Position numbers and translations under genes: made by a program. From a bacterium (GTDB taxonomy: Bacteria > Hinthialibacterota > Hinthialibacteria > Hinthialibacterales > Hinthialibacteraceae): 64,000 bases of DNA. Position 1 is the first letter of the stretch. Every line of letters starts with the position of its first letter. The stretch is taken from assembly GCA_963663405.2 (NCBI GenBank), contig CAXXSM010000110.1:32001-96000 (forward strand), in the 5' to 3' direction. Shown here one piece after another: positions 1 to 64,000 of the stretch. The notes under the pieces are model-generated. The model saw only the letters and a list, made by a program, of their open reading frames with translations. It had not been told where the DNA came from and ran no database searches.

Positions 1-2
1 GG

Positions 3-1229
3 CATATGGGGAACGTGATGAATACCAGCGTTCAATCGAACGTTGGCGATCTATTGACCAGGAACGTAATCCTGGAATTGGATAGTCTGACGAACGCGGA
101 TAAAACATTCACGATCGAGTCGCTCTTGCTGTGGATTCATCATTACCGTTTGACACAGCCGGATCGAGAGACCTTCAAACACGCCATGATCATCGAGGAA
201 GCGCATCACATTTTACTGAAACGTTCCGGCGCCGGCAGCGGCGGGGAAGCGATCACGGACACCATTCTCCGTGAAATCCGGGAGTTGGGAGAAGGGATCG
301 TGTTGGTGGATCAGCATCCGAGTTTGATCTCGATTCCCGCCATGGGCAACACCTACGCCACGATCTGCATGAATCTGAAACACCGGTCCGATGTCAACGC
401 GGCGGGTGGGGCGATGCTGATTGACAATGAAGAGCGGGAATTATTGGGGCGGCTGCCAATTGGACGGGCGGTCGTCAAACTGCAGGGCCGCTGGCTGCAA
501 CCGTTTGAGATCTCGATTCCCCATCGAAAAATCCCTAAAGGATCTGTGAACGATACCGCTTTGGCGCAGCACATGGTAGAACGGAATATCCTCAATCCTT
601 ATGCGGAATATGATGAGGTCGTACATGGTACTGAGAACCCTATCACTATCCAATTGAATGAGAAAGAAAAAACCTTTTTGATCGATGTGTTTCAGAATCC
701 ACTGTTTGGCGCGGTGGAGCGGTACCGGCATCTTCATTTGAGCCGACGAAAAGGAAACGCGATTCGGGAATCGTGTATCGAAAAAGATTTGATCGAGCCG
801 GAAGAGATCCGGACACACAGCGGGAAAACAGTTCTGCTGGGATTAACGCCAAAGGGGAGAGCCTGTCTACGAAATATGAATTATGACGTTCCGAATAAAT
901 CTCGTTGGGGCAGTCTGGATCATGAATTTTGGAAAGAAAAAGCCGCGCAACAATTCGTTCTTTTGGGTTGGACTGTCAGGAAAGAAGAATCCGGTCATGG
1001 ATACACAGATCTTGTGGCGGAAAAGAACGGCCAAAAAATTGCGGTGGAGATTGAAACGGGAAAATCAAATTGGAGGGAAAATATCCGGAAGAATCTAGCG
1101 GGAGATTATCGAGGGATTTTCATCCTAACTACCAAACCAGAAACGCAGAATCAGATTCTAAAAGTGATCGATGAAATGGAAACCAAGATCCCCATCAAAG
1201 TGAAACAAGTCCAAGATTTCGTGAAATAA
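3..1229 (+). CDS. HerA/VirB4-like P-loop ATPase with C-terminal winged-helix and PD-(D/E)XK nuclease-like region (5' partial)
   Basis: Walker B MIIEEAHH and REIRELGEGIVLVDQHPS typical of HerA/FtsK; C-terminal E..YTDLVAE..AVEIETG. Frame is open to the window edge. Confidence 0.75.
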   Translation, partial: HMGNVMNTSVQSNVGDLLTRNVILELDSLTNADKTFTIESLLLWIHHYRLTQPDRETFKHAMIIEEAHHILLKRSGAGSGGEAITDTILREIRELGEGIVLVDQHPSLISIPAMGNTYATICMNLKHRSDVNAAGGAMLIDNEERELLGRLPIGRAVVKLQGRWLQPFEISIPHRKIPKGSVNDTALAQHMVERNILNPYAEYDEVVHGTENPITIQLNEKEKTFLIDVFQNPLFGAVERYRHLHLSRRKGNAIRESCIEKDLIEPEEIRTHSGKTVLLGLTPKGRACLRNMNYDVPNKSRWGSLDHEFWKEKAAQQFVLLGWTVRKEESGHGYTDLVAEKNGQKIAVEIETGKSNWRENIRKNLAGDYRGIFILTTKPETQNQILKVIDEMETKIPIKVKQVQDFVK

Positions 1230-1354
1230 GGAAAAATAAAATCTCTGGAGTGAAACACCGTGTCAAAGGAATCCGATTTCAGTGATTCCAGGAGTATTTA
1301 CCTTTCATATTTCAATTGACCCTCTATAGAGCCTATTTCATTCCAGGATAAATA

Positions 1355-1406
1355 GAATCTTGGAATATCTTCATTCGGAAGAATCCGTTGGATAATTCCA
1401 AGATTC
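1355..1406. terminator. Inverted repeat between convergent genes (possible bidirectional terminator)
   Basis: GAATCTTGGAATATC (1355-1369) / GATAATTCCAAGATTC (1391-1406), one bulge. Confidence 0.35.
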
Positions 1407-1437
1407 ATAATCATGCAATGCATGGGATAATTGATCT

Positions 1438-2322
1438 TCAATCAACAACCATGGGCTGTGATTTCTTCCCCTCTTTTGTGAGAGATTCAATCTGAGTAAT
1501 GATGGTGGATGCGCATCGGCGGATCTTCTCCAGACGATTGAGCAGTTTGTTTTTATCGCCTTCCCACAGGCGGATGTAATCGGACGACGCTTGGATAGCC
1601 TGTACGCTGAACCGCTCACAGACAACACAGGCGACAGCTTCGGCCTCCAATTCACGCAGCGAACGGGAATCGTTGGTTGTTTGTCTTTGATGGAGAATTT
1701 CATGGGCGAATTCATGCGCGAGCACAGCGAAGGTTTCCGCGGAATCCATTCCCTTTTTAATCGTTATGGATCCTTTTTTGGAATAGCCAAACGCCCGGCC
1801 TGTGTACCCATAATCGAGCTGGATTCCATTTTTACGAACAGCTTGCTCCAGCATGGAAAGATATTGTCTCGCTTCACCTTGTGCTCGAAACGGTTCGGGT
1901 AATTTTGAGCCGTGTGTCTGCGCTAGATCGAAAACACAGACCACGCGGAACGAATATATTGTGTCTTCTTCAAATGGCTCTTTCGAGTCTTCTTGCTTTG
2001 TTTCTTTTGACTGTATTGAAGCTGTTTTCTTTTTGTAGCAAACCGGAGCGAGGATGCGGATGGCTTTCTCGCCGCGTTTAATGGATCGATGGAGACGTTT
2101 CCAGGTTTGAAATCCGGCGACTTGCGTGGCTTCAGGGCGTTGGGCCAAAATGAGAAATTGATTGGAGGTGGAGTACGTATGGAAAAGCGACATGGTTTTC
2201 AGGTATCGAGTCATTTCTGCTGAGTATCCTTTTTCCAGCTGCTCCCCCAATTTGGTGATGGTCTCCTGGATGATTTTCCGGCTTTGTTGGATCCGATCTT
2301 TAGTATTTTGGTTTGGTTTCAT
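1438..2322 (-). CDS. ArdC-like ssDNA-binding protein with IrrE/ImmA-type HExxH metallopeptidase domain
   Basis: YSTSNQFLI, VAGFQTWKRL..IKRGEKAIRILAP, VFDLAQT, LAHEFAHE, ELEAEAVA; start reset to ATG 2322 after GGAGGA SD. Confidence 0.85.
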   Translation of the reverse strand: MKPNQNTKDRIQQSRKIIQETITKLGEQLEKGYSAEMTRYLKTMSLFHTYSTSNQFLILAQRPEATQVAGFQTWKRLHRSIKRGEKAIRILAPVCYKKKTASIQSKETKQEDSKEPFEEDTIYSFRVVCVFDLAQTHGSKLPEPFRAQGEARQYLSMLEQAVRKNGIQLDYGYTGRAFGYSKKGSITIKKGMDSAETFAVLAHEFAHEILHQRQTTNDSRSLRELEAEAVACVVCERFSVQAIQASSDYIRLWEGDKNKLLNRLEKIRRCASTIITQIESLTKEGKKSQPMVVD

Positions 2323-2326
2323 TTGT

Positions 2327-2371
2327 ATCCTCCGGCTAACTGGCCACCCTTGGACCAGTTGGCTGGAGGAT
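2327..2371. promoter_or_regulatory. 17-bp hairpin covering the ardC-like SD
   Basis: ATCCTCCGGCTAACTGG (2327-2343) / CCAGTTGGCTGGAGGAT (2355-2371), 15/17 Watson-Crick. Confidence 0.55.
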
Positions 2372-2461
2372 CTCATCGAAGTAAGTAAAAGCATGAAATA
2401 ATTCAGAGAATCCAGCTGGATTATGTCCACGAATAATTTTCTATATGAAAGATAATTCCTC

Positions 2462-2484
2462 AAAAAAAGGGGATTTCTCCCCTT
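2462..2484 (-). terminator. Rho-independent terminator
   Basis: Minus strand AAGGGGA-GAAA-TCCCC followed by T7. Confidence 0.65.
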
Positions 2485-2503
2485 CAATTCATCGCAATCA
2501 ATC

Positions 2504-2854
2504 CTACCGTAAGAATAGAAAATACCAGCGTCGTTTTGACTTCTGGTTTTCCGTTTCACGATGAATACGCTGACGTTCCAGTTCTGAAAGCTTATGACCG
2601 ATTTCTTCTGTGGTTTCTTCCTGAGCAACAGCGCGATAGGCGGTGACGCTTTTGAAGATGACCGGTTGATACTTGGCTTCGACGATATCGATCAGTTCGA
2701 GGATTGCTGCGCCGATTCGAGCAGCTTTGACATGCTCTTGGAGATCGTTGAAGTGACTATCGAAAATCGATTGTTCGGTCAGGATATCTCGCAGTCCTCG
2801 GCCTACATTTCGATTCGATTTTGCGTTAGCTGTTTTACTACCGTTATTATTCAT
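2504..2854 (-). CDS. Hypothetical protein
   Basis: ATG 2854 with AGAAAGGA SD; in operon. Confidence 0.6.
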   Translation of the reverse strand: MNNNGSKTANAKSNRNVGRGLRDILTEQSIFDSHFNDLQEHVKAARIGAAILELIDIVEAKYQPVIFKSVTAYRAVAQEETTEEIGHKLSELERQRIHRETENQKSKRRWYFLFLR

Positions 2855-2876
2855 GATTTTGTTCCTTTCTGGTTTT

Positions 2877-3347
2877 TTAGATTTCTTGCCAGACCGATCC
2901 GGAATTGATGCCGGGGGCAATGGCGTGCGCGGCGGCTGTCAGCGTTCGATAGACTGTCCCATTGAACAGGATGGATCGACCATCGGAGCGTTTGTTGGAT
3001 GGATCGTCCACGATGACGGCTTCGTAGGTTTGGCCCCGATAGGTGGTTTGAATTGTTGAACCAACCGGTGGGATTTCCAATGGTTTGCGGGTGTGTTCGG
3101 GGATGTATTGCTCATCGCCGGTTTGGTTTGGAATCTTGGTTTGGATTTTCTCCTTTCTTTTTGGCTTTGAACTTTGATTCAGTGTTGGCGGTGATTTGAC
3201 ACTTGGTTGTGATTTGTTCGAATCACAATCGATGAGACGTCTTTCTTGTTCACGTATGCAATCGGTTTGGATGCCACAGCTCGCGCATTCCGGAGCGATG
3301 GGATCAAACAGGGCGAAACAGGATGGATTTTGGACACAGGTATCCAT
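2877..3347 (-). CDS. Cys-rich N-terminus plus RAMA/DUF2924-like C-terminal domain protein
   Basis: CVQNPSC..CASC..C; TYRGQTYEAVIV..ILFNGTVYRTLTAAAHAIAPGINSGSVW; GAAAGGAG SD. Confidence 0.6.
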   Translation of the reverse strand: MDTCVQNPSCFALFDPIAPECASCGIQTDCIREQERRLIDCDSNKSQPSVKSPPTLNQSSKPKRKEKIQTKIPNQTGDEQYIPEHTRKPLEIPPVGSTIQTTYRGQTYEAVIVDDPSNKRSDGRSILFNGTVYRTLTAAAHAIAPGINSGSVWQEI

Positions 3348-3389
3348 TGATAAATCTCCTTTCGATATTGAATGGTTATTTGTTGCTGG

Positions 3390-5270
3390 TTATTTGCGGT
3401 TTCTGCGGAGTAATTCAGAAAACTTCGTGTAGAACGCTTTAGGAAGTTCTGGCAGGTTTTGAACGACTACGTTCTCTTTGAAGAAATTCTTTACGTAATC
3501 CGCTTGGATGCCAACGGCCACACACTCGATTCCGGCCTTTTCACATTTACGCAGGTTCTCTTCGAGATGTTTAATGACAGCTATCTGCATCGTTGGATTC
3601 CCGCTGTATGGTTCTCCATCCGTGAGAACAAGGATGATCTTTCGGGTTTCCTTCCGGATGACGATACGTTTTGCAGTGAAAATAATGGCGTCATCGATGG
3701 GTGTGTATTCCAGGGCGTTCATAGCAGGAACGCGAGGCTTCAGCGCCCGGAATGGTTCGTCGAACGCCTTAAAGATGGAATAGACGCAGGGAAAGAAGCG
3801 GGTATAGAGTTTGGAGAGTTGCTGCAAATCCATCCCCGTTTCCCGTGTCAATCGGGCGAAGGCCCGTTTGGAAGGCTCAGTCGTGAAGCCGATTACCTCG
3901 GAGGGGATACGCAGCTGGTTGAGTGTTTCAGCGAATAGGATGGCGACTTGGCGAGCCAGGTAGATGCGTGGGCCATTCATCGAACCGGACAGATCAACAA
4001 GAAGCGACACCGCTACCGAATCGGATTCGCATTCTTGGATTTGCCGAAAGACTTTGTTCGAGCCCTGATTGAGCAGCGCATAAAGCTTTTTGCTGTTGAC
4101 CTGGCCTTCTTCCCGATCGTTGACCCAGAACCGGGTATCGCGCGAACGGAGAGTTCGAATCAACTGTTGCCGAAGAGCGCCGACATGAGGCCGAACAGCA
4201 TTGCTCAAGTTTTGATAAGTTTCACCGTTATCCAATGATAGAGGCGTAACAGCTTTATCCAGCGATGGATCGTATACCCGGTAGGCTTGGTTTGTTCCAT
4301 CACTGAATTCTTCTTGGACTTGCTCTCTGATAGTTCTCTGGAGCTCGAATGGATGGCCGGTGGATGAGTATTGTCCGGCTAAGGCCTGATCCATCGCGCC
4401 TTTATTTCCATTCTCAGAATCATCTGATGGACTACTTTTCGAGTTCGAGTGTTCATCCGAGTTCGAACCATCTTGTTGATCCATAGAATCATCCTTTTGT
4501 CCCTCGGAACCGTTTTGCCGATTGTCAGATTCTTCTTGACCACCAGAGGAAGAGGATTTTGTTGATCGCTGATCCTTGTCTATTGGTTCTTGCTTGGATT
4601 CACCAGATGAGGATTGTAACTGTGATTCTCGATTCTTTTCCGTACTATTTGGTTGTTTTGAATTTGAAGGTTGACTTTCTTGCTCAGCTTTATACTTGAG
4701 GCGTTCCAGGATACTTTCCGCCATTGCGCAGGCTTCGTCAGTGTTATGGAGGGATTTGAACCGCTCCGCTTCGTTCTTGAATTGTTCCACCATTCCGATC
4801 GCGTCTTCGCCATACTGGTCATAGGGCAGATCCATTCCAGTAAGGAACAGACCACACAAGAACCGGACTGGGAGAGGCATTTGATCGATGGGATGAGTGC
4901 GAGTGATCTCTGCGACGCTGTGCAGGATGTTGTGACGTGAGCCCGGATATTCCTTCTGCATGGCGTAATTGACGCGCACATCTTCGATGACATTAAGCGT
5001 ATCAAATCCGAAATCGCCCCATTTCTGTTTGAAATTCTTCATGCGGCCATCAAAGTCGCTGAAGAGGATATGGGCGGTCTCATGATCCAACTCACCACGG
5101 ACCAAACTCCATAACGACTCAGAGATCTCGTCTGGCAACGCCGGCAGCCAGATGGTCCGGCCGTCGGTCTTGCATTCGTTTCCTTTGCATTGGACTGAGA
5201 TGTTGTACTTACGGGACAAGATTCGTCCAACGCGTTCCAAGGTGGTTTCTAATCCGTATTGATTCTTCAT
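3390..5270 (-). CDS. CobT-like protein: N-terminal HExxH peptidase-like domain, S/D/Q-rich linker, VWA domain
   Basis: TDGRTIWLP, LDHETAH, NVIEDVRV; MIDAS DLSGSM; VLTDGEP. Confidence 0.85.
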   Translation of the reverse strand: MKNQYGLETTLERVGRILSRKYNISVQCKGNECKTDGRTIWLPALPDEISESLWSLVRGELDHETAHILFSDFDGRMKNFKQKWGDFGFDTLNVIEDVRVNYAMQKEYPGSRHNILHSVAEITRTHPIDQMPLPVRFLCGLFLTGMDLPYDQYGEDAIGMVEQFKNEAERFKSLHNTDEACAMAESILERLKYKAEQESQPSNSKQPNSTEKNRESQLQSSSGESKQEPIDKDQRSTKSSSSGGQEESDNRQNGSEGQKDDSMDQQDGSNSDEHSNSKSSPSDDSENGNKGAMDQALAGQYSSTGHPFELQRTIREQVQEEFSDGTNQAYRVYDPSLDKAVTPLSLDNGETYQNLSNAVRPHVGALRQQLIRTLRSRDTRFWVNDREEGQVNSKKLYALLNQGSNKVFRQIQECESDSVAVSLLVDLSGSMNGPRIYLARQVAILFAETLNQLRIPSEVIGFTTEPSKRAFARLTRETGMDLQQLSKLYTRFFPCVYSIFKAFDEPFRALKPRVPAMNALEYTPIDDAIIFTAKRIVIRKETRKIILVLTDGEPYSGNPTMQIAVIKHLEENLRKCEKAGIECVAVGIQADYVKNFFKENVVVQNLPELPKAFYTKFSELLRRNRK

Positions 5271-6361
5271 GATTCATTCGCTCCTTTCTGTGTAGGATTC
5301 ATGAGATCTCCCAGGCGCCGCTGCGCGATTTCTTCAACGACGCGCCGGTCATCTCGGGAGAGCTTGTTGAGAACGGTGAGTTCCAACGCTTTGGTCAGGT
5401 TACCGAGTTGATCGTATTTCCTGGCGAAAGCGAGCAAGCGACGGGTGGAAAAACTGCAATAACACTCTTCGCGTTCCGCCGCTTCGCGGACCTGGCGGGC
5501 GTATTTCACCAGACGTCTGATGTCGGTCTTTTTCAGGCTGGAGACTTTTTGAGAGAGGATTTCGGTCTCGGTTTTCTCATCTGGGTAGTCCAGATAGATG
5601 ACTGTGTCAAACCGGTCTTTGAAGGCTTCGTTCAAAATCTGCGTTCCAGCGTACAATCCAGACTCATCTCCATTACCGATCGTATTGGCGGTGGCGATGA
5701 TGCGAAAATCGGGATGGGGAGCGATTATCTCGCCGTCTTTTTCGAGAAGCGTGAGTTTGCCGCATTCTTCGAGCACGCTTTGGAGCACAAATAAAATATT
5801 TGGCAGAGCCGCGTCGATCTCATCGAGCAGCAGCCAATCACCGTTTTTCATGGCAGTGGGCAGGATGCCCTCGCTGTAAACCATTTCTTTGCCACGAACG
5901 GTCCAGCGGCCCAAGAAATCAGAGACCGTAGTCTCGCCATTCAGGTTGCAGCGCCGCAAAGGAGTATTGGTCTGGGCGGCGAGCTGCATGACCAGCGAAC
6001 TTTTTCCTGTGCCGGTCGGACCGACGATCATCACGTTTTCCTGGTGGTTAATGGAGTGGATCAGGTAAGCGGCCTCGGGCGGGAATTGGTAATGCGGATC
6101 AGAGTTAGGCACTATCGGATTTGCGCCATTTCTCTTTTTGAGCGCCGCGTCATGAATCCGGAACTCTGCTGTGGCTTGTATCGGTGTTCGTTTGACGGTT
6201 TTGCCGGATTGGATCTGATTGAGCAATGCCGGAGCCACCAGAGGCGCGCCAGGGTATTGCTTCAGGTACTCTTGCGCCGTTGTGCGGTGACATTCACCGA
6301 GGTGACCATACAAAGCGCCATGGATTGACTCTCCACAAAGTTGACAGGTGATAGTATTCAT
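5267..6361 (-). CDS. CobS/MoxR-like AAA+ ATPase with N-terminal Zn-finger-like motif
   Basis: GPTGTGKS, LLLDEID, HPDFRIIATANT, LNEAFKDRF, FSTRRL; CQLC..H...H; ATGA overlap with the VWA gene. Confidence 0.9.
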   Translation of the reverse strand: MNTITCQLCGESIHGALYGHLGECHRTTAQEYLKQYPGAPLVAPALLNQIQSGKTVKRTPIQATAEFRIHDAALKKRNGANPIVPNSDPHYQFPPEAAYLIHSINHQENVMIVGPTGTGKSSLVMQLAAQTNTPLRRCNLNGETTVSDFLGRWTVRGKEMVYSEGILPTAMKNGDWLLLDEIDAALPNILFVLQSVLEECGKLTLLEKDGEIIAPHPDFRIIATANTIGNGDESGLYAGTQILNEAFKDRFDTVIYLDYPDEKTETEILSQKVSSLKKTDIRRLVKYARQVREAAEREECYCSFSTRRLLAFARKYDQLGNLTKALELTVLNKLSRDDRRVVEEIAQRRLGDLMNPTQKGANES

Positions 6362-6379
6362 CTCGTTTTCCTTTCTAAT

Positions 6380-6404
6380 AAAAAAATCCCGGCAGACGCC
6401 GGGG
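6380..6404 (-). terminator. Rho-independent terminator immediately upstream of the cobS-like SD
   Basis: Minus strand CCCGGC-GTCT-GCCGGG-A-T7. Confidence 0.7.
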
Positions 6405-6460
6405 CTGTTTCGTTTGCAGGCTTTACGCCCTTTTTCATTTGTTTGAACTGTGGAATCGGA

Positions 6461-6697
6461 TCATTGGATCTTGATTCCAGGATCGGTGAAATTTTTCTCA
6501 CAGTTTTGACAGTAGAGATATTCCATTACCGGATTGATTCCATCCTCGACAGACTCGATTTCCTCTTCCGCCCAAATCAAACCGCAATCATCCTGGTAGA
6601 GATTGCGATAGATGCTGGAGGGAAGCACGACACAGAGCTGGATGCGTTTCACATCTTCATTTCCACAATGCGGGCATTGGATTTCTTTGATACACAT
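6461..6697 (-). CDS. Small Zn-ribbon protein
   Basis: CPHC..CQNC; AGAAAGGA SD. Confidence 0.7.
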   Translation of the reverse strand: MCIKEIQCPHCGNEDVKRIQLCVVLPSSIYRNLYQDDCGLIWAEEEIESVEDGINPVMEYLYCQNCEKNFTDPGIKIQ

Positions 6698-6741
6698 TTC
6701 ATTTTTCCTTTCTTTGATTGATGTGGTTTACGGTTAAATTG

Positions 6742-6779
6742 AAAAAGACCGGACAGAACTTGGTTCCATCCGGCCTTTT
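6742..6779 (-). terminator. Rho-independent terminator
   Basis: Minus strand AAAAGGCCGGA..TCCGGTCTTTTT. Confidence 0.65.
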
Positions 6780-6904
6780 GCCTATGAATTGATTCAAATA
6801 GAACTAATCAACATCGATGTCATTGATGTTGAGTTAGCGCATCATCTTTGCGGGGGAAGGATAACTTGTAGGATGAATCGAGGAATGAGAAAAAGGAAAG
6901 AGAA

Positions 6905-7342
6905 TTACTCACTTTCCCAGACGGAAACCATGCAGGGATCGCCTTCTTCGTCCATCTCCGTTTCCTCGCGTAGCTCTTGCTCGGTGAGATTGTCCACGTC
7001 GTAATCCTGGACACGGATTCTTACGCCAGCGGGGATGTTTTGGATATCCTGGATAACACCGCCGCGCACAAAGACGGTCACTTCATCCAATTCGATGACT
7101 GTAACATTCTTGATAGCCCGGCAACCTATCATCGCTATTCCTTCGTTGTGAAAGGCAGCCATGATTTCGCGTTCGTCCTCCGCATCATCCGCGTACATCG
7201 CAGCGAGTTCCTTGTAAGCTTGATCTTCTTTGTTTTCACCATCCGATTTTATGAAGATCGTCTCACAGTACTCGTGTTCTCCATCCACGATAGTGTAATG
7301 GACCTTCATCGTTCGATTTTCTTTTCTTGTGGTGTTTTTCAT
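6905..7342 (-). CDS. Acidic hypothetical protein
   Basis: AAGGAGG SD; VTVFVRGGVIQDI..VQDYD segment. Confidence 0.7.
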   Translation of the reverse strand: MKNTTRKENRTMKVHYTIVDGEHEYCETIFIKSDGENKEDQAYKELAAMYADDAEDEREIMAAFHNEGIAMIGCRAIKNVTVIELDEVTVFVRGGVIQDIQNIPAGVRIRVQDYDVDNLTEQELREETEMDEEGDPCMVSVWESE

Positions 7343-7375
7343 TGTTTTGATACCTCCTTCTTTTTTTTCATTGAA

Positions 7376-7639
7376 CTAGTAATCCTCTGGAAAAATCAAC
7401 GACACCAGATTTTGGCCATCGGTTCCGGCTCCTTCATCCAGGATGCCCCACAACCGGCGCCCGTTGATCTGGACGATCCACAGGTTGGGATTGGCTGGAT
7501 CGGGAACCTTCATCTTCTCAAAGAGAATCGTGAACGCGTGATGGATTTCTTCTGGTGTCAATGTTTCGTATACAGCTCGTGACACAACAGTTTGGGATTG
7601 GACTTCTACGGTACTGCTTGTTCGATTGGTTTCTTTCAT
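7376..7639 (-). CDS. Small hypothetical protein of plasmid/ICE type
   Basis: GGAGG SD; C-terminal SLIFPEDY resembles the T-I-L-x-P-E-(D/E)-Y end of small mobile-element proteins. Confidence 0.65.
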   Translation of the reverse strand: MKETNRTSSTVEVQSQTVVSRAVYETLTPEEIHHAFTILFEKMKVPDPANPNLWIVQINGRRLWGILDEGAGTDGQNLVSLIFPEDY

Positions 7640-7666
7640 TTTGGAACCTCCATTGTTATGGTTGAG

Positions 7667-7713
7667 GCAAAACGGCCTGGCAGGCCAGTATCTGCCCTGC
7701 CTGGTTGTTTTGC
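7667..7713. promoter_or_regulatory. Long imperfect hairpin upstream of the leftward operon
   Basis: GCAAAACGGCC-T-GGCAGG-C-CAG / CTG-C-CCTGCC-T-GGTTGTTTTGC. Confidence 0.5.
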
Positions 7714-8099
7714 TATTTGGATTCGGTTTTGAATAGAAAATGCGATCGGATTGATCGAGAAGAGATGCAGAGAGTATTCACTAGGCGAATCTCGCCATTT
7801 TACGTTTCTCGACGGGAATGTCCCGTATGGATTTCATGTCTTGACCACAGACCGTTCGTTCGCTGTTCAACGGTTTGTTGGGACAAACCGGATACGGACA
7901 AAGGTTTCATGCGGTCTTTTTTTGGTCTTCCAACCTGAAAGTCATCTCATTTTCCTGGCGGAAAAGATTCTACTTTCGGATGGTGTTTTGTTGTTCTTGC
8001 GCAGAAGTGAATTCCCTCCGGTTTATAAATCTTCCGGTTTTGAGCGTTTGGACAACTCTCTTTTGAGAGGATTGTTGTACCTCTTGAGTGACTGCAAAC

Positions 8100-8114
8100 C
8101 GTAACCTTTAAATA
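8100..8114 (+). promoter_or_regulatory. Archaeal-type BRE-TATA motif
   Basis: CGTAACC-TTTAAATA ending 23 nt before ATG 8138. Confidence 0.5.
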
Positions 8115-8137
8115 GTAGTGACAATTCTCCTTGCTCC

Positions 8138-8311
8138 ATGAAACGAATCACACCCCACACACCGGATGAAGAAATCGCCGATTGGATTGAAGAACAGCTC
8201 AAAGAAGTCAACCTAAAAGTCGAACACATTATTTACCGGCTGCGGTATGAAGATCCACGCATTTGGTTGGCTGAGAACGAGCGAAAAGATAAGAACCTAA
8301 AGAAATATTAA
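8138..8311 (+). CDS. 57-aa hypothetical protein (not in ORF track)
   Basis: MKRITPHTPDEEIADWIEEQLKEVNLKVEHIIYRLRYEDPRIWLAENERKDKNLKKY*; no SD. Confidence 0.55.
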   Translation: MKRITPHTPDEEIADWIEEQLKEVNLKVEHIIYRLRYEDPRIWLAENERKDKNLKKY

Positions 8312-8679
8312 TCTCTGGATGGGATTGTTTTTTCACCCCTGCCTTTTCGATCAAAATAGACGGTTTCTGAACGAATTCATTTTTTCTTCCTTGTTAAAAT
8401 TTCGTGACTTATCATATGAGGACCATCCAAAAATGACCTCCTACCAAAAACCGTGCGAAAGCGTGGAATTTGAGTTCAATGGGGCAGGGGGACAAGCGAA
8501 CTCCAACTAAAAGATTGAAAAATATGCAGTTTTCTTGCGGAATGGGATGAAATTTTAGGAGGGTATATACCTTTACTATCGTGTAGGCTGTCCATTGAAC
8601 TTATGCATATGACTTTCTCGACGAGAAACATGAATTGAACTCATTTTTTGGTTATTTTACAGCAATCAAAAGAGAATTC

Positions 8680-9093
8680 TCAAAGGTAAAATATCAAATC
8701 CCGTTCTTTCTGTTCCTGGACGGAATCCTTCTTCTGTCGGAAATTCAGAACCAGATTGGCCACTTTCACTAACGCCCGGGGAAACTTGTTGGAAAACACC
8801 CAGCCTTCCCGATAGCCGTATGTCTTGTTAAACCGGGAGACGTGATCGATCAGCCCCATCCGCCGCATTTTGGCGCGAACCGTTTCCAAACTCCGGCGGC
8901 TCAATCCCAGTTGATCTACAATCGGATCCAGGACCGGTAAGAACTGATCCTTGGCCCATTTCAGTTCCACGAAGATCGAGAGAAAAATCTTTTGATGATT
9001 AGAGTTATCCGGAAAGAGAATTCTCGCCAACTCATCCGCGGATTCCAACCGGGATATCGTGTTATGGTTAGTCTCGATTTTTGTGGAAGCCAT
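8680..9093 (-). CDS. Winged-helix-like hypothetical protein
   Basis: IVDQLGLSRRSLETVRAKMRRMGLI pattern; abuts upstream gene. Confidence 0.65.
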   Translation of the reverse strand: MASTKIETNHNTISRLESADELARILFPDNSNHQKIFLSIFVELKWAKDQFLPVLDPIVDQLGLSRRSLETVRAKMRRMGLIDHVSRFNKTYGYREGWVFSNKFPRALVKVANLVLNFRQKKDSVQEQKERDLIFYL

Positions 9094-9094
9094 T

Positions 9095-9487
9095 TTATTT
9101 AGGGCGGTAGGATCGATTAGCTTGATTGACTCGTTTGCGTAATGTCACTCGTTCTTTCGCGATTTCAAGCGCCTGAGATCGTAGGTATGAGCCAAAATTG
9201 GATTCCAACCAATAGATCGTTGTATACGCGTTCACGTAAATATCGTTGAATAACCGTTGGAATCTCCAGCGGACTCCCTGGCGGGTCATGCCAAACACGC
9301 GCTCTATTTTCATCCCGTAATTCTTGTGCAATACCAATGTTTTTGGATCGGTCTTCTTCAGTTCAATGGATAGATCGTTCTCCTCAAACAGACCTTTCAA
9401 CCGTTGGATGAACTCCAAATCCTTTTGTGTCAGTTTCACTTTTCTTTTAAGGATTGATGTTCTATTTAAGGTTTTCGATCTCCTCAT
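9095..9487 (-). CDS. Hypothetical protein, possible HTH
   Basis: IERVFGMTRQGVRWRFQRL; start uncertain (9487 or 9550). Confidence 0.6.
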   Translation of the reverse strand: MRRSKTLNRTSILKRKVKLTQKDLEFIQRLKGLFEENDLSIELKKTDPKTLVLHKNYGMKIERVFGMTRQGVRWRFQRLFNDIYVNAYTTIYWLESNFGSYLRSQALEIAKERVTLRKRVNQANRSYRPK

Positions 9488-10235
9488 CGAAATCCCGTTT
9501 AAACACCCAGATATCGTTCCCCTCTTGCCGCAAATGGACTTGCCGGTCATGTTCCATGAATATCAGTGTAATAAACCGCCAGATTCGATCCTTCGGTGTG
9601 GAAGGATGCAACGCCGGTATCTGTGAAAAGAGCACACTGCGCTGGTTTACAAGAGCAGAGATGGCGCGCTGGTAATCGGTCATGCAGAACGTTTCCGAAC
9701 GGTCATATGCAAACTCATCATTCCCCGTTTCGGCGCCGATCAACCGATCCAAATCTTGTTCCAATCCTGGGATGGTGTCCAATTGGGGATAGTCCTCCAA
9801 TTCCAGTTCTTTCGAATGAGAATCCCTTAGCTGTTTTCTCATCCTGTCGCGGTACAGTTGTTTCCGTTCGCGTGATTCTTTCATTCGCTCTCTAAAATAA
9901 TCCGCGTCGAACAGCCGTTCATCAAAGAGAAATCTGGACGGAACGGTAGCGCCGCATTGCGTACAGGCGTAATGATACACTTTCTTCGTTAGCCTGGCTT
10001 TGCAGCAGGGGCTTGATTGAAATTCGATTGTCGGATCGAGTTGAACACCGCAGGAACATCGCCATGTCGTAGGAGAGAGAACCTTCATCTTTTGGCCGCA
10101 TTGGGGGCACCGGTAGCGCATCCGCAGCACCGCCACGTAAAAATCCCGCGCAATAGTCTGGATTGTTGTCACTCGATCGTGAACACGGTCGATCGCCGCA
10201 ATCAGAGGATTTGGATTCCTTCGTGGAATGAGCAT
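9462..10235 (-). CDS. Multi-Zn-ribbon protein with ScpA/kleisin-like C-terminal winged helix
   Basis: CPQC..CSC, CC..CTQC; RIWRFITLIFMEHDRQVHLRQEGNDIWV resembles the ScpA C-terminus. Confidence 0.65.
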   Translation of the reverse strand: MLIPRRNPNPLIAAIDRVHDRVTTIQTIARDFYVAVLRMRYRCPQCGQKMKVLSPTTWRCSCGVQLDPTIEFQSSPCCKARLTKKVYHYACTQCGATVPSRFLFDERLFDADYFRERMKESRERKQLYRDRMRKQLRDSHSKELELEDYPQLDTIPGLEQDLDRLIGAETGNDEFAYDRSETFCMTDYQRAISALVNQRSVLFSQIPALHPSTPKDRIWRFITLIFMEHDRQVHLRQEGNDIWVFKRDFDEEIENLK

Positions 10236-10257
10236 GCCATTGGGGATATGCGCAAAG

Positions 10258-10297
10258 CATATAGATGTTTCGGTTGGAAAAACGAAAGGTTTATATA
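10258..10297. promoter_or_regulatory. Divergent archaeal-type BRE-TATA pair
   Basis: + strand GAAAGG-TTTATATA (10284-10297); - strand CGAAACA-TCTATATG ending 22 nt before ATG 10235. Confidence 0.5.
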
Positions 10298-10332
10298 GAT
10301 GTCGAGACCTATTGTTTTACAGGTGATCAAGT

Positions 10333-10491
10333 ATGGAAGAACTATTTGAATGTCCTTATTGTACATCGTCTAACACAATTTGGCGGGGTTATCGTAAATT
10401 GAAAGAAGGGCGAGTCAGAATTCGCCAATGCAAATCCTGTAAGCGGCGATTCACTCCCAGAAAACAACCGGAATATGGTGATGAACCATGA
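10333..10491 (+). CDS. 52-aa Zn-ribbon protein (not in ORF track)
   Basis: MEELFECPYCTSSNTIWRGYRKLKEGRVRIRQCKSCKRRFTPRKQPEYGDEP*; AGGTGA SD; ATGA overlap with 10488. Confidence 0.75.
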   Translation: MEELFECPYCTSSNTIWRGYRKLKEGRVRIRQCKSCKRRFTPRKQPEYGDEP

Positions 10492-10796
10492 ATGGAATAG
10501 CCGCTAAACCGGAGATGGAATTCAAAGCCGGCGCGGTTCGCGCCGCTATCTGGATGAATCCACATCAATCCGCCGATGGGAAATTGTTTACCAGCGCGAA
10601 AGTCGTGGTGGAACGGATCTACAAGGATGAGAGCGGCCATTTTAAAAGCACACACCGTCTCGATACCAATGATATCCCCAAGGCGATCCTGGTTCTCAAA
10701 AAGGCGTTCGAAGTGCTTACGCTCAAAAAACCGGAGCCAGGATATCAGCCGACACAGTCTTCTCTCCATCCATCGATCCCTAACCGTCTACCATGA
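10488..10796 (+). CDS. Putative PC4-like nucleic-acid-binding protein
   Basis: FKAGAVRAAIWMN..VERIYKDESGHFKST..NDIPKAILVLKKAFE; GGTGA SD. Confidence 0.65.
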   Translation: MNGIAAKPEMEFKAGAVRAAIWMNPHQSADGKLFTSAKVVVERIYKDESGHFKSTHRLDTNDIPKAILVLKKAFEVLTLKKPEPGYQPTQSSLHPSIPNRLP

Positions 10797-11032
10797 ATCC
10801 CCGCTTTGAAGATCGGACTTTCTTGGCGAGTGAACCACTGGATTGGATTATGATTCAAAGAATCAGAGATCTGCGAAATCTTGCTGATGCGAGCCATGAT
10901 CGATTGAGAGAATTACGACGGGAGCCCCAAAAGAATTCTTTGGAGATCCGGTTTGAAGAAACTGTTCTTCATTCGACCTTACGAACGATTGAGAAAATGG
11001 AACATTCATTGTTTCTGGAAAGGAATGACTAA
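10793..11032 (+). CDS. Hypothetical protein
   Basis: ATGA overlap with the preceding gene. Confidence 0.55.
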   Translation: MNPRFEDRTFLASEPLDWIMIQRIRDLRNLADASHDRLRELRREPQKNSLEIRFEETVLHSTLRTIEKMEHSLFLERND

Positions 11033-12301
11033 AGATTTTGCCCGCAGGTCTTGAAGACCTTTTGGACGACTTTTTCTGGAAGAGAGGAAGACAGTTCCCG
11101 GGTTTTTTCCGTACCGCCCCTTTGAGATTACCCTGGCGTTGATTAAACCGTAGATGTCCAAAAAACTGACGATATCAGAGAATCGCCGCTGTGTGAGTGT
11201 CCGCACATTCCGCTGGTCACAGATGGATCGATAAATATCATAAGCGGGCCCGGTCCAGAGTTTTTCTCGTGAGTTATGCAAGCCAGTATAGCAAGCCAAG
11301 AGAGCGCATTTCTGTTGAGGCGCGAGAGCTTGGATTAACTGCTCGGTCTTGTCGATCTCCAACAAGGAATCCGCCTCATCCACTTCACGCACACCCAGAT
11401 AACCGGTCGAATCTTCGGCGATTTTGACTCCTTTGACTAACAACTCGATGGCTTTGCGCGCGTCTCCATTCTCCCGTGACGCGTATGCGGCGATTTTGCG
11501 GATCGACGCGGGATCGACTTTCCGGATGTCGAGGGCTTTCTCCACCCGGAGATTTAAGATTTCAATCAGATCCATGGCGTCGTAGGGCTCAAAAATAATA
11601 TCCGTCTTTTTGAGCACGGAGAGAATTCGAGGATCCAAGGTTTTGTCCCATTCGATTCGATTGGTCAGCAAGAGATAAAATAAGCGGACGGGAACCCGTT
11701 TGGGCAATGTTTTGGCTAAAAACGTGTAAAAGAGATCGCTGTTGGAGGTGACATTGTCGACCTCGTCCATCACAATGCAGACCAAGTTATGGCGGGCCGT
11801 CAGCGCCCGGATGACGGTCTCTTGCATCTGGTCTAACGCGATGCCTTTGCGGTACCGTTTGGTTGTCCCATCCAAGGATAAGGCCAGCTCGTTCAACGCG
11901 CCAAAACAGGTTTTCGGAGTGGTGAGATCGACGTAATAATACTGAAACTGAATCTGTTTGGCGCCGCACATGGAAGCCAGAGCGTTGAGGAAATGTAAGC
12001 AGGTGACCGATTTGCCCGCGCCGGAAGGGCCGTAGATCAGGAGATTGGCCGGCGAATCACCGGCCAGAACGGGTGATAAGTATTTGGCTAATCGATGCAG
12101 TTGTTGTTGGCGAATGTTGCGTTGAAAGATCTCTTTTAGAACCGTTACCCGTTCGGATTCCGTCAGTTTTTCATCATCGAGATAGGAAGGATTCAGCGTG
12201 ATTTTCTTGTCTTCGATATGAAGAAACGCTTCTTGAATCAGGGATTCTGTGCTCGTTGTCGAGGTGGATGGTTCGGTTCCATAGGAAATCTTCTGACTCA
12301 T
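11006..12301 (-). CDS. cdc6: Orc1/Cdc6-family replication initiator (AAA+ plus winged helix); probable +1 frameshift near the C-terminus
   Basis: NLLIYGPSGAGKS, IVMDEVD, LDPRILS, FEPYDAMDLIEILNLRV, GDARKAIELL, LTQRRFSDIVSFLDIYGLI..KGRYGK. Confidence 0.9.
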   Translation of the reverse strand: MSQKISYGTEPSTSTTSTESLIQEAFLHIEDKKITLNPSYLDDEKLTESERVTVLKEIFQRNIRQQQLHRLAKYLSPVLAGDSPANLLIYGPSGAGKSVTCLHFLNALASMCGAKQIQFQYYYVDLTTPKTCFGALNELALSLDGTTKRYRKGIALDQMQETVIRALTARHNLVCIVMDEVDNVTSNSDLFYTFLAKTLPKRVPVRLFYLLLTNRIEWDKTLDPRILSVLKKTDIIFEPYDAMDLIEILNLRVEKALDIRKVDPASIRKIAAYASRENGDARKAIELLVKGVKIAEDSTGYLGVREVDEADSLLEIDKTEQLIQALAPQQKCALLACYTGLHNSREKLWTGPAYDIYRSICDQRNVRTLTQRRFSDIVSFLDIYGLINARVISKGRYGKNPGTVFLSSRKSRPKGLQDLRAKSLVIPFQKQ

Positions 12302-12325
12302 GCCGTATAGGAAGGCCTCTTTCAA

Positions 12326-12340
12326 TATTTAAATTTTTTC
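12326..12340 (-). promoter_or_regulatory. Archaeal-type BRE-TATA upstream of cdc6
   Basis: GAAAAAA-TTTAAATA ending 24 nt before ATG 12301; no SD. Confidence 0.55.
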
Positions 12341-12468
12341 TTGTCCTGAAGGAGTGATAACAGAGAACTGGGAGGGAAGATTTCCTGTGGAACGCAATTA
12401 TAAAATAAGGTTCATCCGGAAATTGGGCACATCGATTGAATTTTTAATAAAAAGTGTAATCGAAAGCC

Positions 12469-12559
12469 CTATGGATCGTGACGTGTCTGTGGACAAATCT
12501 ATCGATATTGCCCACAGCCACTTGGATAACGATAAAGCCGTTATCCACACGCTCCACAG
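12469..12559. repeat. Cloverleaf of hairpins containing DnaA-box sequences
   Basis: Stems 12469-80/12548-59, 12487-96/12508-17, 12524-31/12539-46; TTATCCACA at 12541; TGTGGACAA at 12488. Confidence 0.7.
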
Positions 12560-13065
12560 TTATACGGATAATACCAATTCTATTTTTTTCTTTGTTAATA
12601 ACTGATTGAATATTCTATACTTAAGAATCTTGAAAAACTTGCTAAGATTTAAAGAAATCCTTGTATTGATCATTTTAAAAAACAGATTGCAAAACACCCA
12701 ATAATCAATATTCCGATAGTCTATTCAAAGATTAGATAATCATAGAATAAGATACACAAATATTTGACAGATTACTTTTGACATTTAACAGATCACGGAG
12801 TATCGATGCTTTTTTCCTAGGAAATTTGAGGTATCACAATGATAAAACTTACAAAAAATGGTGAAATTTCCTAAGAAAAAACGCAATGCGCCCAATTTCC
12901 GGATGAGCCTAAAATAAGTTGTTTATTACTTCTTTTATTACATACTATATAGAAAACAAAAACAAACATTCAAATTCAAAAATTTTCATACATATCACAA
13001 TTGAAAATGAGTTTCCACAGGAAATCTCCTCTCATGGTTCGACCAATTTCCAATGAATTTCCAAT

Positions 13066-13080
13066 CGTAACATTTATATT
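13066..13080 (+). promoter_or_regulatory. Archaeal-type BRE-TATA motif
   Basis: CGTAACA-TTTATATT ending 23 nt before in-frame ATG 13104. Confidence 0.5.
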
Positions 13081-13103
13081 TGAGTAGGAACAAATATGAA
13101 TCC

Positions 13104-14327
13104 ATGATTGGAAATCGAATGGCAAATGGGATAGATCATCACGCGTGGACATTCACAAGATCGTCAGTTCCCAATGGATTCTCTGCTTTGACTCAGTGGG
13201 ATACTATCCTCGATCCAACCCATGTTTATCTTCGTCATTCTAACATCATCGATTTTTTCATTTTTGCTCTTATTTTCATCGGAATCGCTCATTTCAGTCT
13301 CCGAAAGAGATTTCCTGGTAGAGCAGGAAGAGCGGTCAGTTTGGGGATTGGATTGGTTCTGGCCTTTTCTATGATTTCTGCGGAAAAGAGATATCAATTT
13401 ACTCTCACTTCATTTGGTACGGTGGCAATTGTCATTTTAACTCTTCTGTTTGGGATTATGGTCTACCAGATTTTTTCGTATTTAAAAATAAGTTCGATTC
13501 TATCTTTTCTTTTAACCTTGGTTGTGATGATGTTGGTAGTTACAACCATCGATCCTTATTTGAATGATCTGGCAAGCGCTATCATTCCTTTTTTGTATCC
13601 ATTGCTCGTAATCGCATTTCTTGTCTCTTTGGTGAAAGCGCTTGCAAAGATTAGTGCCAGGAGTCCGAGTGAAGCTCTGAAAGTCAAATTACATAAACTC
13701 TCCTACAACGATCCCGATCGAATCACCAACAAGAAATTATCCGATGAAGCGAATTCTTTGAAGAAAGTCGGTATTCCTGGAATCAAAAAAATGCAGTCTA
13801 GCATGAAACAGATGAAGACATCGTTTGATGAACTGGATTCTTCCATTCAACATTACGGAGGGAATCCTCGGGCCCGATCCTTGCTCGCTCAGAAAATACA
13901 AATGACGTTTCAATCGAACCGTTATTTGAAAAAATCACTGGATTCTCTTAAAACACTCAATGAACGTCTCCTGGCTCTGGATTCCAGTCTGTTTTCTGCA
14001 AAACAGCGCCAACTGATGGACAAAATGAGTCTAAAAGAACGGAGGAAATTGAAGAAAGAGATACTGGATGAACAGCAAAAGGTTGGATTGGAATCGGAGA
14101 TCGAGGAGTTAGAAACGAGGATTGAGAATCGGGAAATCGCGATTAATCAATCGTTGCGTGATTCCATGAGAAATCTACTGGCTGGAAGAATAGAGGAAGC
14201 GCTCAAGAAGATTCGAATAGCGAGAGTCTGGAAGAAAGAAGGCTATTTGATCGCCCAGCGGATTCAGGATTTGGAAAAGAAAATTTTGAGGATAAGCCTT
14301 TTGGATATCGATCGAACGAAAATTTAA
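13104..14327 (+). CDS. Membrane protein (about 5 TM segments) with long C-terminal coiled coil
   Basis: Hydrophobic segments from IIDFFIFALIFIGIA to LLVIAFLVSLV, then K/E/L-rich heptads. Confidence 0.75.
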   Translation: MIGNRMANGIDHHAWTFTRSSVPNGFSALTQWDTILDPTHVYLRHSNIIDFFIFALIFIGIAHFSLRKRFPGRAGRAVSLGIGLVLAFSMISAEKRYQFTLTSFGTVAIVILTLLFGIMVYQIFSYLKISSILSFLLTLVVMMLVVTTIDPYLNDLASAIIPFLYPLLVIAFLVSLVKALAKISARSPSEALKVKLHKLSYNDPDRITNKKLSDEANSLKKVGIPGIKKMQSSMKQMKTSFDELDSSIQHYGGNPRARSLLAQKIQMTFQSNRYLKKSLDSLKTLNERLLALDSSLFSAKQRQLMDKMSLKERRKLKKEILDEQQKVGLESEIEELETRIENREIAINQSLRDSMRNLLAGRIEEALKKIRIARVWKKEGYLIAQRIQDLEKKILRISLLDIDRTKI

Positions 14328-14339
14328 CTGGTTAGTAAA

Positions 14340-14819
14340 TCAGCGGTTTTGCACGGTCAAAATCGCATTCATGATCTCACGCATGCGTTCAATTGTATCG
14401 ACCTGATGAGAATCCCTGTGATGATACATCACATCAATCCCAGCAAAGAGATTCCGATGAAGACTTTCCACTTGATACAGATTCTGCTTATCCGCTTCCA
14501 GAACTAGGACAAAACGATATTCATTCTCCCAACCTTGTATCTTCATATGTGGCCGGGCGCGGAGGAAATACTCCTCCGCCCGGTGAACTTGCCGGATGGC
14601 TTCCCCAATATCGTAGAGTCGAGGTTTCATTTCACAGATCAACCATGTCGATCTTTTCTGATCCGCAGAATCTTTCCGAAGCACAACATCAATCACGCCC
14701 CGATCCCCATAATGGTTGTACATGATCTCACAGCCAACCAGGGAGTAATGTTTTAACTTCATCGCCTCAATGAAATTCTGTGTAAATGCGGCGTGTTGAT
14801 GGTCTTTTGTGGAAGGCAT
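14340..14819 (-). CDS. PD-(D/E)XK restriction-endonuclease-like protein
   Basis: CEIMY..GVIDVV..LICEMK..GEAIRQV; start uncertain (14819 or 14990). Confidence 0.6.
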   Translation of the reverse strand: MPSTKDHQHAAFTQNFIEAMKLKHYSLVGCEIMYNHYGDRGVIDVVLRKDSADQKRSTWLICEMKPRLYDIGEAIRQVHRAEEYFLRARPHMKIQGWENEYRFVLVLEADKQNLYQVESLHRNLFAGIDVMYHHRDSHQVDTIERMREIMNAILTVQNR

Positions 14820-14850
14820 TTTCTCATGAGACCAAAGTAAGAATGTATGA

Positions 14851-14864
14851 TTTATAAAACTTTG
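14851..14864 (-). promoter_or_regulatory. Archaeal-type BRE-TATA-like motif
   Basis: CAAAGT-TTTATAAA ending 23 nt before ATG 14827 (out of frame) and 31 nt before in-frame ATG 14819. Confidence 0.35.
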
Positions 14865-15304
14865 GATTTTACAAGGTGTGTATTCATAACTCGATTGATT
14901 GAGTAATCGATGCCGGTCAGGATGGTAAACAGGATTGTGTCTATTCGGTGGAATTCGTGGTATGATGATTTTCTCAAGTCTTGCATTCATTGACCTTTTT
15001 AGTTTGAATGACTGATTATTTTCAATAAATCGTCATAAACCTTTGTTTTTGAGTGATTTGAGCGTTCATTTCTTTGAAATATAAGGTACACGGATGCAAA
15101 ATCGGCATACATATATAGATATTATATGAGATCAAATTTAATAATTAATGAGTTAAACTTTTTATAATAGGGTATATATAATACTAAATTATTCAAAAAA
15201 TACTCTAACCTTGTGTATTCTCAATTCAAGCAATTTTCCCCTTAAATCAAAAATTTGTTGTGATATCTTATACGTATATTTCGGAGTGATTTTGGAGGAA
15301 AATC

Positions 15305-16411
15305 ATGGCTGATCAAACCCGAAAAAAGAAGATTAAGAGAGTCTATGGAACCGGTTGTCTTTATCAGAGGAATGGGTTTTGGTATGTCAGTTTTCGTCAT
15401 GAAGGTAAACAGTTGGTTCGCGCGGTTGTAGAGCCGAGTACGAAACGGCGGGCGGTGAATAAAATACAAGCCGAAAAATGGGCTCAGGAAATGATGTATC
15501 GAATTTCCCATGGCGAAAAAGGCGCATTGGAAGATCGGATTAAGAAAAAGAATTTGATTTTACTCCAAGAACTTGATGAAGCTTATTGTCAGGCGTTTGA
15601 AGAACAATGGGATGAAAAACGAAGAGTCCATCACCGGAATGTCATAGGGCGGTTTACGAAACGCTTTACTCATATTCGTGATATTACACATGAATCGCTT
15701 GGTCAATACGTGGAAGAACGCAAAAGTCCATCATCCCGTGGTACGATTCGTTCAAACGCAACAATCAACAGAGAACTATCAGAATTACGAAGGATTCTTA
15801 ATTGGGCTTTGCAAGTTGACCTCATTGAGAGAAATCCATTTCTTGGATTTAAACTACTCAAAGAAGAAAACCACCGGGAGAGAATTTTAACGGATGAAGA
15901 ATTACAACGCTTACTTGCGACTCTCAAGAAGAAAGAATTCTCGGATTTTCGTCCAATTGTGTTGATTGCGTTGTATATGGGGATGCGGCGGGGCGAGATC
16001 ATTAATTTGAAATGGTCGGATGTTGATGAAACGAAACAAGAATTCGATCTACTCAAAACCAAAAATGGAAAACGCCGGAGGCTTCCAATCCCCGATATCG
16101 TATGGAAGGAATTGAGAAAGATCAAAAGGAATTCTGAATACATCTTTGCGTCACCAAGGAATCCAGAGCAACCACGAAAAAAGATATGGAATCGTTGGAC
16201 AGCGCTATTGAAAGCTAGTAAGATAGACAACTTTCGCTTCCATGATGCTCGCCACTGGTGTGCATCAAATTTGTTACGAAATGGCGCCGATCTCGCAGTC
16301 GTGAAGGAGATTCTTGGGCATACGACTATCGTGACGACCAGCCGATATTTGAATGTTCTTCAAAAGGAGAAGAAGACTGCGTTGGATGACTTAGAAAGAA
16401 AATTCACTTGA
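15305..16411 (+). CDS. Tyrosine recombinase/integrase
   Basis: GMRRGEI (R), TKNG (K), FHDARH (HxxR), ILGH, TTSRY (Y); arm-binding-like N-terminus; GGAGG SD. Confidence 0.95.
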   Translation: MADQTRKKKIKRVYGTGCLYQRNGFWYVSFRHEGKQLVRAVVEPSTKRRAVNKIQAEKWAQEMMYRISHGEKGALEDRIKKKNLILLQELDEAYCQAFEEQWDEKRRVHHRNVIGRFTKRFTHIRDITHESLGQYVEERKSPSSRGTIRSNATINRELSELRRILNWALQVDLIERNPFLGFKLLKEENHRERILTDEELQRLLATLKKKEFSDFRPIVLIALYMGMRRGEIINLKWSDVDETKQEFDLLKTKNGKRRRLPIPDIVWKELRKIKRNSEYIFASPRNPEQPRKKIWNRWTALLKASKIDNFRFHDARHWCASNLLRNGADLAVVKEILGHTTIVTTSRYLNVLQKEKKTALDDLERKFT

Positions 16412-16632
16412 TCTTGATTAAATATATGGGCATGGAAACAATCTTGACCAATGTTTTTCAAATGGCGCCTATCCAAGTTGTATAAAACTTGATATATCCT
16501 CTTCTAGATGGTTCTAACTCGTACATATTTTAGTCAACATAAAATGATTGAGCAAACACCGTTAATCAATCTAGTGAATTTTCGTTAAATACTAGGTGTA
16601 CAGAATTCCCTATCATCGAATCGAGGTTAAAA

Positions 16633-18810
16633 ATGAAAACAATAAAATCTATCCCTTTCCTTTTGACAATTTGTATCTTGTCAATTACAGAATCTGCTGA
16701 AAAGCAAGAACCATGGTATGAACGCTTACTTATTGGTATGGAGGTTGGCCCAAGTGGTTCACAATTCGGCAGCGATCCGAGTGATGTTGGTTACGCCGTC
16801 AACTTTTCTGGTAAGGATATTGTTCAAACGCTACAGCAAACCGGTTCTCAATATATTGTGATTTGGGGCAAGGATAGTGAGTACGCTTATTACAATTCAA
16901 ATGTCGCTCCACGATGCCCCGGTTTATATGGCCGAGATGTAATTCAGGAAACGATCGACATTGCTAAACCATATAACATACCTGTGATTGTCTATTGTGT
17001 CGTCCAAGGAAATGGTTATCCACTGCGCAATCATCCCGAGTATGATATGAAAGGCATCGATGGCGCCCGTCTTGGGAGAATTTGTTTTAATTCCAATTAT
17101 ATTGAACATGCGAAAGCTGTCTTGAATGAAATGCTCGCATATGATATTGATGGATTGCATATTGACATGCTCGATCAGGGATTCGGCCCACCGTATGGAT
17201 GCTGGTGTGAATCGTGTAAGAAGCTATTTAAAATCGAATATGGGAAAGAAATCCCATCCAGTGTTACTTGGGATGAAGACTGGGATCGGATGTTGGAATT
17301 CCGTTACAATACAAGTGACCGCTTTGAGAAGGAATTATATCGTTATGTCAAATCGATCAAACCCAATGTGACTGTTGATTTTAATTATCATGGTTATCCT
17401 CCCTTCTCTTTTGAATTGGGCCAGCGACCTGTGCAGCATTCGGATAATGGAGATTTTGTAACAGGGGAAACTGGTGTTTGGGGATTCAGCGCTTCAGGCG
17501 TCAGCCAAACAACACGCTTCCTCGCCGCGTCGACACCAGGTCAACGGTATCAAGTCGTGATGCAACGCGGCGTACGGATGTACCACGATCAGACGACACG
17601 TCCTCTTAATGATATGCGTTGGGAGATGTTTACGCTACTAGCGCACGGCGGGCAAGTCACCATGGTCGACAAAACGCCGTATGACGGTTCGCTAGATCGT
17701 GTAGCATATCAACGATTTGAGATACTGTTCAACGAAGCCTTGGCAAAGCGTGAACATTTTGGTCAACCACATTACGCGGAAGTTGGGCTCTATTATTCAC
17801 ACCGGACTCGGGATTGGTACGCGAAGGAAGAAGCCTGGCGCTATCAGCAGAGTTTTAATGGATCTCATGTGGCGTGCGTATACGAGCATATCCCGTATAA
17901 GGTTGTCCTGGATGAAAATCTTGCACTGAATACATTAGAAAAAATATCCACATTGATTCTGCCAAACGCGGCGATTCTTTCCCCACGGGAAATTGCTATC
18001 TTCAAACAATTTGTCAATAACGGCGGTAATCTAATCGTCACTGGCGCAACGGGCATGTATGGTTGGCTAGGACGCCCACAACAAGAAAATTCATTGTCTG
18101 ATTTGATTGGCGCCAAAGCGGTTGAAATACTTCCTTCAATTGACAACCATGTTTGTTTACACAAACTTGATGAGCAAAAAGCGTTATTACTTAAGCAGAT
18201 TCCATTGGATTGGCCATTTCTCGTTAAAGGACCTGCTGTCGCGTATCATCCAACTAAAGCATCAGCCATTGGTGATTTAATGAAACCGCATCGTACCATT
18301 CGACAACAACAAGGCAAAGAAGGAACTGACATGCCCATGTCAGCGGATCGATCCGTTGGCCCAGCCATCCTGATCAACTCCTATGGAAAAGGAAACGTTC
18401 TAACCATTACCTGCTCACCAGGGTATGCCACCGCCAGCGAACATCGCATGACCGAAGATCGCTATTTGTTACGCAACGCCATTCGCTATTTAAATGAAAA
18501 ACCGGAGATTTTGATCGATGCGCCTGTGATTGTTGAAACGGTGACAACAAAGCAAGACAATCGATATCGCATTCATTTTCTTGGGCGCCAAACGCCCGCC
18601 GGCTGGACACCGTCGGTGAATCGCCCCTATGCGCTGCCGACATTGATCGAAGATAAACCATTGTATCGGGCATCTATTGCGTTGAAGAATCCAATCAAGA
18701 ATGCTGCGTGTTACAATGACACAACTGAGTTGAAACAAACATCGGATAAAAGCATCGATCTTTTAATCGATGATATTCATGAAATTGTGATAATAGATAC
18801 TACCCAATAA
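16633..18810 (+). CDS. Secreted glycoside hydrolase (GHL6/GH42-like barrel plus beta-galactosidase trimerisation domain)
   Basis: Signal peptide; ICFNSNY, DIDGLHID, CWCESC, LILPNAAILS..FVNNGGNLIVTG. Confidence 0.75.
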   Translation: MKTIKSIPFLLTICILSITESAEKQEPWYERLLIGMEVGPSGSQFGSDPSDVGYAVNFSGKDIVQTLQQTGSQYIVIWGKDSEYAYYNSNVAPRCPGLYGRDVIQETIDIAKPYNIPVIVYCVVQGNGYPLRNHPEYDMKGIDGARLGRICFNSNYIEHAKAVLNEMLAYDIDGLHIDMLDQGFGPPYGCWCESCKKLFKIEYGKEIPSSVTWDEDWDRMLEFRYNTSDRFEKELYRYVKSIKPNVTVDFNYHGYPPFSFELGQRPVQHSDNGDFVTGETGVWGFSASGVSQTTRFLAASTPGQRYQVVMQRGVRMYHDQTTRPLNDMRWEMFTLLAHGGQVTMVDKTPYDGSLDRVAYQRFEILFNEALAKREHFGQPHYAEVGLYYSHRTRDWYAKEEAWRYQQSFNGSHVACVYEHIPYKVVLDENLALNTLEKISTLILPNAAILSPREIAIFKQFVNNGGNLIVTGATGMYGWLGRPQQENSLSDLIGAKAVEILPSIDNHVCLHKLDEQKALLLKQIPLDWPFLVKGPAVAYHPTKASAIGDLMKPHRTIRQQQGKEGTDMPMSADRSVGPAILINSYGKGNVLTITCSPGYATASEHRMTEDRYLLRNAIRYLNEKPEILIDAPVIVETVTTKQDNRYRIHFLGRQTPAGWTPSVNRPYALPTLIEDKPLYRASIALKNPIKNAACYNDTTELKQTSDKSIDLLIDDIHEIVIIDTTQ

Positions 18811-19267
18811 GCATACATTATAAGAGTCTTGAGGATCAATTAAATTGCTGCATGAATTAAGTCGATAAAGATTCTATTTACGAGAATTTATTGAAAGGGG
18901 AATATCTGATATAAAATCGATAGCGCAAAGCGATTCGTAGCTGTTCGATACCTGTGTATCACCCATATACAATTTACATGCCTTTTGATGGAATTCAGCC
19001 TCCAAACCGGATGGCTGTATTCATAAAACTCATAATTTGCAATCGACTTTTATCTAATCATTCAGATTTCATCTGCGACAAAAACTATTTTTGAGGCTCT
19101 GTGAGAGTAATATCGATCATAGTACAATTAACTCATGGATATACTCTACTCTCCGCGACATGTGTTGATTGAGTTTATTGAGTTTTTAGACGGTACAGTT
19201 CTATCAACTTTTTAATCCTACGGCATTATTACAAGATTTTCTAGAATTCAAAGAAGGAACCAGGACT

Positions 19268-20749
19268 ATGTCTTCCAATATTGTGATAATCGGAGCTGGA
19301 CCAGGTGGTCTCGCGGCCGCAATGCTCTTGAGCAAGGCAGGCGCGCGAGTTAGGGTGTTGGAACGCCAGGATCGCGTAGGTGGGCGGACGTCTACTATGG
19401 AAGCGCTGGGCTTTCGATTCGACCTCGGTCCGACTTTCTTTATGTACCCGCAAATCCTTCAGGAAATCTTTACGGCATGTGGTGAAAGGCTGGAAGACCG
19501 TGTTGAACTTAAACGCCTGGATCCCCACTATCAATTGTTTTTTGAGGACGATGGCTCCTTAATGACGCGTTCAAATCCGGTGGATATGGAAAACGAAGTG
19601 ATCCGCCTGTCCCCAGAGGATGTGGGTGGTTTTCAACGGTTTCTCGAAGATAACCGGAGAAAATTCGCTTCACTCGCTCCGGCGCTCCAGAAACCTTATT
19701 CTTCCATTCTGGACCTGCTAGATCCCAAAATGCTCAAAATGCTCCCCTATTTTAGACCGACGAAAAGCGTGGAAGGGGATTTACGTTCGTTTTTCAAAGA
19801 TGAACGTATGCGGTTGGCCTGCGCATTTCAAAGCAAATATCTAGGGATGTCACCGTTTACCTGTCCAAGCATTTTCACGATCCTTTCCTTTTTTGAATAT
19901 GAGTACGGGATCTATCACCCTATCGGCGGCTGTGGAGCCGTTTCTATGGCTATGGCCAGAATGGCCGAAAAACTAGGCGCTGAAATCCATCTGTCTGAGC
20001 CGGTCATCGGGATACAGTTCAATGGCAAACGGGCTCAGGGAGTGGTCACCCAATCCGGCGTCTATTCCTGTGACGCGCTAGTGATTAACGCCGACTTTTC
20101 CCATGCAATGAAGGAACTTGTTCCCAATACTTTGCGCAAAGGGTGGTCGGACGAGATCTTACGGAAGAAGAAATACTCCTGTTCGACCTTCATGATCTAT
20201 CTGGGTATCAATCGCCAATTCCCTGATTTGCAGCATCACACCATTTTTCTCTCAGAGAATTACCGTGAGAACCTCACCGATATCGAACGGGATCACCATC
20301 TATCGGTCAATCCCTCTTTTTACGTTTGTCATCCCGCCGCGTCCGATTCTAGCATGGCTCCAGAAGGAAAGTCGGCTCTCTACATCCTTGTTCCCGTCAC
20401 CCATCTGCATGAAAATATCGATTGGGAGACCGAGGAGCGGCGTTACCGCGACCTGATATTACGTCAGCTATCGAAGATCGGAATCACCAATCTCGAATCC
20501 GCCATTGAATACGAACGTGTGTTGACTCCTTCCAGGTGGGAATCTGAATATGCGATTCACAAGGGCGCGGTGTTTAACTTAGCCCATTCTTTAGACCAGA
20601 TGTTGTTTCTGCGTCCCCCGAACCGTTTTAAGGAACTGGACGGTGTGTATCTGGTTGGTGGTGGCACACATCCGGGGAGCGGATTGCCGGTCATCTATGA
20701 ATCCGCGCGCATCACCTCCCGTCTGGTCGAAAAGGATTTAGGATTATGA
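19268..20749 (+). CDS. crtN: Phytoene-desaturase-family FAD enzyme, C30 type
   Basis: [52 protein letters not shown]. Confidence 0.8.
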
Positions 20750-21594
20750 AATGGACGCGTGTTTTTAAACTCTTTGAGTGTTTTGGGCCGCTTTCGTTGA
20801 TCTTCCTGGCGATCCTATTCGCCAGCTGCGCGATCCAATCTCCCATTCCCAGTGATCCAACCTGCGCTCCGATAGAGGTTCCGCTACTGACCGCTATCGG
20901 GAATGTACGACATGCGCTTCTGAATTGGGATTTAGAACTTATGAACAAGGTGGCTCAGCAGATTCAATGGGCCAAATCTACGGATGAGACCGAGACTTTC
21001 TATCGGGATTACTGGCGCGGCGTAGCGCTGTTTCATGTGATCCTGGCTCTGCAAGATCCCAACATCAACACAGATAATGCGGACCAGTTTGAAACTGTTG
21101 TCCAGGAAGCGGTAAAGACGCTCAAGGCAGCGGTGGCGCAACGCCCCGAAGACGGTGACAGCCACGCCATGCTCGCTACCCTTTATGGTATCAGAATTAG
21201 CCGGCGGCCATTGACTGCAGTCTGGTTAGGCCCACTCGTTCAGAAGCATCAGAAGGCCGCGAAAATTGCGGAGCCAGACAATCCCCGTGTACGCTACCTT
21301 GAGGGCGCTGGCGCTCTCAACCGGGCTCGCGATTCTCGCGATATTTCCACGGCCTTGGATATATTGCTTCAAGCGGAGCGCCTGTTCGCCGAAGAAGCCT
21401 TTGCTACAAAAACTTCCTGGGATGCGGATTGGGGACGTTCACAGAATCTGATTTTCATCGGCGAAGCGTATGAAAAACTTGACAACTCTGAAGAGGCCAT
21501 GGTTTGGTTTGAACGCGCATTGCGCGCGAATCCCACATCCTCACGCGCTAAAGAAGGATATGAACGATGCCGGAAAAAAATGGAAAACCAGTAA
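20746..21594 (+). CDS. TPR-containing putative lipoprotein
   Basis: LAILFASC lipobox-like; TPR motifs ([26 protein letters not shown]); overlaps both neighbours. Confidence 0.7.
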
Positions 21595-23075
21595 TCGTCA
21601 TCGGAGCCGGTCTCGGTGGCATGTCAGCGGCTTTGTCGCTGGCCTTGGAAGGATACGAAGTCACCGTCTTCGAGAAAAACCGCTGTGTCGGTGGAAAACT
21701 GAACGTGCTTTCCGCCGAGGGCTATCAATTCGACCTGGGGCCTTCCATTCTTACCTTGCCGCATATTTTTGCACGCACGTTTGAGCGAGCAGGTAAGCGC
21801 ATCGAAGACTATGTTCCGATGCGCACGGTACGCCCGCACTGGCGCAATTTGTTCGAAGATGGAATGGTGATCGACCTTTACCCGGAACGCGAACGGATGG
21901 ACGCCGAGGCGAGGAAAGCCTGCGAACCGCCGGAGAACGTGCGCGCGTTTCTGGCCTATTCCGAAAAGTTATACGATCTGGTAAATAAAGGTTATTTCGA
22001 GGAAGGACTGGATACCGCCGCTGATTTCCGCAAGTTCTATGGATTGGCAGCATTCCCGCAATTCGATCTTCTCCGCAGTATGCATCAAAGCGTCCGCCGT
22101 CATTTTAAAACCCGTTATTTTATTGATATCTTTGATTTCTTCATTAAGTATGTCGGCTCATCAGCCTATCACGCCCCCGCCTTTATGAATTGTATGCCCA
22201 CCATCCAGTTTCGCTATGATTTGTGGTATGTCATGGGCGGGATGTACCGGTTGGCGCAGGGTCTGGAACGGCTCATGTGTGAACTCGGCATTCGCATTGA
22301 ACTCAATACAGAGGTCCAGAAGTTGATCTTGACAGAGGACCGCCGGAAAGTGCGCGGTGTCCGGTTGGCCGATGGCCGAGAAATAAAGGCGGATACGGTC
22401 GTGTCGAATATGGAGGTCATCCCGGCTTATCGGCGTCTTCTCGGTGAGAACGAAGCGGCGCTGAAGAAAATGCAAAAGTGGCTGGAGCCTGCCTGTTCCG
22501 GCTTGGTCATCGATCTTGGATTGGATTGTAAATACGAAAACTTGGCGCATCACAATTTCTTCTTCTCAGGGGATCAAAAAAAACATTTCCATGATGTGTT
22601 CAAAAAAAGAAAACTCCCCCATGATCCCACCTTGTACGTAGTGGCTGCTTCACGCACAGATCCATCGGTTGCGCCTGAAGGCTGCGATTGCCTCAAGATC
22701 CTCCCCCACATACCATACCTGAATTCGAAGAATCCAGTTTCCCTGGAGGAATACAAAGCCCTCAAAGAACGGATCCTCGATAAGATGGAGCGCATGGGAT
22801 GCCCGGATCTCCGAAAACACATTGTTTACGAACATTTCTGGACACCACGCGACATCGAGAACCAGTATTACTCAAACTGTGGCTCCATCTATGGGGTGGT
22901 CAGCGATCGATTTAAAAACTTGGCCTTCAAGGCTCCTAAAGCCAGCCAGAAGTATCAGGGATTGTTTTTCACCGGTGGATCCGTCAATCCAGGAGGCGGC
23001 ATGCCAATGGTCTTTCTCTGCGGGCAGAACGTGGCGAAAACCATTGTCAAATGGAGACAGGATAAAGACACATGA
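21567..23075 (+). CDS. crtP: 4,4'-diapolycopene/diaponeurosporene oxygenase (CrtP/CrtNb)
   Basis: GGKLN, FDLGPSILT, FFIKYVGSS, LKILPHIP, GGSVNPGGGMPMV. Confidence 0.85.
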   Translation: MPEKNGKPVIVIGAGLGGMSAALSLALEGYEVTVFEKNRCVGGKLNVLSAEGYQFDLGPSILTLPHIFARTFERAGKRIEDYVPMRTVRPHWRNLFEDGMVIDLYPERERMDAEARKACEPPENVRAFLAYSEKLYDLVNKGYFEEGLDTAADFRKFYGLAAFPQFDLLRSMHQSVRRHFKTRYFIDIFDFFIKYVGSSAYHAPAFMNCMPTIQFRYDLWYVMGGMYRLAQGLERLMCELGIRIELNTEVQKLILTEDRRKVRGVRLADGREIKADTVVSNMEVIPAYRRLLGENEAALKKMQKWLEPACSGLVIDLGLDCKYENLAHHNFFFSGDQKKHFHDVFKKRKLPHDPTLYVVAASRTDPSVAPEGCDCLKILPHIPYLNSKNPVSLEEYKALKERILDKMERMGCPDLRKHIVYEHFWTPRDIENQYYSNCGSIYGVVSDRFKNLAFKAPKASQKYQGLFFTGGSVNPGGGMPMVFLCGQNVAKTIVKWRQDKDT

Positions 23076-24175
23076 TTTGGATCATCTTTGCCTTGTGGAC
23101 TCTGGGCTTTGTGTTGTTATGGCGAGTTCCCGTCTGCCCCAGAGGATCAGTGAAGAATACACCGCTTAAAATCTCTCTAATCATCCCCGCGCGTAACGAA
23201 GAACACAATATTAAACGCCTATTGGATTCCATTTCCACCTTGTCGCTGCAGCCCTTCGAAGTGATTGTTGTTGACGACGGCTCTACCGACCGAACGCCGG
23301 AAATCGCGCGCGAATATGGCGCGCTCGTACTTCCCGCTCCACCACTGCCCGATGGCTGGCGAGGCAAAACCTGGGCCTGCTGGAACGGATCTCTGCGCGC
23401 ACAGGGCGAGACCTTTTTGTTTCTGGACGCAGACCTAGTATTGAAGCATGACGCTATTGAACGCATTCATCATGCCTATAATAAGGATGACTGTCGTGTC
23501 CTCTCCCTTGGACCGTACCACGAGGTGGAAAAGCCCTACGAGCAATTTTCCGCAATGTTCAATCTCTTGACCTTTATGGGCATGGGATCGTTTTCGCTGA
23601 CGGGTTCTCCAGACGATCCGCGTGGCTTATTCGGACCTTTCCTTCTCATCGATCGCCATACCTACGAAGCGATCGGTGGGCATAAGGTAGTATGCGCGGA
23701 GATTTTGGAACATATGAGCCTGTGCGCCCTGCTCCGGCAGCGTCGAGTAAAGATGCGATGTCTCGGTGGACAGGGTGTGGTTCACATCCGTATGTATCCG
23801 AATGGGCTGGCTTCCCTGGTGGAAGGTTGGACGAAGGCCTTCGCGTCAGGCGCGTCGAAAACCAGCCCTCTCACACTGGCGCTCTCGGCCGCTTGGATTA
23901 CTGGGGGCATGCTGGCGTTTAGCTTCTCTGTAATGTCACCTATGGTTTCCTCTCTTTCTCCTATGAGCGCGATCACCTACGCAGCCTATGCTGTGAGTCT
24001 ATACTTCATGCTGCGTCCCATCGGGCGATTCCCCATTTGGTCCTGCGCGCTCTACCCATTGTTGATGCTCGTTTTCTTCATCATCTTTGCTCGTTCGGCG
24101 CTGCTTAGACAATCCGGCGGTCAAGTCACCTGGAAAGGGCGTACGATTGACACCTCACGCCGGGAGGATGGTTAG
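23072..24175 (+). CDS. crtQ: GT2 glycosyltransferase, 4,4'-diaponeurosporenoate type
   Basis: IIPARNEE, VVDDGSTD, LPDGWRGKTWAC, FLDAD, RMYPNG..GWTK. Confidence 0.8.
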   Translation: MIWIIFALWTLGFVLLWRVPVCPRGSVKNTPLKISLIIPARNEEHNIKRLLDSISTLSLQPFEVIVVDDGSTDRTPEIAREYGALVLPAPPLPDGWRGKTWACWNGSLRAQGETFLFLDADLVLKHDAIERIHHAYNKDDCRVLSLGPYHEVEKPYEQFSAMFNLLTFMGMGSFSLTGSPDDPRGLFGPFLLIDRHTYEAIGGHKVVCAEILEHMSLCALLRQRRVKMRCLGGQGVVHIRMYPNGLASLVEGWTKAFASGASKTSPLTLALSAAWITGGMLAFSFSVMSPMVSSLSPMSAITYAAYAVSLYFMLRPIGRFPIWSCALYPLLMLVFFIIFARSALLRQSGGQVTWKGRTIDTSRREDG

Positions 24176-24176
24176 T

Positions 24177-24677
24177 ATGACGACCCAAGAGATTACACTG
24201 GCCGCCATTAATGTTCTGGCTTGGCTAGTCATTCACATGGGATTTGCCTGGCTGGGTACAAGGGCGCCGATCGCCTGTTTTAAACCGCGCGCTTGGCTTT
24301 TTCGAACGTATGCTTTTGAACGAAGTGGCAGATTCTACGAGAGTGTGTTTCGTGTAAAAATCTGGAAAGACAAGCTACCCGACGGCGCAGCCTGGTTCAA
24401 ATCCGGTTTTCCCAAAAAAAAACTGGCCCAAGCCGATCCTGTTTACATGAATCGCTTTATAGTGGAAACCTGTCGTGGTGAACTGGTTCACTGGATCGTG
24501 TGTTTGGCTTCGGGATTATTCTTTCTGTGGAACGAAGCTTGGGTGGGTTGGCTCATGGTCGTTTACGGTATTGTGGCCAATTTCCCCTGTATTATTATCC
24601 AACGTTACAACCGCGGCCGTTTGCGGCGCATTGCTCTCAAGCGTACACCCCGGGAGGTTCGGCATGAACACATCTGA
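24177..24677 (+). CDS. crtO: Glycosyl-4,4'-diaponeurosporenoate acyltransferase
   Basis: WKDKLPDG, ETCRGELVHW, NFPCIIIQRYNR; GGAGGA SD. Confidence 0.85.
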   Translation: MTTQEITLAAINVLAWLVIHMGFAWLGTRAPIACFKPRAWLFRTYAFERSGRFYESVFRVKIWKDKLPDGAAWFKSGFPKKKLAQADPVYMNRFIVETCRGELVHWIVCLASGLFFLWNEAWVGWLMVVYGIVANFPCIIIQRYNRGRLRRIALKRTPREVRHEHI

Positions 24678-26064
24678 ACCGAATTTGGAATTTCTACTGA
24701 AAAAACAGAAAGCCTTCGCAGCTGGCCACCCGTTTCCCGATGCTGGCCAACGCCGTCGTCACTTGCTTCGATTGGCCCATGAAATCGAAACTCGGACTTA
24801 TATTCTACTCGACGCGCTGTTTCAAGATCTCGGAAAATGTCCTACTGAGGCATACGCGACCGAAGTTGGTTTCGTCCTTCGTGACATTCGTTTTGCTGTC
24901 AAGAACTTACGAAGATGGATGAAACCCCGCCGTACCCGAACTCCATGGATTGTCTCACCAGGCCGGGCCTGCGTGTGTCCGGAGCCGATCGGTGTGGTTC
25001 TAATTATCGGTCCCTGGAACTATCCCTTCCAACTGCTTATCTCGCCCTTGGTGGCAGCCCTCGCCGCAGGCAATGCGGTCTGTTTGAAACCATCTGAATT
25101 CGCGCCGGCCACCGCTCGGGCGATCCATGACTTGTGCCAGAACATCTTTCCAGAAGAGATGGTTTGCGTTGTGGAGGGAGACCACCGAATCAGCGCAGAA
25201 CTGGTTACGCTGCCTTTCGATCATATCTTCTTCACTGGTTCCACGGAAATAGGGCGTAAGGTCGCTCAATCCGCGTCCAAACACCTGATTCCTGTAACTC
25301 TGGAACTGGGAGGAAAATCTCCCTGTATAGTTTGCGCTGACGCTCCGTTACGGCAAACCGCCCGCCGGATTGTGTGGGGGAAATGCCTCAACGCGGGCCA
25401 GACCTGCGTGGCGCCCGATCACGTGTGGGCTCATCATTCTATCAAGGACGCCTTACTGGAAGAACTCAAGATCGCCGCGCGAGCGATGATTCCGGTTCGC
25501 CCACCCGATCCAAATCCGGGTGATTATGGACGGCTCATCAACGAACGGCATTTTGACCGGCTGGAGAAACTCCTGGATGGCGCCATCATCTATGACGGAG
25601 GTGAACGCGATCGTGAGTCTTTGATTTTTTCCCCGGCCATTCTCACTGAAATCGATTCATGTCACCCGGTGATGCAAGAAGAGATATTCGGCCCTTTACT
25701 TCCCGTCTTACCTTTCCATTCGTTGGACGATCTGATGCAGAATATGCGCGCACTCCCCACTCCCCTCGCGGCCTACTTGTTTACCAGCGACAGGAAGACG
25801 ATGCGTATGTTTCAAGAGCGCGTCACCGCCGGTGGAATTTGCGTCAATGACACCATCAGTCAGGTTTTACCCCCGGATTTGCCATTCGGCGGTGTGGGCG
25901 CGAGCGGTTACGGGAACTATCACGGCCGGGCGGGTTTTGATCGGCTCAGTCATGCGAAATCAGTCCTTCGCCGAGGCTTTTTCCCCGATCTTCCATTTCG
26001 CTATCCTCCATATACGACTAGCCTGGACATAATCAAACGGGTATACAGGTTTTTAGCTGGATAA
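24664..26064 (+). CDS. Aldehyde dehydrogenase (AldH/CrtNc-like)
   Basis: PWNYP, FTGS, LELGGKSP, NAGQTC, EEIFGP; start reset to ATG 24664. Confidence 0.9.
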   Translation: MNTSEPNLEFLLKKQKAFAAGHPFPDAGQRRRHLLRLAHEIETRTYILLDALFQDLGKCPTEAYATEVGFVLRDIRFAVKNLRRWMKPRRTRTPWIVSPGRACVCPEPIGVVLIIGPWNYPFQLLISPLVAALAAGNAVCLKPSEFAPATARAIHDLCQNIFPEEMVCVVEGDHRISAELVTLPFDHIFFTGSTEIGRKVAQSASKHLIPVTLELGGKSPCIVCADAPLRQTARRIVWGKCLNAGQTCVAPDHVWAHHSIKDALLEELKIAARAMIPVRPPDPNPGDYGRLINERHFDRLEKLLDGAIIYDGGERDRESLIFSPAILTEIDSCHPVMQEEIFGPLLPVLPFHSLDDLMQNMRALPTPLAAYLFTSDRKTMRMFQERVTAGGICVNDTISQVLPPDLPFGGVGASGYGNYHGRAGFDRLSHAKSVLRRGFFPDLPFRYPPYTTSLDIIKRVYRFLAG

Positions 26065-26265
26065 AACGTAATTTGATTGAACCTTTTCAGTATAGGTTTC
26101 TCATTCAGAAGATCAGCATGACTTTTTAATATCCTGGATGGTACCGCTTCATCTTTCAAGATTTTCGTTTACTATCCGATTTGGGATGAAGGCAAAGTGT
26201 GGTTTGTTACATGAGACGGCGACAATTTTCTTCATAAAAATCGCTATATATACCTATTGATGTTT

Positions 26266-26874
26266 TCAACCGGCGTTCTTCTCGCTCGTTGTCACCGCTT
26301 TGATCCAATCTATCATGAGTGTAAAGGCTCCTTCTTGTTTCCCGGAAATCATGAAGCCGAGAGACGCCACCTTTTTTGGATCCAACGAAGGAGCTTCCGG
26401 AACGATTCTCCCTCGAAACATGGGAACGAATTCGGTAAATGGAGCGAAAACCGTGTTCCACTGATCTTTTTTAGTTATGAATTCATAATAATAATAAATT
26501 CCATCCCATTGTGTATTGTTTTTAATTGAGAGTTTATAGCGTTTCCCATCTCCCTTGAGGCGAACCGCAATCCCTTGGTAATCACGAAGATCAAACAGAG
26601 CGTCTTGGGAGCGAACCGAGGCGAAACCGCCATTGTTTTCAAGAGAGACGAATCCTTCAAAAATCCCGATCCCTTTTTCATTTGTTTTCATGAAACTTTG
26701 AGAACGTCCACCCATTACCGTGTCGTTGATGATTGCCCACTGTTTGGCTGATTCCTTTTTAGCAAAGTGAAACAGCGTTATTTCTTTTTCTTTGGAAATC
26801 ATGGCGGTGGTACCTCCAAATGCGAGAGTAAAACTCATTATCATCGTTCCTAAAACCACTATTCTTTTTTTCAT
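26266..26874 (-). CDS. CIA30-family protein
   Basis: WAIINDTVMGGRS, SLENNGGFASVR, GDGKRY. Confidence 0.9.
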   Translation of the reverse strand: MKKRIVVLGTMIMSFTLAFGGTTAMISKEKEITLFHFAKKESAKQWAIINDTVMGGRSQSFMKTNEKGIGIFEGFVSLENNGGFASVRSQDALFDLRDYQGIAVRLKGDGKRYKLSIKNNTQWDGIYYYYEFITKKDQWNTVFAPFTEFVPMFRGRIVPEAPSLDPKKVASLGFMISGKQEGAFTLMIDWIKAVTTSEKNAG

Positions 26875-27031
26875 GATTTTTTCCTTTTTCACATCTGAAT
26901 CATTGAACGAATAAACTCAGATACTGTATCGTGAACATAATATTTATATTATTATACTTTTGTGTATCCAGCCAACATCAGATATTTTGTACTATCATTC
27001 ACTTCCTTATCGCGGTCGTTGAAACCGGATG

Positions 27032-27520
27032 TTACGGATTTAGCCTCCAGATCGAAAAATTGAGCGAGGCGGCGTAGCTAACCCAAATGAGATATGGAAC
27101 CAATATTCCTCCGGCCATTCTATGAATCTTCCAAAAGAGAATCATTGTAATCAGTATAGAGATCCACAACAGTATAATTTCTATCAACGCCGCTTCGATA
27201 TTTTTGAGCGTGAAGAACAATCCCGGCCATAAACCATTCAAAAGAAGTTGAATCCCGAAAACAATGAGCGCAGGCTTGATCTTCACGCTTTGGCGTCTGC
27301 GCCATACCAACCACGCCGCCACTCCCATACAGGTATAGAGAAAGGTCCAAACCGGCCCAAACATCCATCCCGGCGGTGTCCAAGACGGCTTCTCAAGTGT
27401 TGTATACCAATTATTGACCGAAACGAAAGTCAATAGTGAAGCAATGACTTGAACGAGAATACAAATCCCTACCCAGAATATAAGTGAGAACCATTGGCTA
27501 GCGAGTATATTTCTATGCAT
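27032..27520 (-). CDS. tspO: TspO/MBR tryptophan-rich sensory protein
   Basis: WYTTLEKPSWTPPGWMFGPVWT, PYLIWVSYAASLN. Confidence 0.95.
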   Translation of the reverse strand: MHRNILASQWFSLIFWVGICILVQVIASLLTFVSVNNWYTTLEKPSWTPPGWMFGPVWTFLYTCMGVAAWLVWRRRQSVKIKPALIVFGIQLLLNGLWPGLFFTLKNIEAALIEIILLWISILITMILFWKIHRMAGGILVPYLIWVSYAASLNFSIWRLNP

Positions 27521-27613
27521 TGGATTCCTTTCATGGGAATACTGCGATCTCTTTTATTGTTATTTTATAAACAATAATGAAGGGGATCAAAACCAGCCCC
27601 TGCAATATCCCAA

Positions 27614-28498
27614 TTAATGCGTTTTTTCAATTCGATTCGCTTGCAATCCTTTCACGAAAGCGACCAATTCAACCATCGAGGCAATCCATTGAACGTTTGA
27701 GAACAAAGGAAACCTTATGCTTTCCGCCTCTTTTCCACCAATGATTAATTTTATTCCAAACTGGTTAGAGAACGCAGCCAGTTCTTCGATCACCCCGTGC
27801 AATTTCATTCCATGCTTTTTATAACTGATACTTAGCCACACCAGAGCGAGTTGGTATTGTTCTATCGCCGTGTAAAAGACTTCGAAGGGAGTATTCGGTC
27901 CATAATTGATGGACCTCATCCCTTCCGACGCAAGTACCGCCGCCACTGATAGAGAAGGTAAGAAATATGGATCTCCCGGTGGCGCTCCTCCCAGAGCGAT
28001 CGGCGCATCGTGTTCAGGCCTGAAGATCGCTCGAATTCGATTCAACACATCCAAACATATATCCGTCGCCCGATGTTCCAAACCGATTCCCGCTTCTTCA
28101 TGCCGCCATAATTCACCGATTCGTGACATGGATTGTCGAATAGGGCCATCACAGATTTCGGCTACACTCTGACCATTCAAATAGAGATAGATCAAAAGCG
28201 CTCTGACTTGCTCCGTCTGTCCTTCGAGTAAAAACTCATACAATCGATCCGGGGCGGATTCTTTTGTTACTGGATCACCGGTGAGATAGGCGAGATCTGG
28301 AAACCCGAGTATTTCTGGTTTCACTAAAGGAATTCGCTGCGCGCGGATAAACTGAATCGCTGTGTCTACCTCGATCTTGCGATGTCCGCCCTCCGTTTTA
28401 TCCGCACGGATCTTACCATTGTCCATCCAGCGTTTGATCGAGGATTCGCTTAAATCGATGGCTTGGGATAAATCTTTTGGTGAGAGATAAAAATTCAC
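27614..28498 (-). CDS. CarH/LitR-like regulator: excisionase-like HTH plus B12-binding-type domains
   Basis: LSPKDLSQAIDLSESSIKRW..TEGGHRK; Wx9EH (WRHEEAGIGLEH); GDPYFLP; GTG start after AAAGGA SD. Confidence 0.8.
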   Translation of the reverse strand: MNFYLSPKDLSQAIDLSESSIKRWMDNGKIRADKTEGGHRKIEVDTAIQFIRAQRIPLVKPEILGFPDLAYLTGDPVTKESAPDRLYEFLLEGQTEQVRALLIYLYLNGQSVAEICDGPIRQSMSRIGELWRHEEAGIGLEHRATDICLDVLNRIRAIFRPEHDAPIALGGAPPGDPYFLPSLSVAAVLASEGMRSINYGPNTPFEVFYTAIEQYQLALVWLSISYKKHGMKLHGVIEELAAFSNQFGIKLIIGGKEAESIRFPLFSNVQWIASMVELVAFVKGLQANRIEKTH

Positions 28499-28856
28499 CG
28501 TTTCAATCCTTTGGGCGCGTTCAATTCCATACGTCAAATCAAAATCATTGATAAAGAATTGGCTTCGACACTTTAAATTACCCATGTTCCCACTCTGTTT
28601 GTATATCGGCAAGGAATCTTGCTCTACATTCAGCCCGGTTCATTCACCGAGGAACAGTTATCGGACATCATCCACCAAGCAGAATTTTTCGATATCGATC
28701 TTGTGCGTTCAGAAATTGAGTATGAAAAAACGGTTAAAATATGCGCTTGATGTAAGGCGTTTTTTATGAGTTATCATTGCCCTTTACTGTTTTCATAAGG
28801 ATTAAAGAGCGAACATCTTGTACGTCAAATCATATAACACAATTTGAAGGTTTATC

Positions 28857-29021
28857 ATGAACAACACAGTTAAACGAGAAATCAATTTGCAGTGGATCAA
28901 GGCCGATTCGGGAACAACGTATCTGTGTCCTTTAGGCGCGCTTAGTAGAATCGACATTCTCAGTGGAGATGTTCTGCAGAAAATGTGCGTAGACGAATCC
29001 AAGAATCCTCAGAAAAACTAA
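28857..29021 (+). CDS. 54-aa hypothetical protein (not in ORF track)
   Basis: MNNTVKREINLQWIKADSGTTYLCPLGALSRIDILSGDVLQKMCVDESKNPQKN*; GAAGG SD. Confidence 0.6.
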   Translation: MNNTVKREINLQWIKADSGTTYLCPLGALSRIDILSGDVLQKMCVDESKNPQKN

Positions 29022-29188
29022 GGGTCAAGTTTCCTGCATCCGTCTCTAGCGGGCAGTCATAAATTGGGCGTCCATCTTACAAAGAAGACGCTCTTTCATC
29101 TCCCTCCTGCCCCAGTTTCTTCAGCACCAACCGCGTGTCTTTTTTCCCTATTGAGTGTTGTTGAATTCCTCCGTATTCGAGAAAGAGA

Positions 29189-29707
29189 TTACCCATTTTC
29201 CTGAGGTATCCATTCATGGACCACCTGAAAACTAGATACATGGAAATACCGGATGATTTGTATGCGGAATAATGCGGTGGAGGATGAATATACAAATGTC
29301 TTCAAATGCGGGTGTTTAGAAATTAGAACGTTCGCCCAATAATTGAATGCCTTTTGCTCGTCAACTTGAATCGCTCTACCAGTGGCTGTAATGGCTTCAA
29401 TCTCCATCATATTGTCGATTTTTTGGGCTCGATTATCGATCAAGAGCGCAACGTGATCACAATTACAAAGTAAGTGATATTTACGCGTTGAAACAGGAGT
29501 GCCGAAGACAATCTGAGTAAGATCGTCCGTCGTTGCGAACGCGATAAGGGAACCATAAGGTTGACCTTCACCTTGCGTGCATAACACTCCATACAGTTGA
29601 TCCGTCAATAATTTACGAATTTGTTTAGGAATAGAGGAGGATTCCTTAGAAACATGAAAACCAAAAGAACTTTCGTTTTTCATAATTGGTTCATCAGTAT
29701 TCTTCAT
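29189..29707 (-). CDS. Pyridoxamine 5'-phosphate oxidase-family (FMN split-barrel) protein
   Basis: GVLCTQGEGQPYGSLIAF, TPVSTRKY, VALLIDNR. Confidence 0.85.
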   Translation of the reverse strand: MKNTDEPIMKNESSFGFHVSKESSSIPKQIRKLLTDQLYGVLCTQGEGQPYGSLIAFATTDDLTQIVFGTPVSTRKYHLLCNCDHVALLIDNRAQKIDNMMEIEAITATGRAIQVDEQKAFNYWANVLISKHPHLKTFVYSSSTALFRIQIIRYFHVSSFQVVHEWIPQENG

Positions 29708-29887
29708 GTTAAAAACCTACGCTGCTTCCAATCGATTCTATTCAGGAAAGAAACGGCAATAATTCAATAGTAAAAATAGATATCCCCTCGTTATAAGGCG
29801 CTGATTCATATGTCATGCACAGTATCGAGGTATGTTCGGTCATGCAAGGCCTTTTGGATTGCCCCATTAGAATTCGAAATACTTTTT

Positions 29888-30232
29888 CTATCGATTTACT
29901 CCGAATTCGTTAATATCTAATTTGAATTCTTTCCCATCGCTAACGATCAATTTGTTATCTTCAGTGTTTACATAGACCAAATCTTCAATCGATACGGTTT
30001 CAGGAATCACATTCATGATGTAACCACTATCACCAATCGTCACCAGTTTCACTCGTTTATCACTTTTACGTACAAATTCGTTCCGGGTGCTATCGAATAC
30101 ATAGACGTATCCCTCAAGACGCGCGTTGCGTTCAGTCGTGTCTTTCACTTCACCCGCAAAATGACGGCGAACCTCTCCCTCAAACAATCGGCGCGTGATC
30201 ACATGAATTTTTTCACCAACTTTGAGCAGCAT
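29888..30232 (-). CDS. Hypothetical protein
   Basis: AGGAGG SD; GEKIHVITRRLFEGEVRRHFAG. Confidence 0.75.
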   Translation of the reverse strand: MLLKVGEKIHVITRRLFEGEVRRHFAGEVKDTTERNARLEGYVYVFDSTRNEFVRKSDKRVKLVTIGDSGYIMNVIPETVSIEDLVYVNTEDNKLIVSDGKEFKLDINEFGVNR

Positions 30233-30352
30233 AAATGGCTACCTCCTAGGATCAAAGAATCCAATCCAATCTAGTTGAATATGTATAGTAGATAATATTG
30301 ATCAAACAAGATTTATATTTTTTTTCATAATACTAAAAAATGTTACTTGAGA

Positions 30353-30994
30353 TTATCCTTCCGGTGTTTTGATCCCCTTGGTTTCAGCCGATTCTAGATT
30401 ATGTTTGTTTTTATCTGGATCTAAAAAGGTCGCCAATTTCTCAAGACCGAAATAATAGACCATCAAGATTAACAAAATTAAGAAAAAGGAAATCGCGATT
30501 TCATAGGATAATCCCATTTGCATGGCTTTTTCGAGCAAGGTCGTCGAAAAAACCCCGATTAATAGTGATATCCACAAGGCTTTAACTCCTGCAAGTTTGG
30601 ATTTTGCTGAATGACTGTTACGGCCAGTAATAATGGAGGTGATATAGTTGTTTAATCCCAAAATTAAAACGAATGGCAAGGGAGCTAACATCAATAACTC
30701 CAAGCCTAGTACTACACGTTTTAATAAGATTCGCATTTCGTTATTTTCTGATTTTAACGCAAAAAAATCACTGGAAAAATTAAACAGTGAATTTGTAGTG
30801 AAGTGAATAATTGAGAGGAAAAAATCAGTAAACGCTAGTAACATCAATATACCCATGACCGCGAATGAAATATAGGCCGCGATGCTCATAGGATAGTGGA
30901 TGAGTTTTGATAAGACATTTATGGAACCGGCATCTTTTGAAATCTCTTTTGATTCTTCTCCATTCATGGTCTTTTCATTTTGTTTTGTTAACAT
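30353..30994 (-). CDS. Membrane protein (about 4 TM segments)
   Basis: Four hydrophobic segments; GAGGA SD. Confidence 0.7.
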   Translation of the reverse strand: MLTKQNEKTMNGEESKEISKDAGSINVLSKLIHYPMSIAAYISFAVMGILMLLAFTDFFLSIIHFTTNSLFNFSSDFFALKSENNEMRILLKRVVLGLELLMLAPLPFVLILGLNNYITSIITGRNSHSAKSKLAGVKALWISLLIGVFSTTLLEKAMQMGLSYEIAISFFLILLILMVYYFGLEKLATFLDPDKNKHNLESAETKGIKTPEG

Positions 30995-31460
30995 CGATAT
31001 CCTCTGTATGAAAACTAGAAAATTAAATTTATTGATAATAATTGTATCATTTTAAATGAAATTTTGAACCGTATATTAGAAAATAATTAATAATTGCATT
31101 CTGAGGATTGTTTAGGTCTCTTCAATTTGAAGTGTATCTTTAATTGGTATTAAACGAGATATATTTAAAAAAAAGAAAATAATAAGTAACAAAAGTGTTT
31201 GTCCGAAAAAAGCGTAACGTGAAACAGTTAAAGCGCTAAAATGTATGAAAATAGTATACATGCCTCTTATGGTTTACGAAAAAAATAAGAGTAATTTAGT
31301 ATCATATGGACCAAAGGAATGTGTTGAATCAATAAAAAATATCTTGTTTTTTTTGTTTTGCTTTATATACTTCCCAATCAAGTAAATTGATTTAAAAATT
31401 GTAATTCAATTATCACGTATTGTTTTTTTATTGTAAAATATTTTGAGAGGAGATACCAAT

Positions 31461-34187
31461 ATGGAGAGGCTTTTAAATCGTCATTGGCACCATATTTCGA
31501 TTGAACAGCTTGCGAATTTAGTCGAAACCGATCTGCAAAAAGGATTATCCAATATTGAAGTTACAAGACGTCAAGGTTTATTTGGTCCAAACGTAGTCTC
31601 CGCTCAGAAAAAAATGGGCCCTATTAAACGTTTTATACTCCAGTTTCACCAACCACTTGTTTACGTTCTTCTGGCCGCAGGATTTGTGACCTTTTTTTTA
31701 AAGGAATGGATAGACGCTGTTGTAATTTTAGCAGTAGTAGTTATAAATGCCATTATCGGTTTTATCCAAGAATCCAAAGCCGAAAAAGCTATTGAATCAT
31801 TAAGAGAGATGGTAACGACTGAAGCGACCGTCTTTCGTGCTGGAAAAAAAACACGGATTCCATCAAGAGAGATCGTTCCAGGTGATCTCGTGTTGTTGCA
31901 ATCCGGGGATAAAGTACCTGCGGATATGCGGCTATCGCAAGTACGAGAATTGAAGATCGATGAATCAGCCTTAACCGGTGAATCGGTTTCGGTTCAAAAA
32001 GAAGATGATTTATTTACGCCGGAGACGATTTTAGCCGATCGAAAAAATATGGCGTATAACGGTACGCTGGTAACCTATGGACAAGGCCAAGGTATAGTGG
32101 TAGCCATCGGCGACAAAACCGAAACGGGACGTATTTCACGGTTAATCTCAGAAGCAGTCGATCTGGCAACGCCATTAACTAAGAAAATTACAAAATTCAG
32201 CCATGTTTTGCTTTATGTGATTCTTGCATTGGCTTTTTTGACTTTCGCGGTTGGTGTTTTTCGAGGTGAATCCGCCATTGAAATGTTCATGGCGTCCGTC
32301 GCTTTGGCGGTGGGAGCGATCCCGGAAGGATTACCTGCGGCTGTCACGATTATGCTAGCCATTGGGGTTCGCCGAATGGCGAATCGAAAAGCCATCATTC
32401 GAAAATTACCGGCTGTAGAGACGCTGGGAAGCACGACGGTCATTTGTTCGGATAAAACCGGCACATTAACCCAAAATCAAATGACGGTTCAACATCTCTT
32501 CTGTGACGGGCAAGTGTTCGACGTGAGTGGGATTGGTTACCAGCCGGAAGGTGAAATCACAAAGGACGATCAACCCATCCGTGTTGACGAGAATGATGTG
32601 TTGCAAGATTGTCTGACGGCCGGTCTTTTATGCAACGAATCGGAGATCTCACAAAATGATGGAAGATGGGAAATTCAAGGAGATCCGACAGAAGGCGCTT
32701 TAGTTGTATCCGCCATTAAATCTGGATTGAACAAAGACGAAATCGAGTCAACTCTGCCAACCTGCGATATCATTCCTTTTGAATCACAACGGCAGTATAT
32801 GGCGACTTTGCACCATAACCAGGATAGTGGAGAACGTGTGGTTTACGTAAAAGGAGCCGTCGAGAAACTGCTATCAATGTGTGATTCGATGATGATGGAT
32901 GGAAACGAAAGTGAACTCGATTCAGAGTTAATCATTAATAAGACGAATGAGTTCGCCAGCCGTGGTATGCGTGTGCTTGCGCTGGCGAAACGATTTCATC
33001 CTGAGGATCATAATCATTTCCATAAAAATGAACTGGATGGAGGATTATGTTTCTTGGGATTACAAGCCATGATCGATCCACCACGGCCTGAAGTGGAAAG
33101 TGCGATTCAAGCGTGTAAGAGCGCCGGCATTCGGGTAAAGATGATAACAGGTGATCATGTTCTCACGGCTTCGGCCATCGCCAAGCAATTGGGATTGAGC
33201 GCCACTCATGGATACGATTCTGAGACTATTCCTACCGTCACGGGAGCGGAATTAATTCAATATTCTGACGAGGAATTAGTCGAATTAGCACAAAAAGCGG
33301 TTGTCTTTGCAAGAGTGGCTCCCGAGCAGAAACTCAAACTAGTCGAAGCGTTGCAAGCGAAAAACCATGTCGTCGCCATGACGGGAGACGGCGTGAATGA
33401 CGCCCCAGCTTTAAAACAGGCGGATATTGGTATCGCCATGGGCATTACTGGAACGGAAGTTTCAAAAGAAGCGGGAGATATGTTACTGACCGATGATAAT
33501 TTTGCGACGATCGAATCCGCTGTAGAAGAAGGAAGAGGTGTTTTTGATAACCTCACAAAATTCATTGCATGGACTCTTCCGACCAACATGGGAGAAGGAC
33601 TTGTCATCTTAGCGGCAATAATAGCCGGGATCACCCTGCCGATCTTACCAGTTCAAATATTGTGGATCAATATTACGACCGCTTTGCTCTTGGGATTAAT
33701 GCTTGCATTCGAACCGAATGAACAAGGCATTATGACACGTCCGCCCCGTGAATCCAATAGCCCAATTTTAACCCGCAATTTAATCGCGCGTATTTTGCTG
33801 GTCAGTTTTCTTATGCTGTGTGGAGCGCTTGGGCTTTTCCTTTGGAATCGCTCGGTTGGTGTTGGTCTGGAAGAGGCCCGTACCATTGCTGTCAGTGTGT
33901 TCGTTTTTGTAGAATTGGCCTATCTATTTAACTGCCGCTCCCTGACAATCCCCACACTAAAAATGAATTTCTTTTCTAATAAATTGGCGATTGTTGGTTC
34001 TATTGCGATGTTTATTGTCCAGTTGTTTTACATCTATTCCCCTTGGATGAATCATATTTTTCACAGTGCGCCAATTCGGCTCGGTGCATGGATACAAATC
34101 CTAGTAGTATCTATCGTAGCCTTTTGGATTGTTATACTCTTTGAGTTTTTGGAGAATCGGCAAATTACAAAAGAGGATCTGGATTAA
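31461..34187 (+). CDS. Cation-transporting P-type ATPase (type II, Ca2+-ATPase-like)
   Basis: TGES, PEGL, DKTGTLT, TGDGVND, QILWIN. Confidence 0.95.
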   Translation: MERLLNRHWHHISIEQLANLVETDLQKGLSNIEVTRRQGLFGPNVVSAQKKMGPIKRFILQFHQPLVYVLLAAGFVTFFLKEWIDAVVILAVVVINAIIGFIQESKAEKAIESLREMVTTEATVFRAGKKTRIPSREIVPGDLVLLQSGDKVPADMRLSQVRELKIDESALTGESVSVQKEDDLFTPETILADRKNMAYNGTLVTYGQGQGIVVAIGDKTETGRISRLISEAVDLATPLTKKITKFSHVLLYVILALAFLTFAVGVFRGESAIEMFMASVALAVGAIPEGLPAAVTIMLAIGVRRMANRKAIIRKLPAVETLGSTTVICSDKTGTLTQNQMTVQHLFCDGQVFDVSGIGYQPEGEITKDDQPIRVDENDVLQDCLTAGLLCNESEISQNDGRWEIQGDPTEGALVVSAIKSGLNKDEIESTLPTCDIIPFESQRQYMATLHHNQDSGERVVYVKGAVEKLLSMCDSMMMDGNESELDSELIINKTNEFASRGMRVLALAKRFHPEDHNHFHKNELDGGLCFLGLQAMIDPPRPEVESAIQACKSAGIRVKMITGDHVLTASAIAKQLGLSATHGYDSETIPTVTGAELIQYSDEELVELAQKAVVFARVAPEQKLKLVEALQAKNHVVAMTGDGVNDAPALKQADIGIAMGITGTEVSKEAGDMLLTDDNFATIESAVEEGRGVFDNLTKFIAWTLPTNMGEGLVILAAIIAGITLPILPVQILWINITTALLLGLMLAFEPNEQGIMTRPPRESNSPILTRNLIARILLVSFLMLCGALGLFLWNRSVGVGLEEARTIAVSVFVFVELAYLFNCRSLTIPTLKMNFFSNKLAIVGSIAMFIVQLFYIYSPWMNHIFHSAPIRLGAWIQILVVSIVAFWIVILFEFLENRQITKEDLD

Positions 34188-34208
34188 GAATGATGTACGA
34201 AAGTCTTT

Positions 34209-35135
34209 TTATTCCTTAACCGGACTGATAAAACCACTTGGTTTTATTGTCATCACCGAACAATTAATTTGATTCAGAATTTCTTCAGCAGTATTGCTCA
34301 TAAAGAGGCCAGCAATTCCGGTTCTGCCTAAACTACCCATAACGACAACATCAGCGTTTGTTGACTCGGCTACGGCGGGTATCACATCAGATGGATAACC
34401 TTTTTTTATGTGGATCTCAGCAGGAGCACTCGTAAAGTCACAACTTTCTATGAGTTTTTGAACCCGGTCCCATGACGCTAATTTTTCCTTATTAAGATGC
34501 ATTTCTAATTCTTCGGCTTTGATATTACCACGACCGGATTTTAGCAAAGACTCCCCAAACAATCGCCACGCATGCGCTATTTCCCATTTTGCTTGATACC
34601 GTTCCGCCAGGGAAGTCCCCAGCTGTAATAATTGTTTGTCAAGTTCATCATTCTGTCCATGATTTCTTGAGGCGGACAAGGCAATTAGTACTTTGCTTAA
34701 GCCGGTTTCTTTTTGATCTTTCACAACCCAAACTGGACATGGGCATTTTCGGATCAAATGCATGGCCGTGCTACCGAACAACATGGAACGAACCGGTCCA
34801 TCCACGCCACAAGCTGGTTTAATCACTAGGTCATATCTTTGTTGTTGAACCTTTCGTACAATCTCTAAAAAAGGAGTGCCGGTTAGCACTTCGATTTTTC
34901 CTTTAAAACGATCCCCGGCTATGGACATTATGAAATCTCTGATCTGGGCGCCTTTATCTTCGATAAGACCTTCTATAGAACCAGATCCAAGCCATGGTAT
35001 TGAGTAATCTTCAATCACGGAATACACATTCAATTCTGCCTGATTGCGCTCACTCAAATCCATGGCAAATTGAACCGCTGTTTTGGCTCGATCTAATTCC
35101 CCTAAAAACACAAGTATTTTTCTGAAACGTTTCAT
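34209..35135 (-). CDS. Tandem universal stress protein (UspE-like)
   Basis: FGSTAMHLIRKCPCPVWVV; VVMGSLGRTGIAGLFMSNTAE. Confidence 0.9.
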   Translation of the reverse strand: MKRFRKILVFLGELDRAKTAVQFAMDLSERNQAELNVYSVIEDYSIPWLGSGSIEGLIEDKGAQIRDFIMSIAGDRFKGKIEVLTGTPFLEIVRKVQQQRYDLVIKPACGVDGPVRSMLFGSTAMHLIRKCPCPVWVVKDQKETGLSKVLIALSASRNHGQNDELDKQLLQLGTSLAERYQAKWEIAHAWRLFGESLLKSGRGNIKAEELEMHLNKEKLASWDRVQKLIESCDFTSAPAEIHIKKGYPSDVIPAVAESTNADVVVMGSLGRTGIAGLFMSNTAEEILNQINCSVMTIKPSGFISPVKE

Positions 35136-35280
35136 GATTTCACCTCAAAAAAAAATTGGCAATAGAATGCTATATATTTTAATATAAAGATTAGGAGAAA
35201 TAAATAAAAAATCAAGATTATTAGAAGTTGAAAAAAGGGTCATAGTGTATATTCCAAGAAATTGAATGCTTAATTTTCTG

Positions 35281-36880
35281 GTAATTGGTCAGCCTCCTGA
35301 AGTGGAAAATCCCACTAAATTATATATTGTGTAATATCCCCCTTTACAAATCCCTCTACTTTAGATTGACTACAGATGTAGTCTATAATGCGAATTTGGT
35401 TGAGGGAAAATGCCCACAGAAGTCATTCGGAAACAGATTGAAGATTTTTTAAATCAATCGGTGTCTGTTTCAGAAAATGAGATCAAAAACTTAGCTCGCA
35501 CTCTCATGGAAAATGGAGAAGACGGCATTCTATTTCTTCTTCTCCAATGCTCCAAACGAATTCAATAATTGGAGAAGGGACTCCCATCATCGATCACTCC
35601 CTCAACGCCTTCTGGTATGATTCCTCCTTATCAAAAAGCCTCTGCGCAAACGAAAAAGAAAAAAAGAAGGCAGGCGCGCAAAAGGGCCATCCCGGTTCCT
35701 GCCGTCCCAAACCCGATAAAATTGACCACCAAAAAGACCATCGGCTCGACCGCTGTCCTGATTACGGCGGGCCTCTCCAGCGATGCGAGGGAGAGCAAAG
35801 CACTCGTTCTCGAATCATCGAGGATATTCCAGAAGACATTCAGCCCATAGTAACGGAACACATCATTCATAGAGATTATTGTCCGGCCTGCCAAAAACAC
35901 GTTGAACCGAAGATCGATACTGCTTGCCGAAAATCAACGATTGGCAATCGCTTGTTGTGTTTGACGGCCTACTGGCATTATGCGCTGGGGATGACCATTG
36001 CGCAAATTCTGGACACCCTGAATTACCATTTGCACTTTCAATTAAGCAAGGGAGGCTTGATCCAGAAGTGGCATCAGTTACGAATGATCTTGCTTGTCTG
36101 GTATGAAGCGTTGGCTGCCGAGGTCCAACAATCGGCGGTGTTGCATGCGGATGAAACTGGCTGGCGCGTGAACGGACAGACCCATTGGTTATGGTGCTTC
36201 ACCAACGATCACACGACCTTCTATATGGTGGATCGCAGCCGGGGCAGTCCGGCCCTGAAACGATTCTTCCAAGAAGAATTCAATGGGATTCTGGTCACGG
36301 ACTTTTGGGCGGCTTACGATGCGGTCACGAATGGAGACCGGCAGTTCTGCCTGGTTCATCTGCTGCGCGAGTTGGAAAAGGTGAACCAGCGGAATGCCGC
36401 GGATGAGTGGCAGGCGTTTTCCAAAAAGACAAAGCGTTTGATCAAAGACGCTCTTCGGTTACGCGCGCAGGAGGATTTCTCTCCCGATACCTATGCGTCC
36501 CGAATCGACCGGCTCTATGAACGCTTGTTGGATTTGGCGTTGGCCTCTTACACGGATCCTGATACCCGCCGTTTGGCGAAGCGCTTGGAGAAATACCGGG
36601 ACGAGTTGTTCACTTTCTTAACTCACCCAAACGTTCCGAGCGACAACAATCATGCGGAACGAGACATCCGTTCGGCCGTGTTGATGCGGAAAGTCATTTA
36701 TGGGAACCGCAGCGCCGATGGCGCATTGACTCAATCCGTTTTAATGACCGTGTTTCGTACTCTCAAACGGCGAGGCTATAATCCAATCCAGACGCTCGTC
36801 TCGGCTCTCAGCGATTTTATTCTAACCGAAAAATTGCTCCCTTTCCTACCCGCTATCACTTCACATGACTGACCTGATAC
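35281..36880 (+). mobile_element. IS66-family (ISBst12-type) insertion sequence, decayed
   Basis: Ends GTAATTGGTCAG / CTGACCTGATAC (9/12 inverted match); no TSD seen. Confidence 0.8.
35410..36872 (+). pseudogene. IS66 transposase with in-frame stop (35566) and A-tract frameshift (~35660)
   Basis: TPSTPSG, GAQKGHPG, LHADETGWR, LVTDFW, QFCLVHLLR, SDNNHAER. Confidence 0.85.
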
Positions 36881-36995
36881 CACAAACCATATATTAATCC
36901 ATTCCATTTGATGATTGACAATGTTATTATAGAAAAGTGCTAATAGAATATGATCATCATTGTTTTGAGTTATCAAAGGATATTGGGAGATTCTT

Positions 36996-37949
36996 ATGCC
37001 GACCATAACTCAATTGCAGTACATATTGGCTGTGCACAAAACCAAACATTTTGGCCGTGCCGCAGCCGACTGTTTTGTGAGCCAACCTTCTCTTTCGGCG
37101 CAAGTTCAAAAAGTGGAAGAGGAACTAGGAGTCGTTATTTTCGACCGCTCTAAAAAACCAGTGTTAATAACGGAAAAAGGAAAAAAGATCATAGAACAAT
37201 CCAAAAGGATTGTGACCGAATACAAAAAACTTTTGGAAGTCAATCAAAACCAAGACGATATTTCTGGAGAATTTCAACTTGGTATCATTCCAACCTTGGC
37301 GTCTTATTTACTTCCTCTTTTCATTGAACGGTTTTCAATTAAATACCCAAAAGTACAACTCACAATCAATGAATATAAAACACTAGATGCAATACGCGCA
37401 TTGCATGACGATGCGCTTGACGCTGGTCTGTTGGTAACACCTCTGAAAGACGATCATCTCATTGAGAGAGCCTTGTTCTATGAGCCGTTCTATCTGTTTG
37501 TCTCACAAAATCATGATTTTTTAAAAATGAGACGGATTACTGAAAAAGACTTAGAGACGGAATCGATTTGGTTATTGGAAGAAGGCCACTGTTTTCGGGA
37601 GCAGGTTCTAAAACTCTGTTCTACGAAAGACAAATGTCAGGTCTTAAAAAACGTAAATTTTGCCAGTGGAAATTTAGAAACGTTGATCAACTTGGTTCGG
37701 AAAGGGCGTGGTTACACGTTGCTTCCATACCTCGCTACATTGCAACTGCAAGAGAAAGAAAAAAAAAACTTGTTAAAACCATTTCACAACCATATTCCGA
37801 CCCGAGAAGTGAGTCTTGTGTATAGCCGCAGTTTTCTGAAACAAGATATTATAGGAGCGTTGGAGCAAGAAATTGTTCAGGGATTGCCCAAAGAAATATC
37901 TTCCCGAAAGAAAACAAACTTCGATATCATCGATTTCGAATTATCGTAA
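36996..37949 (+). CDS. oxyR: OxyR-like LysR regulator
   Basis: HFGRAAADCFVSQPSLSAQV; LEEGHCFREQVLKLC (two Cys nine residues apart); upstream of katG. Confidence 0.9.
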   Translation: MPTITQLQYILAVHKTKHFGRAAADCFVSQPSLSAQVQKVEEELGVVIFDRSKKPVLITEKGKKIIEQSKRIVTEYKKLLEVNQNQDDISGEFQLGIIPTLASYLLPLFIERFSIKYPKVQLTINEYKTLDAIRALHDDALDAGLLVTPLKDDHLIERALFYEPFYLFVSQNHDFLKMRRITEKDLETESIWLLEEGHCFREQVLKLCSTKDKCQVLKNVNFASGNLETLINLVRKGRGYTLLPYLATLQLQEKEKKNLLKPFHNHIPTREVSLVYSRSFLKQDIIGALEQEIVQGLPKEISSRKKTNFDIIDFELS

Positions 37950-38000
37950 ATACAATAACCTCAAATACTTTTCAAGCACTGACACCTTTCTAAAGCAACC

Positions 38001-38036
38001 ATAGTTTTCTCCTATTGCAGGATAGGAAAAATGTAT
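38001..38036 (+). promoter_or_regulatory. OxyR-type binding site upstream of katG
   Basis: ATAG-N7-CTAT-N6-ATAG-N7-GTAT. Confidence 0.7.
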
Positions 38037-38236
38037 TTGTAATTGAAAATGGTTTTTGATACAATAAAAAAAATTATTGATTTGATGACCATCCTGTGGA
38101 AATCAGAACAATAATAAATGCCGTTTTCACCATGACGAGAATAATATTCATATATCCATTTTAGGGACAATTTTGTTCTCGTTGTGATTTTGCGCGGCGC
38201 TTTATCAATCTCTTGGTGCGAAAAAAAGAACCTTGA

Positions 38237-40480
<2,244 letters not shown>

Positions 40481-40506
40481 TTCTATTCGATGATTTACCG
40501 TCTCTG

Positions 40507-40534
40507 TCGGGCTCCCACAAGTACGGGAGCCCGA
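40507..40534 (+). terminator. Hairpin after katG
   Basis: TCGGGCTCCC-N8-GGGAGCCCGA; no U-tract. Confidence 0.55.
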
Positions 40535-40840
40535 AGTGCTGGATAGACGGAATTACTTTAGAGAAATCAACTAAAAAATTTCTACTGATGATGACAATTT
40601 CTGATAAGAATTGGATAAAGATATATCCAAAGTGTGAGTACTATTTTTTTATTGTTGATAATGGAAAATATTCATAAAGAAAGATATTTTTGTAATAGCC
40701 TTCGACTACATTTCACCTTAATCTCAAAAAAGCAGAATTGAAAATGGCGATTGGTTTAATATCGAATTAAATTAAGTTAGAATGTTAGCTGTTTTAATGA
40801 AACAGTTAATAATGACCTTTTTAGAGACCAAACTATGCCC

Positions 40841-41373
40841 GCAAATGCAGGTTGAATTTTAGATTGAGACGAAAACGGCGTAGTGATGGTTCAGTTGTTC
40901 TGGGAAATTGGGCTGAGCCATAATTTTTTTGATTTGAGGGGAAATAACGACAGAACTTTTGCAGGATTGCTAGAATTGGTCCCATATCAACCAGCAATCG
41001 ATCTGCGAGAAACGTTCTTCCAGGTTTTCGCATCCATTCCGAGTGATTTTCTCATAGTCGGTGTGTTCCAGATTACATACCAAAGGTGTAGAGTAGTGCA
41101 TGTATGAATGCGTTTTGCCAATACAAGGAATTCTTGCATTACTTTCATTTCGTCTCCCTTAATCTCGAAAAAGTAGGATAAAAATTTCGGTTGGATAATA
41201 ATATCGAGTAGTGTTGAGTATGGATACCAATGATTAACGTGAATCAGTCAATCATACCGTTTTTGGGGATCGAAAAAAAGTGAATTGTTGTACGAATATT
41301 ATAATTCAAATATTCTGGTTTCATAAATATTGTAATTTCAGGCGTTTGGTACATTTGGGACACGGATGCAAAA
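40841..41373. repeat. ~530-bp dispersed repeat, copy 1 (degenerate partial copy at ~40717-40832)
   Basis: Collinear with 46638-47166, e.g. GTTCTGGGAAATTGGGCTGAGC and ATAGTCGGTGTGTTCCAGATTACATACCAA. Confidence 0.85.
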
Positions 41374-41552
41374 ACGCTGTACTAAATGAATCACACCTTC
41401 AGTCAAAAATGATCGGAAGAAAGGTTTTATAAATCATCAGTATATTTTGAATTAAAGAAACAAATCACTTCTTGACACAATTCGTTCTCCTATGCAAAAG
41501 TGAAATAAGAACTTGATTATTATTTGAGATTGAAGAAAGGAATAACGTTTCC

Positions 41553-43409
41553 ATGATGAACGATTGTGTTAGGAAATCCTGGATTTCCCTTTGTTTTGTC
41601 TTTTTATTAATAACCAATCCAGTTGCGCCAGCACATCCCTCTCTTCGTGAAAGCACACCATATGATGATTTCGTGATTCGGGAAGAGATGATTCCCATGC
41701 GTGATGGCGTCCGGTTATATACTGTGATTGTTTTTCCCAAAGTTTCCAATGGTTCTCTCCCCATACTGTTTGAGCGTACACCCTGGGATGCATCTGGAAA
41801 AATAATCGCAAACGATTCCACCCCAAAACTCAAAGATATGTTGGGTGATAAATACATTGACAAAGACTACATTTATGCCATTCAGGACATTCGAGGACGC
41901 TGCAAGTCTGAAGGAGATTTTTCTATGTATCGTCCACTGCGTGGACGATTTAATAAAACTGAAACGGACGAAGCCACAGACGCTTGGGACTCGATTGAAT
42001 GGTTGCTGAAAAACGTTTCGTGTAATGGCCATGTGGGTATTTTAGGCGAATCGTATGGAGGTTGGTTGGCGCTTGCAGCTTTGCGCGATCCCCATCCAGC
42101 TATCACAGCAAGCGTCGTCACTCACACGGATGCGGATTTTTGGAAAGATACATTTTTTCATTGGGGCGCATTTAAGGGATTGGAATCATTCGAATTCAGT
42201 ATTTGTTTGGAGTCGAATGTAAAGTCATTTACCGACTTTTCTTATCCAACTCGAGACAAGTATGATTGGATGTTGAGGCAAGGATCAGTTGGAACAAACC
42301 TCAGCCCGAATTTGGACGAACGGTATGAGATGTGGAAGGCTCTGATGAAATACCCAAACTATGGACCTTATTGGCGCGAACTTGCCGCGGATCGATGGTT
42401 CGACTCACCCTCTCGTATTGTGCCTACACTGTTCGTACATGGACTATTTGATCAGTGTAATATTAACGGTACACCCGCAGCTTATGCGGCAATGGAAAAA
42501 CATGACAAGAAGAACGATAAAATTTTCTTTGCAGCCACTCCAAGTTGTCACGATCTATATTGGAAAAATGGGCGCGAATTGGGCTCTTTACAGTTTGGAG
42601 AAGACACGACAACTCGTTATACAGAAGATGTATTGAAACCTTTTCTGCGCAAATTTATGCATAACGAAGAACTGTCACTCAGTCCAGTCACTGTATTTGA
42701 TACGGGCATGAATCGCTGGCGTCATTTTGACGCATGGCCGCCGGAAGGAAAAACCGCTCGCCTTTACTTACAACCGGAAGCGGGTGTAGCGTTTAAAAAA
42801 CCTACAATTAACAAATCTTTCACAGAGTATATATCCGATCCAGCCAAACCCATCCCTTATGCGCCGCGTCCACATTGGGGTGATGAAAGGGATCAACGAT
42901 GGCAGGTCGAAGATCAACGTTTCGTGCATAACCGTCCCGATGTGTTGACGTGGGTCAGTGAACCGCTTTCGGAACCGATTAGTGTGCGTGGGCCGGTGAC
43001 CGCTCATGTATTTGCGGAAACGACGGGGACAGACGCGGATTGGGTGGTGAAATTCATCGATGTCTATCCCGATATTTATCGCGATGTCGATATGTCAGGT
43101 TATCAGTTGATGGTAAGCGCGGATATTTTTCGAGGCCGGTATCGTGAAGATTATGAGGAACCGCATCCTATTAAGCCGAACGAGGTCTTCAAATATACAA
43201 TCCCCATGCCGCATTTAAATCACACCTTTAAAGAAGGCCATCGTTTTATGGTGCAGATTCAAAGCACGTGGTTTCCAAAGTATGACCGCAATCCCCAAAC
43301 CTATGTCGATTCGATTATGTTCGCGCCGGATGATTCGTATCGTAAGCAGACGCATCGAATCCATCACAGCAAGAAAAATCCGACGTTTCTGGAGTTTCGT
43401 ATTGACTAA
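41553..43409 (+). CDS. CocE/NonD-family serine hydrolase (alpha-amino acid ester hydrolase-like)
   Basis: IPMRDGVRL, QDIRGR, GESYGG, GHRFMVQIQSTWFPKYDRNPQ; signal peptide. Confidence 0.9.
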   Translation: MMNDCVRKSWISLCFVFLLITNPVAPAHPSLRESTPYDDFVIREEMIPMRDGVRLYTVIVFPKVSNGSLPILFERTPWDASGKIIANDSTPKLKDMLGDKYIDKDYIYAIQDIRGRCKSEGDFSMYRPLRGRFNKTETDEATDAWDSIEWLLKNVSCNGHVGILGESYGGWLALAALRDPHPAITASVVTHTDADFWKDTFFHWGAFKGLESFEFSICLESNVKSFTDFSYPTRDKYDWMLRQGSVGTNLSPNLDERYEMWKALMKYPNYGPYWRELAADRWFDSPSRIVPTLFVHGLFDQCNINGTPAAYAAMEKHDKKNDKIFFAATPSCHDLYWKNGRELGSLQFGEDTTTRYTEDVLKPFLRKFMHNEELSLSPVTVFDTGMNRWRHFDAWPPEGKTARLYLQPEAGVAFKKPTINKSFTEYISDPAKPIPYAPRPHWGDERDQRWQVEDQRFVHNRPDVLTWVSEPLSEPISVRGPVTAHVFAETTGTDADWVVKFIDVYPDIYRDVDMSGYQLMVSADIFRGRYREDYEEPHPIKPNEVFKYTIPMPHLNHTFKEGHRFMVQIQSTWFPKYDRNPQTYVDSIMFAPDDSYRKQTHRIHHSKKNPTFLEFRID

Positions 43410-43478
43410 ACAAATCAGTTATATTGTTTCTAAGAAGAATTGAATATGAGTATTCATGTTATTGAAAAGAGGTGAATT

Positions 43479-45146
43479 ATGAAATCAAATTTCTTTCTTT
43501 TTGCTATGGTTTTTTGCGTTAGCGTTTCGATCGCATGGTCAGTTGAGTATGACATTGTTATTTATGGAGGAACTTCAGCAGGTGTGGCCGCCGCCGTACA
43601 AGCGTCTCGCATGGATAAAAGTTGCGTCATTATCCAGCACAATACCCATCTGGGCGGGTTGACCTCTGGCGGATTGGGCGCAACCGATATTGGTAACAAA
43701 GGCGCGATTGGCGGTATCTCGCGCGAATTTTATCGACGTGTGTACGACCATTACGCCAACGCTGACGCCTGGATTTTCCAAAAACGTGATGAATATCGAA
43801 GCCTATACAATACTCGAGGCCTATACCAAACGCCGGACGATAATTCGATGTGGACGTTTGAACCGCATGTCGCCGAAGCCATCATGAATCAAATGGTCTC
43901 CGAAGCGGACGTCGATGTTATCTTCAATGAACGTCTTGACTTAAAAGACGGTGTTGTCAAAAAGAGCGGACGTATCGTCTCCATCAAAATGGAAAGCGGC
44001 AAAGTATTTTCCGGGAAAATATTTATCGATACGACTTATGAAGGCGACTTGATGGCTAAAGCGGGCGTATCCTATCATGTTGGACGTGAAAGTAATGCGA
44101 CTTACGACGAGACGCTCAACGGCGTTTTCTTCAATATGTACTACCGCACTGACCGGGGAGATACTTATTGCAACGAGTATAATAATTTCACTCGCCCCAT
44201 CAGTCCTTATGTCGTGTTGGGTGATCCGTCGAGTGGATTGCTGCCCAGTATAAATGGCGGTGATCCCGGCAAAGCGGGGGAAGGCGACCATCGCATCCAA
44301 GCGTATAACTTCCGCCTTTGCCTGACCGACGCGCCTGAAAATCGCTTGCCTTTTCCCAAGCCCCAAAAATACAATCCACTTCGTTATGAACTTCTGCTCC
44401 GATATATCAAGGAGGGAGTGTTCGACGCCCTCAACCTAAGTACCCCCATGCCGAATCGAAAAACCGACACCAACAATAACGGCGGTTTTTCCAGTGACAA
44501 TATTGGCATGAATTACGACTACCCGGATTGTGATTATGAGATACGCGACCGCATCATTCAAGATCATGTTGACTACCAGCTGGGCATGATGTGGTTTTTA
44601 TGCAACGATCCTCGTATCCCGGAAGAGGTTCGCAACCAAGTCAATCGCTGGGGGCTGTGCAAAGATGAGTTCCTGGATACCAATCATTGGCCGCATCAAC
44701 TCTACGTCCGTGAAGCGCGCCGTATGATATCCGATCTTGTTATTACCCAACATCATTGTGAGGGAAAAGAAATCGTTGATGATCCCGTCGGCATGGCTGC
44801 TTATGGAATGGATTCGCACAATGTCCAACGTTTTATGGCCTATGGTATCGTACGAAACGAAGGTAATGTTGAAGTCGGCGTCCCAAAACCATACCCGATT
44901 TCCTATCGCGCCATTCGCCCGAAGAAAAGTGAATGCGAAAATCTTCTGGTTCCCGTTTGCGTCTCCTCTTCACATATCGCTTTCGGTTCGATTCGCATGG
45001 AACCCGTCTTCATGGTTTTAGGGCAATCCGCCGCGACAGCAGCCTCAATGGCGATTGACGAAAACATTGCCGTGCAGGATGTCGAATACGATAAACTTCA
45101 CCTTCGCCTCCTTGAAGACAACCAAGTTTTAGAATGGAAAGACTAA
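43479..45146 (+). CDS. Secreted FAD-dependent oxidoreductase
   Basis: DIVIYGGTSAG, FIDTTYEGDL, LYVREARR, GSIRMEPVFM. Confidence 0.9.
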   Translation: MKSNFFLFAMVFCVSVSIAWSVEYDIVIYGGTSAGVAAAVQASRMDKSCVIIQHNTHLGGLTSGGLGATDIGNKGAIGGISREFYRRVYDHYANADAWIFQKRDEYRSLYNTRGLYQTPDDNSMWTFEPHVAEAIMNQMVSEADVDVIFNERLDLKDGVVKKSGRIVSIKMESGKVFSGKIFIDTTYEGDLMAKAGVSYHVGRESNATYDETLNGVFFNMYYRTDRGDTYCNEYNNFTRPISPYVVLGDPSSGLLPSINGGDPGKAGEGDHRIQAYNFRLCLTDAPENRLPFPKPQKYNPLRYELLLRYIKEGVFDALNLSTPMPNRKTDTNNNGGFSSDNIGMNYDYPDCDYEIRDRIIQDHVDYQLGMMWFLCNDPRIPEEVRNQVNRWGLCKDEFLDTNHWPHQLYVREARRMISDLVITQHHCEGKEIVDDPVGMAAYGMDSHNVQRFMAYGIVRNEGNVEVGVPKPYPISYRAIRPKKSECENLLVPVCVSSSHIAFGSIRMEPVFMVLGQSAATAASMAIDENIAVQDVEYDKLHLRLLEDNQVLEWKD

Positions 45147-45196
45147 TGGTATAATCAAAAACAAGATTTTACTCAAATCCATGCTTCAGCTAATTT

Positions 45197-46454
45197 TCAA
45201 TCAACAATTGCTTGGTAAACCAGATTTGTAAATATATGCCACCAAGGCACAGGATTGGGAGATAATCGCTGCGTCATGAACACTCCGATCACGTCTTCTT
45301 TGGGATCGATAAAGAAATACGTGCGAGCGTAACCACTCCAACCATATGTTCCTACGGAAGACAGGTTTTCCATATAGGCTGGATCTTTGACGACGCTGAC
45401 TCCCAGCCCAAAACCAAATGCTCGATCGTTATGCCAGGGGGTTACATTTTTTTCATTGCGAATGAGATCGGTGGACATACGCTTGACGGATTGCGGCGAT
45501 AAAATACGTACGCCTTCCAATTCTCCTCCATTGGCGAGCATCTGCGCAAACCGGGCATAATCCATAGTACTTGAGACCAAGTTATCGCCGCCTCCTTGGC
45601 GGATGTTCAATTTATAATAATCTTCATGATAAAGATTCCGAACAAGTTTTCCATCTTTGACTTCATAAAGACAAGCTACACGATCCCAATTTTCTTCCGG
45701 TGCGGCGTATGCTGTGTCGTTCATCTTCAGCGGTTTGAAAATCCGTTCATGCAAAAAATCTCCGTATTTTTGACCGGAAATCACTTCCACTAAACAGGCG
45801 ATCAAATCCATGGAAGCGTCGCAATATTGCCAATGCGTACCAGGTTGATGAAGCAATGGCAATGAAGCGCTGAATTCAGCGAGTTCTTCGATAGTATGGT
45901 TCGGATTATAAACGTCTTTGTTTCTTACTTTCTTGAATAACGTTGGGCTAATGTCTTTGGAAATTTCATAAGCAAGTCCTGAAGTGTGCGTGGCCAATTG
46001 CTGGATCGTGATTTCTGATTCGGCGGGAACAGTAACGATTTCACCGCCTTTTTCTTCTATAAGGACTCTTCGGTTTTTGAACTGGGGAAGATACTTGGAT
46101 ATCGGATCGCTGAGAAGAAATTCACCTTCTTCCACGAGAATCATCATTGCGGTACACGTAACCGGCTTAGTCATTGAATACAAGCGGAATAAAGCATCCT
46201 TTTCCATCGAGGCTTGATTTTCCAGATCGCGATAACCGTAGGTTTTGAATTGTACAATGTGTCCATGCCGGGCGATGAGTGTAACAAAACCAGCGAGCTC
46301 GCCATTGTCGATAAAGCCTTGCATAACTGAATCTAGACGTTCTAACCGCTCCGATGAAATTCCCACTTGCTCGGGTTTACCAAATATCAAATGTATCGGC
46401 AAAAGCGTTGGACAGGCACAAGACAAATAAAAACATCCCTAATCGTTTTTTCAT
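45197..46454 (-). pseudogene. Beta-lactamase-family serine hydrolase with +1 frameshift after the signal peptide (~46383); possibly a sequencing error
   Basis: YSMTK, ATHTSG, YGWSG; MKKRLGMFLFVLCLSNAFA begins at 46454 in another frame. Confidence 0.75.
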
Positions 46455-46637
46455 GATTTCCCCTCGTATTTGGTATAGGTTAAAGGTACTTATTTTAAGA
46501 ATAGCATCGTGTAACAACGAACTACAGCGTTGTTGCTTTCACTTTGGCATCATTCCAAGACGGGGTAGAGATATTGAATAGAGTAAGCATTTGATGAATT
46601 TTTGTTTTTTAGCCTCATTTACTATATCCCTATACCA

Positions 46638-47166
46638 GCAAATGACGGTTGGATTTTAGTTCGAGGCAAAGGCGGCGCAGTGGTTGCTCAATAGTTCTGG
46701 GAAATTGGGCTGAGCGATGATCTTTTTGATTTGGGGGGAAATAACGACAGAACTTTTTCTGGATTGCTTGAATTGATCCAAATCAATCGGCAATCGATAT
46801 GAGCGAAACGTTCTTCAAGACTTTCGCATCCATTCCTAATGATTTTCTAATAGTCGGTGTGTTCCAGATTACATACCAATGGTGTAAAGGGGAGCTTGTA
46901 TGTAAGTGTTTTGTCACTACAAGGAATTCTTGCTTTACTTTCGTTTCGTCTCCGTTAATCTCGAAAAAGTAGGATTTAAATGGCGGTTGGATAATATCGA
47001 GTAGCGTTGAGTATAGAAGTCAATGATTAACGTGTAGCAGTCAAACACGCCGTTTTTGGAGATCGAAAAAGAGTGATTTGTTAGATGAACTTTATATTTC
47101 GAAGACATTGCTTTCTCAAATAAAGTAATATCAAGAGCTTAGGGCATAAGGTAAGCGGATGCAAAA
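46638..47166. repeat. ~530-bp dispersed repeat, copy 2
   Basis: Same orientation as 40841-41373. Confidence 0.85.
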
Positions 47167-47289
47167 TCCTCGTTCCTGTTGTGTGGATGTCTGATACTCA
47201 CCAGAATTAGACATTCAATTCAATTAAGGGATAATAATCGATTTATTGTCAAATAGTTTACGGCGGTCCGATTCGCGGTTGACATGTAC

Positions 47290-47443
47290 AGGCTGGCTCA
47301 TTGGTTGTCGAAACTGGCAATATCGGTTTTTTAATGGATTCATTGATGATGTGAGAATCTATGATCGAGCACTTTCACCGACTGAGATTCATGGACGGTA
47401 TATCGAATTTACAGTCGTAGGGATAAGCGATTATTACTTATAA
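47290..47443 (+). pseudogene. C-terminal fragment of a LamG/concanavalin-domain protein
   Basis: FFNGFIDDVRIYDRALSPTEI; 5' boundary approximate. Confidence 0.65.
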
Positions 47444-47563
47444 TGAAAACATTTGGCGCCTCCACTCAGAGAATGAATTATTTACGAACTATCAACCGCC
47501 TGGCTTGTCTCTAGATCGATGAACTTCCAGAAAAAGGGAAAAATTCTCCCTCGATGCTTAGTC

Positions 47564-48571
47564 TTAATCGTACAACGGCCAAATACTCACATAAGATGTC
47601 TTTGGATACTGATTCAACATTGTCAAGTAATCCTTGCTAGACCATCTCTCTACAATAACTCCATCAGCCAAGCGCCAGAAGTCATGACCGGATAAGTAAA
47701 ATATCTGATTTCCAAATTCAGGTTCTTTCCATGTATATCGCCAACGCGAAATAACAGTATCCCCCTCACATAATATATCTTCTATCACTTCCGCACCGTC
47801 CTGTTTATCATCGGTTTGTTGATACCACTCTTTAAATGAAGCCAGTTCGCCTGTAATTGTTGGATTGAGGGGATCGTGATTAACAAACAGCGGTGAATAG
47901 ATCTCATCGATAAAATCAATATTTTTATTGTTTGTAACTTCTAGAGTATTTTGCGTTACGATATCTTTTGCAGTTTCCGAATCGACGAGAGCTCCCAAAA
48001 CGGATGAGTCGTTCGACCACAAAAAATCATCCCCGGTTCGCTCTGTAAACGACATTCCCTGAATGGATTCCATTGCTCCAATTTGCAGCATAACGGCTAA
48101 TGCGTCATATTCCATCCACTCTTCCACTACTTTTCCATCGTTGATGCGATCAATACACGATCCGGTAAAAACAATTTCTTTGCCAGTTGGTGGGATTCCT
48201 ATATAATCGCCTAGATGCGTTCCCCGATAGGTCAAACGAAGCGCGACCTTGTCCTCTTTAGCATAGTCGGCTTCGATCGTAACTTCTAAATCAGGAAACG
48301 CTGTTATTAATCCTTCAATAATTTTCTTGTAAGATTCCATACCCACTCCATCCACACTGCCGAATGTGTGATGCACAACGTCTTCCGCGAGATATTCTTC
48401 CAATGCATCAAGTTGCTTTTGATTGATCGCCCGATCGACCAAATCGGCGATTAATGTTTTATTGTTTTCGCTGTCGTTCGGAGTAGTTACTATAATATCG
48501 CTGAATTTGGCAGTGGATAATAGACTGGTATTCTGAGAAGACATTAAACGGCTGACGCGCTTTTTGTTCAC
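47564..48571 (-). CDS. Tandem SnoaL-like ester cyclase protein, 5'-truncated by an IS3 remnant
   Basis: AFPDL, GTHLGDYIGIPPTGK, second SnoaL repeat; first residues NKKRVSRLM are IS3-derived. Confidence 0.75.
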   Translation of the reverse strand: MNKKRVSRLMSSQNTSLLSTAKFSDIIVTTPNDSENNKTLIADLVDRAINQKQLDALEEYLAEDVVHHTFGSVDGVGMESYKKIIEGLITAFPDLEVTIEADYAKEDKVALRLTYRGTHLGDYIGIPPTGKEIVFTGSCIDRINDGKVVEEWMEYDALAVMLQIGAMESIQGMSFTERTGDDFLWSNDSSVLGALVDSETAKDIVTQNTLEVTNNKNIDFIDEIYSPLFVNHDPLNPTITGELASFKEWYQQTDDKQDGAEVIEDILCEGDTVISRWRYTWKEPEFGNQIFYLSGHDFWRLADGVIVERWSSKDYLTMLNQYPKTSYVSIWPLYD

Positions 48572-48649
48572 GGCGTAGCCTTAAAAGCCAAAGCCACTTG
48601 GTCATACGGCGTACACCATAGAACGATACAGGGTGTATTGTTCATTGAT

Positions 48650-50774
48650 CACCGATTTTCGCGTAGGTTTTAACCGTCATAGAAGTATAAGAATTACAAG
48701 GTTTCAGCTTATAGGAAACGAAGGTTGAGTTTCAGGGATTTTAGGCCTGGAAGTGTCTGGGGAAGTTGTTCCCACGGGACCTGCCTCAAGATAGGATTAT
48801 GAGCGCGGCGTGGATAGGTTACGGTCAGTTCATTCTCACGGATGGCCACCGTTCCTTTTCCCTGAATAAAATGGCGGTAGAGTTTGGGCGCGTCACAGCG
48901 TTCAAATCCGCGTAAATGGTTGGCTAACATTCCATACAACGTGTCGGCGATCATCGTCATCACGACATCGAAATGAACCTTGATCAGAATCGGAGACGAG
49001 AGCGCGTTGAGATGAAAGAATTTCACTGCCTCGGCCAGTCCGTTCTCCACCCGCCACCGCCGGGAATAATTGCCAACGATCAGTTCAGCGGACGAGTCGA
49101 AATCGTTGGTGATGAGAAAAGCCGGTTGTTCGCGGCCATTCCCCCGAACAATCAACTGGCGCAGGTCGCCTTGATAATGCCGCAACTGGATGGTGGATTC
49201 GTGGATATAAGGATTGGGATATTTCCGCTTGGCATGAGGAATATGGATTTTCCTCCAAGGCGTCAGTGAATCCACCGCATCCAGTAGTTTCTTCCCCCGC
49301 CGCCGCAATGTAATAAATTTAATTCCCTGTTCGTCAAATTCGGAAAGACGCTCGTAACCGGTCAATTTGGAATCGAATACCAACGTCGGTTTCACTTGCC
49401 GCTGGATTCGCTTCCAGTATGCCAAGAACTGAAGAACCTGATCGTCCGCCTCACTCCGTTGGATGTCCGCCGCCGTGTATAGCATGAGTTTCGATTCCGC
49501 GTCCTGCGCCACAAGGGTCAGGGCTCCTTTCATCACTTTGCCATGGGCCCCCGCCCAATGCTCCTCCAATACGGCGTCTTCTCCATAATGGGGGATGGTA
49601 TGGAAATCAAGGTTGATAATTCGGTTGTCGTATAGCCCAAGCGAGGAGGTCTGTTTTAAAAACGCCTGTTGCAGACGCATGACATGGACTTCATCCAGCG
49701 AATACGAGTAGGTCGATAAGGCCGTGCACTTGGGCAGCGCATTCAGCCCGGCGAACAGTCCCAGCAGGGGATCGAACGCATGATCGCCCACATGGGCGTA
49801 CCGCTCCGTGCCCAGAAGTTTCAGCGAGAGAAAGGAGAGAAAATAACTGAGGGCCGGAATCACTTTCGTTCCGGGCAAGCCGGCGGCGCGAATCAGTTGC
49901 GGCAGGTTCAGTTGAGCGAGAAACGGAGCGAATAAATAAATCCCCGCCGCCGTGGAATCTACGTGAAGCCCATCCACTTGAGCGGCGCGGACCGGTTCGC
50001 TTCGTTCCGGCACGACAGTTCCTTTGACGGTTCGGCCAATTTTCAGGCGCGTGCGCCGGGGCAACTTGGAAAATCCTTCTTCGGCCAGCACGCGTTCGAC
50101 CGTCCGCACGGAGATCTCAATCCCGTCTTCGGACAAGAGTTCGGTGATCTCTCCCGCCGACAATCGTTTTTCCCGCCAAGCGCGGATGGTTTTTCGCACT
50201 TTGGCTGTGACGCGGCGGCGAGCGGCGCGGCCTTCGGGAACCGGTTCGGCGAAATCGATTTTCCCCTGTTTGAAGAGGTGGCGGAGAAGGTGAACGTAGC
50301 CAGGCGTATACCCGAAGCGCTCCGCGACGGTTTTCGCGGGCAAGCGGTCCACAATGGAGGCGCGCAAGGCTTCGTAGCGCCGCTGCCAGTCATGAGTTGG
50401 ATGGAGGAAAAAGTTAGGGTCCATGATATTATCTATTATATAATATGACGGAATAAAGTCAATACAAAAAATGTTAAAACATTGTAAAAATAACGAGGCT
50501 ACGGCAAGCGCAAGCATTGAAATCGTGATTATAGTCTTTATTTATAGGGTTTTTAGGAAATTCAAAGGGAGATGAGCATGAAGCAGAGCGCAACTAGAAA
50601 ATGTTTTAACTTGTGTAGATGTATTTTATATACGTCATAGGGTATAAGAGTCTGTTGCCTTTAGGTTTTACCAATCATGATGAAAAAGCCTTTAAAAAGG
50701 GACTTGTTCCCTGAATCCATAAGTTTTTTTTGGGATGAAACTCGTTCGGGGGGAGTGTCGCGCGAAAATCGGTG
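48650..50774 (-). mobile_element. Insertion sequence with perfect 14-bp TIRs and 5-bp TSD (family unassigned)
   Basis: CACCGATTTTCGCG (48650-63) / CGCGAAAATCGGTG (50761-74); TTGAT at 48645-49 and 50775-79. Confidence 0.9.
48709..50424 (-). CDS. DDE transposase (IS4-superfamily-like)
   Basis: N-terminal HTHs (YEALRA, ISVRTVERVL); LDFH, VFDSK, YSRRWRVENG; intact; ATG 50424. Confidence 0.85.
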   Translation of the reverse strand: MDPNFFLHPTHDWQRRYEALRASIVDRLPAKTVAERFGYTPGYVHLLRHLFKQGKIDFAEPVPEGRAARRRVTAKVRKTIRAWREKRLSAGEITELLSEDGIEISVRTVERVLAEEGFSKLPRRTRLKIGRTVKGTVVPERSEPVRAAQVDGLHVDSTAAGIYLFAPFLAQLNLPQLIRAAGLPGTKVIPALSYFLSFLSLKLLGTERYAHVGDHAFDPLLGLFAGLNALPKCTALSTYSYSLDEVHVMRLQQAFLKQTSSLGLYDNRIINLDFHTIPHYGEDAVLEEHWAGAHGKVMKGALTLVAQDAESKLMLYTAADIQRSEADDQVLQFLAYWKRIQRQVKPTLVFDSKLTGYERLSEFDEQGIKFITLRRRGKKLLDAVDSLTPWRKIHIPHAKRKYPNPYIHESTIQLRHYQGDLRQLIVRGNGREQPAFLITNDFDSSAELIVGNYSRRWRVENGLAEAVKFFHLNALSSPILIKVHFDVVMTMIADTLYGMLANHLRGFERCDAPKLYRHFIQGKGTVAIRENELTVTYPRRAHNPILRQVPWEQLPQTLPGLKSLKLNLRFL

Positions 50775-51286
50775 TTGATCATATTCATCAAACTCACGTT
50801 GCAACGGGTCTCGCCTTTGGATTGATAGTAATAGCCTGACCGGGGGAGCCCCACGAGTTCGCATTGACGTGAAATGGAAATGTGGGGATGGTCAGGATCG
50901 ATCCACGAGCGTTTAATCTCAACCGAAAGGAGCAGATTTTTTTTAAGCCAGTCGAGTTTCACTTTCAACTCCCCGATCTGTTTGTACAACTCATCGATGA
51001 GCGTTTCCTGATCCCGGTCCGCTTTCTTGCGCTTAAGTGAAAAGAGATGAGGTAACTCATCAATGACTTTCTTTTTCCATTGCCGTATCTGGTTCGGATG
51101 CGCTTCGTGCAGACTGGGGAGTTTGGACAGGGTTTTCTGTCTCTTGATCTCGCTCAAAGCCACTTTCGCTTTGAACGCGCCGCTGAATTAGTTGCGTTTT
51201 TTCTTTATGGTTAATCCTCCAAGCCAAGTTGTCGACTCGGCGGATTTCCACCTTAAACCACTGTCAAAATTTTGAGGGGCACTTCA

Positions 51287-51565
51287 CTAGTAGTTCTTCC
51301 GTAATCGCTTATCCATGCCTGGTCGACAACCTTTCGATCCGGAGCAAAAAGCAGTGCAAACAAATCCGTCATGTTTCCGCGTATGTTGAGATTTGCTTTT
51401 GCACCTCAATCCACAGTTCTCCGGGTGGCGCGTAGAAATAGATTCCTCCACATCCACTGAGTCTTATAGCATTACGTCCTCTTCCGCCGAATGCCCAGTC
51501 GAATGCGGCGCTACAATTGATTAAAAGCAAACCGAACGCTGCTATCCGGATATACTTTTTCCCCT
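51287..51565 (-). pseudogene. 5' fragment of a secreted-protein gene cut by the IS3 element
   Basis: KKYIRIAAFGLLLINCSAA..GGIYFYAPPGELWIEVQK, then frameshift; ends at the IS3 IRL. Confidence 0.4.
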
Positions 51566-51575
51566 GAATGAAATT

Positions 51576-52682
51576 TCAATGATTCCCAACATAATCTGAT
51601 TTCTTCTCGCTGCTTTCATTCCTTAGTCTGTCAGGATCCGGGCGATGTTTCGGCGCCGTTGCAATACATTGATTCAAATAGCCGGCGAATAAAAAACTTA
51701 TGTTATCTTTCTGCTTAATGTAGTGGCGCCGCATATTGTTTTCGCCAGCTACCCAGAGAGAACCTTTTTCCACATCAAACTTAAGATGCCCTGGCCCGAT
51801 ATCACGGAGATATTCGCCTGTGCCTTCGACCGAGAAATAGACCGCAGCAAGATCCCAACTGGGACGCTGATTGTCAAGTGTGCGTTGGCTGTAATTCCAG
51901 AGCCAGTCACGATAGGCGTCGCGTACGATGTTACCAGGCTGCGTTTGTTTCAGCGCGCGTCCAGTCATGACATCACTGCCAGCGTCTATGAAATACGCAG
52001 GCACGGGAAAGCGCTTGATCAATTCGCTGGTGTAGGGCGCAGTTCCATTGTGGAAGAAATTCCAGTCTTTGGCGAACTGGTTTTGAGGATTCATGGCGCT
52101 TAACGCGCCGAGCGCCACCCAACGGGATATCTTTTTCCGGATCAATTCTTCGCCAGAAAGCGAAGATATTTCGTCCGGTGATGAAACCAGCAAATCATGA
52201 AGACCTTTGGTGTGCCCAACCGTGATGTATGTGATGCTTTGGTCAGGTTGTACGGCCAGCAGACGGCGATTCAGCAAGGTCATTTCGGGCGCGTCGTGGT
52301 TGTGAACGATGCTATGTCCATAGGCCGTCCGATCGCGGGCGAGCTTTTCCGCCTGCATTTTGTCGACTGGGTCTCCTACGATGTCATCATGGCTGGCGCC
52401 GACGGGAATGCCGGGACGTCCATAATAGACATTGATCGCTTCGACCACCGCGGCTCCGTAAGGAACCTTACCCGAACTGTAGACGCAGCCGATGATTTCA
52501 GCCATTCCTCTATCAGCATAATTATGAAGCAATGCCAGCGCCCCGGCGTCGTCACAGTCCGAGCCCATGTCGGTGTCGAATATCACCTTGATGGGAGCGG
52601 CATGGCTTGAGGCGTCCGCGCAAGGCGTTGTCAAACTAAAAAGCGAAACGAATAGATACAAAAGAAGGGCGTAACTGGTCAT
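51576..52682 (-). CDS. Secreted nucleoside-hydrolase-family protein
   Basis: VIFDTDMGSDCDDAGAL, DWNF, RPSWD; signal peptide. Confidence 0.85.
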   Translation of the reverse strand: MTSYALLLYLFVSLFSLTTPCADASSHAAPIKVIFDTDMGSDCDDAGALALLHNYADRGMAEIIGCVYSSGKVPYGAAVVEAINVYYGRPGIPVGASHDDIVGDPVDKMQAEKLARDRTAYGHSIVHNHDAPEMTLLNRRLLAVQPDQSITYITVGHTKGLHDLLVSSPDEISSLSGEELIRKKISRWVALGALSAMNPQNQFAKDWNFFHNGTAPYTSELIKRFPVPAYFIDAGSDVMTGRALKQTQPGNIVRDAYRDWLWNYSQRTLDNQRPSWDLAAVYFSVEGTGEYLRDIGPGHLKFDVEKGSLWVAGENNMRRHYIKQKDNISFLFAGYLNQCIATAPKHRPDPDRLRNESSEKKSDYVGNH

Positions 52683-53338
52683 AGTACTCTCTTTCAGCAT
52701 AAGTTGAGATTGAGTGAAAAACACGCAAACAAAATCGGTCCGCAAAGATCTAGTATTTCAATGTAGAAAACCAAATTCCGCGTAACCGATTCGATTCCAA
52801 GATAATAATGAACCTAAAGAACATATTACGCTAATGCATTATTGTTTTCCCCATAGTGACTTTCTTTAATATAACTTATATATCGTTTCAGACAATATCC
52901 TTCAGTGTTGGTTGTGTGAGTTGAATGATCCGGATTCCAAACTGAAGAAACTCGGTCGTCCAAGAATCCCTGCAACGATTCGTTATATGAGCGCTTAAAC
53001 CTTCCAAACCCTTGCCCACGAATACGGAAAATCTGAAGGTAGCAAACCATCCGCGGAACTCAAAACCACTGACTTGGCCTCTGTCGTATGCGAATAATTG
53101 GAAAACAATTCGAACAAACGACTGCTTTCTCCTGGATTCAGCGGTCTATTTAAATGGAATACACAGATGAGGAATATTAGATTTTGCATCGTGACCAATT
53201 TCAGTATATTCTCATTTTTCTTCTTCCATGATTGTTTCATGGAATTATATTTTGTTGTCCATGAAATTTCTTCTTAGGTCTTTGATGACAACGATTCTTC
53301 TAAATCTTCTTCCAATGATGTTATTGGACGATTCAAAT

Positions 53339-54948
53339 TCATCCATTCGTTTGCCCCATAAAATTTCGCAGTTCATTGGCAAAACCAAGGCCGGCTTCTG
53401 AGTAGATATTGAAAGTATGCTCCACACCAATTGCTTTCAGGGCATCTTCCTCATCTTGAAATTTACTCGTTGCGGCGATTTTTCCACGATATCCCATCTC
53501 TTTGAGTCGTAATGCTGAAAAAACATTGGCTTTGTGAACTGGTAAGGTCAGTAGAACCCATTCAAGGTCATCGATCAATTCGGGAGCGCGGATCCAGAAA
53601 TCTGGGTTGGTTGCATCTCCACAGACTACATTCCTGTCTGCGGCACTATGTCGCTCAGCCTTCACATGATCGATTTCCACTCCAACCAAGCTCCCCGGAT
53701 AATATGTTTCCATCGCATCATAGACTGCTGTGCCCATCCGTCCCATACCAAAAACCACCAACTTGATATGTTCAAGGTCCAAATTCTGTTCGCCGGATAA
53801 GCGTTTTGAACGCTCAAACCGCTTTAGTCTGGATCGCCATGTCTGATACAGCTCGTCCCGAATATTTACTGAGGCGCTGAAAGTATAAAGGAGATTGACA
53901 TCACGACAGCAAACACAGACAACCATTCATTTGTTAACCAGCCCGCAGAGACGGCTAGTGCACCAACGATCAGGCCGAATTCACTGTAATTCGCCAAGTT
54001 AAAAGATGTTCGCCATGATGTGTTAGACCTCAGATGGAAAAGGTTGAATAGACCAAAATACATAGCCACCTTGACAGGCAGAAACAGGATGAACAACAGT
54101 GCGATCAGTATTTCCATTATGCCCGGTACAGAGGCCATACCAACACTGAGAAAGAAGCCGACCAGGAATAGTTCTTTGAAACCAAGCAGGGCTTTTGCTA
54201 GTTCGTTTGCCTTGGGATGGTATGCGAGCAGCATACCAAATACGAGGGCTCCAACATCCTCCTTGATTCCGACCAATTCAAAGACATCAGCGCCGATTAA
54301 GGCAAGCACGATACCAAACAGAATCAGCAGTTCACCATGTCCTACCTTGTCAAAAATCCAATTCAAGAGATACCGAAGTGGTATTAATGCGACCAATCCT
54401 AAAACGAACAGATTCGGTAGTTTGCCTAGTGAGACAGCAATAAATACCACTGCTGCAATATCCTGAACGACCAATACACCGATTGCCGTCTTGCCGTCCC
54501 TTGCACTGGTGGTTCCCAGTTCATCGAGTATCTTCACCGCGAATACAGTGCTTGAGAACGTCATGGCGAAACCAATAAGCAGAGCAGTCTCGAATTCAAG
54601 ACCTGACAGCAAAGGCAGACTGGTAGTCGATAACAAGAGCACCATTGCGGCAATCAGAAGAGTGACTATTACAATATGCAAGGTTGCCACTCCCCACACC
54701 TCGGGCTTCACCAATGAATTCAACTTGAGTTTGAGTCCGATGGAAAAAAGCAAAAGGGTGATACCCAGGTCAGCCATCGCATTAAGAAACTCGCCACCCT
54801 GCACACCCAGTCCGTTAAGCATGAAACCAGCCATCAGGAAACCGACCATCGGTGGTAGACCCACTATCCTGAAAACTAGGCCACAGAGGAAGGCGATGGC
54901 TATCCATAGAGGATCACTGTATTGGATTGAGATTAGTTGTGGATCCAT
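53339..54948 (-). pseudogene. Kef-type (CPA2) cation:proton antiporter with TrkA-N domain, frameshifted at ~53870
   Basis: GLPPMVGFL, FSSTVFAVK, QDIAAV, SEFGLI; GMGRMG and GDAT in the second frame. Confidence 0.8.
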
Positions 54949-55148
54949 AGGCCTTCATCGAGATAATCAGTATGCTTTTACATGGCTAATGCGGCGTTGA
55001 GCGGCGCCCGAAGGGGATCCGTTCGAGCGCTTTAGTTCTCCCGAAACGTAACGAGGGAGCAAAGACACGAACCACGCAGCGCCTTGTTGGGCATTTGTTC
55101 CTATACCTTTTTCGGCTTTCTTGCATCTTACTCCGAGCAACAGTTGCC

Positions 55149-58100
55149 TTATTTTTGATCCAGCACCTCCCGCAATTTGACGGTTAGGTCTTCTATTAAG
55201 AATGGTTTCTGGATGAAATTTACGCCTTCGTCCAGGACGCCATGGTGGGCGATCACATTGGCGGTATAACCCGACATGAACAGGCACTTCACTCCTGGAT
55301 AGAGAGATAAAATGTTCTTGGCCAAGTCGCGGCCATTCATTTCGGGCATCACCACGTCAGTCATGAGTAACTGGATATCACCTTCATGTTCTATCGCAAG
55401 ACGAATGGCCTCGCCTGGCCTGGAAGCCCCCACAACGGTGTACCCTTGCTGCGCGAGCATCTTGGTGGTGATTTTCATGATCGATGGCTCGTCCTCCACC
55501 AGCAGGATCGTCTCGCGGCCTGGTTGACTCGGTTTGCCCGGTTCCTTATCCAGCAATGAAGCCGGTTTGGCATTGTAGCGCGGCAGGTATATTTTGAAAG
55601 TCGTACCCTGGCCAAGTTCGCTGTACACGTTGATGAGACCATTGTTTTGTTTCACCACGCCATAGACCGTGGCTAGGCCCAGGCCGGTACCTTTACCCAA
55701 TTCCTTGGTGGTAAAAAAGGGTTCAAATACTTGCGTCAGCGTTTCTGAATCCATGCCGCAGCCGTTGTCGCTCACGGCCAGCATGACGTACTCTCCGGGC
55801 GCAAATCCCGCATGAACCTTGCAGTAATCCTCGTTGAAAACGGCGTTTCCGGTTTCGATGGTCACTTTACCGACACCGGTGATTGCGTCCCGCGCGTTGA
55901 CGCACAGGTTGGCCAGAATTTGATCGATCTGGCCGGGATCGATCTTCACCGGCCACACCTTCCCACTCGGAATCCAGGCCATATCGATATCTTCACCGAT
56001 TAGACGCTGCAGCATCTTGAGCATGCCTGCTATGGTCTTGTCGAGGTCGATGACCTTGGGGGCCACGGTCTGTTTACGGGCAAAGGCCAGCAACTGCCGG
56101 GTTAGGTCGGCGGAGCGCTTTCCGGCTTGTTTGATTTCCATTAGATCGTCATAAAGCAGATGATCCGGTTCCATCTCCATCAGGATCAAATCCACATTGC
56201 CGATAATAATCCCCAGCATGTTGTTGAAGTCGTGGGCCACGCCGCCTGCCAGGCGGCCCACGGCTTCCATTTTCTGGGCCTGCTGAAGCTGGGTGTTAAG
56301 GCGTACACGCTCTTCCTCAGCCTGTTTCTGTTCGGTGATATCCGCCGATACTACGGTGATGAAATTAATAATGTTGTCATCTGTGAAAACCGGAATAATG
56401 GTGTGATGCAACCAGACGTGTTACCTTCCGCATCGCTTGCCTGTGACCGAAGTCCATGATCTTCCCTGATGCTTTAACTGTCGAAAGGGCGTCAACCATC
56501 TTCTCATAAGCCAATTTTGGGAAGAAATCGAACGGATATGGCTTTCCGTAATACTCGTTGGTAATCTCCAGTTTCAGCATCCGGAAACCATTGGCGCTCA
56601 TGTATTGGAGATTGAAATCGAGGTCTACGATCTTGTGACACACCGGCGAGTGATCGACCAAAGATCGATAGCGTTTCTCTATTTTTCGCAGGGCATCCTC
56701 AGCTTGCTTACTTTCGGTGATGTCGCGACAAGTACCAAAATACCCCAGCAAATCACCATTTTCATCAATAAGAGGCGTTGCATTCGTCTCGAAAATGACA
56801 GGATGTCCATCTTTATGAAGCAAGGTATCTTCCAAATGAAGAATCCTATCATACTTCTGCGCAACCTCTTGGAAGATGCTCCGGACACGATCGGCCTCTT
56901 CGTTATCCATTAAATCGAATGGGGTTCTGCCCAGTAATTCCACGTTGGTATATCCCAGTAGTTCATATGCATTCTCGCTTGCGTAGGTATACGTGCCATT
57001 GGCGCCGGTTTCCCAGATCCAATCAATTGTGTTTTCAATAAGCGCCCGGAATTTCCCCTCGCTTCTCCGCAGCGCCTCGGTAGTCTGGGCCAGTTTGATG
57101 TGGGCGTAGGACAGGCGGGAGATGACATTGATTAGGTTGCAGTAGAAGGTCATGAACCCGATCGATGGTTTCGCGGGACCAGCGTGGGATGGCATGGTAG
57201 GCCTTTAGGTATGCCTCCTCGTCGAATTTGTAGCGACGCGCCTGTTCGCGGAAAGTCGCGATGTCGGGCGTTTCATCCTCGATGAAGAACTGGCCGAGGA
57301 AGAGATTGCCCACGTGTTTCCCGCCAACCATTATCGGGGTCACCATGTCCCACAGGTTGTTCTTGCATTTGTAGATTTCAAAGGTTCCCAGCTCCACGCC
57401 GGATGTGAGTTTCGAGTCGCTCTCCCGGCAGAGTTTTTCCGTCTCGGGGTGAACCCGGTGGAATTTCGTGCAGACATCCTGCCAGCCGGTTCTGACAAGG
57501 ATGTTCCCATCCAGATCGAGGATGCCGATGCCGATATCGGTCAATGCATGGAAATCGTCCATCAGAGATTGAATCTCATCGCAATCCATTACGTCGGCGA
57601 GATTCAGCATCCCAAGATCGCCTTCTGGATCGAGAAGGGCGTTCAATTTGGTCCGCACTCTGTGTTCGCTTTCGCGCAGGGCGAGTTCAGCCTTCTTGCG
57701 TTCTGTAATGTCGCGTGCGATGGCGTAGGTTACACCTTTTTCCAGCAGCGGATGAGAGACCCAATCTAAAGTCAAATAAAATCCTTTTTTATGGCGGTAG
57801 CGATTTTCAAATTCAATTACGAATAGGCCTTTTTTGAGGTGAGTTTCAACAATTGTTTTCGTTTTATCAACATCTTCAGGGTGAATAAATTCTAAGAAAC
57901 TGCGTCCAACAAGTTCATGCTGTTCATAACCTAGTACACGCTTGAAAGAAGGATTAACGGTTAGGAATGAAGTTGTGTTGATATCCGCGATGCAAATCAA
58001 ATCTAGCGACATCTCGAAGATTTTACTAAAACGTTCTTCACTTTCTCGCAGAGCCTCCTCGACCGTCTTGTGCTCGGTGATGTCGATGTGTGAGCCGAGA

Positions 58101-59671
58101 ACGCGGTAAGGTTCACCGTTTTCGTCCGTCAAGACAGACGCCTGCGCCAGGATCCAGCGATACGAACCATCCTTATGCCGGAAGCGAAACTCAACCTTAT
58201 AGGCACTCGCCCTATCTCGGATATACTGCTTTATTCGTCCTAAAATTCTCGAAAGATCATCTGGATGCACACGGCTTTCCCACTCATCGAAGTTGTCACC
58301 GATCTCGTCCTCTTCGTAGCCGATCTGGCGTTTCCATTCAGCAGAATATCGGACGTTGTTAGTCTCGAGATCCCAATCCCAGAGCCCGACATTGCCAGCT
58401 TTCACGGCTTCCTGTTGCCGCAAAAGAGCTTCATTGAGAGCCTCTTCGGCCGCCTTGCGTTCGGTGATGTCGCGACCCACGCCCTGGAATTCAACAACTT
58501 CACCATGTTTATCGAAGATCCCCCGGTTTCTCCATTGGAGATATCTTGTCTCACCATTGGGAAGCCGAAACTGCTGTGTGCTCTCCAACACAGGGTTATC
58601 AACCGTGATCTGGTCCAAATTCTCGCGCACCTTGACCTGTTCTTCCGGACTTAGGAAGTCCATAAAACTGCTACCAATCAGTTCATCAACCGTCTTGCCT
58701 ATATACTGAGCCGAAAACTCGTTTACCCAGGTAAAGGTTCCGTCAATCTGGAACCGCGAGATTATCTCGGTCTGATCTTCGACAACGCCCCGGTAACGGG
58801 CCTCACTTTTACGAAGATTATCCTCCATCACCTTGCGTTCGGTGATGTCTTGTAAACTGCCAACCAACCGAGCAATCTCCCCATTTTCATCGGTTTGTGA
58901 TTGCCCTCTAGCAACGCAATACCGAATATCACCATCCGTTCGAATAATCCGTAGTTCTAATGCATATGGTGTACCCTCTGAAATGCAGAGTTGAACAGCA
59001 TTATCTAATCGTTGCATGTCCTCGGCGGCGTAGAAACTTGGGTGTTCGGCATACGAGGGAGCCCCCTCAGAAGGATCTCGTTGAAATATCCGAAACATCT
59101 CTTCGGACCAAAATACACTGTCTTTTTGAATATCCCATTCCCAACTTCCGATATGAGCAATGGCCTCAGTGCGTTTGTGCATTTCAAGGCTTTGTTTCAA
59201 GTAAATTTCATTCCGTTTATGCTGCGTAACATCTAATCCGGTACTGATAAAGAAATTCTTAAACGGAATACTAATCATGTGGAGAAATTGGTCTGTCGCT
59301 GGAAAATAAACCTCCCACTCGTGAGGTGTTCCTTCTTCGAATATCTTTTTAACAATGGGCATGAAGAGTTCTGTTGCATTTGAATCAGGGAATATTTCAT
59401 CTGTTGTTTTACCTATTATTGTTGATAGAGACTTGCCCCAAGATCGAAGGGCGCCAGGATTAGCGTCCACTAATTTCCAGGTCTTAATTGAACCGTGTTC
59501 ATCGTAGATGACTTCCCAAATATGGACTTCATGCAACATGTTCTCAAACAAATGCCGGTATGTCTCTTCCTCCATTAAAAGAGACTTTAGCAAGTCTTTC
59601 TGCTCGAAATCGGTTAATGCAAGTTCTCTTAGTTTGTTCTTGATCTCTTCACGGGTTGGTTTATCAGCCAT
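55149..59671 (-). pseudogene. Multi-PAS/PocR hybrid histidine kinase-receiver, split into three ORFs (frameshifts ~57155, ~56420)
   Basis: PAS repeats; PocR GWQDVCTKFHR..YKC; AHDFNN, GKGTGLGL, LLMTDVVMP. Confidence 0.85.
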
Positions 59672-59809
59672 CTCTATAACCTCATAACTCTTAAAAGACA
59701 TACAGGAGATACACAATATTCAACGTGTTTGTTTAGATTGTTGTATTTTAATTAAAAAAATACTATCCTTGATTTAATGTTAAGTATTCAACGTATTTTT
59801 GATCCTATC

Positions 59810-60400
59810 TCATCGAGTGAAGCTGGTTTGTTGAGAAAAGCGATCCCTTGTCCAAGAAGACATCGATATACTCGTCATGGGCCAAGCGGACCGCATACCG
59901 CTACGCCCGGCGTAGCCGCTGGAGAGGGGGCAATCATCGCACTCCGTCAACGGATCGGCGGTCACGATGACTCCCGGTGATGCAAGGGCCCTGCGTGCGC
60001 AGCGGGTGAGGTGTCCATCATGCAGCCGGGCAGCTATGAGCTCGAACAACCGCTTCTCGATTTGATGCAAAACTTTTGTAACTCTCCTGCCCTTCTTCCT
60101 GAAGGGCAATCCAGGCATTGCGATACCCCCGTGTCTCGATGAGGCAATCGCACACGTCCTATGAGCGAGAGCCGTACTATCCTGGGCGTTGAAGATAAGT
60201 TGGTTGACCTTACGAATGGCCAACAGCGTCTGCTTCAGGTGAGATTGCTGGGCTTCGGCCTTGGCCAAGCGTACCACAAAAGTCTCGTGTTCGCCCCATA
60301 TGATGTCCACTCGGCCCTCACGGATGGCCTTCAGCGCCGATTCCGCGGCCTCCAGACGCTGCTTCAACTCCCCGTATGACGGTGATTCCGAACTACTCAT
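59810..60400 (-). pseudogene. Decayed N-terminal part of a kai-associated sensor (coiled coil/GAF)
   Basis: ELKQRLEAAESALKAIREGRVD; no kinase domain follows. Confidence 0.55.
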
Positions 60401-61097
60401 GGCTGTCACCTTTGATAAATACGGCCTCTAGGGCCGATAAATCGCTCAAATCGTCGTAAATCAGCATTCCCGGCGCAGGTTCGATCACCTGGAAGGCGGG
60501 ATAGACGAAAATTCCCTGGTCCAGGGCCGTTTGCGGAATTTTGTCAACATCGATAACCTCCACCTCGAATTCAACGTGAGGAAGCGTCTTCCGCAGTCGC
60601 TGAAGGTTTTCCTGGGCCTTCCGTGAGTTGGGGGCGTCACCGCAGACAAAAAGCCGGGCCGCGCAACGGTGGATCGCAGGGGTTTGGGTTTTAATGCTAT
60701 TCGCATGGACCGCCTCCTTTCCGTCGATTTCGATGCCGTTGTCCGAGATCCGGAACTCGTGATTGCGGTTTGAATGGGCGCAGCCCCGTGATTTGAGAAC
60801 CTCCAGGTCCCGCACGAAGCGGCCCTGTTTTTCCACGTTGCGCAATACGATGACGCGCACACTCGGTTCCGGGCTGGGGTATCGATGGAAAGTGTATCCA
60901 TCATACATGGACATTTGGTCAACAGCGCCGTGATTGATCCAAATTTTTCCGGTAGGCCCAATGGAAATGGAACTTATCCATGACTCTCTCAAACCGTCTA
61001 AGGACGTATAGAAACGCCAATCGTCTCTTTCCTGCGCGAGATTGTTTTCCACGCCGGCCAGAAAAAGGAATAGTAAAATTGACACAAATTTCGACAT
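60393..61097 (-). pseudogene. Chimeric ORF: signal peptide/Reg_prop repeat + KaiC C-terminal tail + KaiB-like domain
   Basis: WRFYTSLDGL..GKIWI; LEVLKSRGCAHSN..EFRISDNGI; RLFVCGDAPNSRKA..EVIDV..P..DLS. Confidence 0.7.
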
Positions 61098-61425
61098 AGA
61101 ATTATTCCTATTGATTTATCTATAACAGCCCATTCAAAACGAGACATCGAAAAGGATAGCGCATTCAAAAGCAATTGATGTATCTCAAGATTCTGATGAA
61201 TACAACAGCCGGATCGACTGTGTACCTCGTTTATATGATCCATCTATATAAACGGCTACGGCATGTAATTGACACGGACATTCAATACACTGGGGTGTAC
61301 GAAAACGCCGATCGTGCAAACCGGCGCAACTTTTCATTTCAGATGGATCGTAGATCATCCTTCGATCGTGACTCGGCCATTCATTTCGGTCAGGATCCCA
61401 TCAGTTATGAAGAGATGTTATGTAT

Positions 61426-63999
61426 TCAAGATCCTTTATTGGGATTCAAAAATTCAAGTTTTTGCCGTAAATCGTTTATTTGATAGGGTTTTTGGATACA
61501 CCCGAGTAATCCTTTTCCAGCAAACCGTTCTTTGATTTCTTGGGAGGTATAGCCACTGGAAATAATCACTTTAACGTCTTTATCCATTTGACGTAATTCG
61601 CGAAAACACGTTTCTCCATCCATGTGAGGCATCGTATAATCGAGAATCACTGCGGCAATCGTATCGTGTTTTTCCTTATAACGTTCTACCGCTTCCCGGC
61701 CATCCGACGCGGTAATCACGTTGAAATTCAACGCTTCCAGCATTTTCCGGGCGACCGCGCGGACCGTTTCTTCGTCATCCACCAGTAATATCGTGCCGTG
61801 TCCCCGCCACGTTGTAAGTTTCTCTTCATTCTCTATATAAGGATCCTTGGTGTGGTCAATGATGGGGAAGAGTATTTTGATGGTAGTGCCTTGCCCTTCT
61901 TCACTGTATACACGAACGGCTCCTTTATGGCCCCGGACAATGCCTAATACCGCAGCCATCCCCAATCCTCTGCCGGTAAATTTTGTCGTGAAGAACGGAT
62001 CGAAGATTTTCTTTTTCACTTTTTCCGTCATTCCACAACCGGTATCCGCCACTTCGATATAGGTGTAAATCCCTTCACTCAAATTCTCTCCAAAATAAAA
62101 ATCTTCATATTGGTCTAAATAGTTGCGGCTGCATTCCATCGCGCCGGTAGTAATACAAATCACCCCACTTCGATCGCCGATCGCTTCCGAAGCGTTTGTG
62201 ATCAAGTTCATGATGATCTGACGAATTTGTGTGGCGTCCGCTTCGATCCGTGGAACCAAATCCCCGAAGTTATACCGAAGCACCGCTTTTTTAGAAATCG
62301 ACACTTCGAGAATATGGCTCATCTCTTTGACCACTTCAGAAATATTCAGTTCTTTTACAAGAAACTGTCCTTTGCCGGAATACGCGAGCATCTGGTTGCA
62401 CAGTTCGGCGGCCCGCCTGGAGGCGGTTATGATTTCTTGAATGTTTTCATGCGCGGGAGACACACTGGATAAGTTGTGCAGCGCCAAATCGGCGTTACCA
62501 AGGATCGCCATCAACAAATTGTTGAAGTCATGGGCGATTCCGCCGGCCAACACCCCCAAACTTTCCAATTTTTGAGCGTGTTGCATCTTGGCTTCCAGCT
62601 TTTGCCGCTCTTCCCGTTCGTATTTCTGCGCGGTTATTTCGGTAAGCGCGCCGACGATACCAACGGTTTTCCCCTCTTCGAGAACAGGCGCTTCCCGCAC
62701 TTCGACCCAGACGGACTTTCCGGATTTATGCCGAAGTTCCAATTCGTAAGGTTTTTGTGTTTCTCCAGTACGAATCGCTTGATTTGTAATTTCGATGCCG
62801 TTCACATTAATCGGATTATCTGTCAACAATTCAGTCCATTTGATTTTCGCTTCTTCCGGTTCGTAACCAAGAATCTGTTTGACTTGCGGACTAAGATACG
62901 TGATCTCATGATCGGTGTTGTGGCTATAAAACAAATTCGTGCTGTGATCGATTATATGTTTTATCTTGGTTTCCGATTCATGGATCTTTCGTTCAGCCAG
63001 AATCTGCTGGGTGACATCATTGAAGACAACGATCAGCTGACCGCCCGGCGTTTTTGTAATGTAGTTATCCACCCAGAGTGAGATCCGTTCGTCTTTATAT
63101 TCTTGAATAGGCAATCGTTCAGCTTGTTCTGTTTTCCAGACTCGTTGCAGAACTTTCTGTAGACCGATTTTCATTGCGCCGGGATAGACATCCGTTATGC
63201 GGCGGCCAATTTGTTCTTCCCGTTTTAATTCACCGATCCGAAGACCCGCTGGATTGATGTCTTTGATAACAAAATCTCTTCCATCATCAACCGCTTCATA
63301 AATAATGACTCCGCTTCCCATGTGGTCGAATAACTCACGGAATCGTTGTTCACTATTCCGCAGGGCGTCAAGATCGCGAGCCGACCGCAGGGATATCGCC
63401 GCTTGGCTCCCGAACGCGGCGGCCAAATTCGCATCCCGCTCGTCAAAGCCTCCCGATTTGTTGGCCAATCCCATTATTCCCACAGTTTTTCCTTCAAGAA
63501 TTAAGGGGGCGAACATAACGTTTTCCAAATCAACATGTCCCTCTGGCATGAATTTCGCCCATTCACTGCGCATGAAATCATTATCGTAAACCACCTGATT
63601 CAGCTGGTACGCTTCCGCTCTCAAACCGCGAATCGGCATAGGCAATTCTGGATCGACCGTGCATGGCAATCCACCATCCTCTAAAAAAAGCACTTCATTT
63701 TCTTTGCCATCTTCAGAGAGAAGCGCCACATAACCGGATTTGGCGCCGATCGCTTTGCAGCACGCGTCAAAAATCCCCCTGGCGGCTTGTTCGAAAGTCT
63801 GACATTCCAACGCGGATTTGGCGGAATCAAGCAAGGCGGAGATTTCATTTTCCCTTTGCTGGGAATCATTTAACGCCTGTTTCAATTCCGCCTCGATCTG
63901 TTTTTGCTCTGTAATATCCGTCAAGGTAATTAACAAGAGAGGAGATTCTTTGACACCTTGTTTTTGAATCGGAAATTCGCTGACCCGGCCAGTAATACT
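61426..63999 (-). CDS. GAF/PAS hybrid histidine kinase-response regulator (5' partial)
   Basis: AGGIAHDFNNL, NLITNA, FTTKFTGRGLG, LLVDDE..ILDYTMP; frame open to the window end. Confidence 0.92.
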   Translation of the reverse strand, partial: SITGRVSEFPIQKQGVKESPLLLITLTDITEQKQIEAELKQALNDSQQRENEISALLDSAKSALECQTFEQAARGIFDACCKAIGAKSGYVALLSEDGKENEVLFLEDGGLPCTVDPELPMPIRGLRAEAYQLNQVVYDNDFMRSEWAKFMPEGHVDLENVMFAPLILEGKTVGIMGLANKSGGFDERDANLAAAFGSQAAISLRSARDLDALRNSEQRFRELFDHMGSGVIIYEAVDDGRDFVIKDINPAGLRIGELKREEQIGRRITDVYPGAMKIGLQKVLQRVWKTEQAERLPIQEYKDERISLWVDNYITKTPGGQLIVVFNDVTQQILAERKIHESETKIKHIIDHSTNLFYSHNTDHEITYLSPQVKQILGYEPEEAKIKWTELLTDNPINVNGIEITNQAIRTGETQKPYELELRHKSGKSVWVEVREAPVLEEGKTVGIVGALTEITAQKYEREERQKLEAKMQHAQKLESLGVLAGGIAHDFNNLLMAILGNADLALHNLSSVSPAHENIQEIITASRRAAELCNQMLAYSGKGQFLVKELNISEVVKEMSHILEVSISKKAVLRYNFGDLVPRIEADATQIRQIIMNLITNASEAIGDRSGVICITTGAMECSRNYLDQYEDFYFGENLSEGIYTYIEVADTGCGMTEKVKKKIFDPFFTTKFTGRGLGMAAVLGIVRGHKGAVRVYSEEGQGTTIKILFPIIDHTKDPYIENEEKLTTWRGHGTILLVDDEETVRAVARKMLEALNFNVITASDGREAVERYKEKHDTIAAVILDYTMPHMDGETCFRELRQMDKDVKVIISSGYTSQEIKERFAGKGLLGCIQKPYQINDLRQKLEFLNPNKGS

Positions 64000-64000
64000 A

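What the first reader, a model, noticed from the sequence alone, without database searches (positions are those of the whole stretch)
1..16411. Bacterial integrative element with an archaeal-type Orc1/Cdc6 replication module
Seen: an Orc1/Cdc6 gene with all AAA+ and winged-helix motifs, between an integrase and ArdC/HerA-like genes, with bacterial host genes (oxyR, hybrid kinases) to the right. Established: Orc1/Cdc6 is the archaeal/eukaryotic initiator and also occurs on archaeal mobile elements; bacteria use DnaA. Inference: a cross-domain replicon, the best candidate for an undescribed system here.
Basis: partly seen in the sequence, partly recalled or inferred. Interest (0 to 1): 0.9.

Follow-up and report, generated by a model that had tools for sequence, protein, structure and literature searches.

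The report
Archaeal-type replication module on bacterial element
A mobile element integrated in a bacterial chromosome carries a genuine archaeal-style Orc1/Cdc6 replication initiator next to archaeal-style origin DNA boxes, a unit that recurs in many anaerobic bacteria and raises the question of how it can work without the archaeal MCM helicase.

Summary
Window 11006-12301(-) encodes an intact Orc1-1-type Orc1/Cdc6: TIGR02928 scores 239 bits against a cut-off of 181, and the best solved relatives are Sulfolobus Orc1-1 and Aeropyrum ORC1. It lies in a bacterial genome that has a bacterial 16S, DnaA and DnaB and no MCM.

New here: boxes GTTCCAYMGGAAAT, close to the published euryarchaeal ORB core, sit in inverted orientation around an AT-rich spacer just upstream of cdc6. 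The same arrangement is found in Hydrogenedentota, Desulfobacterota and metagenome relatives: 40 boxes in 17.8 kb beside cdc6, against 2 in 279 kb elsewhere.

The element is larger than 1-16411. It runs at least 21 kb left of the window, and its core occurs four times in this genome under strong purifying selection (cdc6 dN/dS 0.04-0.06). In this copy a 501-bp MITE splits the candidate origin.

Replication itself is not shown. I found no helicase or primase on the element, no circular or plasmid form, and no att repeats. A purely regulatory role for Cdc6 remains a real rival.

Nine literature searches found no description of this module. This scan has already reported it on other genomes (e1-2078176, e1-3612591).

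Verdict: a new variant of a known kind, of high interest.

The parts
1..1229 (+). 3' two-thirds of a 660-aa HerA/FtsK/TraG-like P-loop ATPase. The gene starts at C110:31247, 753 bp left of the window. It is a candidate DNA translocase or coupling protein.
   Evidence: DUF87 2.5e-11 and P-loop_TraG 4e-05 on the full protein. Weak CedD and HerA matches on the C-terminal part. Four copies at 94-95% aa identity, dN/dS 0.07-0.10. Homologues in L010 and L042.
1438..2628 (-). ArdC-like anti-restriction protein: an ArdC N-terminal ssDNA-binding domain plus a zincin HExxH peptidase.
   Evidence: ArdcN 8.8e-11, Peptidase_M78 1.8e-4. phrog_7245 anti-restriction 1.7e-16. An HEFAHE motif is visible in the sequence.
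2877..3347 (-). 156-aa protein of unknown function, kept in the element copies.
   Evidence: No family hit. Six copies in the genome at 72-99% aa identity.
3390..5270 (-). CobT-like VWA protein. It is not a true cobaltochelatase subunit.
   Evidence: CobT_C 2e-23, VWA 1.4e-6. TIGR01651 scores 94 bits against a cut-off of 759. phrog_1576 8.7e-72.
5267..6361 (-). CobS-like MoxR-type AAA+ ATPase, partner of the VWA protein.
   Evidence: AAA_5 4.3e-24, CbbQ_C 5.3e-6. TIGR01650 scores 166 bits against a cut-off of 558. phrog_249 1.2e-73.
8680..9093 (-). 137-aa protein, probably a winged helix-turn-helix. It is the most conserved partner of cdc6.
   Evidence: 55-63% aa identity in L004-L007, L010, L035, L036, L038, L041 and L042. 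dN/dS 0.03-0.04 among the copies. Atlas clusters are bacterial only, with leads to HTH_36 and RepL at a score of 0.91. No Pfam hit.
9095..9550 (-). HTH-like small protein. The conserved part is about 110 aa, so the true start probably lies downstream of 9550.
   Evidence: 56-61% identity over 102-113 aa in relatives. dN/dS 0.09-0.23.
9462..10235 (-). 257-aa protein with two CxxC zinc ribbons and a C-terminal winged-helix domain.
   Evidence: 40-45% identity in 8 relatives, with the Cys residues invariant. AF2 model pLDDT 70.7. The best fold matches are ScpA C-terminal WHD 5h66_C (E 0.012, TM 0.77 by target) and Scc1-C, but no match reaches E<=0.001.
10333..11032 (+). Three overlapping small genes convergent on cdc6: p52 Zn-ribbon (10333-10491), p102 (10488-10796) and p79 (10793-11032). 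The 126-aa ORF at 10389-10769(-) is their shadow.
   Evidence: p102 is 50-64% identical in L035, L037 and L045. p52 is 49-58% identical in L006, L007, L037, L041 and L050. The minus-strand ORF has dN/dS 0.69 and a stop in copy C4. The p102 model (pLDDT 79.7) has four strands then a helix. The top fold hit is Borrelia Pur-alpha at E 0.029, which is not significant.
11006..12301 (-). Orc1/Cdc6, Orc1-1 type, 431 aa from the ATG at 12301. An upstream TTG lies at 12325.
   Evidence: PDB matches: 2qby_A 7.9e-43 and 2v1u_A 2.8e-42. dN/dS 0.04-0.06 among the four copies.
12276..12293 (+). ORB-like box C, overlapping codons 3-8 of cdc6.
   Evidence: Exact match to the box pattern. An equivalent box lies at +2 to +24 in L007, L041, L042 and L044, and at -32 in L009 and L010.
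12376..12393 (-). ORB-like box B, about 90 bp upstream of the cdc6 ATG.
   Evidence: Exact match. A box lies at -74 to -130 in most relatives.
12409..12909 (.). 501-bp MITE inserted between box B and the AT-rich spacer, with an 8-9 bp target duplication. It is not part of the native module.
   Evidence: Eight other full-length copies at 98.7-100% identity on other contigs. It is absent from the C4, C86 and C141 element copies. Contigs of runs X2 and X3 join 12400 to 12910.
12910..13012 (.). AT-rich spacer and candidate unwinding element. In copies without the MITE it is about 110 bp, between boxes A and B.
   Evidence: Spacer GC is 0.17 in copy C141 against 0.445 for the locus. In 12 of 14 loci with an A/B pair the spacer is 92-269 bp, and its GC is always below that of the locus.
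13013..13030 (+). ORB-like box A, inverted relative to box B.
   Evidence: An equivalent box lies at -188 to -291 in relatives.
13080..14327 (+). 415-aa membrane plus coiled-coil protein, transcribed divergently from cdc6.
   Evidence: No family hit. Hydrophobic segments and a long charged helical tail are visible in the sequence. Homologues at 23-28% identity in L006, L035 and L042.
14340..14990 (-). 216-aa protein of unknown function.
   Evidence: No family hit. Five copies in the genome.
15305..16411 (+). Tyrosine recombinase (integrase) at the right end of the element.
   Evidence: Phage_integrase 5.3e-32. XerD-, XerC- and XerA-like matches lie below the equivalog cut-offs.
16412..16449 (.). 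Right element-host junction.
   Evidence: Homology to other copies ends at 16384. Contigs of runs X1 and X2 break at 16418-16449. A 242-nt contig of run X3, from another study, spans 16289-16530 with no mismatch.

Best explanation
The window's left 16.4 kb is the right-hand part of a roughly 38-kb integrated mobile element of a bacterium. Its maintenance module is an archaeal-type replicator-initiator pair.

Shown: an intact Orc1-1-type Orc1/Cdc6, and immediately upstream three ORB-like boxes. Boxes A and B are inverted around an AT-rich spacer of about 110 bp. Boxes B and C bracket the cdc6 promoter and start codon.

Proposed mechanism (inferred): after excision by the tyrosine integrase, ATP-bound Cdc6 binds the boxes through its winged helix and ISM. 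It bends and underwinds the DNA, opens the AT-rich spacer and starts theta-type replication of the circle. Through boxes B and C it also represses its own gene.

The genome has no MCM, so the helicase would have to be the host DnaB-type helicase. It might be recruited through the N-terminal 70 residues that are specific to the bacterial clade, or through the conserved small partners: the Zn-ribbon/winged-helix protein, two HTH proteins, p52 and p102. This step is pure inference.

The HerA/TraG-like ATPase, the Replic_Relax protein and ArdC would serve transfer to, and establishment in, new cells. In this particular copy a MITE separates box B from the spacer and may have disabled the origin.
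For: 1. Family membership. TIGR02928 scores 239.4 bits against a cut-off of 181.3. The best solved relatives are the ORB-binding initiators S. solfataricus Orc1-1 (7.9e-43) and A. pernix ORC1 (2.8e-42), aligned over residues 72-409.

2. DNA-contact residues. G161/I162, R380 and R404 align with Orc1-1 G120/L121, R341 and R365, whose mutation reduced mORB binding or specificity (passages of PMC3089459; alignment). These residues are invariant, or nearly so for I162, in 18 relatives.

3. Boxes in the window. The three exact matches to TTCCAYAGGAAAT in 64 kb all lie at 12277-13025. Genome-wide, 8 of 11 exact 14-mers lie beside the four cdc6 copies.

4. Boxes are conserved with the gene. There are 15 boxes in 6,118 bp around the cdc6 start against 1 in 135,899 bp elsewhere (10 genome loci, 9 with a box). 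In the metagenome set there are 25 in 11,725 bp against 1 in 143,106 bp (19 loci, 14 with a box). Orientation and position are the same throughout.

5. The box core matches 11-12 of the first 14 positions of the euryarchaeal ORB consensus quoted in PMC1868953.

6. Twelve of 14 loci have an inverted A/B pair 92-269 bp apart, and the spacer GC is always below the locus GC (0.17-0.47 against 0.38-0.58). This is the layout that the abstract of PMC4010727 describes for archaeal origins (listing).

7. Selection. Among four copies with dS 0.27-0.41, dN/dS is 0.04-0.06 for cdc6.

8. Mobile context. An integrase lies at the end. The core occurs four times. In the host's phylum, 8 of 35 genomes have a match at E<=1e-20 and 5 of 35 score over the cut-off. 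Replic_Relax scores 9.1e-20. The ATPase is TraG/HerA-like.

9. Archaeal plasmids commonly carry Orc1/Cdc6: 425 PLSDB records matched, and the 40 listed are all archaeal.
Against: No replicative helicase, primase or polymerase was found on the element. None was found in 10 large neighbouring ORFs of related loci either.

The genome has no MCM. The best PF00493 score is 30.5 bits, a level that also rings in all bacterial control genomes. No mechanism is known by which an Orc1 would load a DnaB-type helicase.

No extrachromosomal form was found. None of 16 whole metagenome contigs has a terminal overlap. All 425 PLSDB matches are below 60% identity, and the 40 records listed (24.7-32% identity) are all archaeal. 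There was no match in phage records or in IMG/VR.

No att direct repeat longer than 12 bp was found, and no empty site in relatives, so excision is not shown.

Boxes B and C bracket the gene's own promoter and start codon, which plain autoregulation would also explain.

In this copy a MITE splits the candidate origin.

The four copies come from a metagenome-assembled genome (82% complete, 2.4% contamination), so some may belong to co-binned strains.
Confidence: 0.58

Rival explanations
1. Cdc6 is a sequence-specific regulator of the element and not an initiator. It would act as an autorepressor or master switch, binding the boxes in the divergent cdc6/u13080 promoter region. The element would then replicate only passively in the chromosome, or by another route during transfer.
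For: Boxes B and C flank the cdc6 promoter and overlap codons 3-8. Box A lies before the divergent gene. There is no helicase, primase or MCM, and no plasmid or circular form. From recall, checked by no call: one Sulfolobus Orc1 paralogue (Orc1-2) acts as a DNA-damage transcription regulator.
Against: The protein is closest to the initiator paralogues Orc1-1 and ORC1 (E about 1e-42). It is much further from Orc1-3 (5.3e-24) and from Pyrobaculum Cdc6 (1.1e-8). The full ATPase motifs are invariant. In 12 of 14 loci the inverted boxes enclose a spacer with 40-nt windows of 2.5-32.5% GC, at or below 12.5% in 10 of the 12. That is more than an operator needs and is the archaeal origin layout. Archaeal initiators also bind beside their own genes, so autoregulation does not exclude initiation.
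Confidence: 0.27
2. The Cdc6-like ATPase is part of a defence or conflict system carried as cargo. It would be a DNA-sensing AAA+/STAND-like switch, unrelated to maintenance of the element.
For: The repeated unit carries defence-like cargo to the left: JAB, ThiF/E1, a 994-aa DUF87 ATPase, WD40 and a Ser/Thr kinase. An earlier follow-up of this scan on another genome linked the module to defence cargo (e1-2078176).
Against: Against PADLOC, Cdc6 gives only a marginal mad8 match (2.9e-4, 18 bits). No effector domain is fused to it or conserved beside it. The conserved neighbours are small DNA-binding proteins. The cognate boxes lie on the element itself, not on an invader.
Confidence: 0.06
3. The gene is an assembly or binning artefact (archaeal DNA joined to a bacterial contig), or a decaying relic.
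For: The genome is a MAG of 170 contigs. Contigs of the likely source runs break at the element end.
Against: The gene lies inside a 189-kb contig with sigma-54, ECF sigma and LysR genes. A contig from another study bridges 16289-16530 with no mismatch. Homologues at 54-65% identity lie in complete bacterial chromosomes of 6.5-9.6 Mb. All four copies are intact, with dN/dS 0.04-0.06.
Confidence: 0.02

Closest known systems
Archaeal oriC1-type replicator-initiator pairs (Orc1-1/ORC1 with ORB or mini-ORB repeats flanking an AT-rich DUE beside the orc1 gene; Sulfolobus, Aeropyrum, Pyrococcus, Haloferax)
   Same: The protein family and domain order are the same. The ISM, HTH and wing DNA-contact residues are conserved. 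The gene lies next to inverted repeats around an AT-rich spacer. The box core matches 11-12 of the first 14 positions of the euryarchaeal ORB consensus quoted in PMC1868953.
   Different: The host is a bacterium with DnaA and DnaB and without MCM. The box is followed by a C-rich tail (CTTCCC or TTACCC), not the G-string of the quoted consensus. The protein has a conserved N-terminal extension of about 70 residues that does not align to the solved archaeal proteins. The bacterial sequences, with seven unlabelled relatives, form a clade of their own. It is separated from 14 named archaeal sequences with SH-aLRT 97.
Archaeal plasmids and integrated elements that carry Orc1/Cdc6 as their replication protein (haloarchaeal and Methanosarcina plasmids)
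   Same: A mobile element has an orc1/cdc6 gene and no helicase of its own, relying on the host. Such genes are annotated on hundreds of archaeal plasmids.
   Different: Those hosts supply MCM. Identity to the window's protein is only 25-32%. None of the 40 listed records is bacterial.
Actinomycete integrative and conjugative elements (AICEs such as pSAM2 and SLP1). This comparison is recalled, not tested by any search.
   Same: The functional layout is alike: a tyrosine integrase, the element's own replication initiator, and a single FtsK/HerA-type DNA translocase in place of a full type IV secretion system.
   Different: AICE initiators are RepSA, RepAM or prim-pol types, not Orc1/Cdc6. The hosts are Actinomycetota. 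This is a working analogy, not a family membership.
MCM-like helicase of a Bacillus cereus prophage. Recalled; a passage of PMC3056875 speaks of a prophage element of narrow distribution that brought novel DNA-handling machinery into a bacterium, but the words shown do not name MCM.
   Same: An archaeal/eukaryotic-type replication protein is carried by a bacterial mobile element.
   Different: That case concerns the helicase, not the initiator. No cognate origin DNA is known to have moved with it, and its distribution is narrow.

Membership tests
Orc1/Cdc6 initiators (TIGR02928; Orc1-1/ORC1 class) | Profile score above the curated family cut-off | tested here: met
   TIGR02928 scores 239.4 bits against 181.3. 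The narrower equivalog NF001625 scores 225 bits against 501 and is not reached.
Orc1/Cdc6 initiators (TIGR02928; Orc1-1/ORC1 class) | AAA+ core with Walker A, Walker B, sensor 1, arginine finger and sensor 2 | tested here: met
   GPSGAGKS 99-106, D187/E188, T221/N222, R233 and GDAR 287-290 are invariant in 18 relatives and align to Orc1-1 and ORC1. The names given to the motifs are my reading of the alignment.
Orc1/Cdc6 initiators (TIGR02928; Orc1-1/ORC1 class) | Initiator-specific motif, and a C-terminal winged helix with DNA-contacting Arg residues | tested here: met
   Cdc6_C 7.4e-18 and Cdc6_lid 1.4e-10. G161/I162, R380 and R404 align with Orc1-1 G120/L121, R341 and R365.
Orc1/Cdc6 initiators (TIGR02928; Orc1-1/ORC1 class) | Gene adjacent to ORB-type repeats in inverted orientation around an AT-rich unwinding element | tested here: met
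   This is shown at the sequence level only.
Orc1/Cdc6 initiators (TIGR02928; Orc1-1/ORC1 class) | Acts with an MCM helicase | tested here: not met
   There is no MCM in the 8.44-Mb assembly (82% complete). The best PF00493 score is 30.5 bits, and all 14 control genomes, bacteria included, score over the Pfam cut-off in the same search. The element and its relatives carry no MCM either.
Orc1/Cdc6 initiators (TIGR02928; Orc1-1/ORC1 class) | Binds its boxes, melts the origin and supports replication | not testable with these tools
   This needs EMSA or footprinting, and an autonomous-replication assay.
Integrative mobile element (integrative mobilisable or conjugative) | Site-specific recombinase at one end | tested here: met
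   The integrase is at 15305-16411. Homology to other copies ends at 16384, and contigs break at 16418-16449.
Integrative mobile element (integrative mobilisable or conjugative) | Flanking att direct repeats, and an empty site in relatives | tested here: inconclusive
   No shared word longer than 12 bp was found between the candidate ends. In three related genomes only the flanking GHL6 gene is conserved, so no empty site could be read.
Integrative mobile element (integrative mobilisable or conjugative) | Multiple copies and a patchy distribution among relatives | tested here: met
   The core occurs four times at 87-98% aa identity. Of 35 genomes of the phylum, 8 have a match at E<=1e-20 and 5 score over the cut-off.
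Integrative mobile element (integrative mobilisable or conjugative) | Transfer genes: relaxase, coupling protein and mating-pore genes | tested here: inconclusive
   Replic_Relax scores 9.1e-20 and the ATPase is TraG/HerA-like. No type IV secretion genes were seen among the ORFs scanned.

The most novel reading that the evidence does not exclude
An archaeal Orc1-1/ORB replicator was transplanted into bacteria and works there as a hybrid initiation system. An archaeal-type initiator opens an archaeal-type origin, then hands it to a bacterial DnaB-type helicase and replisome. The hand-off would go through a new N-terminal module or through the conserved partners: the Zn-ribbon protein with a kleisin-like winged helix, p102 with a Pur/PC4-like topology, and the small HTH proteins. 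That would be the first natural bridge between the two non-homologous cellular replication machineries.
Probability: 0.35. Interest if true: 0.9.

Novelty: new variant of a known kind. Interest (0 to 1): 0.75.

Why it matters
Bacterial (DnaA/DnaB) and archaeal-eukaryotic (Orc/Cdc6/MCM) initiation are textbook examples of non-homologous solutions kept apart by domain. Here a complete initiator-plus-origin unit of the archaeal kind is under strong selection in bacteria that lack MCM. It is spread over at least two phyla, including a cultured Desulfosarcina with a complete genome.

If it replicates, it shows how an Orc1-type initiator can be coupled to a bacterial replisome. It would also give a small, testable system for asking what an initiator must minimally do.

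If it does not replicate, it shows an initiator and its DNA sites being reused as a regulatory switch of a mobile element.

There is also a practical point. TIGR02928 is used as an archaeal chromosome marker in at least one metagenome workflow (passages of 10.64898/2026.05.20.726742), and these bacterial elements would mislead such a screen.

Tried and rejected
**att sites.** Exact shared words between the candidate left regions (C110:1-32000) and the right junction gave nothing longer than 12 bp.

**Empty site.** Orthologues of the right-flank GHL6 gene were found in G018, G022 and G004. No other C110 gene is syntenic there, so no empty site could be read.

**Circular or plasmid forms.** None of 16 whole metagenome contigs has a terminal overlap of 15 bp or more. 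PLSDB gave 425 records, all below 60% identity, and the 40 listed are archaeal. Phage records gave no match and IMG/VR gave none.

**Depth.** The runs are held only as contigs. Contigs identical to this copy have word depths of 2.1-3.1 in X1, and the host-flank contig has 2.6. Contig depth is no copy number, so I draw nothing from it. No RNA holder was listed.

**Cdc6 with host DnaB.** Complex prediction gave no verdict, with scores of 0.00 and 0.00 against a mark of 0.32. This is neither for nor against binding.

**Folds of the partners.** The p102 and Zn-ribbon models gave no PDB match at E<=0.001. The Pur-alpha-like and ScpA-C-like resemblances are leads only.

**Promoter scan.** The scan of 10900-13200 found 5 sigma-70-like sites against 4.3 expected, so it is uninformative.

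**Donor lineage.** The unlabelled deep relative P0139 has DPANN Orc1 proteins as its nearest named hits (36-41% identity). In the tree, however, 11 named DPANN sequences fall on the other side of the 97-supported branch. The donor is unresolved. The trees used the quick search with SH-aLRT only. From the 149 representatives P0122-P0270 I kept the 113 of 370-520 aa and dropped the fragments and fusions.

**The ORF at 10389-10769(-).** I rejected it as a gene.

**The first-reader note e1-6373124.** Its 'DnaA-box cloverleaf' at 12469-12559 lies wholly inside the 501-bp MITE. The MITE is absent from the other three element copies, so the cloverleaf is not part of the module.

**Literature.** Nine full-text searches and passages of eight papers turned up no description of a bacterial Orc1/Cdc6-ORB element. 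Subscription journals are not covered and supplementary files were not consulted, so an earlier mention cannot be excluded.

For that reason the contigs of P0122 and the other intermediate relatives could not be examined.

Full report
**What is there.**
The window is G000:C110:32001-96000, on a 189-kb contig of an 8.44-Mb, 170-contig assembly with 46.9% GC. The assembly has a bacterial 16S (1545 bits) and DnaA (226.8 bits). It has three DnaB-family helicases, the best at 334 bits on C105. It has no MCM: the best PF00493 score is 30.5 bits, and all 14 control genomes, bacteria included, score over the Pfam cut-off in the same search.

From left to right the first 16.4 kb encode:
- the last 408 residues of a 660-aa HerA/TraG-like ATPase (DUF87 2.5e-11, P-loop_TraG 4e-05 on the full protein);
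- an ArdC-N plus zincin peptidase protein;
- a CobT-like VWA protein and a CobS-like MoxR ATPase, both far below the cobaltochelatase cut-offs;
- several small proteins without a family;
- Orc1/Cdc6 at 11006-12301(-);
- a divergent membrane/coiled-coil protein;
- a 216-aa unknown protein;
- a tyrosine integrase at 15305-16411.

To the right lie ordinary bacterial genes.

**The protein is a real initiator-type Orc1/Cdc6.**
TIGR02928 scores 239.4 bits against a curated cut-off of 181.3. Pfam finds the Cdc6 lid and the C-terminal winged helix. Against all solved structures the best matches are S. solfataricus Orc1-1 (2qby_A, 7.9e-43) and A. pernix ORC1 (2v1u_A, 2.8e-42), both aligned over residues 72-409. 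These are well ahead of Orc1-3 (5.3e-24) and Pyrobaculum Cdc6 (1.1e-8).

By counting along that alignment, G161/I162, R380 and R404 correspond to Orc1-1 G120/L121 (ISM), R341 (HTH) and R365 (wing). Mutation of those residues lowered mORB binding or specificity (Table 1 in passages of PMC3089459). These residues, together with Walker A and B, sensor 1, the arginine finger and sensor 2, are invariant or nearly so in 18 relatives. PADLOC gives only a marginal mad8 match.

**It is a bacterial clade, not a stray gene.**
A search of 5.8 billion proteins gave 455 hits at E<=1e-5 among the 8000 candidates scored. The 120 listed are 55-95% identical. The few that carry organism names come from Hydrogenedentes MAGs, Thermodesulfobacteriota and delta proteobacterium NaphS2.

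A scan of one genome per species confirmed 12 loci. Ten are bacterial at 54-65% identity: Hydrogenedentota, Desulfatiglandales, NaphS2, Desulfopila, Desulfosarcina variabilis str. Montpellier, Desulfarculaceae and Thermodesulfobacteriota. Four of these lie in records of 2.0-9.6 Mb. The other two are archaeal at 25-26%.

In the host's own phylum, which has 35 species genomes in the held set, 8 of 35 have a match at E<=1e-20 and 5 of 35 score over the cut-off. Within the host's family, 3 of 19 other genomes have a match. That is the patchy pattern of a mobile gene.

In quick maximum-likelihood trees the 10 bacterial sequences are one group (SH-aLRT 98). With seven unlabelled metagenome relatives they form a 17-row clade. 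That clade is separated by a 97-supported branch from all 14 named archaeal sequences (DPANN, Halosimplex, Micrarchaeota) and the remaining representatives. The donor lineage is not resolved.

**The DNA beside the gene looks like an archaeal origin.**
Repeat finding showed three 18-nt copies of one box at 12276-12293(+), 12376-12393(-) and 13013-13030(+). All three exact matches to TTCCAYAGGAAAT in the 64-kb window are these. In the whole genome, 8 of the 11 exact matches to the 14-nt pattern lie beside the four cdc6 copies.

The euryarchaeal ORB consensus quoted in PMC1868953 is GTTCCAGTGGAAAC-AAA----GGGGG. The boxes here read GTTCCAYMGGAAAT, or ...AAAC in some relatives. That matches 11-12 of the first 14 positions. 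The tail is C-rich rather than a G-string.

The boxes travel with the gene:
- In 10 genome loci there are 15 boxes (at most 1 mismatch) within -500 to +150 of the cdc6 start (6,118 bp). The other 135,899 bp hold 1. Nine of the 10 loci have at least one box.
- In 19 independent metagenome loci there are 25 boxes in 11,725 bp against 1 in 143,106 bp. Fourteen of the 19 loci have a box. One further locus, L052, lacks the gene's 5' end and was left out.

Positions and orientations repeat. One box lies at about -190 to -290 on the strand opposite to cdc6 (A). One lies at about -75 to -130 on the cdc6 strand (B). Often a third lies on the opposite strand near the start of the gene, at -32 to +24 (C); in this window it overlaps codons 3-8 of cdc6.

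In 12 of 14 loci with an A/B pair the spacer is 92-269 bp. Its GC (0.17-0.47) is always below that of the locus (0.38-0.58). The lowest 40-nt window has 2.5-12.5% GC in 10 of the 12 loci, and 22.5% and 32.5% in the other two. Inverted initiator boxes around an AT-rich stretch beside the initiator gene is the layout given for archaeal origins (abstract of PMC4010727 in the listing; passages of PMC1868953).

**This copy is interrupted.**
Positions 12409-12909 are a 501-bp MITE. Eight other contigs carry copies at 98.7-100% identity. The element copies on C4, C86 and C141 lack it, and their sequence joins 12409 to 12910 with 8-9 shared bases. Contigs of runs X2 and X3 show the same joint.

So the long AT-rich intergenic region of the window is mostly an insertion. 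The native spacer is about 110 bp. The 'DnaA-box cloverleaf' of another first-reader note (12469-12559) lies inside the MITE and does not belong to the module.

**The element.**
The core runs from a 198-aa unknown protein and the HerA/TraG-like ATPase to the 216-aa unknown protein. It occurs four times in the genome (C110, C4, C86, C141) at 87-98% protein identity, and there are further partial copies.

Selection is strong. With dS 0.27-0.41 between copies, dN/dS is:
- 0.04-0.06 for cdc6;
- 0.03-0.04 for the 137-aa wHTH-like protein;
- 0.07-0.10 for the ATPase;
- 0.12-0.25 for the Zn-ribbon protein.

Homology with copy C141 continues left to C110:10830, and with C64 to about 8704. One 5.6-kb cassette (ECF sigma, FecR, N-methyl and FG-GAP proteins) is present in three copies and replaced or absent in others. 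Left of the window the unit also holds a Replic_Relax protein (9.1e-20). This gene is full length only in this copy. Further left is a module of JAB, ThiF/E1, a 994-aa DUF87 ATPase, WD40 and a Ser/Thr kinase.

The right end lies just after the integrase. Homology to another integrase copy stops at 16384. Contigs of the probable source runs break at 16418-16449. A 242-nt contig of a run from another study spans 16289-16530 without a mismatch.

No att repeats and no empty site could be found.

**Conserved company.**
In relatives the genes that stay with cdc6 are the Zn-ribbon protein, the HTH-like protein and the wHTH-like protein. All three occur together in 8 of the 30 bacterial-clade loci examined (L004-L013 and L035-L054), many of which are short contigs. 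Other companions are:
- the small p52 and p102 genes;
- the divergent membrane protein;
- ArdC in 5 of 30 loci;
- Replic_Relax in 3 of 30;
- the HerA/TraG-like ATPase in 2 of 30.

No helicase, primase or polymerase turned up among these, nor in 10 other large ORFs of the related loci. Those ORFs gave NrdD, a Y-family polymerase, kinases, HEAT repeats and another DUF87/FtsK/TrwB-like ATPase.

The Zn-ribbon protein's C-terminal domain models as a winged helix. Its nearest solved folds are kleisin C-terminal domains (ScpA 5h66_C, E 0.012, TM 0.77 by target). p102 models as four strands plus a helix, with a non-significant top hit to bacterial Pur-alpha. No fold match reached E<=0.001, so these remain leads.

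**Reading.**
The best-supported account is that cdc6 and its boxes are the element's own replication module, used after excision, and that Cdc6 also regulates itself. What is shown:
- the protein is an Orc1-1-type initiator;
- its DNA-binding residues are conserved;
- cognate boxes co-occur with the gene in an origin-like layout;
- purifying selection is strong;
- the context is mobile.

What is inferred: binding, melting, autonomous replication, and above all the use of a bacterial helicase.

The main rival is that Cdc6 is only a regulator of the element. It fits the position of boxes B and C, the lack of any extrachromosomal form and the missing helicase. I put the replicon reading at about 0.58 and the regulator-only reading at about 0.27.

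**Novelty.**
Nine full-text searches and passages of eight papers gave no description of a bacterial Orc1/Cdc6-ORB element. One preprint even uses TIGR02928 as an archaeal chromosome marker. Coverage excludes most subscription journals, and I did not consult supplements.

Within this scan the same module has already been followed up on two other genomes (e1-2078176, e1-3612591). This window adds a third host lineage, a four-copy case that allows selection to be measured, a MITE-disrupted origin, and the extent of the full element.

I class it as a new variant of a known kind: the archaeal replicator-initiator pair, here on a bacterial mobile element without MCM.

Noticed in passing
window 12409-12909: A 501-bp MITE with imperfect terminal inverted repeats of about 44 nt and an 8-9 bp target duplication. 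Eight other contigs carry copies at 98.7-100% identity.
   Followed up: yes
L003:10594-11661 and L002:237-9111 (C110:10594-21111): A GC-rich (54-57%) module shared with the copy on C141. It holds a Prok-JAB protein, a ThiF/E1-like protein, a 994-aa DUF87/HerA-like ATPase, a WD40 protein and a Ser/Thr kinase split over two ORFs (7649-8167 and 8164-9111). It looks like a ubiquitin-like conjugation or defence cargo.
   Followed up: partly
L002:11984-17634 (C110:23984-29634): A 5.6-kb cassette (ECF sigma-70, FecR, an N-methyl prepilin-type protein, two FG-GAP proteins). It is present in the C110, C4 and C86 copies, absent from C55, and replaced by other DNA in C141. It is a variable slot of the element.
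   Followed up: partly
L002:17501-18607 (C110:29501-30607): The Replic_Relax gene is full length only in this copy. The C4 and C86 copies lack 519 bp (C110:29635-30152) inside it.
   Followed up: partly
genome contigs C15:4689-6029 and C47:15823-17148: Two extra DnaB-family helicase genes, 44% identical to the chromosomal one on C105. Each lies within about 6 kb of an integrase 44-50% identical to the element's integrase. They may belong to another family of mobile elements that brings its own helicase.
   Followed up: no
window 18819-18935: A repeat of about 117 nt just after the GHL6 gene. It recurs at 75-80% identity on C103 (twice), C129, C164, C4 and three other places of C110.
   Followed up: no
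genome contig C1:26185-31479: A second copy of the element's integrase (91% nucleotide identity). It is interrupted by about 3.9 kb between the parts matching window 15034-16148 and 16141-16384.
   Followed up: no
window 35547-36872 and 48709-50517: An IS66-family transposase and a DDE_Tnp_1 transposase lie in the host flank. The contig is rich in insertion sequences.
   Followed up: no
L003:5278-8559 (C110:5278-8559): A 1093-aa surface-protein-like ORF (Peptidase_S74 chaperone domain, UspA1 repeat) with an internal tandem duplication of about 690 nt (C110:6566-7248 and 7256-7938, 83% identical).
   Followed up: no

What the first reader, a model, noticed from the sequence alone, without database searches (positions are those of the whole stretch)
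8100..14864. Archaeal BRE-TATA motifs at canonical spacing before each transcription unit of the core
Seen: CGTAACC-TTTAAATA-23nt-ATG8138; CGAAACA-TCTATATG-22nt-ATG10235; GAAAGG-TTTATATA-23nt-AGGTGA SD-ATG10333; GAAAAAA-TTTAAATA-24nt-ATG12301; CGTAACA-TTTATATT-23nt-ATG13104; CAAAGT-TTTATAAA-23nt-ATG14827 (out of frame). Several of these genes lack an SD. Established: archaeal TATA boxes lie near -30 to -23 with an upstream BRE, leaderless mRNAs are common, and bacterial RNAP does not use TBP/TFB. Inference: either a recent archaeal acquisition or an element that brings its own archaeal-like transcription factors.
Basis: partly seen in the sequence, partly recalled or inferred. Interest (0 to 1): 0.9.

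Follow-up and report, generated by a model that had tools for sequence, protein, structure and literature searches.

The report
Archaeal-style promoters in a bacterial element
A mobile DNA element that lives in bacteria carries, in front of its replication genes, start signals built like those of archaea, and relatives in several bacterial phyla keep them although these bacteria lack the archaeal proteins that read such signals.

Summary
All six motifs are at the stated coordinates. They precede all six transcription units of the core. The sixth gene really starts at ATG 14819, 31 nt after its box.

The pattern is not chance and not a host habit. Of 3652 host leading genes, 2.0% have a 7-of-8 TTTAWATA match 21-25 nt before the first ATG. 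Of 67 non-redundant upstream regions of the core genes in this element and its relatives, 25% do.

The shared box is C-R-A-A-A-N-N-TTTAWATA. It lies 22-25 nt before an ATG without a Shine-Dalgarno site, or 22-23 nt before a GGTGAT-type ribosome site.

The element is bacterial. It has four copies in this 8.4-Mb genome, which has RpoD and no TBP, TFIIB or archaeal RNAP subunit N. Relatives sit in closed Desulfobacterota chromosomes and in Hydrogenedentota and Spirochaetota. Archaeal Orc1 is only 25-30% identical, so "recent archaeal acquisition" is rejected. No archaeal-like transcription factor was found.

Canonical sigma-70 elements do not explain the sites. What reads the box is unknown and no RNA data were available.

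The scan had noted this stretch before, on this same DNA only.

The parts
8100..8138 (+). Promoter of p57: A-rich upstream box CGTAACC (8100-8106), TATA-like 8-mer (8107-8114), 23-nt spacer, ATG 8138, no Shine-Dalgarno site
   Evidence: Box and 8-mer are identical in 4 of 4 copies while 3 of 23 spacer columns vary.
8138..8311 (+). p57, a 57-aa protein of unknown function
   Evidence: One weak PHROG hit of unknown function. Orthologues were found only in the copies in this genome.
8680..9093 (-). wHTH137, a winged-helix protein and third gene of the Zn257 operon
   Evidence: 54-64% identical in 13 other loci. The model has pLDDT 74.6. Fold matches are generic winged helix: MarR family and archaeal TFE-alpha, E about 1e-3, TM 0.34-0.44 on the query.
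9095..9487 (-). HTH151, a conserved DNA-binding-like protein. The real start is probably the GTG near 9439, because relatives start MKLT.
   Evidence: 705 homologues, no Pfam family. Alignment. Model pLDDT 80.3 with no PDB fold match; best E 0.22.
9462..10235 (-). Zn257, a multi-Zn-ribbon protein and first gene of its operon
   Evidence: The Atlas gave a weak lead to ScpA/kleisin, score 0.77. Orthologues are 40-45% identical in 17 loci.
10236..10272 (-). Promoter of the Zn257 operon: CGAAACA (10272-10266), TCTATATG (10265-10258), 22-nt spacer, ATG 10235, no Shine-Dalgarno site
   Evidence: Identical box in 4 of 4 copies. The same layout occurs in L037 and, to the second ATG, in L048; most other orthologues lack it.
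10283..10335 (+). Promoter of the Zn52-p102-p79 operon: CGAAAGG (10283-10289), TTTATATA (10290-10297), 23 nt, AGGTGAT ribosome site (10321-10327), ATG 10333
   Evidence: The distance from the box to AGGTGA is 22-23 nt in 6 of 6 loci with that site. Two further loci have the ATG directly 23 nt after the box.
10333..11032 (+). Zn52 (10333-10491), p102 (10488-10796) and p79 (10793-11032), overlapping genes of one operon
   Evidence: Zn52 gives weak Zn-ribbon hits. p102 is preceded by GGTGAT.
11009..12301 (-). Orc1/Cdc6-family AAA+ protein of 430 aa (one search counts 431 with the stop), with lid and winged-helix domains
   Evidence: Pfam Cdc6_C 7.4e-18 and Cdc6_lid 1.4e-10. TIGR02928 scores 239.5 bits against a cut-off of 181.3. 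Four copies in the genome.
12302..12340 (-). Promoter of cdc6: GAAAAAA (12340-12334), TTTAAATA (12333-12326), 24-nt spacer, ATG 12301
   Evidence: The TATA is invariant in 4 copies while 8 of 24 spacer columns vary. A box 22-25 nt before the ATG is the best match (6 of 8 or better) in 12 of 35 non-redundant orthologues.
12409..12909 (.). 501-bp MITE-like insertion between the cdc6 and mem407 promoters. It is not part of the promoter system.
   Evidence: 98.7-100% identical copies on 8 other contigs, 100% on four of them. It is absent from the C141 and C4 copies of the element. Terminal inverted repeats of 44 nt. A joint without it stands in runs X2 and X4.
13066..13106 (+). Promoter of mem407: CGTAACA (13066-13072), TTTATATT (13073-13080), 23-nt spacer, ATG 13104
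   Evidence: In 5 of 6 non-redundant orthologues, which are only 19-28% identical as proteins, a 7-of-8 or better box lies 21-25 nt before the first ATG.
13104..14327 (+). mem407, a membrane plus coiled-coil protein
   Evidence: no Pfam family. Orthologues lie beside cdc6 in L004, L005, L009, L011, L013, L025 and L034.
14340..14819 (-). p159, unknown function. The start is ATG 14819, not ATG 14827 or ATG 14990.
   Evidence: the in-frame ATG is kept in 5 of 5 copies.
14820..14865 (-). Promoter of p159: CCAAAGT (14865-14859), TTTATAAA (14858-14851), 31 nt to ATG 14819
   Evidence: TATA invariant in 5 copies.
15305..16411 (+). Tyrosine integrase at the right end of the element. It uses a GGAGG Shine-Dalgarno site and has no box at the canonical distance.
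   Evidence: Pfam Phage_integrase 5.3e-32. Sequence and table.

Best explanation
The six motifs are the core promoters of the six transcription units of a conserved Orc1/Cdc6 replication and maintenance module. The module is carried by a multi-copy integrative, probably mobilisable, element of bacteria.

Each promoter is a 15-bp box, C-R-A-A-A-N-N-TTTAWATA. Its 3' end lies 22-25 nt before the ATG of a first gene without a Shine-Dalgarno site, or 22-23 nt before a GGTGAT-type ribosome site.

Shown:
- The sites are real.
- The grammar is specific to the module.
- It is conserved in relatives from several bacterial phyla.
- It is absent from host genes and from the element's accessory arms.
- It does not match canonical sigma-70 -10/-35 rules.
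- TBP and TFB were not found.

Inferred:
- The grammar came with the Orc1/Cdc6 module from an archaeal mobile-element ancestor.
- It has been kept by selection because something in the bacterial cell reads the box and sets the mRNA 5' end about 23 nt downstream. That would give leaderless or very short-leader mRNAs.
- The most likely reader is a conserved DNA-binding protein of the module itself (wHTH137, HTH151 or Zn52) that recruits the host RNA polymerase.
For: Sites and spacing.

Host contrast:
- 37 of 3953 host leading ORFs carry the loose motif 22-24 nt before an in-frame ATG.
- With one rule for both sets (first in-frame ATG, best TTTAWATA match in -60..-1, ties shared), a 7-of-8 or better box at 21-25 nt carries weight 16.5 of 67 non-redundant family upstreams (25%). 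Without this window it is 13.5 of 61. In the host it is 74.7 of 3652 (2.0%).
- The crude start calls are good enough to see position-specific signals: AGGAG is 22-fold enriched just before them.

Upstream A-tract, which was not used to pick the sites:
- A at -5, -4 and -3 in 32, 39 and 39 of 45 sites.
- AAA there in 23 of 45 sites, against 182 of 5542 host intergenic TATA-like sites. Fisher P = 6e-22.

One ruler, two end points:
- 22 of 45 sites lie 21-25 nt from the ATG.
- In 6 of 6 Zn52 loci with a ribosome site, the box lies 22-23 nt from AGGTGA.
- The base before the ATG is C in 16 and a pyrimidine in 19 of 22 sites.

Within the genome, 0 of 48 TATA columns vary against 31 of 158 spacer columns.

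First genes lack a Shine-Dalgarno site. Internal genes and Zn52 use GGTGAT or GAGGTGAT. The host uses AGGAG, AAGGA and GGAGG; GGTGA is enriched 1.7-fold and GTGAT 1.0-fold.

Against sigma-70:
- None of 11 consensus hits falls at a site.
- 38 of 45 boxes hold no TAnnnT.
- 22 of 22 leaderless-type sites have no TAnnnT placed for a start at the ATG.

Bacterial hosts:
- RpoD scores 391.9 bits, and no TBP, TFIIB or RNAP subunit N was found.
- Relatives lie in closed bacterial chromosomes.

Form matches the archaeal rule:
- M. jannaschii has an 8-nt TATA box, TWTATATA. Its BRE covers the nine positions upstream, and position -34 is the most conserved (PMC2699501, passages). That is the third base before the box.
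- T. kodakarensis has its TATA box a median 23 bp from the transcription start, the ribosome-site consensus GGDGRD, and counts leaders of 8 nt or less as leaderless (PMC4247193, passages).
Against: - No transcript 5' end was seen. No RNA holder was listed, so the start point is inferred from geometry only.
- No bacterial machinery is known that starts about 23 nt after a TATA-like box.
- No reader was identified. HTH151 has no fold match. wHTH137 is a generic winged helix. Zn257 leans weakly towards kleisin.
- The pattern is not universal in the family. Only 2 of 13 Zn257 orthologues have it. Many Desulfobacterota cdc6 genes have the box 33-49 nt from the first ATG.
- One mem407 orthologue (L004) has AAGGAG between the box and the ATG.
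- Orthologous promoters share ancestry, so counts across loci overstate independence.
- Gene starts were assigned by a crude rule, and the TTTAWATA consensus used for scoring was recalled.
- Archaeal ancestry of the module rests on family membership. No rooted tree was made.
Confidence: 0.45

Rival explanations
1. Ordinary bacterial reading. The host sigma-70 holoenzyme uses the AT-rich 8-mer as a -10-like element without a -35, and starts 6-8 nt downstream. The mRNAs then have leaders of 15-17 nt, or about 29 nt for Zn52. The likeness to archaeal promoters is ancestry or coincidence.
For: - The 8-mer resembles TATAAT, and this reading needs no unknown machinery.
- The Zn52 layout (box, 22-23 nt, GAGGTGAT, 5-6 nt, ATG) would give a normal bacterial leader.
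- L004 mem407 has AAGGAG inside the would-be leader.
- A bacterial promoter made only of an 8-bp TATAAATA box exists (phage T4 late promoters; recalled, from no call).
- Host genes show a slight bump of TATA-like matches 13-17 nt before starts.
Against: - 38 of 45 boxes contain no TAnnnT in any register. The conserved last letter is A in 40 of 45 sites, where sigma-70 wants T.
- No -35 partner: none of the 11 consensus hits of the region lies at any of the six sites.
- The conserved A-tract would fall at about -17 to -19, where sigma-70 has no known preference (recalled).
- The first genes would have leaders without a Shine-Dalgarno site. These spacers are 59% pyrimidine. The same module does use ribosome sites for internal genes.
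- There is no reason why the ATG in one class and the ribosome site in the other should sit at the same distance from a -10 element.
Confidence: 0.3
2. The box is an operator or architectural site for a regulator of the module (wHTH137, HTH151 or the Orc1/Cdc6 protein), which co-ordinates the six units. The true promoters lie elsewhere.
For: - The same 15-bp box stands before all six units.
- The module encodes two highly conserved helix-turn-helix proteins.
- An ORB-like box lies between the TATA and the ATG of cdc6 in many loci.
- An archaeal Orc1 paralogue acts as a transcription regulator (PMC6061795; search listing and start of abstract only).
Against: - No other promoter-like element is conserved near these genes.
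- An operator need not keep a ruler of 22-25 nt to the ATG, or to the ribosome site, through complete turnover of the spacer sequence.
Confidence: 0.1
3. Cross-domain shuttle. The element also lives in archaea, for example syntrophic partners of these bacteria. It keeps archaeal promoters because they are read by TBP/TFB there.
For: - The grammar fits archaeal rules in four respects.
- Several carriers are anaerobic sediment bacteria (record titles).
Against: - The HTH151 marker was not found in any of 401 genomes sampled from the phylum of Halosimplex. The same profile hit two positive-control bacterial genomes.
- All organism-named close Cdc6 relatives are bacterial.
- The copies here sit between arms with bacterial Shine-Dalgarno sites.
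- Only one archaeal phylum was sampled.
Confidence: 0.05
4. Recent archaeal acquisition, a chimeric or mis-binned contig, or chance matches in AT-rich spacers.
For: GC falls to 0.38-0.40 over 12001-16000. The Orc1/Cdc6 family is otherwise archaeal.
Against: - Four copies about 90% identical lie on four contigs of the same genome.
- Relatives lie in closed bacterial chromosomes, and archaeal loci are only 25-30% identical.
- Part of the low GC is a 501-bp host repeat.
- The positional and A-tract statistics exclude chance.
Confidence: 0.03

Closest known systems
Archaeal BRE/TATA core promoters with leaderless or short-leader mRNAs (Methanocaldococcus jannaschii, Thermococcus kodakarensis)
   Same: - An 8-nt TTTAWATA-type box.
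- An A-rich element just upstream, with its strongest position three bases before the box (against PMC2699501).
- About 23 nt from the box to the expected start (PMC4247193).
- First genes without a ribosome site, internal genes with a GGTGAT-type site that fits GGDGRD.
- Pyrimidine then purine at the presumed start.
   Different: - The hosts are bacteria. TBP and TFIIB were not found in 6 carrier genomes. RNAP subunit N was not found in this genome, the only one searched for it.
- No 5' end is mapped.
- The spacer is 52% GC. Some archaea have an AT-rich proximal element there (recalled).
Bacterial sigma-70 promoters, including bacterial leaderless genes with a -10 box about 7 nt before the ATG
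   Same: An AT-rich hexamer-like core, a bacterial host with RpoD, and ATG start codons.
   Different: - No -35 element.
- No TAnnnT in 38 of 45 boxes.
- No -10 placed for a start at the ATG in 22 of 22 sites.
- The conserved element sits at -38 to -24 relative to the ATG.
Phage T4 late promoters (8-bp TATAAATA read by gp55 with gp33) and T4 middle promoters (MotA box near -30). Recalled, from no call.
   Same: A promoter defined by an 8-bp TATA-like box without a -35, or by a box near -30 read by a factor that the mobile element encodes and that redirects the host polymerase.
   Different: - No gp55-, gp33-, MotA- or AsiA-like protein was recognised among the core proteins.
- T4 late transcripts have ordinary leaders.
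- T4 middle promoters keep a sigma-70 -10, which is missing here.
Archaeal integrated elements and plasmids that carry Orc1/Cdc6 and a tyrosine integrase
   Same: An Orc1/Cdc6 initiator beside an intergenic region with ORB-like repeats, a tyrosine integrase, and archaeal-form promoters.
   Different: - Integrated in bacterial chromosomes.
- Joined to arms with a Replic_Relax protein, ArdC, a MoxR-VWA pair and an ECF sigma factor, which use bacterial ribosome sites.
- No MCM helicase was seen among the proteins scanned.

Membership tests
Archaeal BRE/TATA promoter (TBP/TFB-dependent) | 8-bp TATA box of TTTAWATA type | tested here: met
   Of the six window sites, 5 score 7-8 of 8 and one scores 6 of 8. 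37 of 67 non-redundant family upstreams have a 7-of-8 or better match, against 546 of 3652 host leading genes.
Archaeal BRE/TATA promoter (TBP/TFB-dependent) | Purine- and A-rich BRE directly upstream, strongest three bases before the box (position -34) | tested here: met
   A in 39 of 45 sites at -3 and at -4, and in 32 of 45 at -5. AAA there in 23 of 45 sites against 3.3% of host TATA-like sites. Rule taken from PMC2699501 passages.
Archaeal BRE/TATA promoter (TBP/TFB-dependent) | Transcription starts about 23 nt after the box | not testable with these tools
   No RNA run holds the stretch. The only evidence is the 22-25-nt ruler to the ATG or the ribosome site.
Archaeal BRE/TATA promoter (TBP/TFB-dependent) | TBP and TFB present in the cell | tested here: not met
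   PF00352 and PF00382 gave 0 matches in G000, which is 82% complete. They gave 0 of 5 other carrier genomes, two of them closed chromosomes. The controls rang in 4 archaea.
Archaeal BRE/TATA promoter (TBP/TFB-dependent) | Archaeal-type RNA polymerase | tested here: not met
   RNAP subunit N (PF01194) was not found in G000. RpoD is present at 391.9 bits against a cut-off of 354.
Bacterial sigma-70 promoter | -35 TTGACA-like and -10 TATAAT-like hexamers 16-18 nt apart | tested here: not met
   11 matches in 7900-15300, with 13.7 +/- 4.4 in the shuffles. None lies at the six sites.
Bacterial sigma-70 promoter | -10 hexamer with A at position 2 and T at position 6 (TAnnnT) | tested here: not met
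   Absent from 38 of 45 boxes in registers -2 to +8. Absent from 22 of 22 leaderless-type sites at -16 to -9 from the ATG.
Phage T4 late-type promoter (recalled) | TATAAATA box plus an element-encoded gp55-like sigma | tested here: inconclusive
   The 8-mer is similar. No core protein matched a sigma family in Pfam, PHROGs or NCBIfam. A very diverged factor could be missed.
Orc1/Cdc6 initiator family (gene next to promoter 4) | AAA+ domain with Cdc6 lid and C-terminal winged helix; family model above its cut-off | tested here: met
   Cdc6_C 7.4e-18 and Cdc6_lid 1.4e-10. TIGR02928 scores 239.5 bits against 181.3. Origin binding and helicase loading were not tested.

The most novel reading that the evidence does not exclude
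A widespread family of bacterial mobile elements runs its replication module on an archaeal promoter logic. A BRE/TATA-like box fixes initiation about 23 nt downstream and gives leaderless mRNAs. It is read in bacteria by an element-encoded factor that is neither TBP/TFB nor a recognisable sigma. That would be a new mode of promoter recognition by bacterial RNA polymerase, and a living trace of an archaeal mobile element that crossed domains with its control signals intact.
Probability: 0.3. Interest if true: 0.95.

Novelty: new variant of a known kind. Interest (0 to 1): 0.8.

Why it matters
Promoter architecture is one of the sharpest divides between Bacteria and Archaea. Genes that cross that divide are expected to lose their old signals.

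Here a whole module keeps a box of archaeal form and an exact ruler through deep divergence inside bacteria. Cdc6 falls to 43% identity and the membrane protein to about 20-28%. These hosts have no TBP or TFB.

There are two possibilities. Either bacterial polymerase is being directed by an unknown factor to a -30 box, or sigma-70 tolerates and selects a grammar that breaks its own rules.

Either answer bears on three questions: how transferred genes get expressed across domains, how leaderless mRNAs arise in bacteria, and how this large uncharacterised family of Orc1/Cdc6 elements works. Cultivated carriers (Desulfosarcina variabilis, strain NaphS2) make the question directly testable by 5'-end mapping.

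Tried and rejected
- RNA evidence: no RNA holder was listed for 7900-15000.
- Laying the contigs of the four DNA runs gave only short pieces. No piece spans the stretch, so it says nothing on transcripts or on the junctions. It did show a joint without the 501-bp repeat in X2 and X4.
- Own transcription factors:
  - HTH151 was modelled (pLDDT 80.3) but has no PDB fold match (best E 0.22) and no PDB sequence match.
  - The Atlas gave no named lead for HTH151.
  - wHTH137 (pLDDT 74.6) matches many winged-helix proteins, TFE-alpha among them, at TM 0.34-0.44. This is too generic to use.
  - Zn257, p102 and wHTH137 have no significant PDB sequence match.
  - No anti-phage defence family fits; the only hit was a weak mad8 match to the AAA+ part.
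- ECF sigma idea. CGAAAC and CGTAAC resemble ECF -35 motifs (recalled), and the left arm holds an ECF sigma with a FecR partner. I dropped it for three reasons. By eye, no CGT-type -10 follows at 16-17 nt. The 8-mer would lie in the ECF spacer. And the sigma gene is absent from 16 of 16 other large loci.
- Sigma-54 and bacterial leaderless -10 readings were rejected on sequence.
- Literature: searches listed no paper on archaeal-type promoters in bacterial elements or on this bacterial Orc1/Cdc6 element family.
  - I read passages of 10.1101/2024.09.03.610885 and PMC3914693, and neither treats it.
  - This covers the held library only, and supplements were closed.
- Rows dropped before counts:
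  - loci whose tblastn match began after query residue 60;
  - loci with no in-frame ATG;
  - loci with fewer than 60-80 nt upstream;
  - near-identical upstreams (5 of 72);
  -, sites scoring under 6 of 8.
- broke ties towards 23 nt. One search repeats the count without that bias.
- No tree of Cdc6 was built, so the direction of transfer is not shown.

Full report
**What is there.**
- Each is a TATA-like 8-mer: 8107-8114 (+), 10265-10258 (-), 10290-10297 (+), 12333-12326 (-), 13073-13080 (+) and 14858-14851 (-).
- Each is preceded by an A-rich heptamer.
- Each is followed by 22-24 nt and then an ATG. At 10290 it is followed by 23 nt, AGGTGA, 6 nt and ATG 10333.
- The ORF map shows that these six sites precede exactly the six transcription units of the core: p57; Zn257-HTH151-wHTH137; Zn52-p102-p79; cdc6; mem407; p159.
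- One correction: the ATG 23 nt after the sixth box is out of frame. The in-frame ATG at 14819 lies 31 nt after the box and is kept in all five copies, whereas the out-of-frame one is lost in one copy.

**The host is a bacterium and the element is bacterial.**
- The window is C110:32001-96000 of an 8.44-Mb, 170-contig genome that is 82% complete.
- The genome has RpoD above the family cut-off, plus six further weaker matches to the same RpoD model.
- TBP, TFIIB and archaeal RNAP subunit N were not found, while the controls rang in four archaea.
- The gene at 11009-12301 is a full Orc1/Cdc6-family protein (Cdc6_C, Cdc6_lid). It scores 239.5 bits on TIGR02928 against a cut-off of 181.3.
- The genome holds four copies, 95-100% identical as protein.
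- They lie within an element of at least 32 kb that is about 90% identical between contigs C110, C141, C4 and C86. Partial copies lie elsewhere.
- The left arm carries a Replic_Relax protein, ArdC, a MoxR-VWA pair and an ECF sigma with a FecR partner. A tyrosine integrase closes the right end.

**Relatives.**
- The Cdc6 protein has 425 database hits. The best 120 are 55-95% identical. Every hit that carries an organism name is bacterial: Hydrogenedentes, Thermodesulfobacteriota and strain NaphS2.
- In species-representative genomes, 12 of 16 confirmed loci are bacterial at 54-67% identity. They include the closed chromosomes of Desulfosarcina variabilis, a Desulfatiglandales MAG and a Desulfarculaceae MAG, and also Spirochaetota and Hydrogenedentota. 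The 4 archaeal loci are only 25-30% identical.
- A metagenome scan added 29 loci at 47-68% identity.
- cdc6, Zn52, Zn257, HTH151, wHTH137 and mem407 travel together in these loci.
- In the host's own phylum, 5 of the 35 genomes held, this one included, carry the HTH151 marker. That is a patchy, mobile distribution.
- This rules out a recent archaeal acquisition and a mis-binned contig.

**Host genes do not do this.**
It shows no peak 22-24 nt before ATGs that open ORFs of 50 codons or more: 52, 59 and 41, against 31-60 at offsets 5-60. Several of those hits are the element's own copies.
- I made crude gene calls: 5914 ORFs, 80% coding.
- With them, 37 of 3953 host leading ORFs carry the loose motif 22-24 nt before an in-frame ATG.
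- The start calls are good enough to see position-specific signals. AGGAG is 22-fold, and AAGGA and GGAGG 11-fold, enriched just before them.

**The family keeps the grammar.**
- I applied one rule to both sets: first in-frame ATG, best match to TTTAWATA in -60..-1, ties shared.
  - A 7-of-8 or better box occurs in 37 of 67 non-redundant upstream regions (72 before dereplication) of the six leading genes.
  - It lies 21-25 nt from the ATG with weight 16.5 (25%). Without this window the weight is 13.5 of 61.
  - In the host the figures are 546 and 74.7 of 3652 (2.0%).
- By gene:
  - mem407: 5 of 6;
  - cdc6: 8 of 35, or 12 of 35 when a best match of 6 of 8 is allowed;
  - Zn52: 2 of 12 directly, and 7 of 12 at 32-36 nt through a ribosome site;
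  - Zn257: only 2 of 13 counting 6-of-8 matches.
- Many Desulfobacterota cdc6 genes have the box 33-49 nt from the first ATG. The pattern is therefore strong but not universal.

**The upstream element is real and sits at the archaeal position.**
- I aligned 45 non-redundant sites on the 8-mer. The flanks played no part in choosing them.
- This gives C(-7) R(-6) A(-5) A(-4) A(-3) N N TTTAWATA. A occurs in 32, 39 and 39 of 45 sites at -5, -4 and -3.
- AAA stands there in 23 of 45 sites, against 182 of 5542 host intergenic TATA-like sites (P = 6e-22). Without this window's sites it is 19 of 39.
- In M. jannaschii the TATA box is 8 nt (TWTATATA). The BRE covers the nine positions upstream, and -34 is the most conserved position (PMC2699501, passages). 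That is the third base before the box, as here.

**One ruler, two end points.**
- 22 of 45 sites lie 21-25 nt from the ATG. This count used a tie-break towards 23, and one search is the unbiased version.
- In 6 of 6 Zn52 loci that have a ribosome site, AGGTGA begins 22-23 nt after the box. In two further loci the ATG itself lies 23 nt after it.
- The base before the ATG is C in 16 and a pyrimidine in 19 of 22 sites.
- Within this genome, 0 of 48 TATA columns vary between copies, against 31 of 158 spacer columns, 5 of 42 upstream-box columns and 16 of 180 coding columns. So the spacer keeps its length but not its sequence.
- First genes have no ribosome site. Zn52 and internal genes use GAGGTGAT or GGTGAT. 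The host does not favour that word: GGTGA is enriched 1.7-fold and GTGAT 1.0-fold.
- T. kodakarensis has its TATA box a median 23 bp from the start and the ribosome-site consensus GGDGRD. It counts leaders of 8 nt or less as leaderless (PMC4247193, passages).
- A start about 23 nt after the box explains both classes at once. A start 7 nt after it explains neither distance.

**Sigma-70 does not explain the sites.**
- None of the 11 consensus -35/-10 matches in the region lies at a site. The shuffles gave 13.7 +/- 4.4.
- 38 of 45 boxes hold no TAnnnT. The conserved last letter is A in 40 of 45 sites.
- None of 22 leaderless-type sites has a TAnnnT placed for a start at the ATG.
- The element's flanks behave differently. 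Left-arm genes and the integrase have AAGGA or GGAGG ribosome sites.

**Who reads the box?**
- No answer was found. TBP and TFIIB were not found in this genome or in five other carrier genomes.
- The ECF sigma of the left arm is cargo. It was not found in any of the 16 other large loci.
- HTH151 has 705 homologues and no family. It models well but has no fold match.
- wHTH137 is a generic winged helix. MarR proteins and TFE-alpha are among its matches at TM 0.34-0.44.
- Zn257 leans weakly towards kleisin.
- No RNA run holds the stretch.
- A shuttle between domains finds no support. The HTH151 profile hit two control bacterial genomes but none of 401 genomes of one archaeal phylum.

**Verdict.**
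The second, own archaeal-like factors, is unproven.
- My reading, at 45%, is a conserved box of archaeal form that fixes the 5' end about 23 nt downstream and is read by an element-encoded protein with host polymerase.
- The main rival, at 30%, is a rule-breaking sigma-70 -10 reading.
- 5'-end mapping in a cultivated carrier would decide between them.

Noticed in passing
window 12409-12909: A 501-bp MITE-like repeat with 44-nt terminal inverted repeats is inserted between the cdc6 and mem407 promoters of this copy only. Copies 98.7-100% identical lie on 8 other contigs, 100% on four of them. It contains the 'DnaA boxes' (12469-12559), and its ends supply two of the 13-mers that earlier notes read as parts of a hybrid origin. 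A joint without it stands in runs X2 and X4.
   Followed up: partly
L058:12682-14048 (C110:24682-26048; window -7318 to -5952): The element's left arm carries an ECF sigma factor (Sigma70_r2 and r4_2) with a FecR-like partner. The pair lies in the stretch shared with the C4 and C86 copies, but it was not found in any of the 16 other large family loci, so it is cargo.
   Followed up: partly
window 12277-12325, and the same place in L009, L025-L029, L049-L051: [quoted passage not shown] It is a candidate site for autoregulation by the Orc1/Cdc6 protein.
   Followed up: no
L012, L014-L018, L031-L045: In the Desulfobacterota-type relatives the cdc6 reading frame starts four codons later, at a conserved AAAATGTCC. 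The box lies 33-49 nt upstream, so these genes are not leaderless by the 23-nt ruler.
   Followed up: partly
C110:30607-30660 (window about -1393 to -1340): The Replic_Relax gene of the left arm also has TCTATAAA 22 nt before its ATG, but no A-tract. A TTTAAATA on the other strand faces the divergent neighbouring gene.
   Followed up: no
G010 (L004) and G021 (L005): Two genomes of the host's own family or order carry a more distant form: cdc6 is 43-44% identical and mem407 lies beside it. The HTH151 marker was not found in them, yet both genes keep the box 21-23 nt before the ATG.
   Followed up: partly
C1:24719 (+) and C161:23800 (-): Two identical small ORFs of 72 codons are preceded by CGATAGA-TTTATATA and 23 nt. 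They lie beside partial copies of the element. Host genes also show a slight excess of TATA-like matches at 21-25 nt (14-20 per position against about 11), which may come from other mobile DNA.
   Followed up: no
window 9095-9550: The 151-codon ORF of HTH151 is probably too long. Relatives start at MKLT, which is a GTG near 9439 here, and two copies in this genome have a stop codon in the upstream extension.
   Followed up: partly
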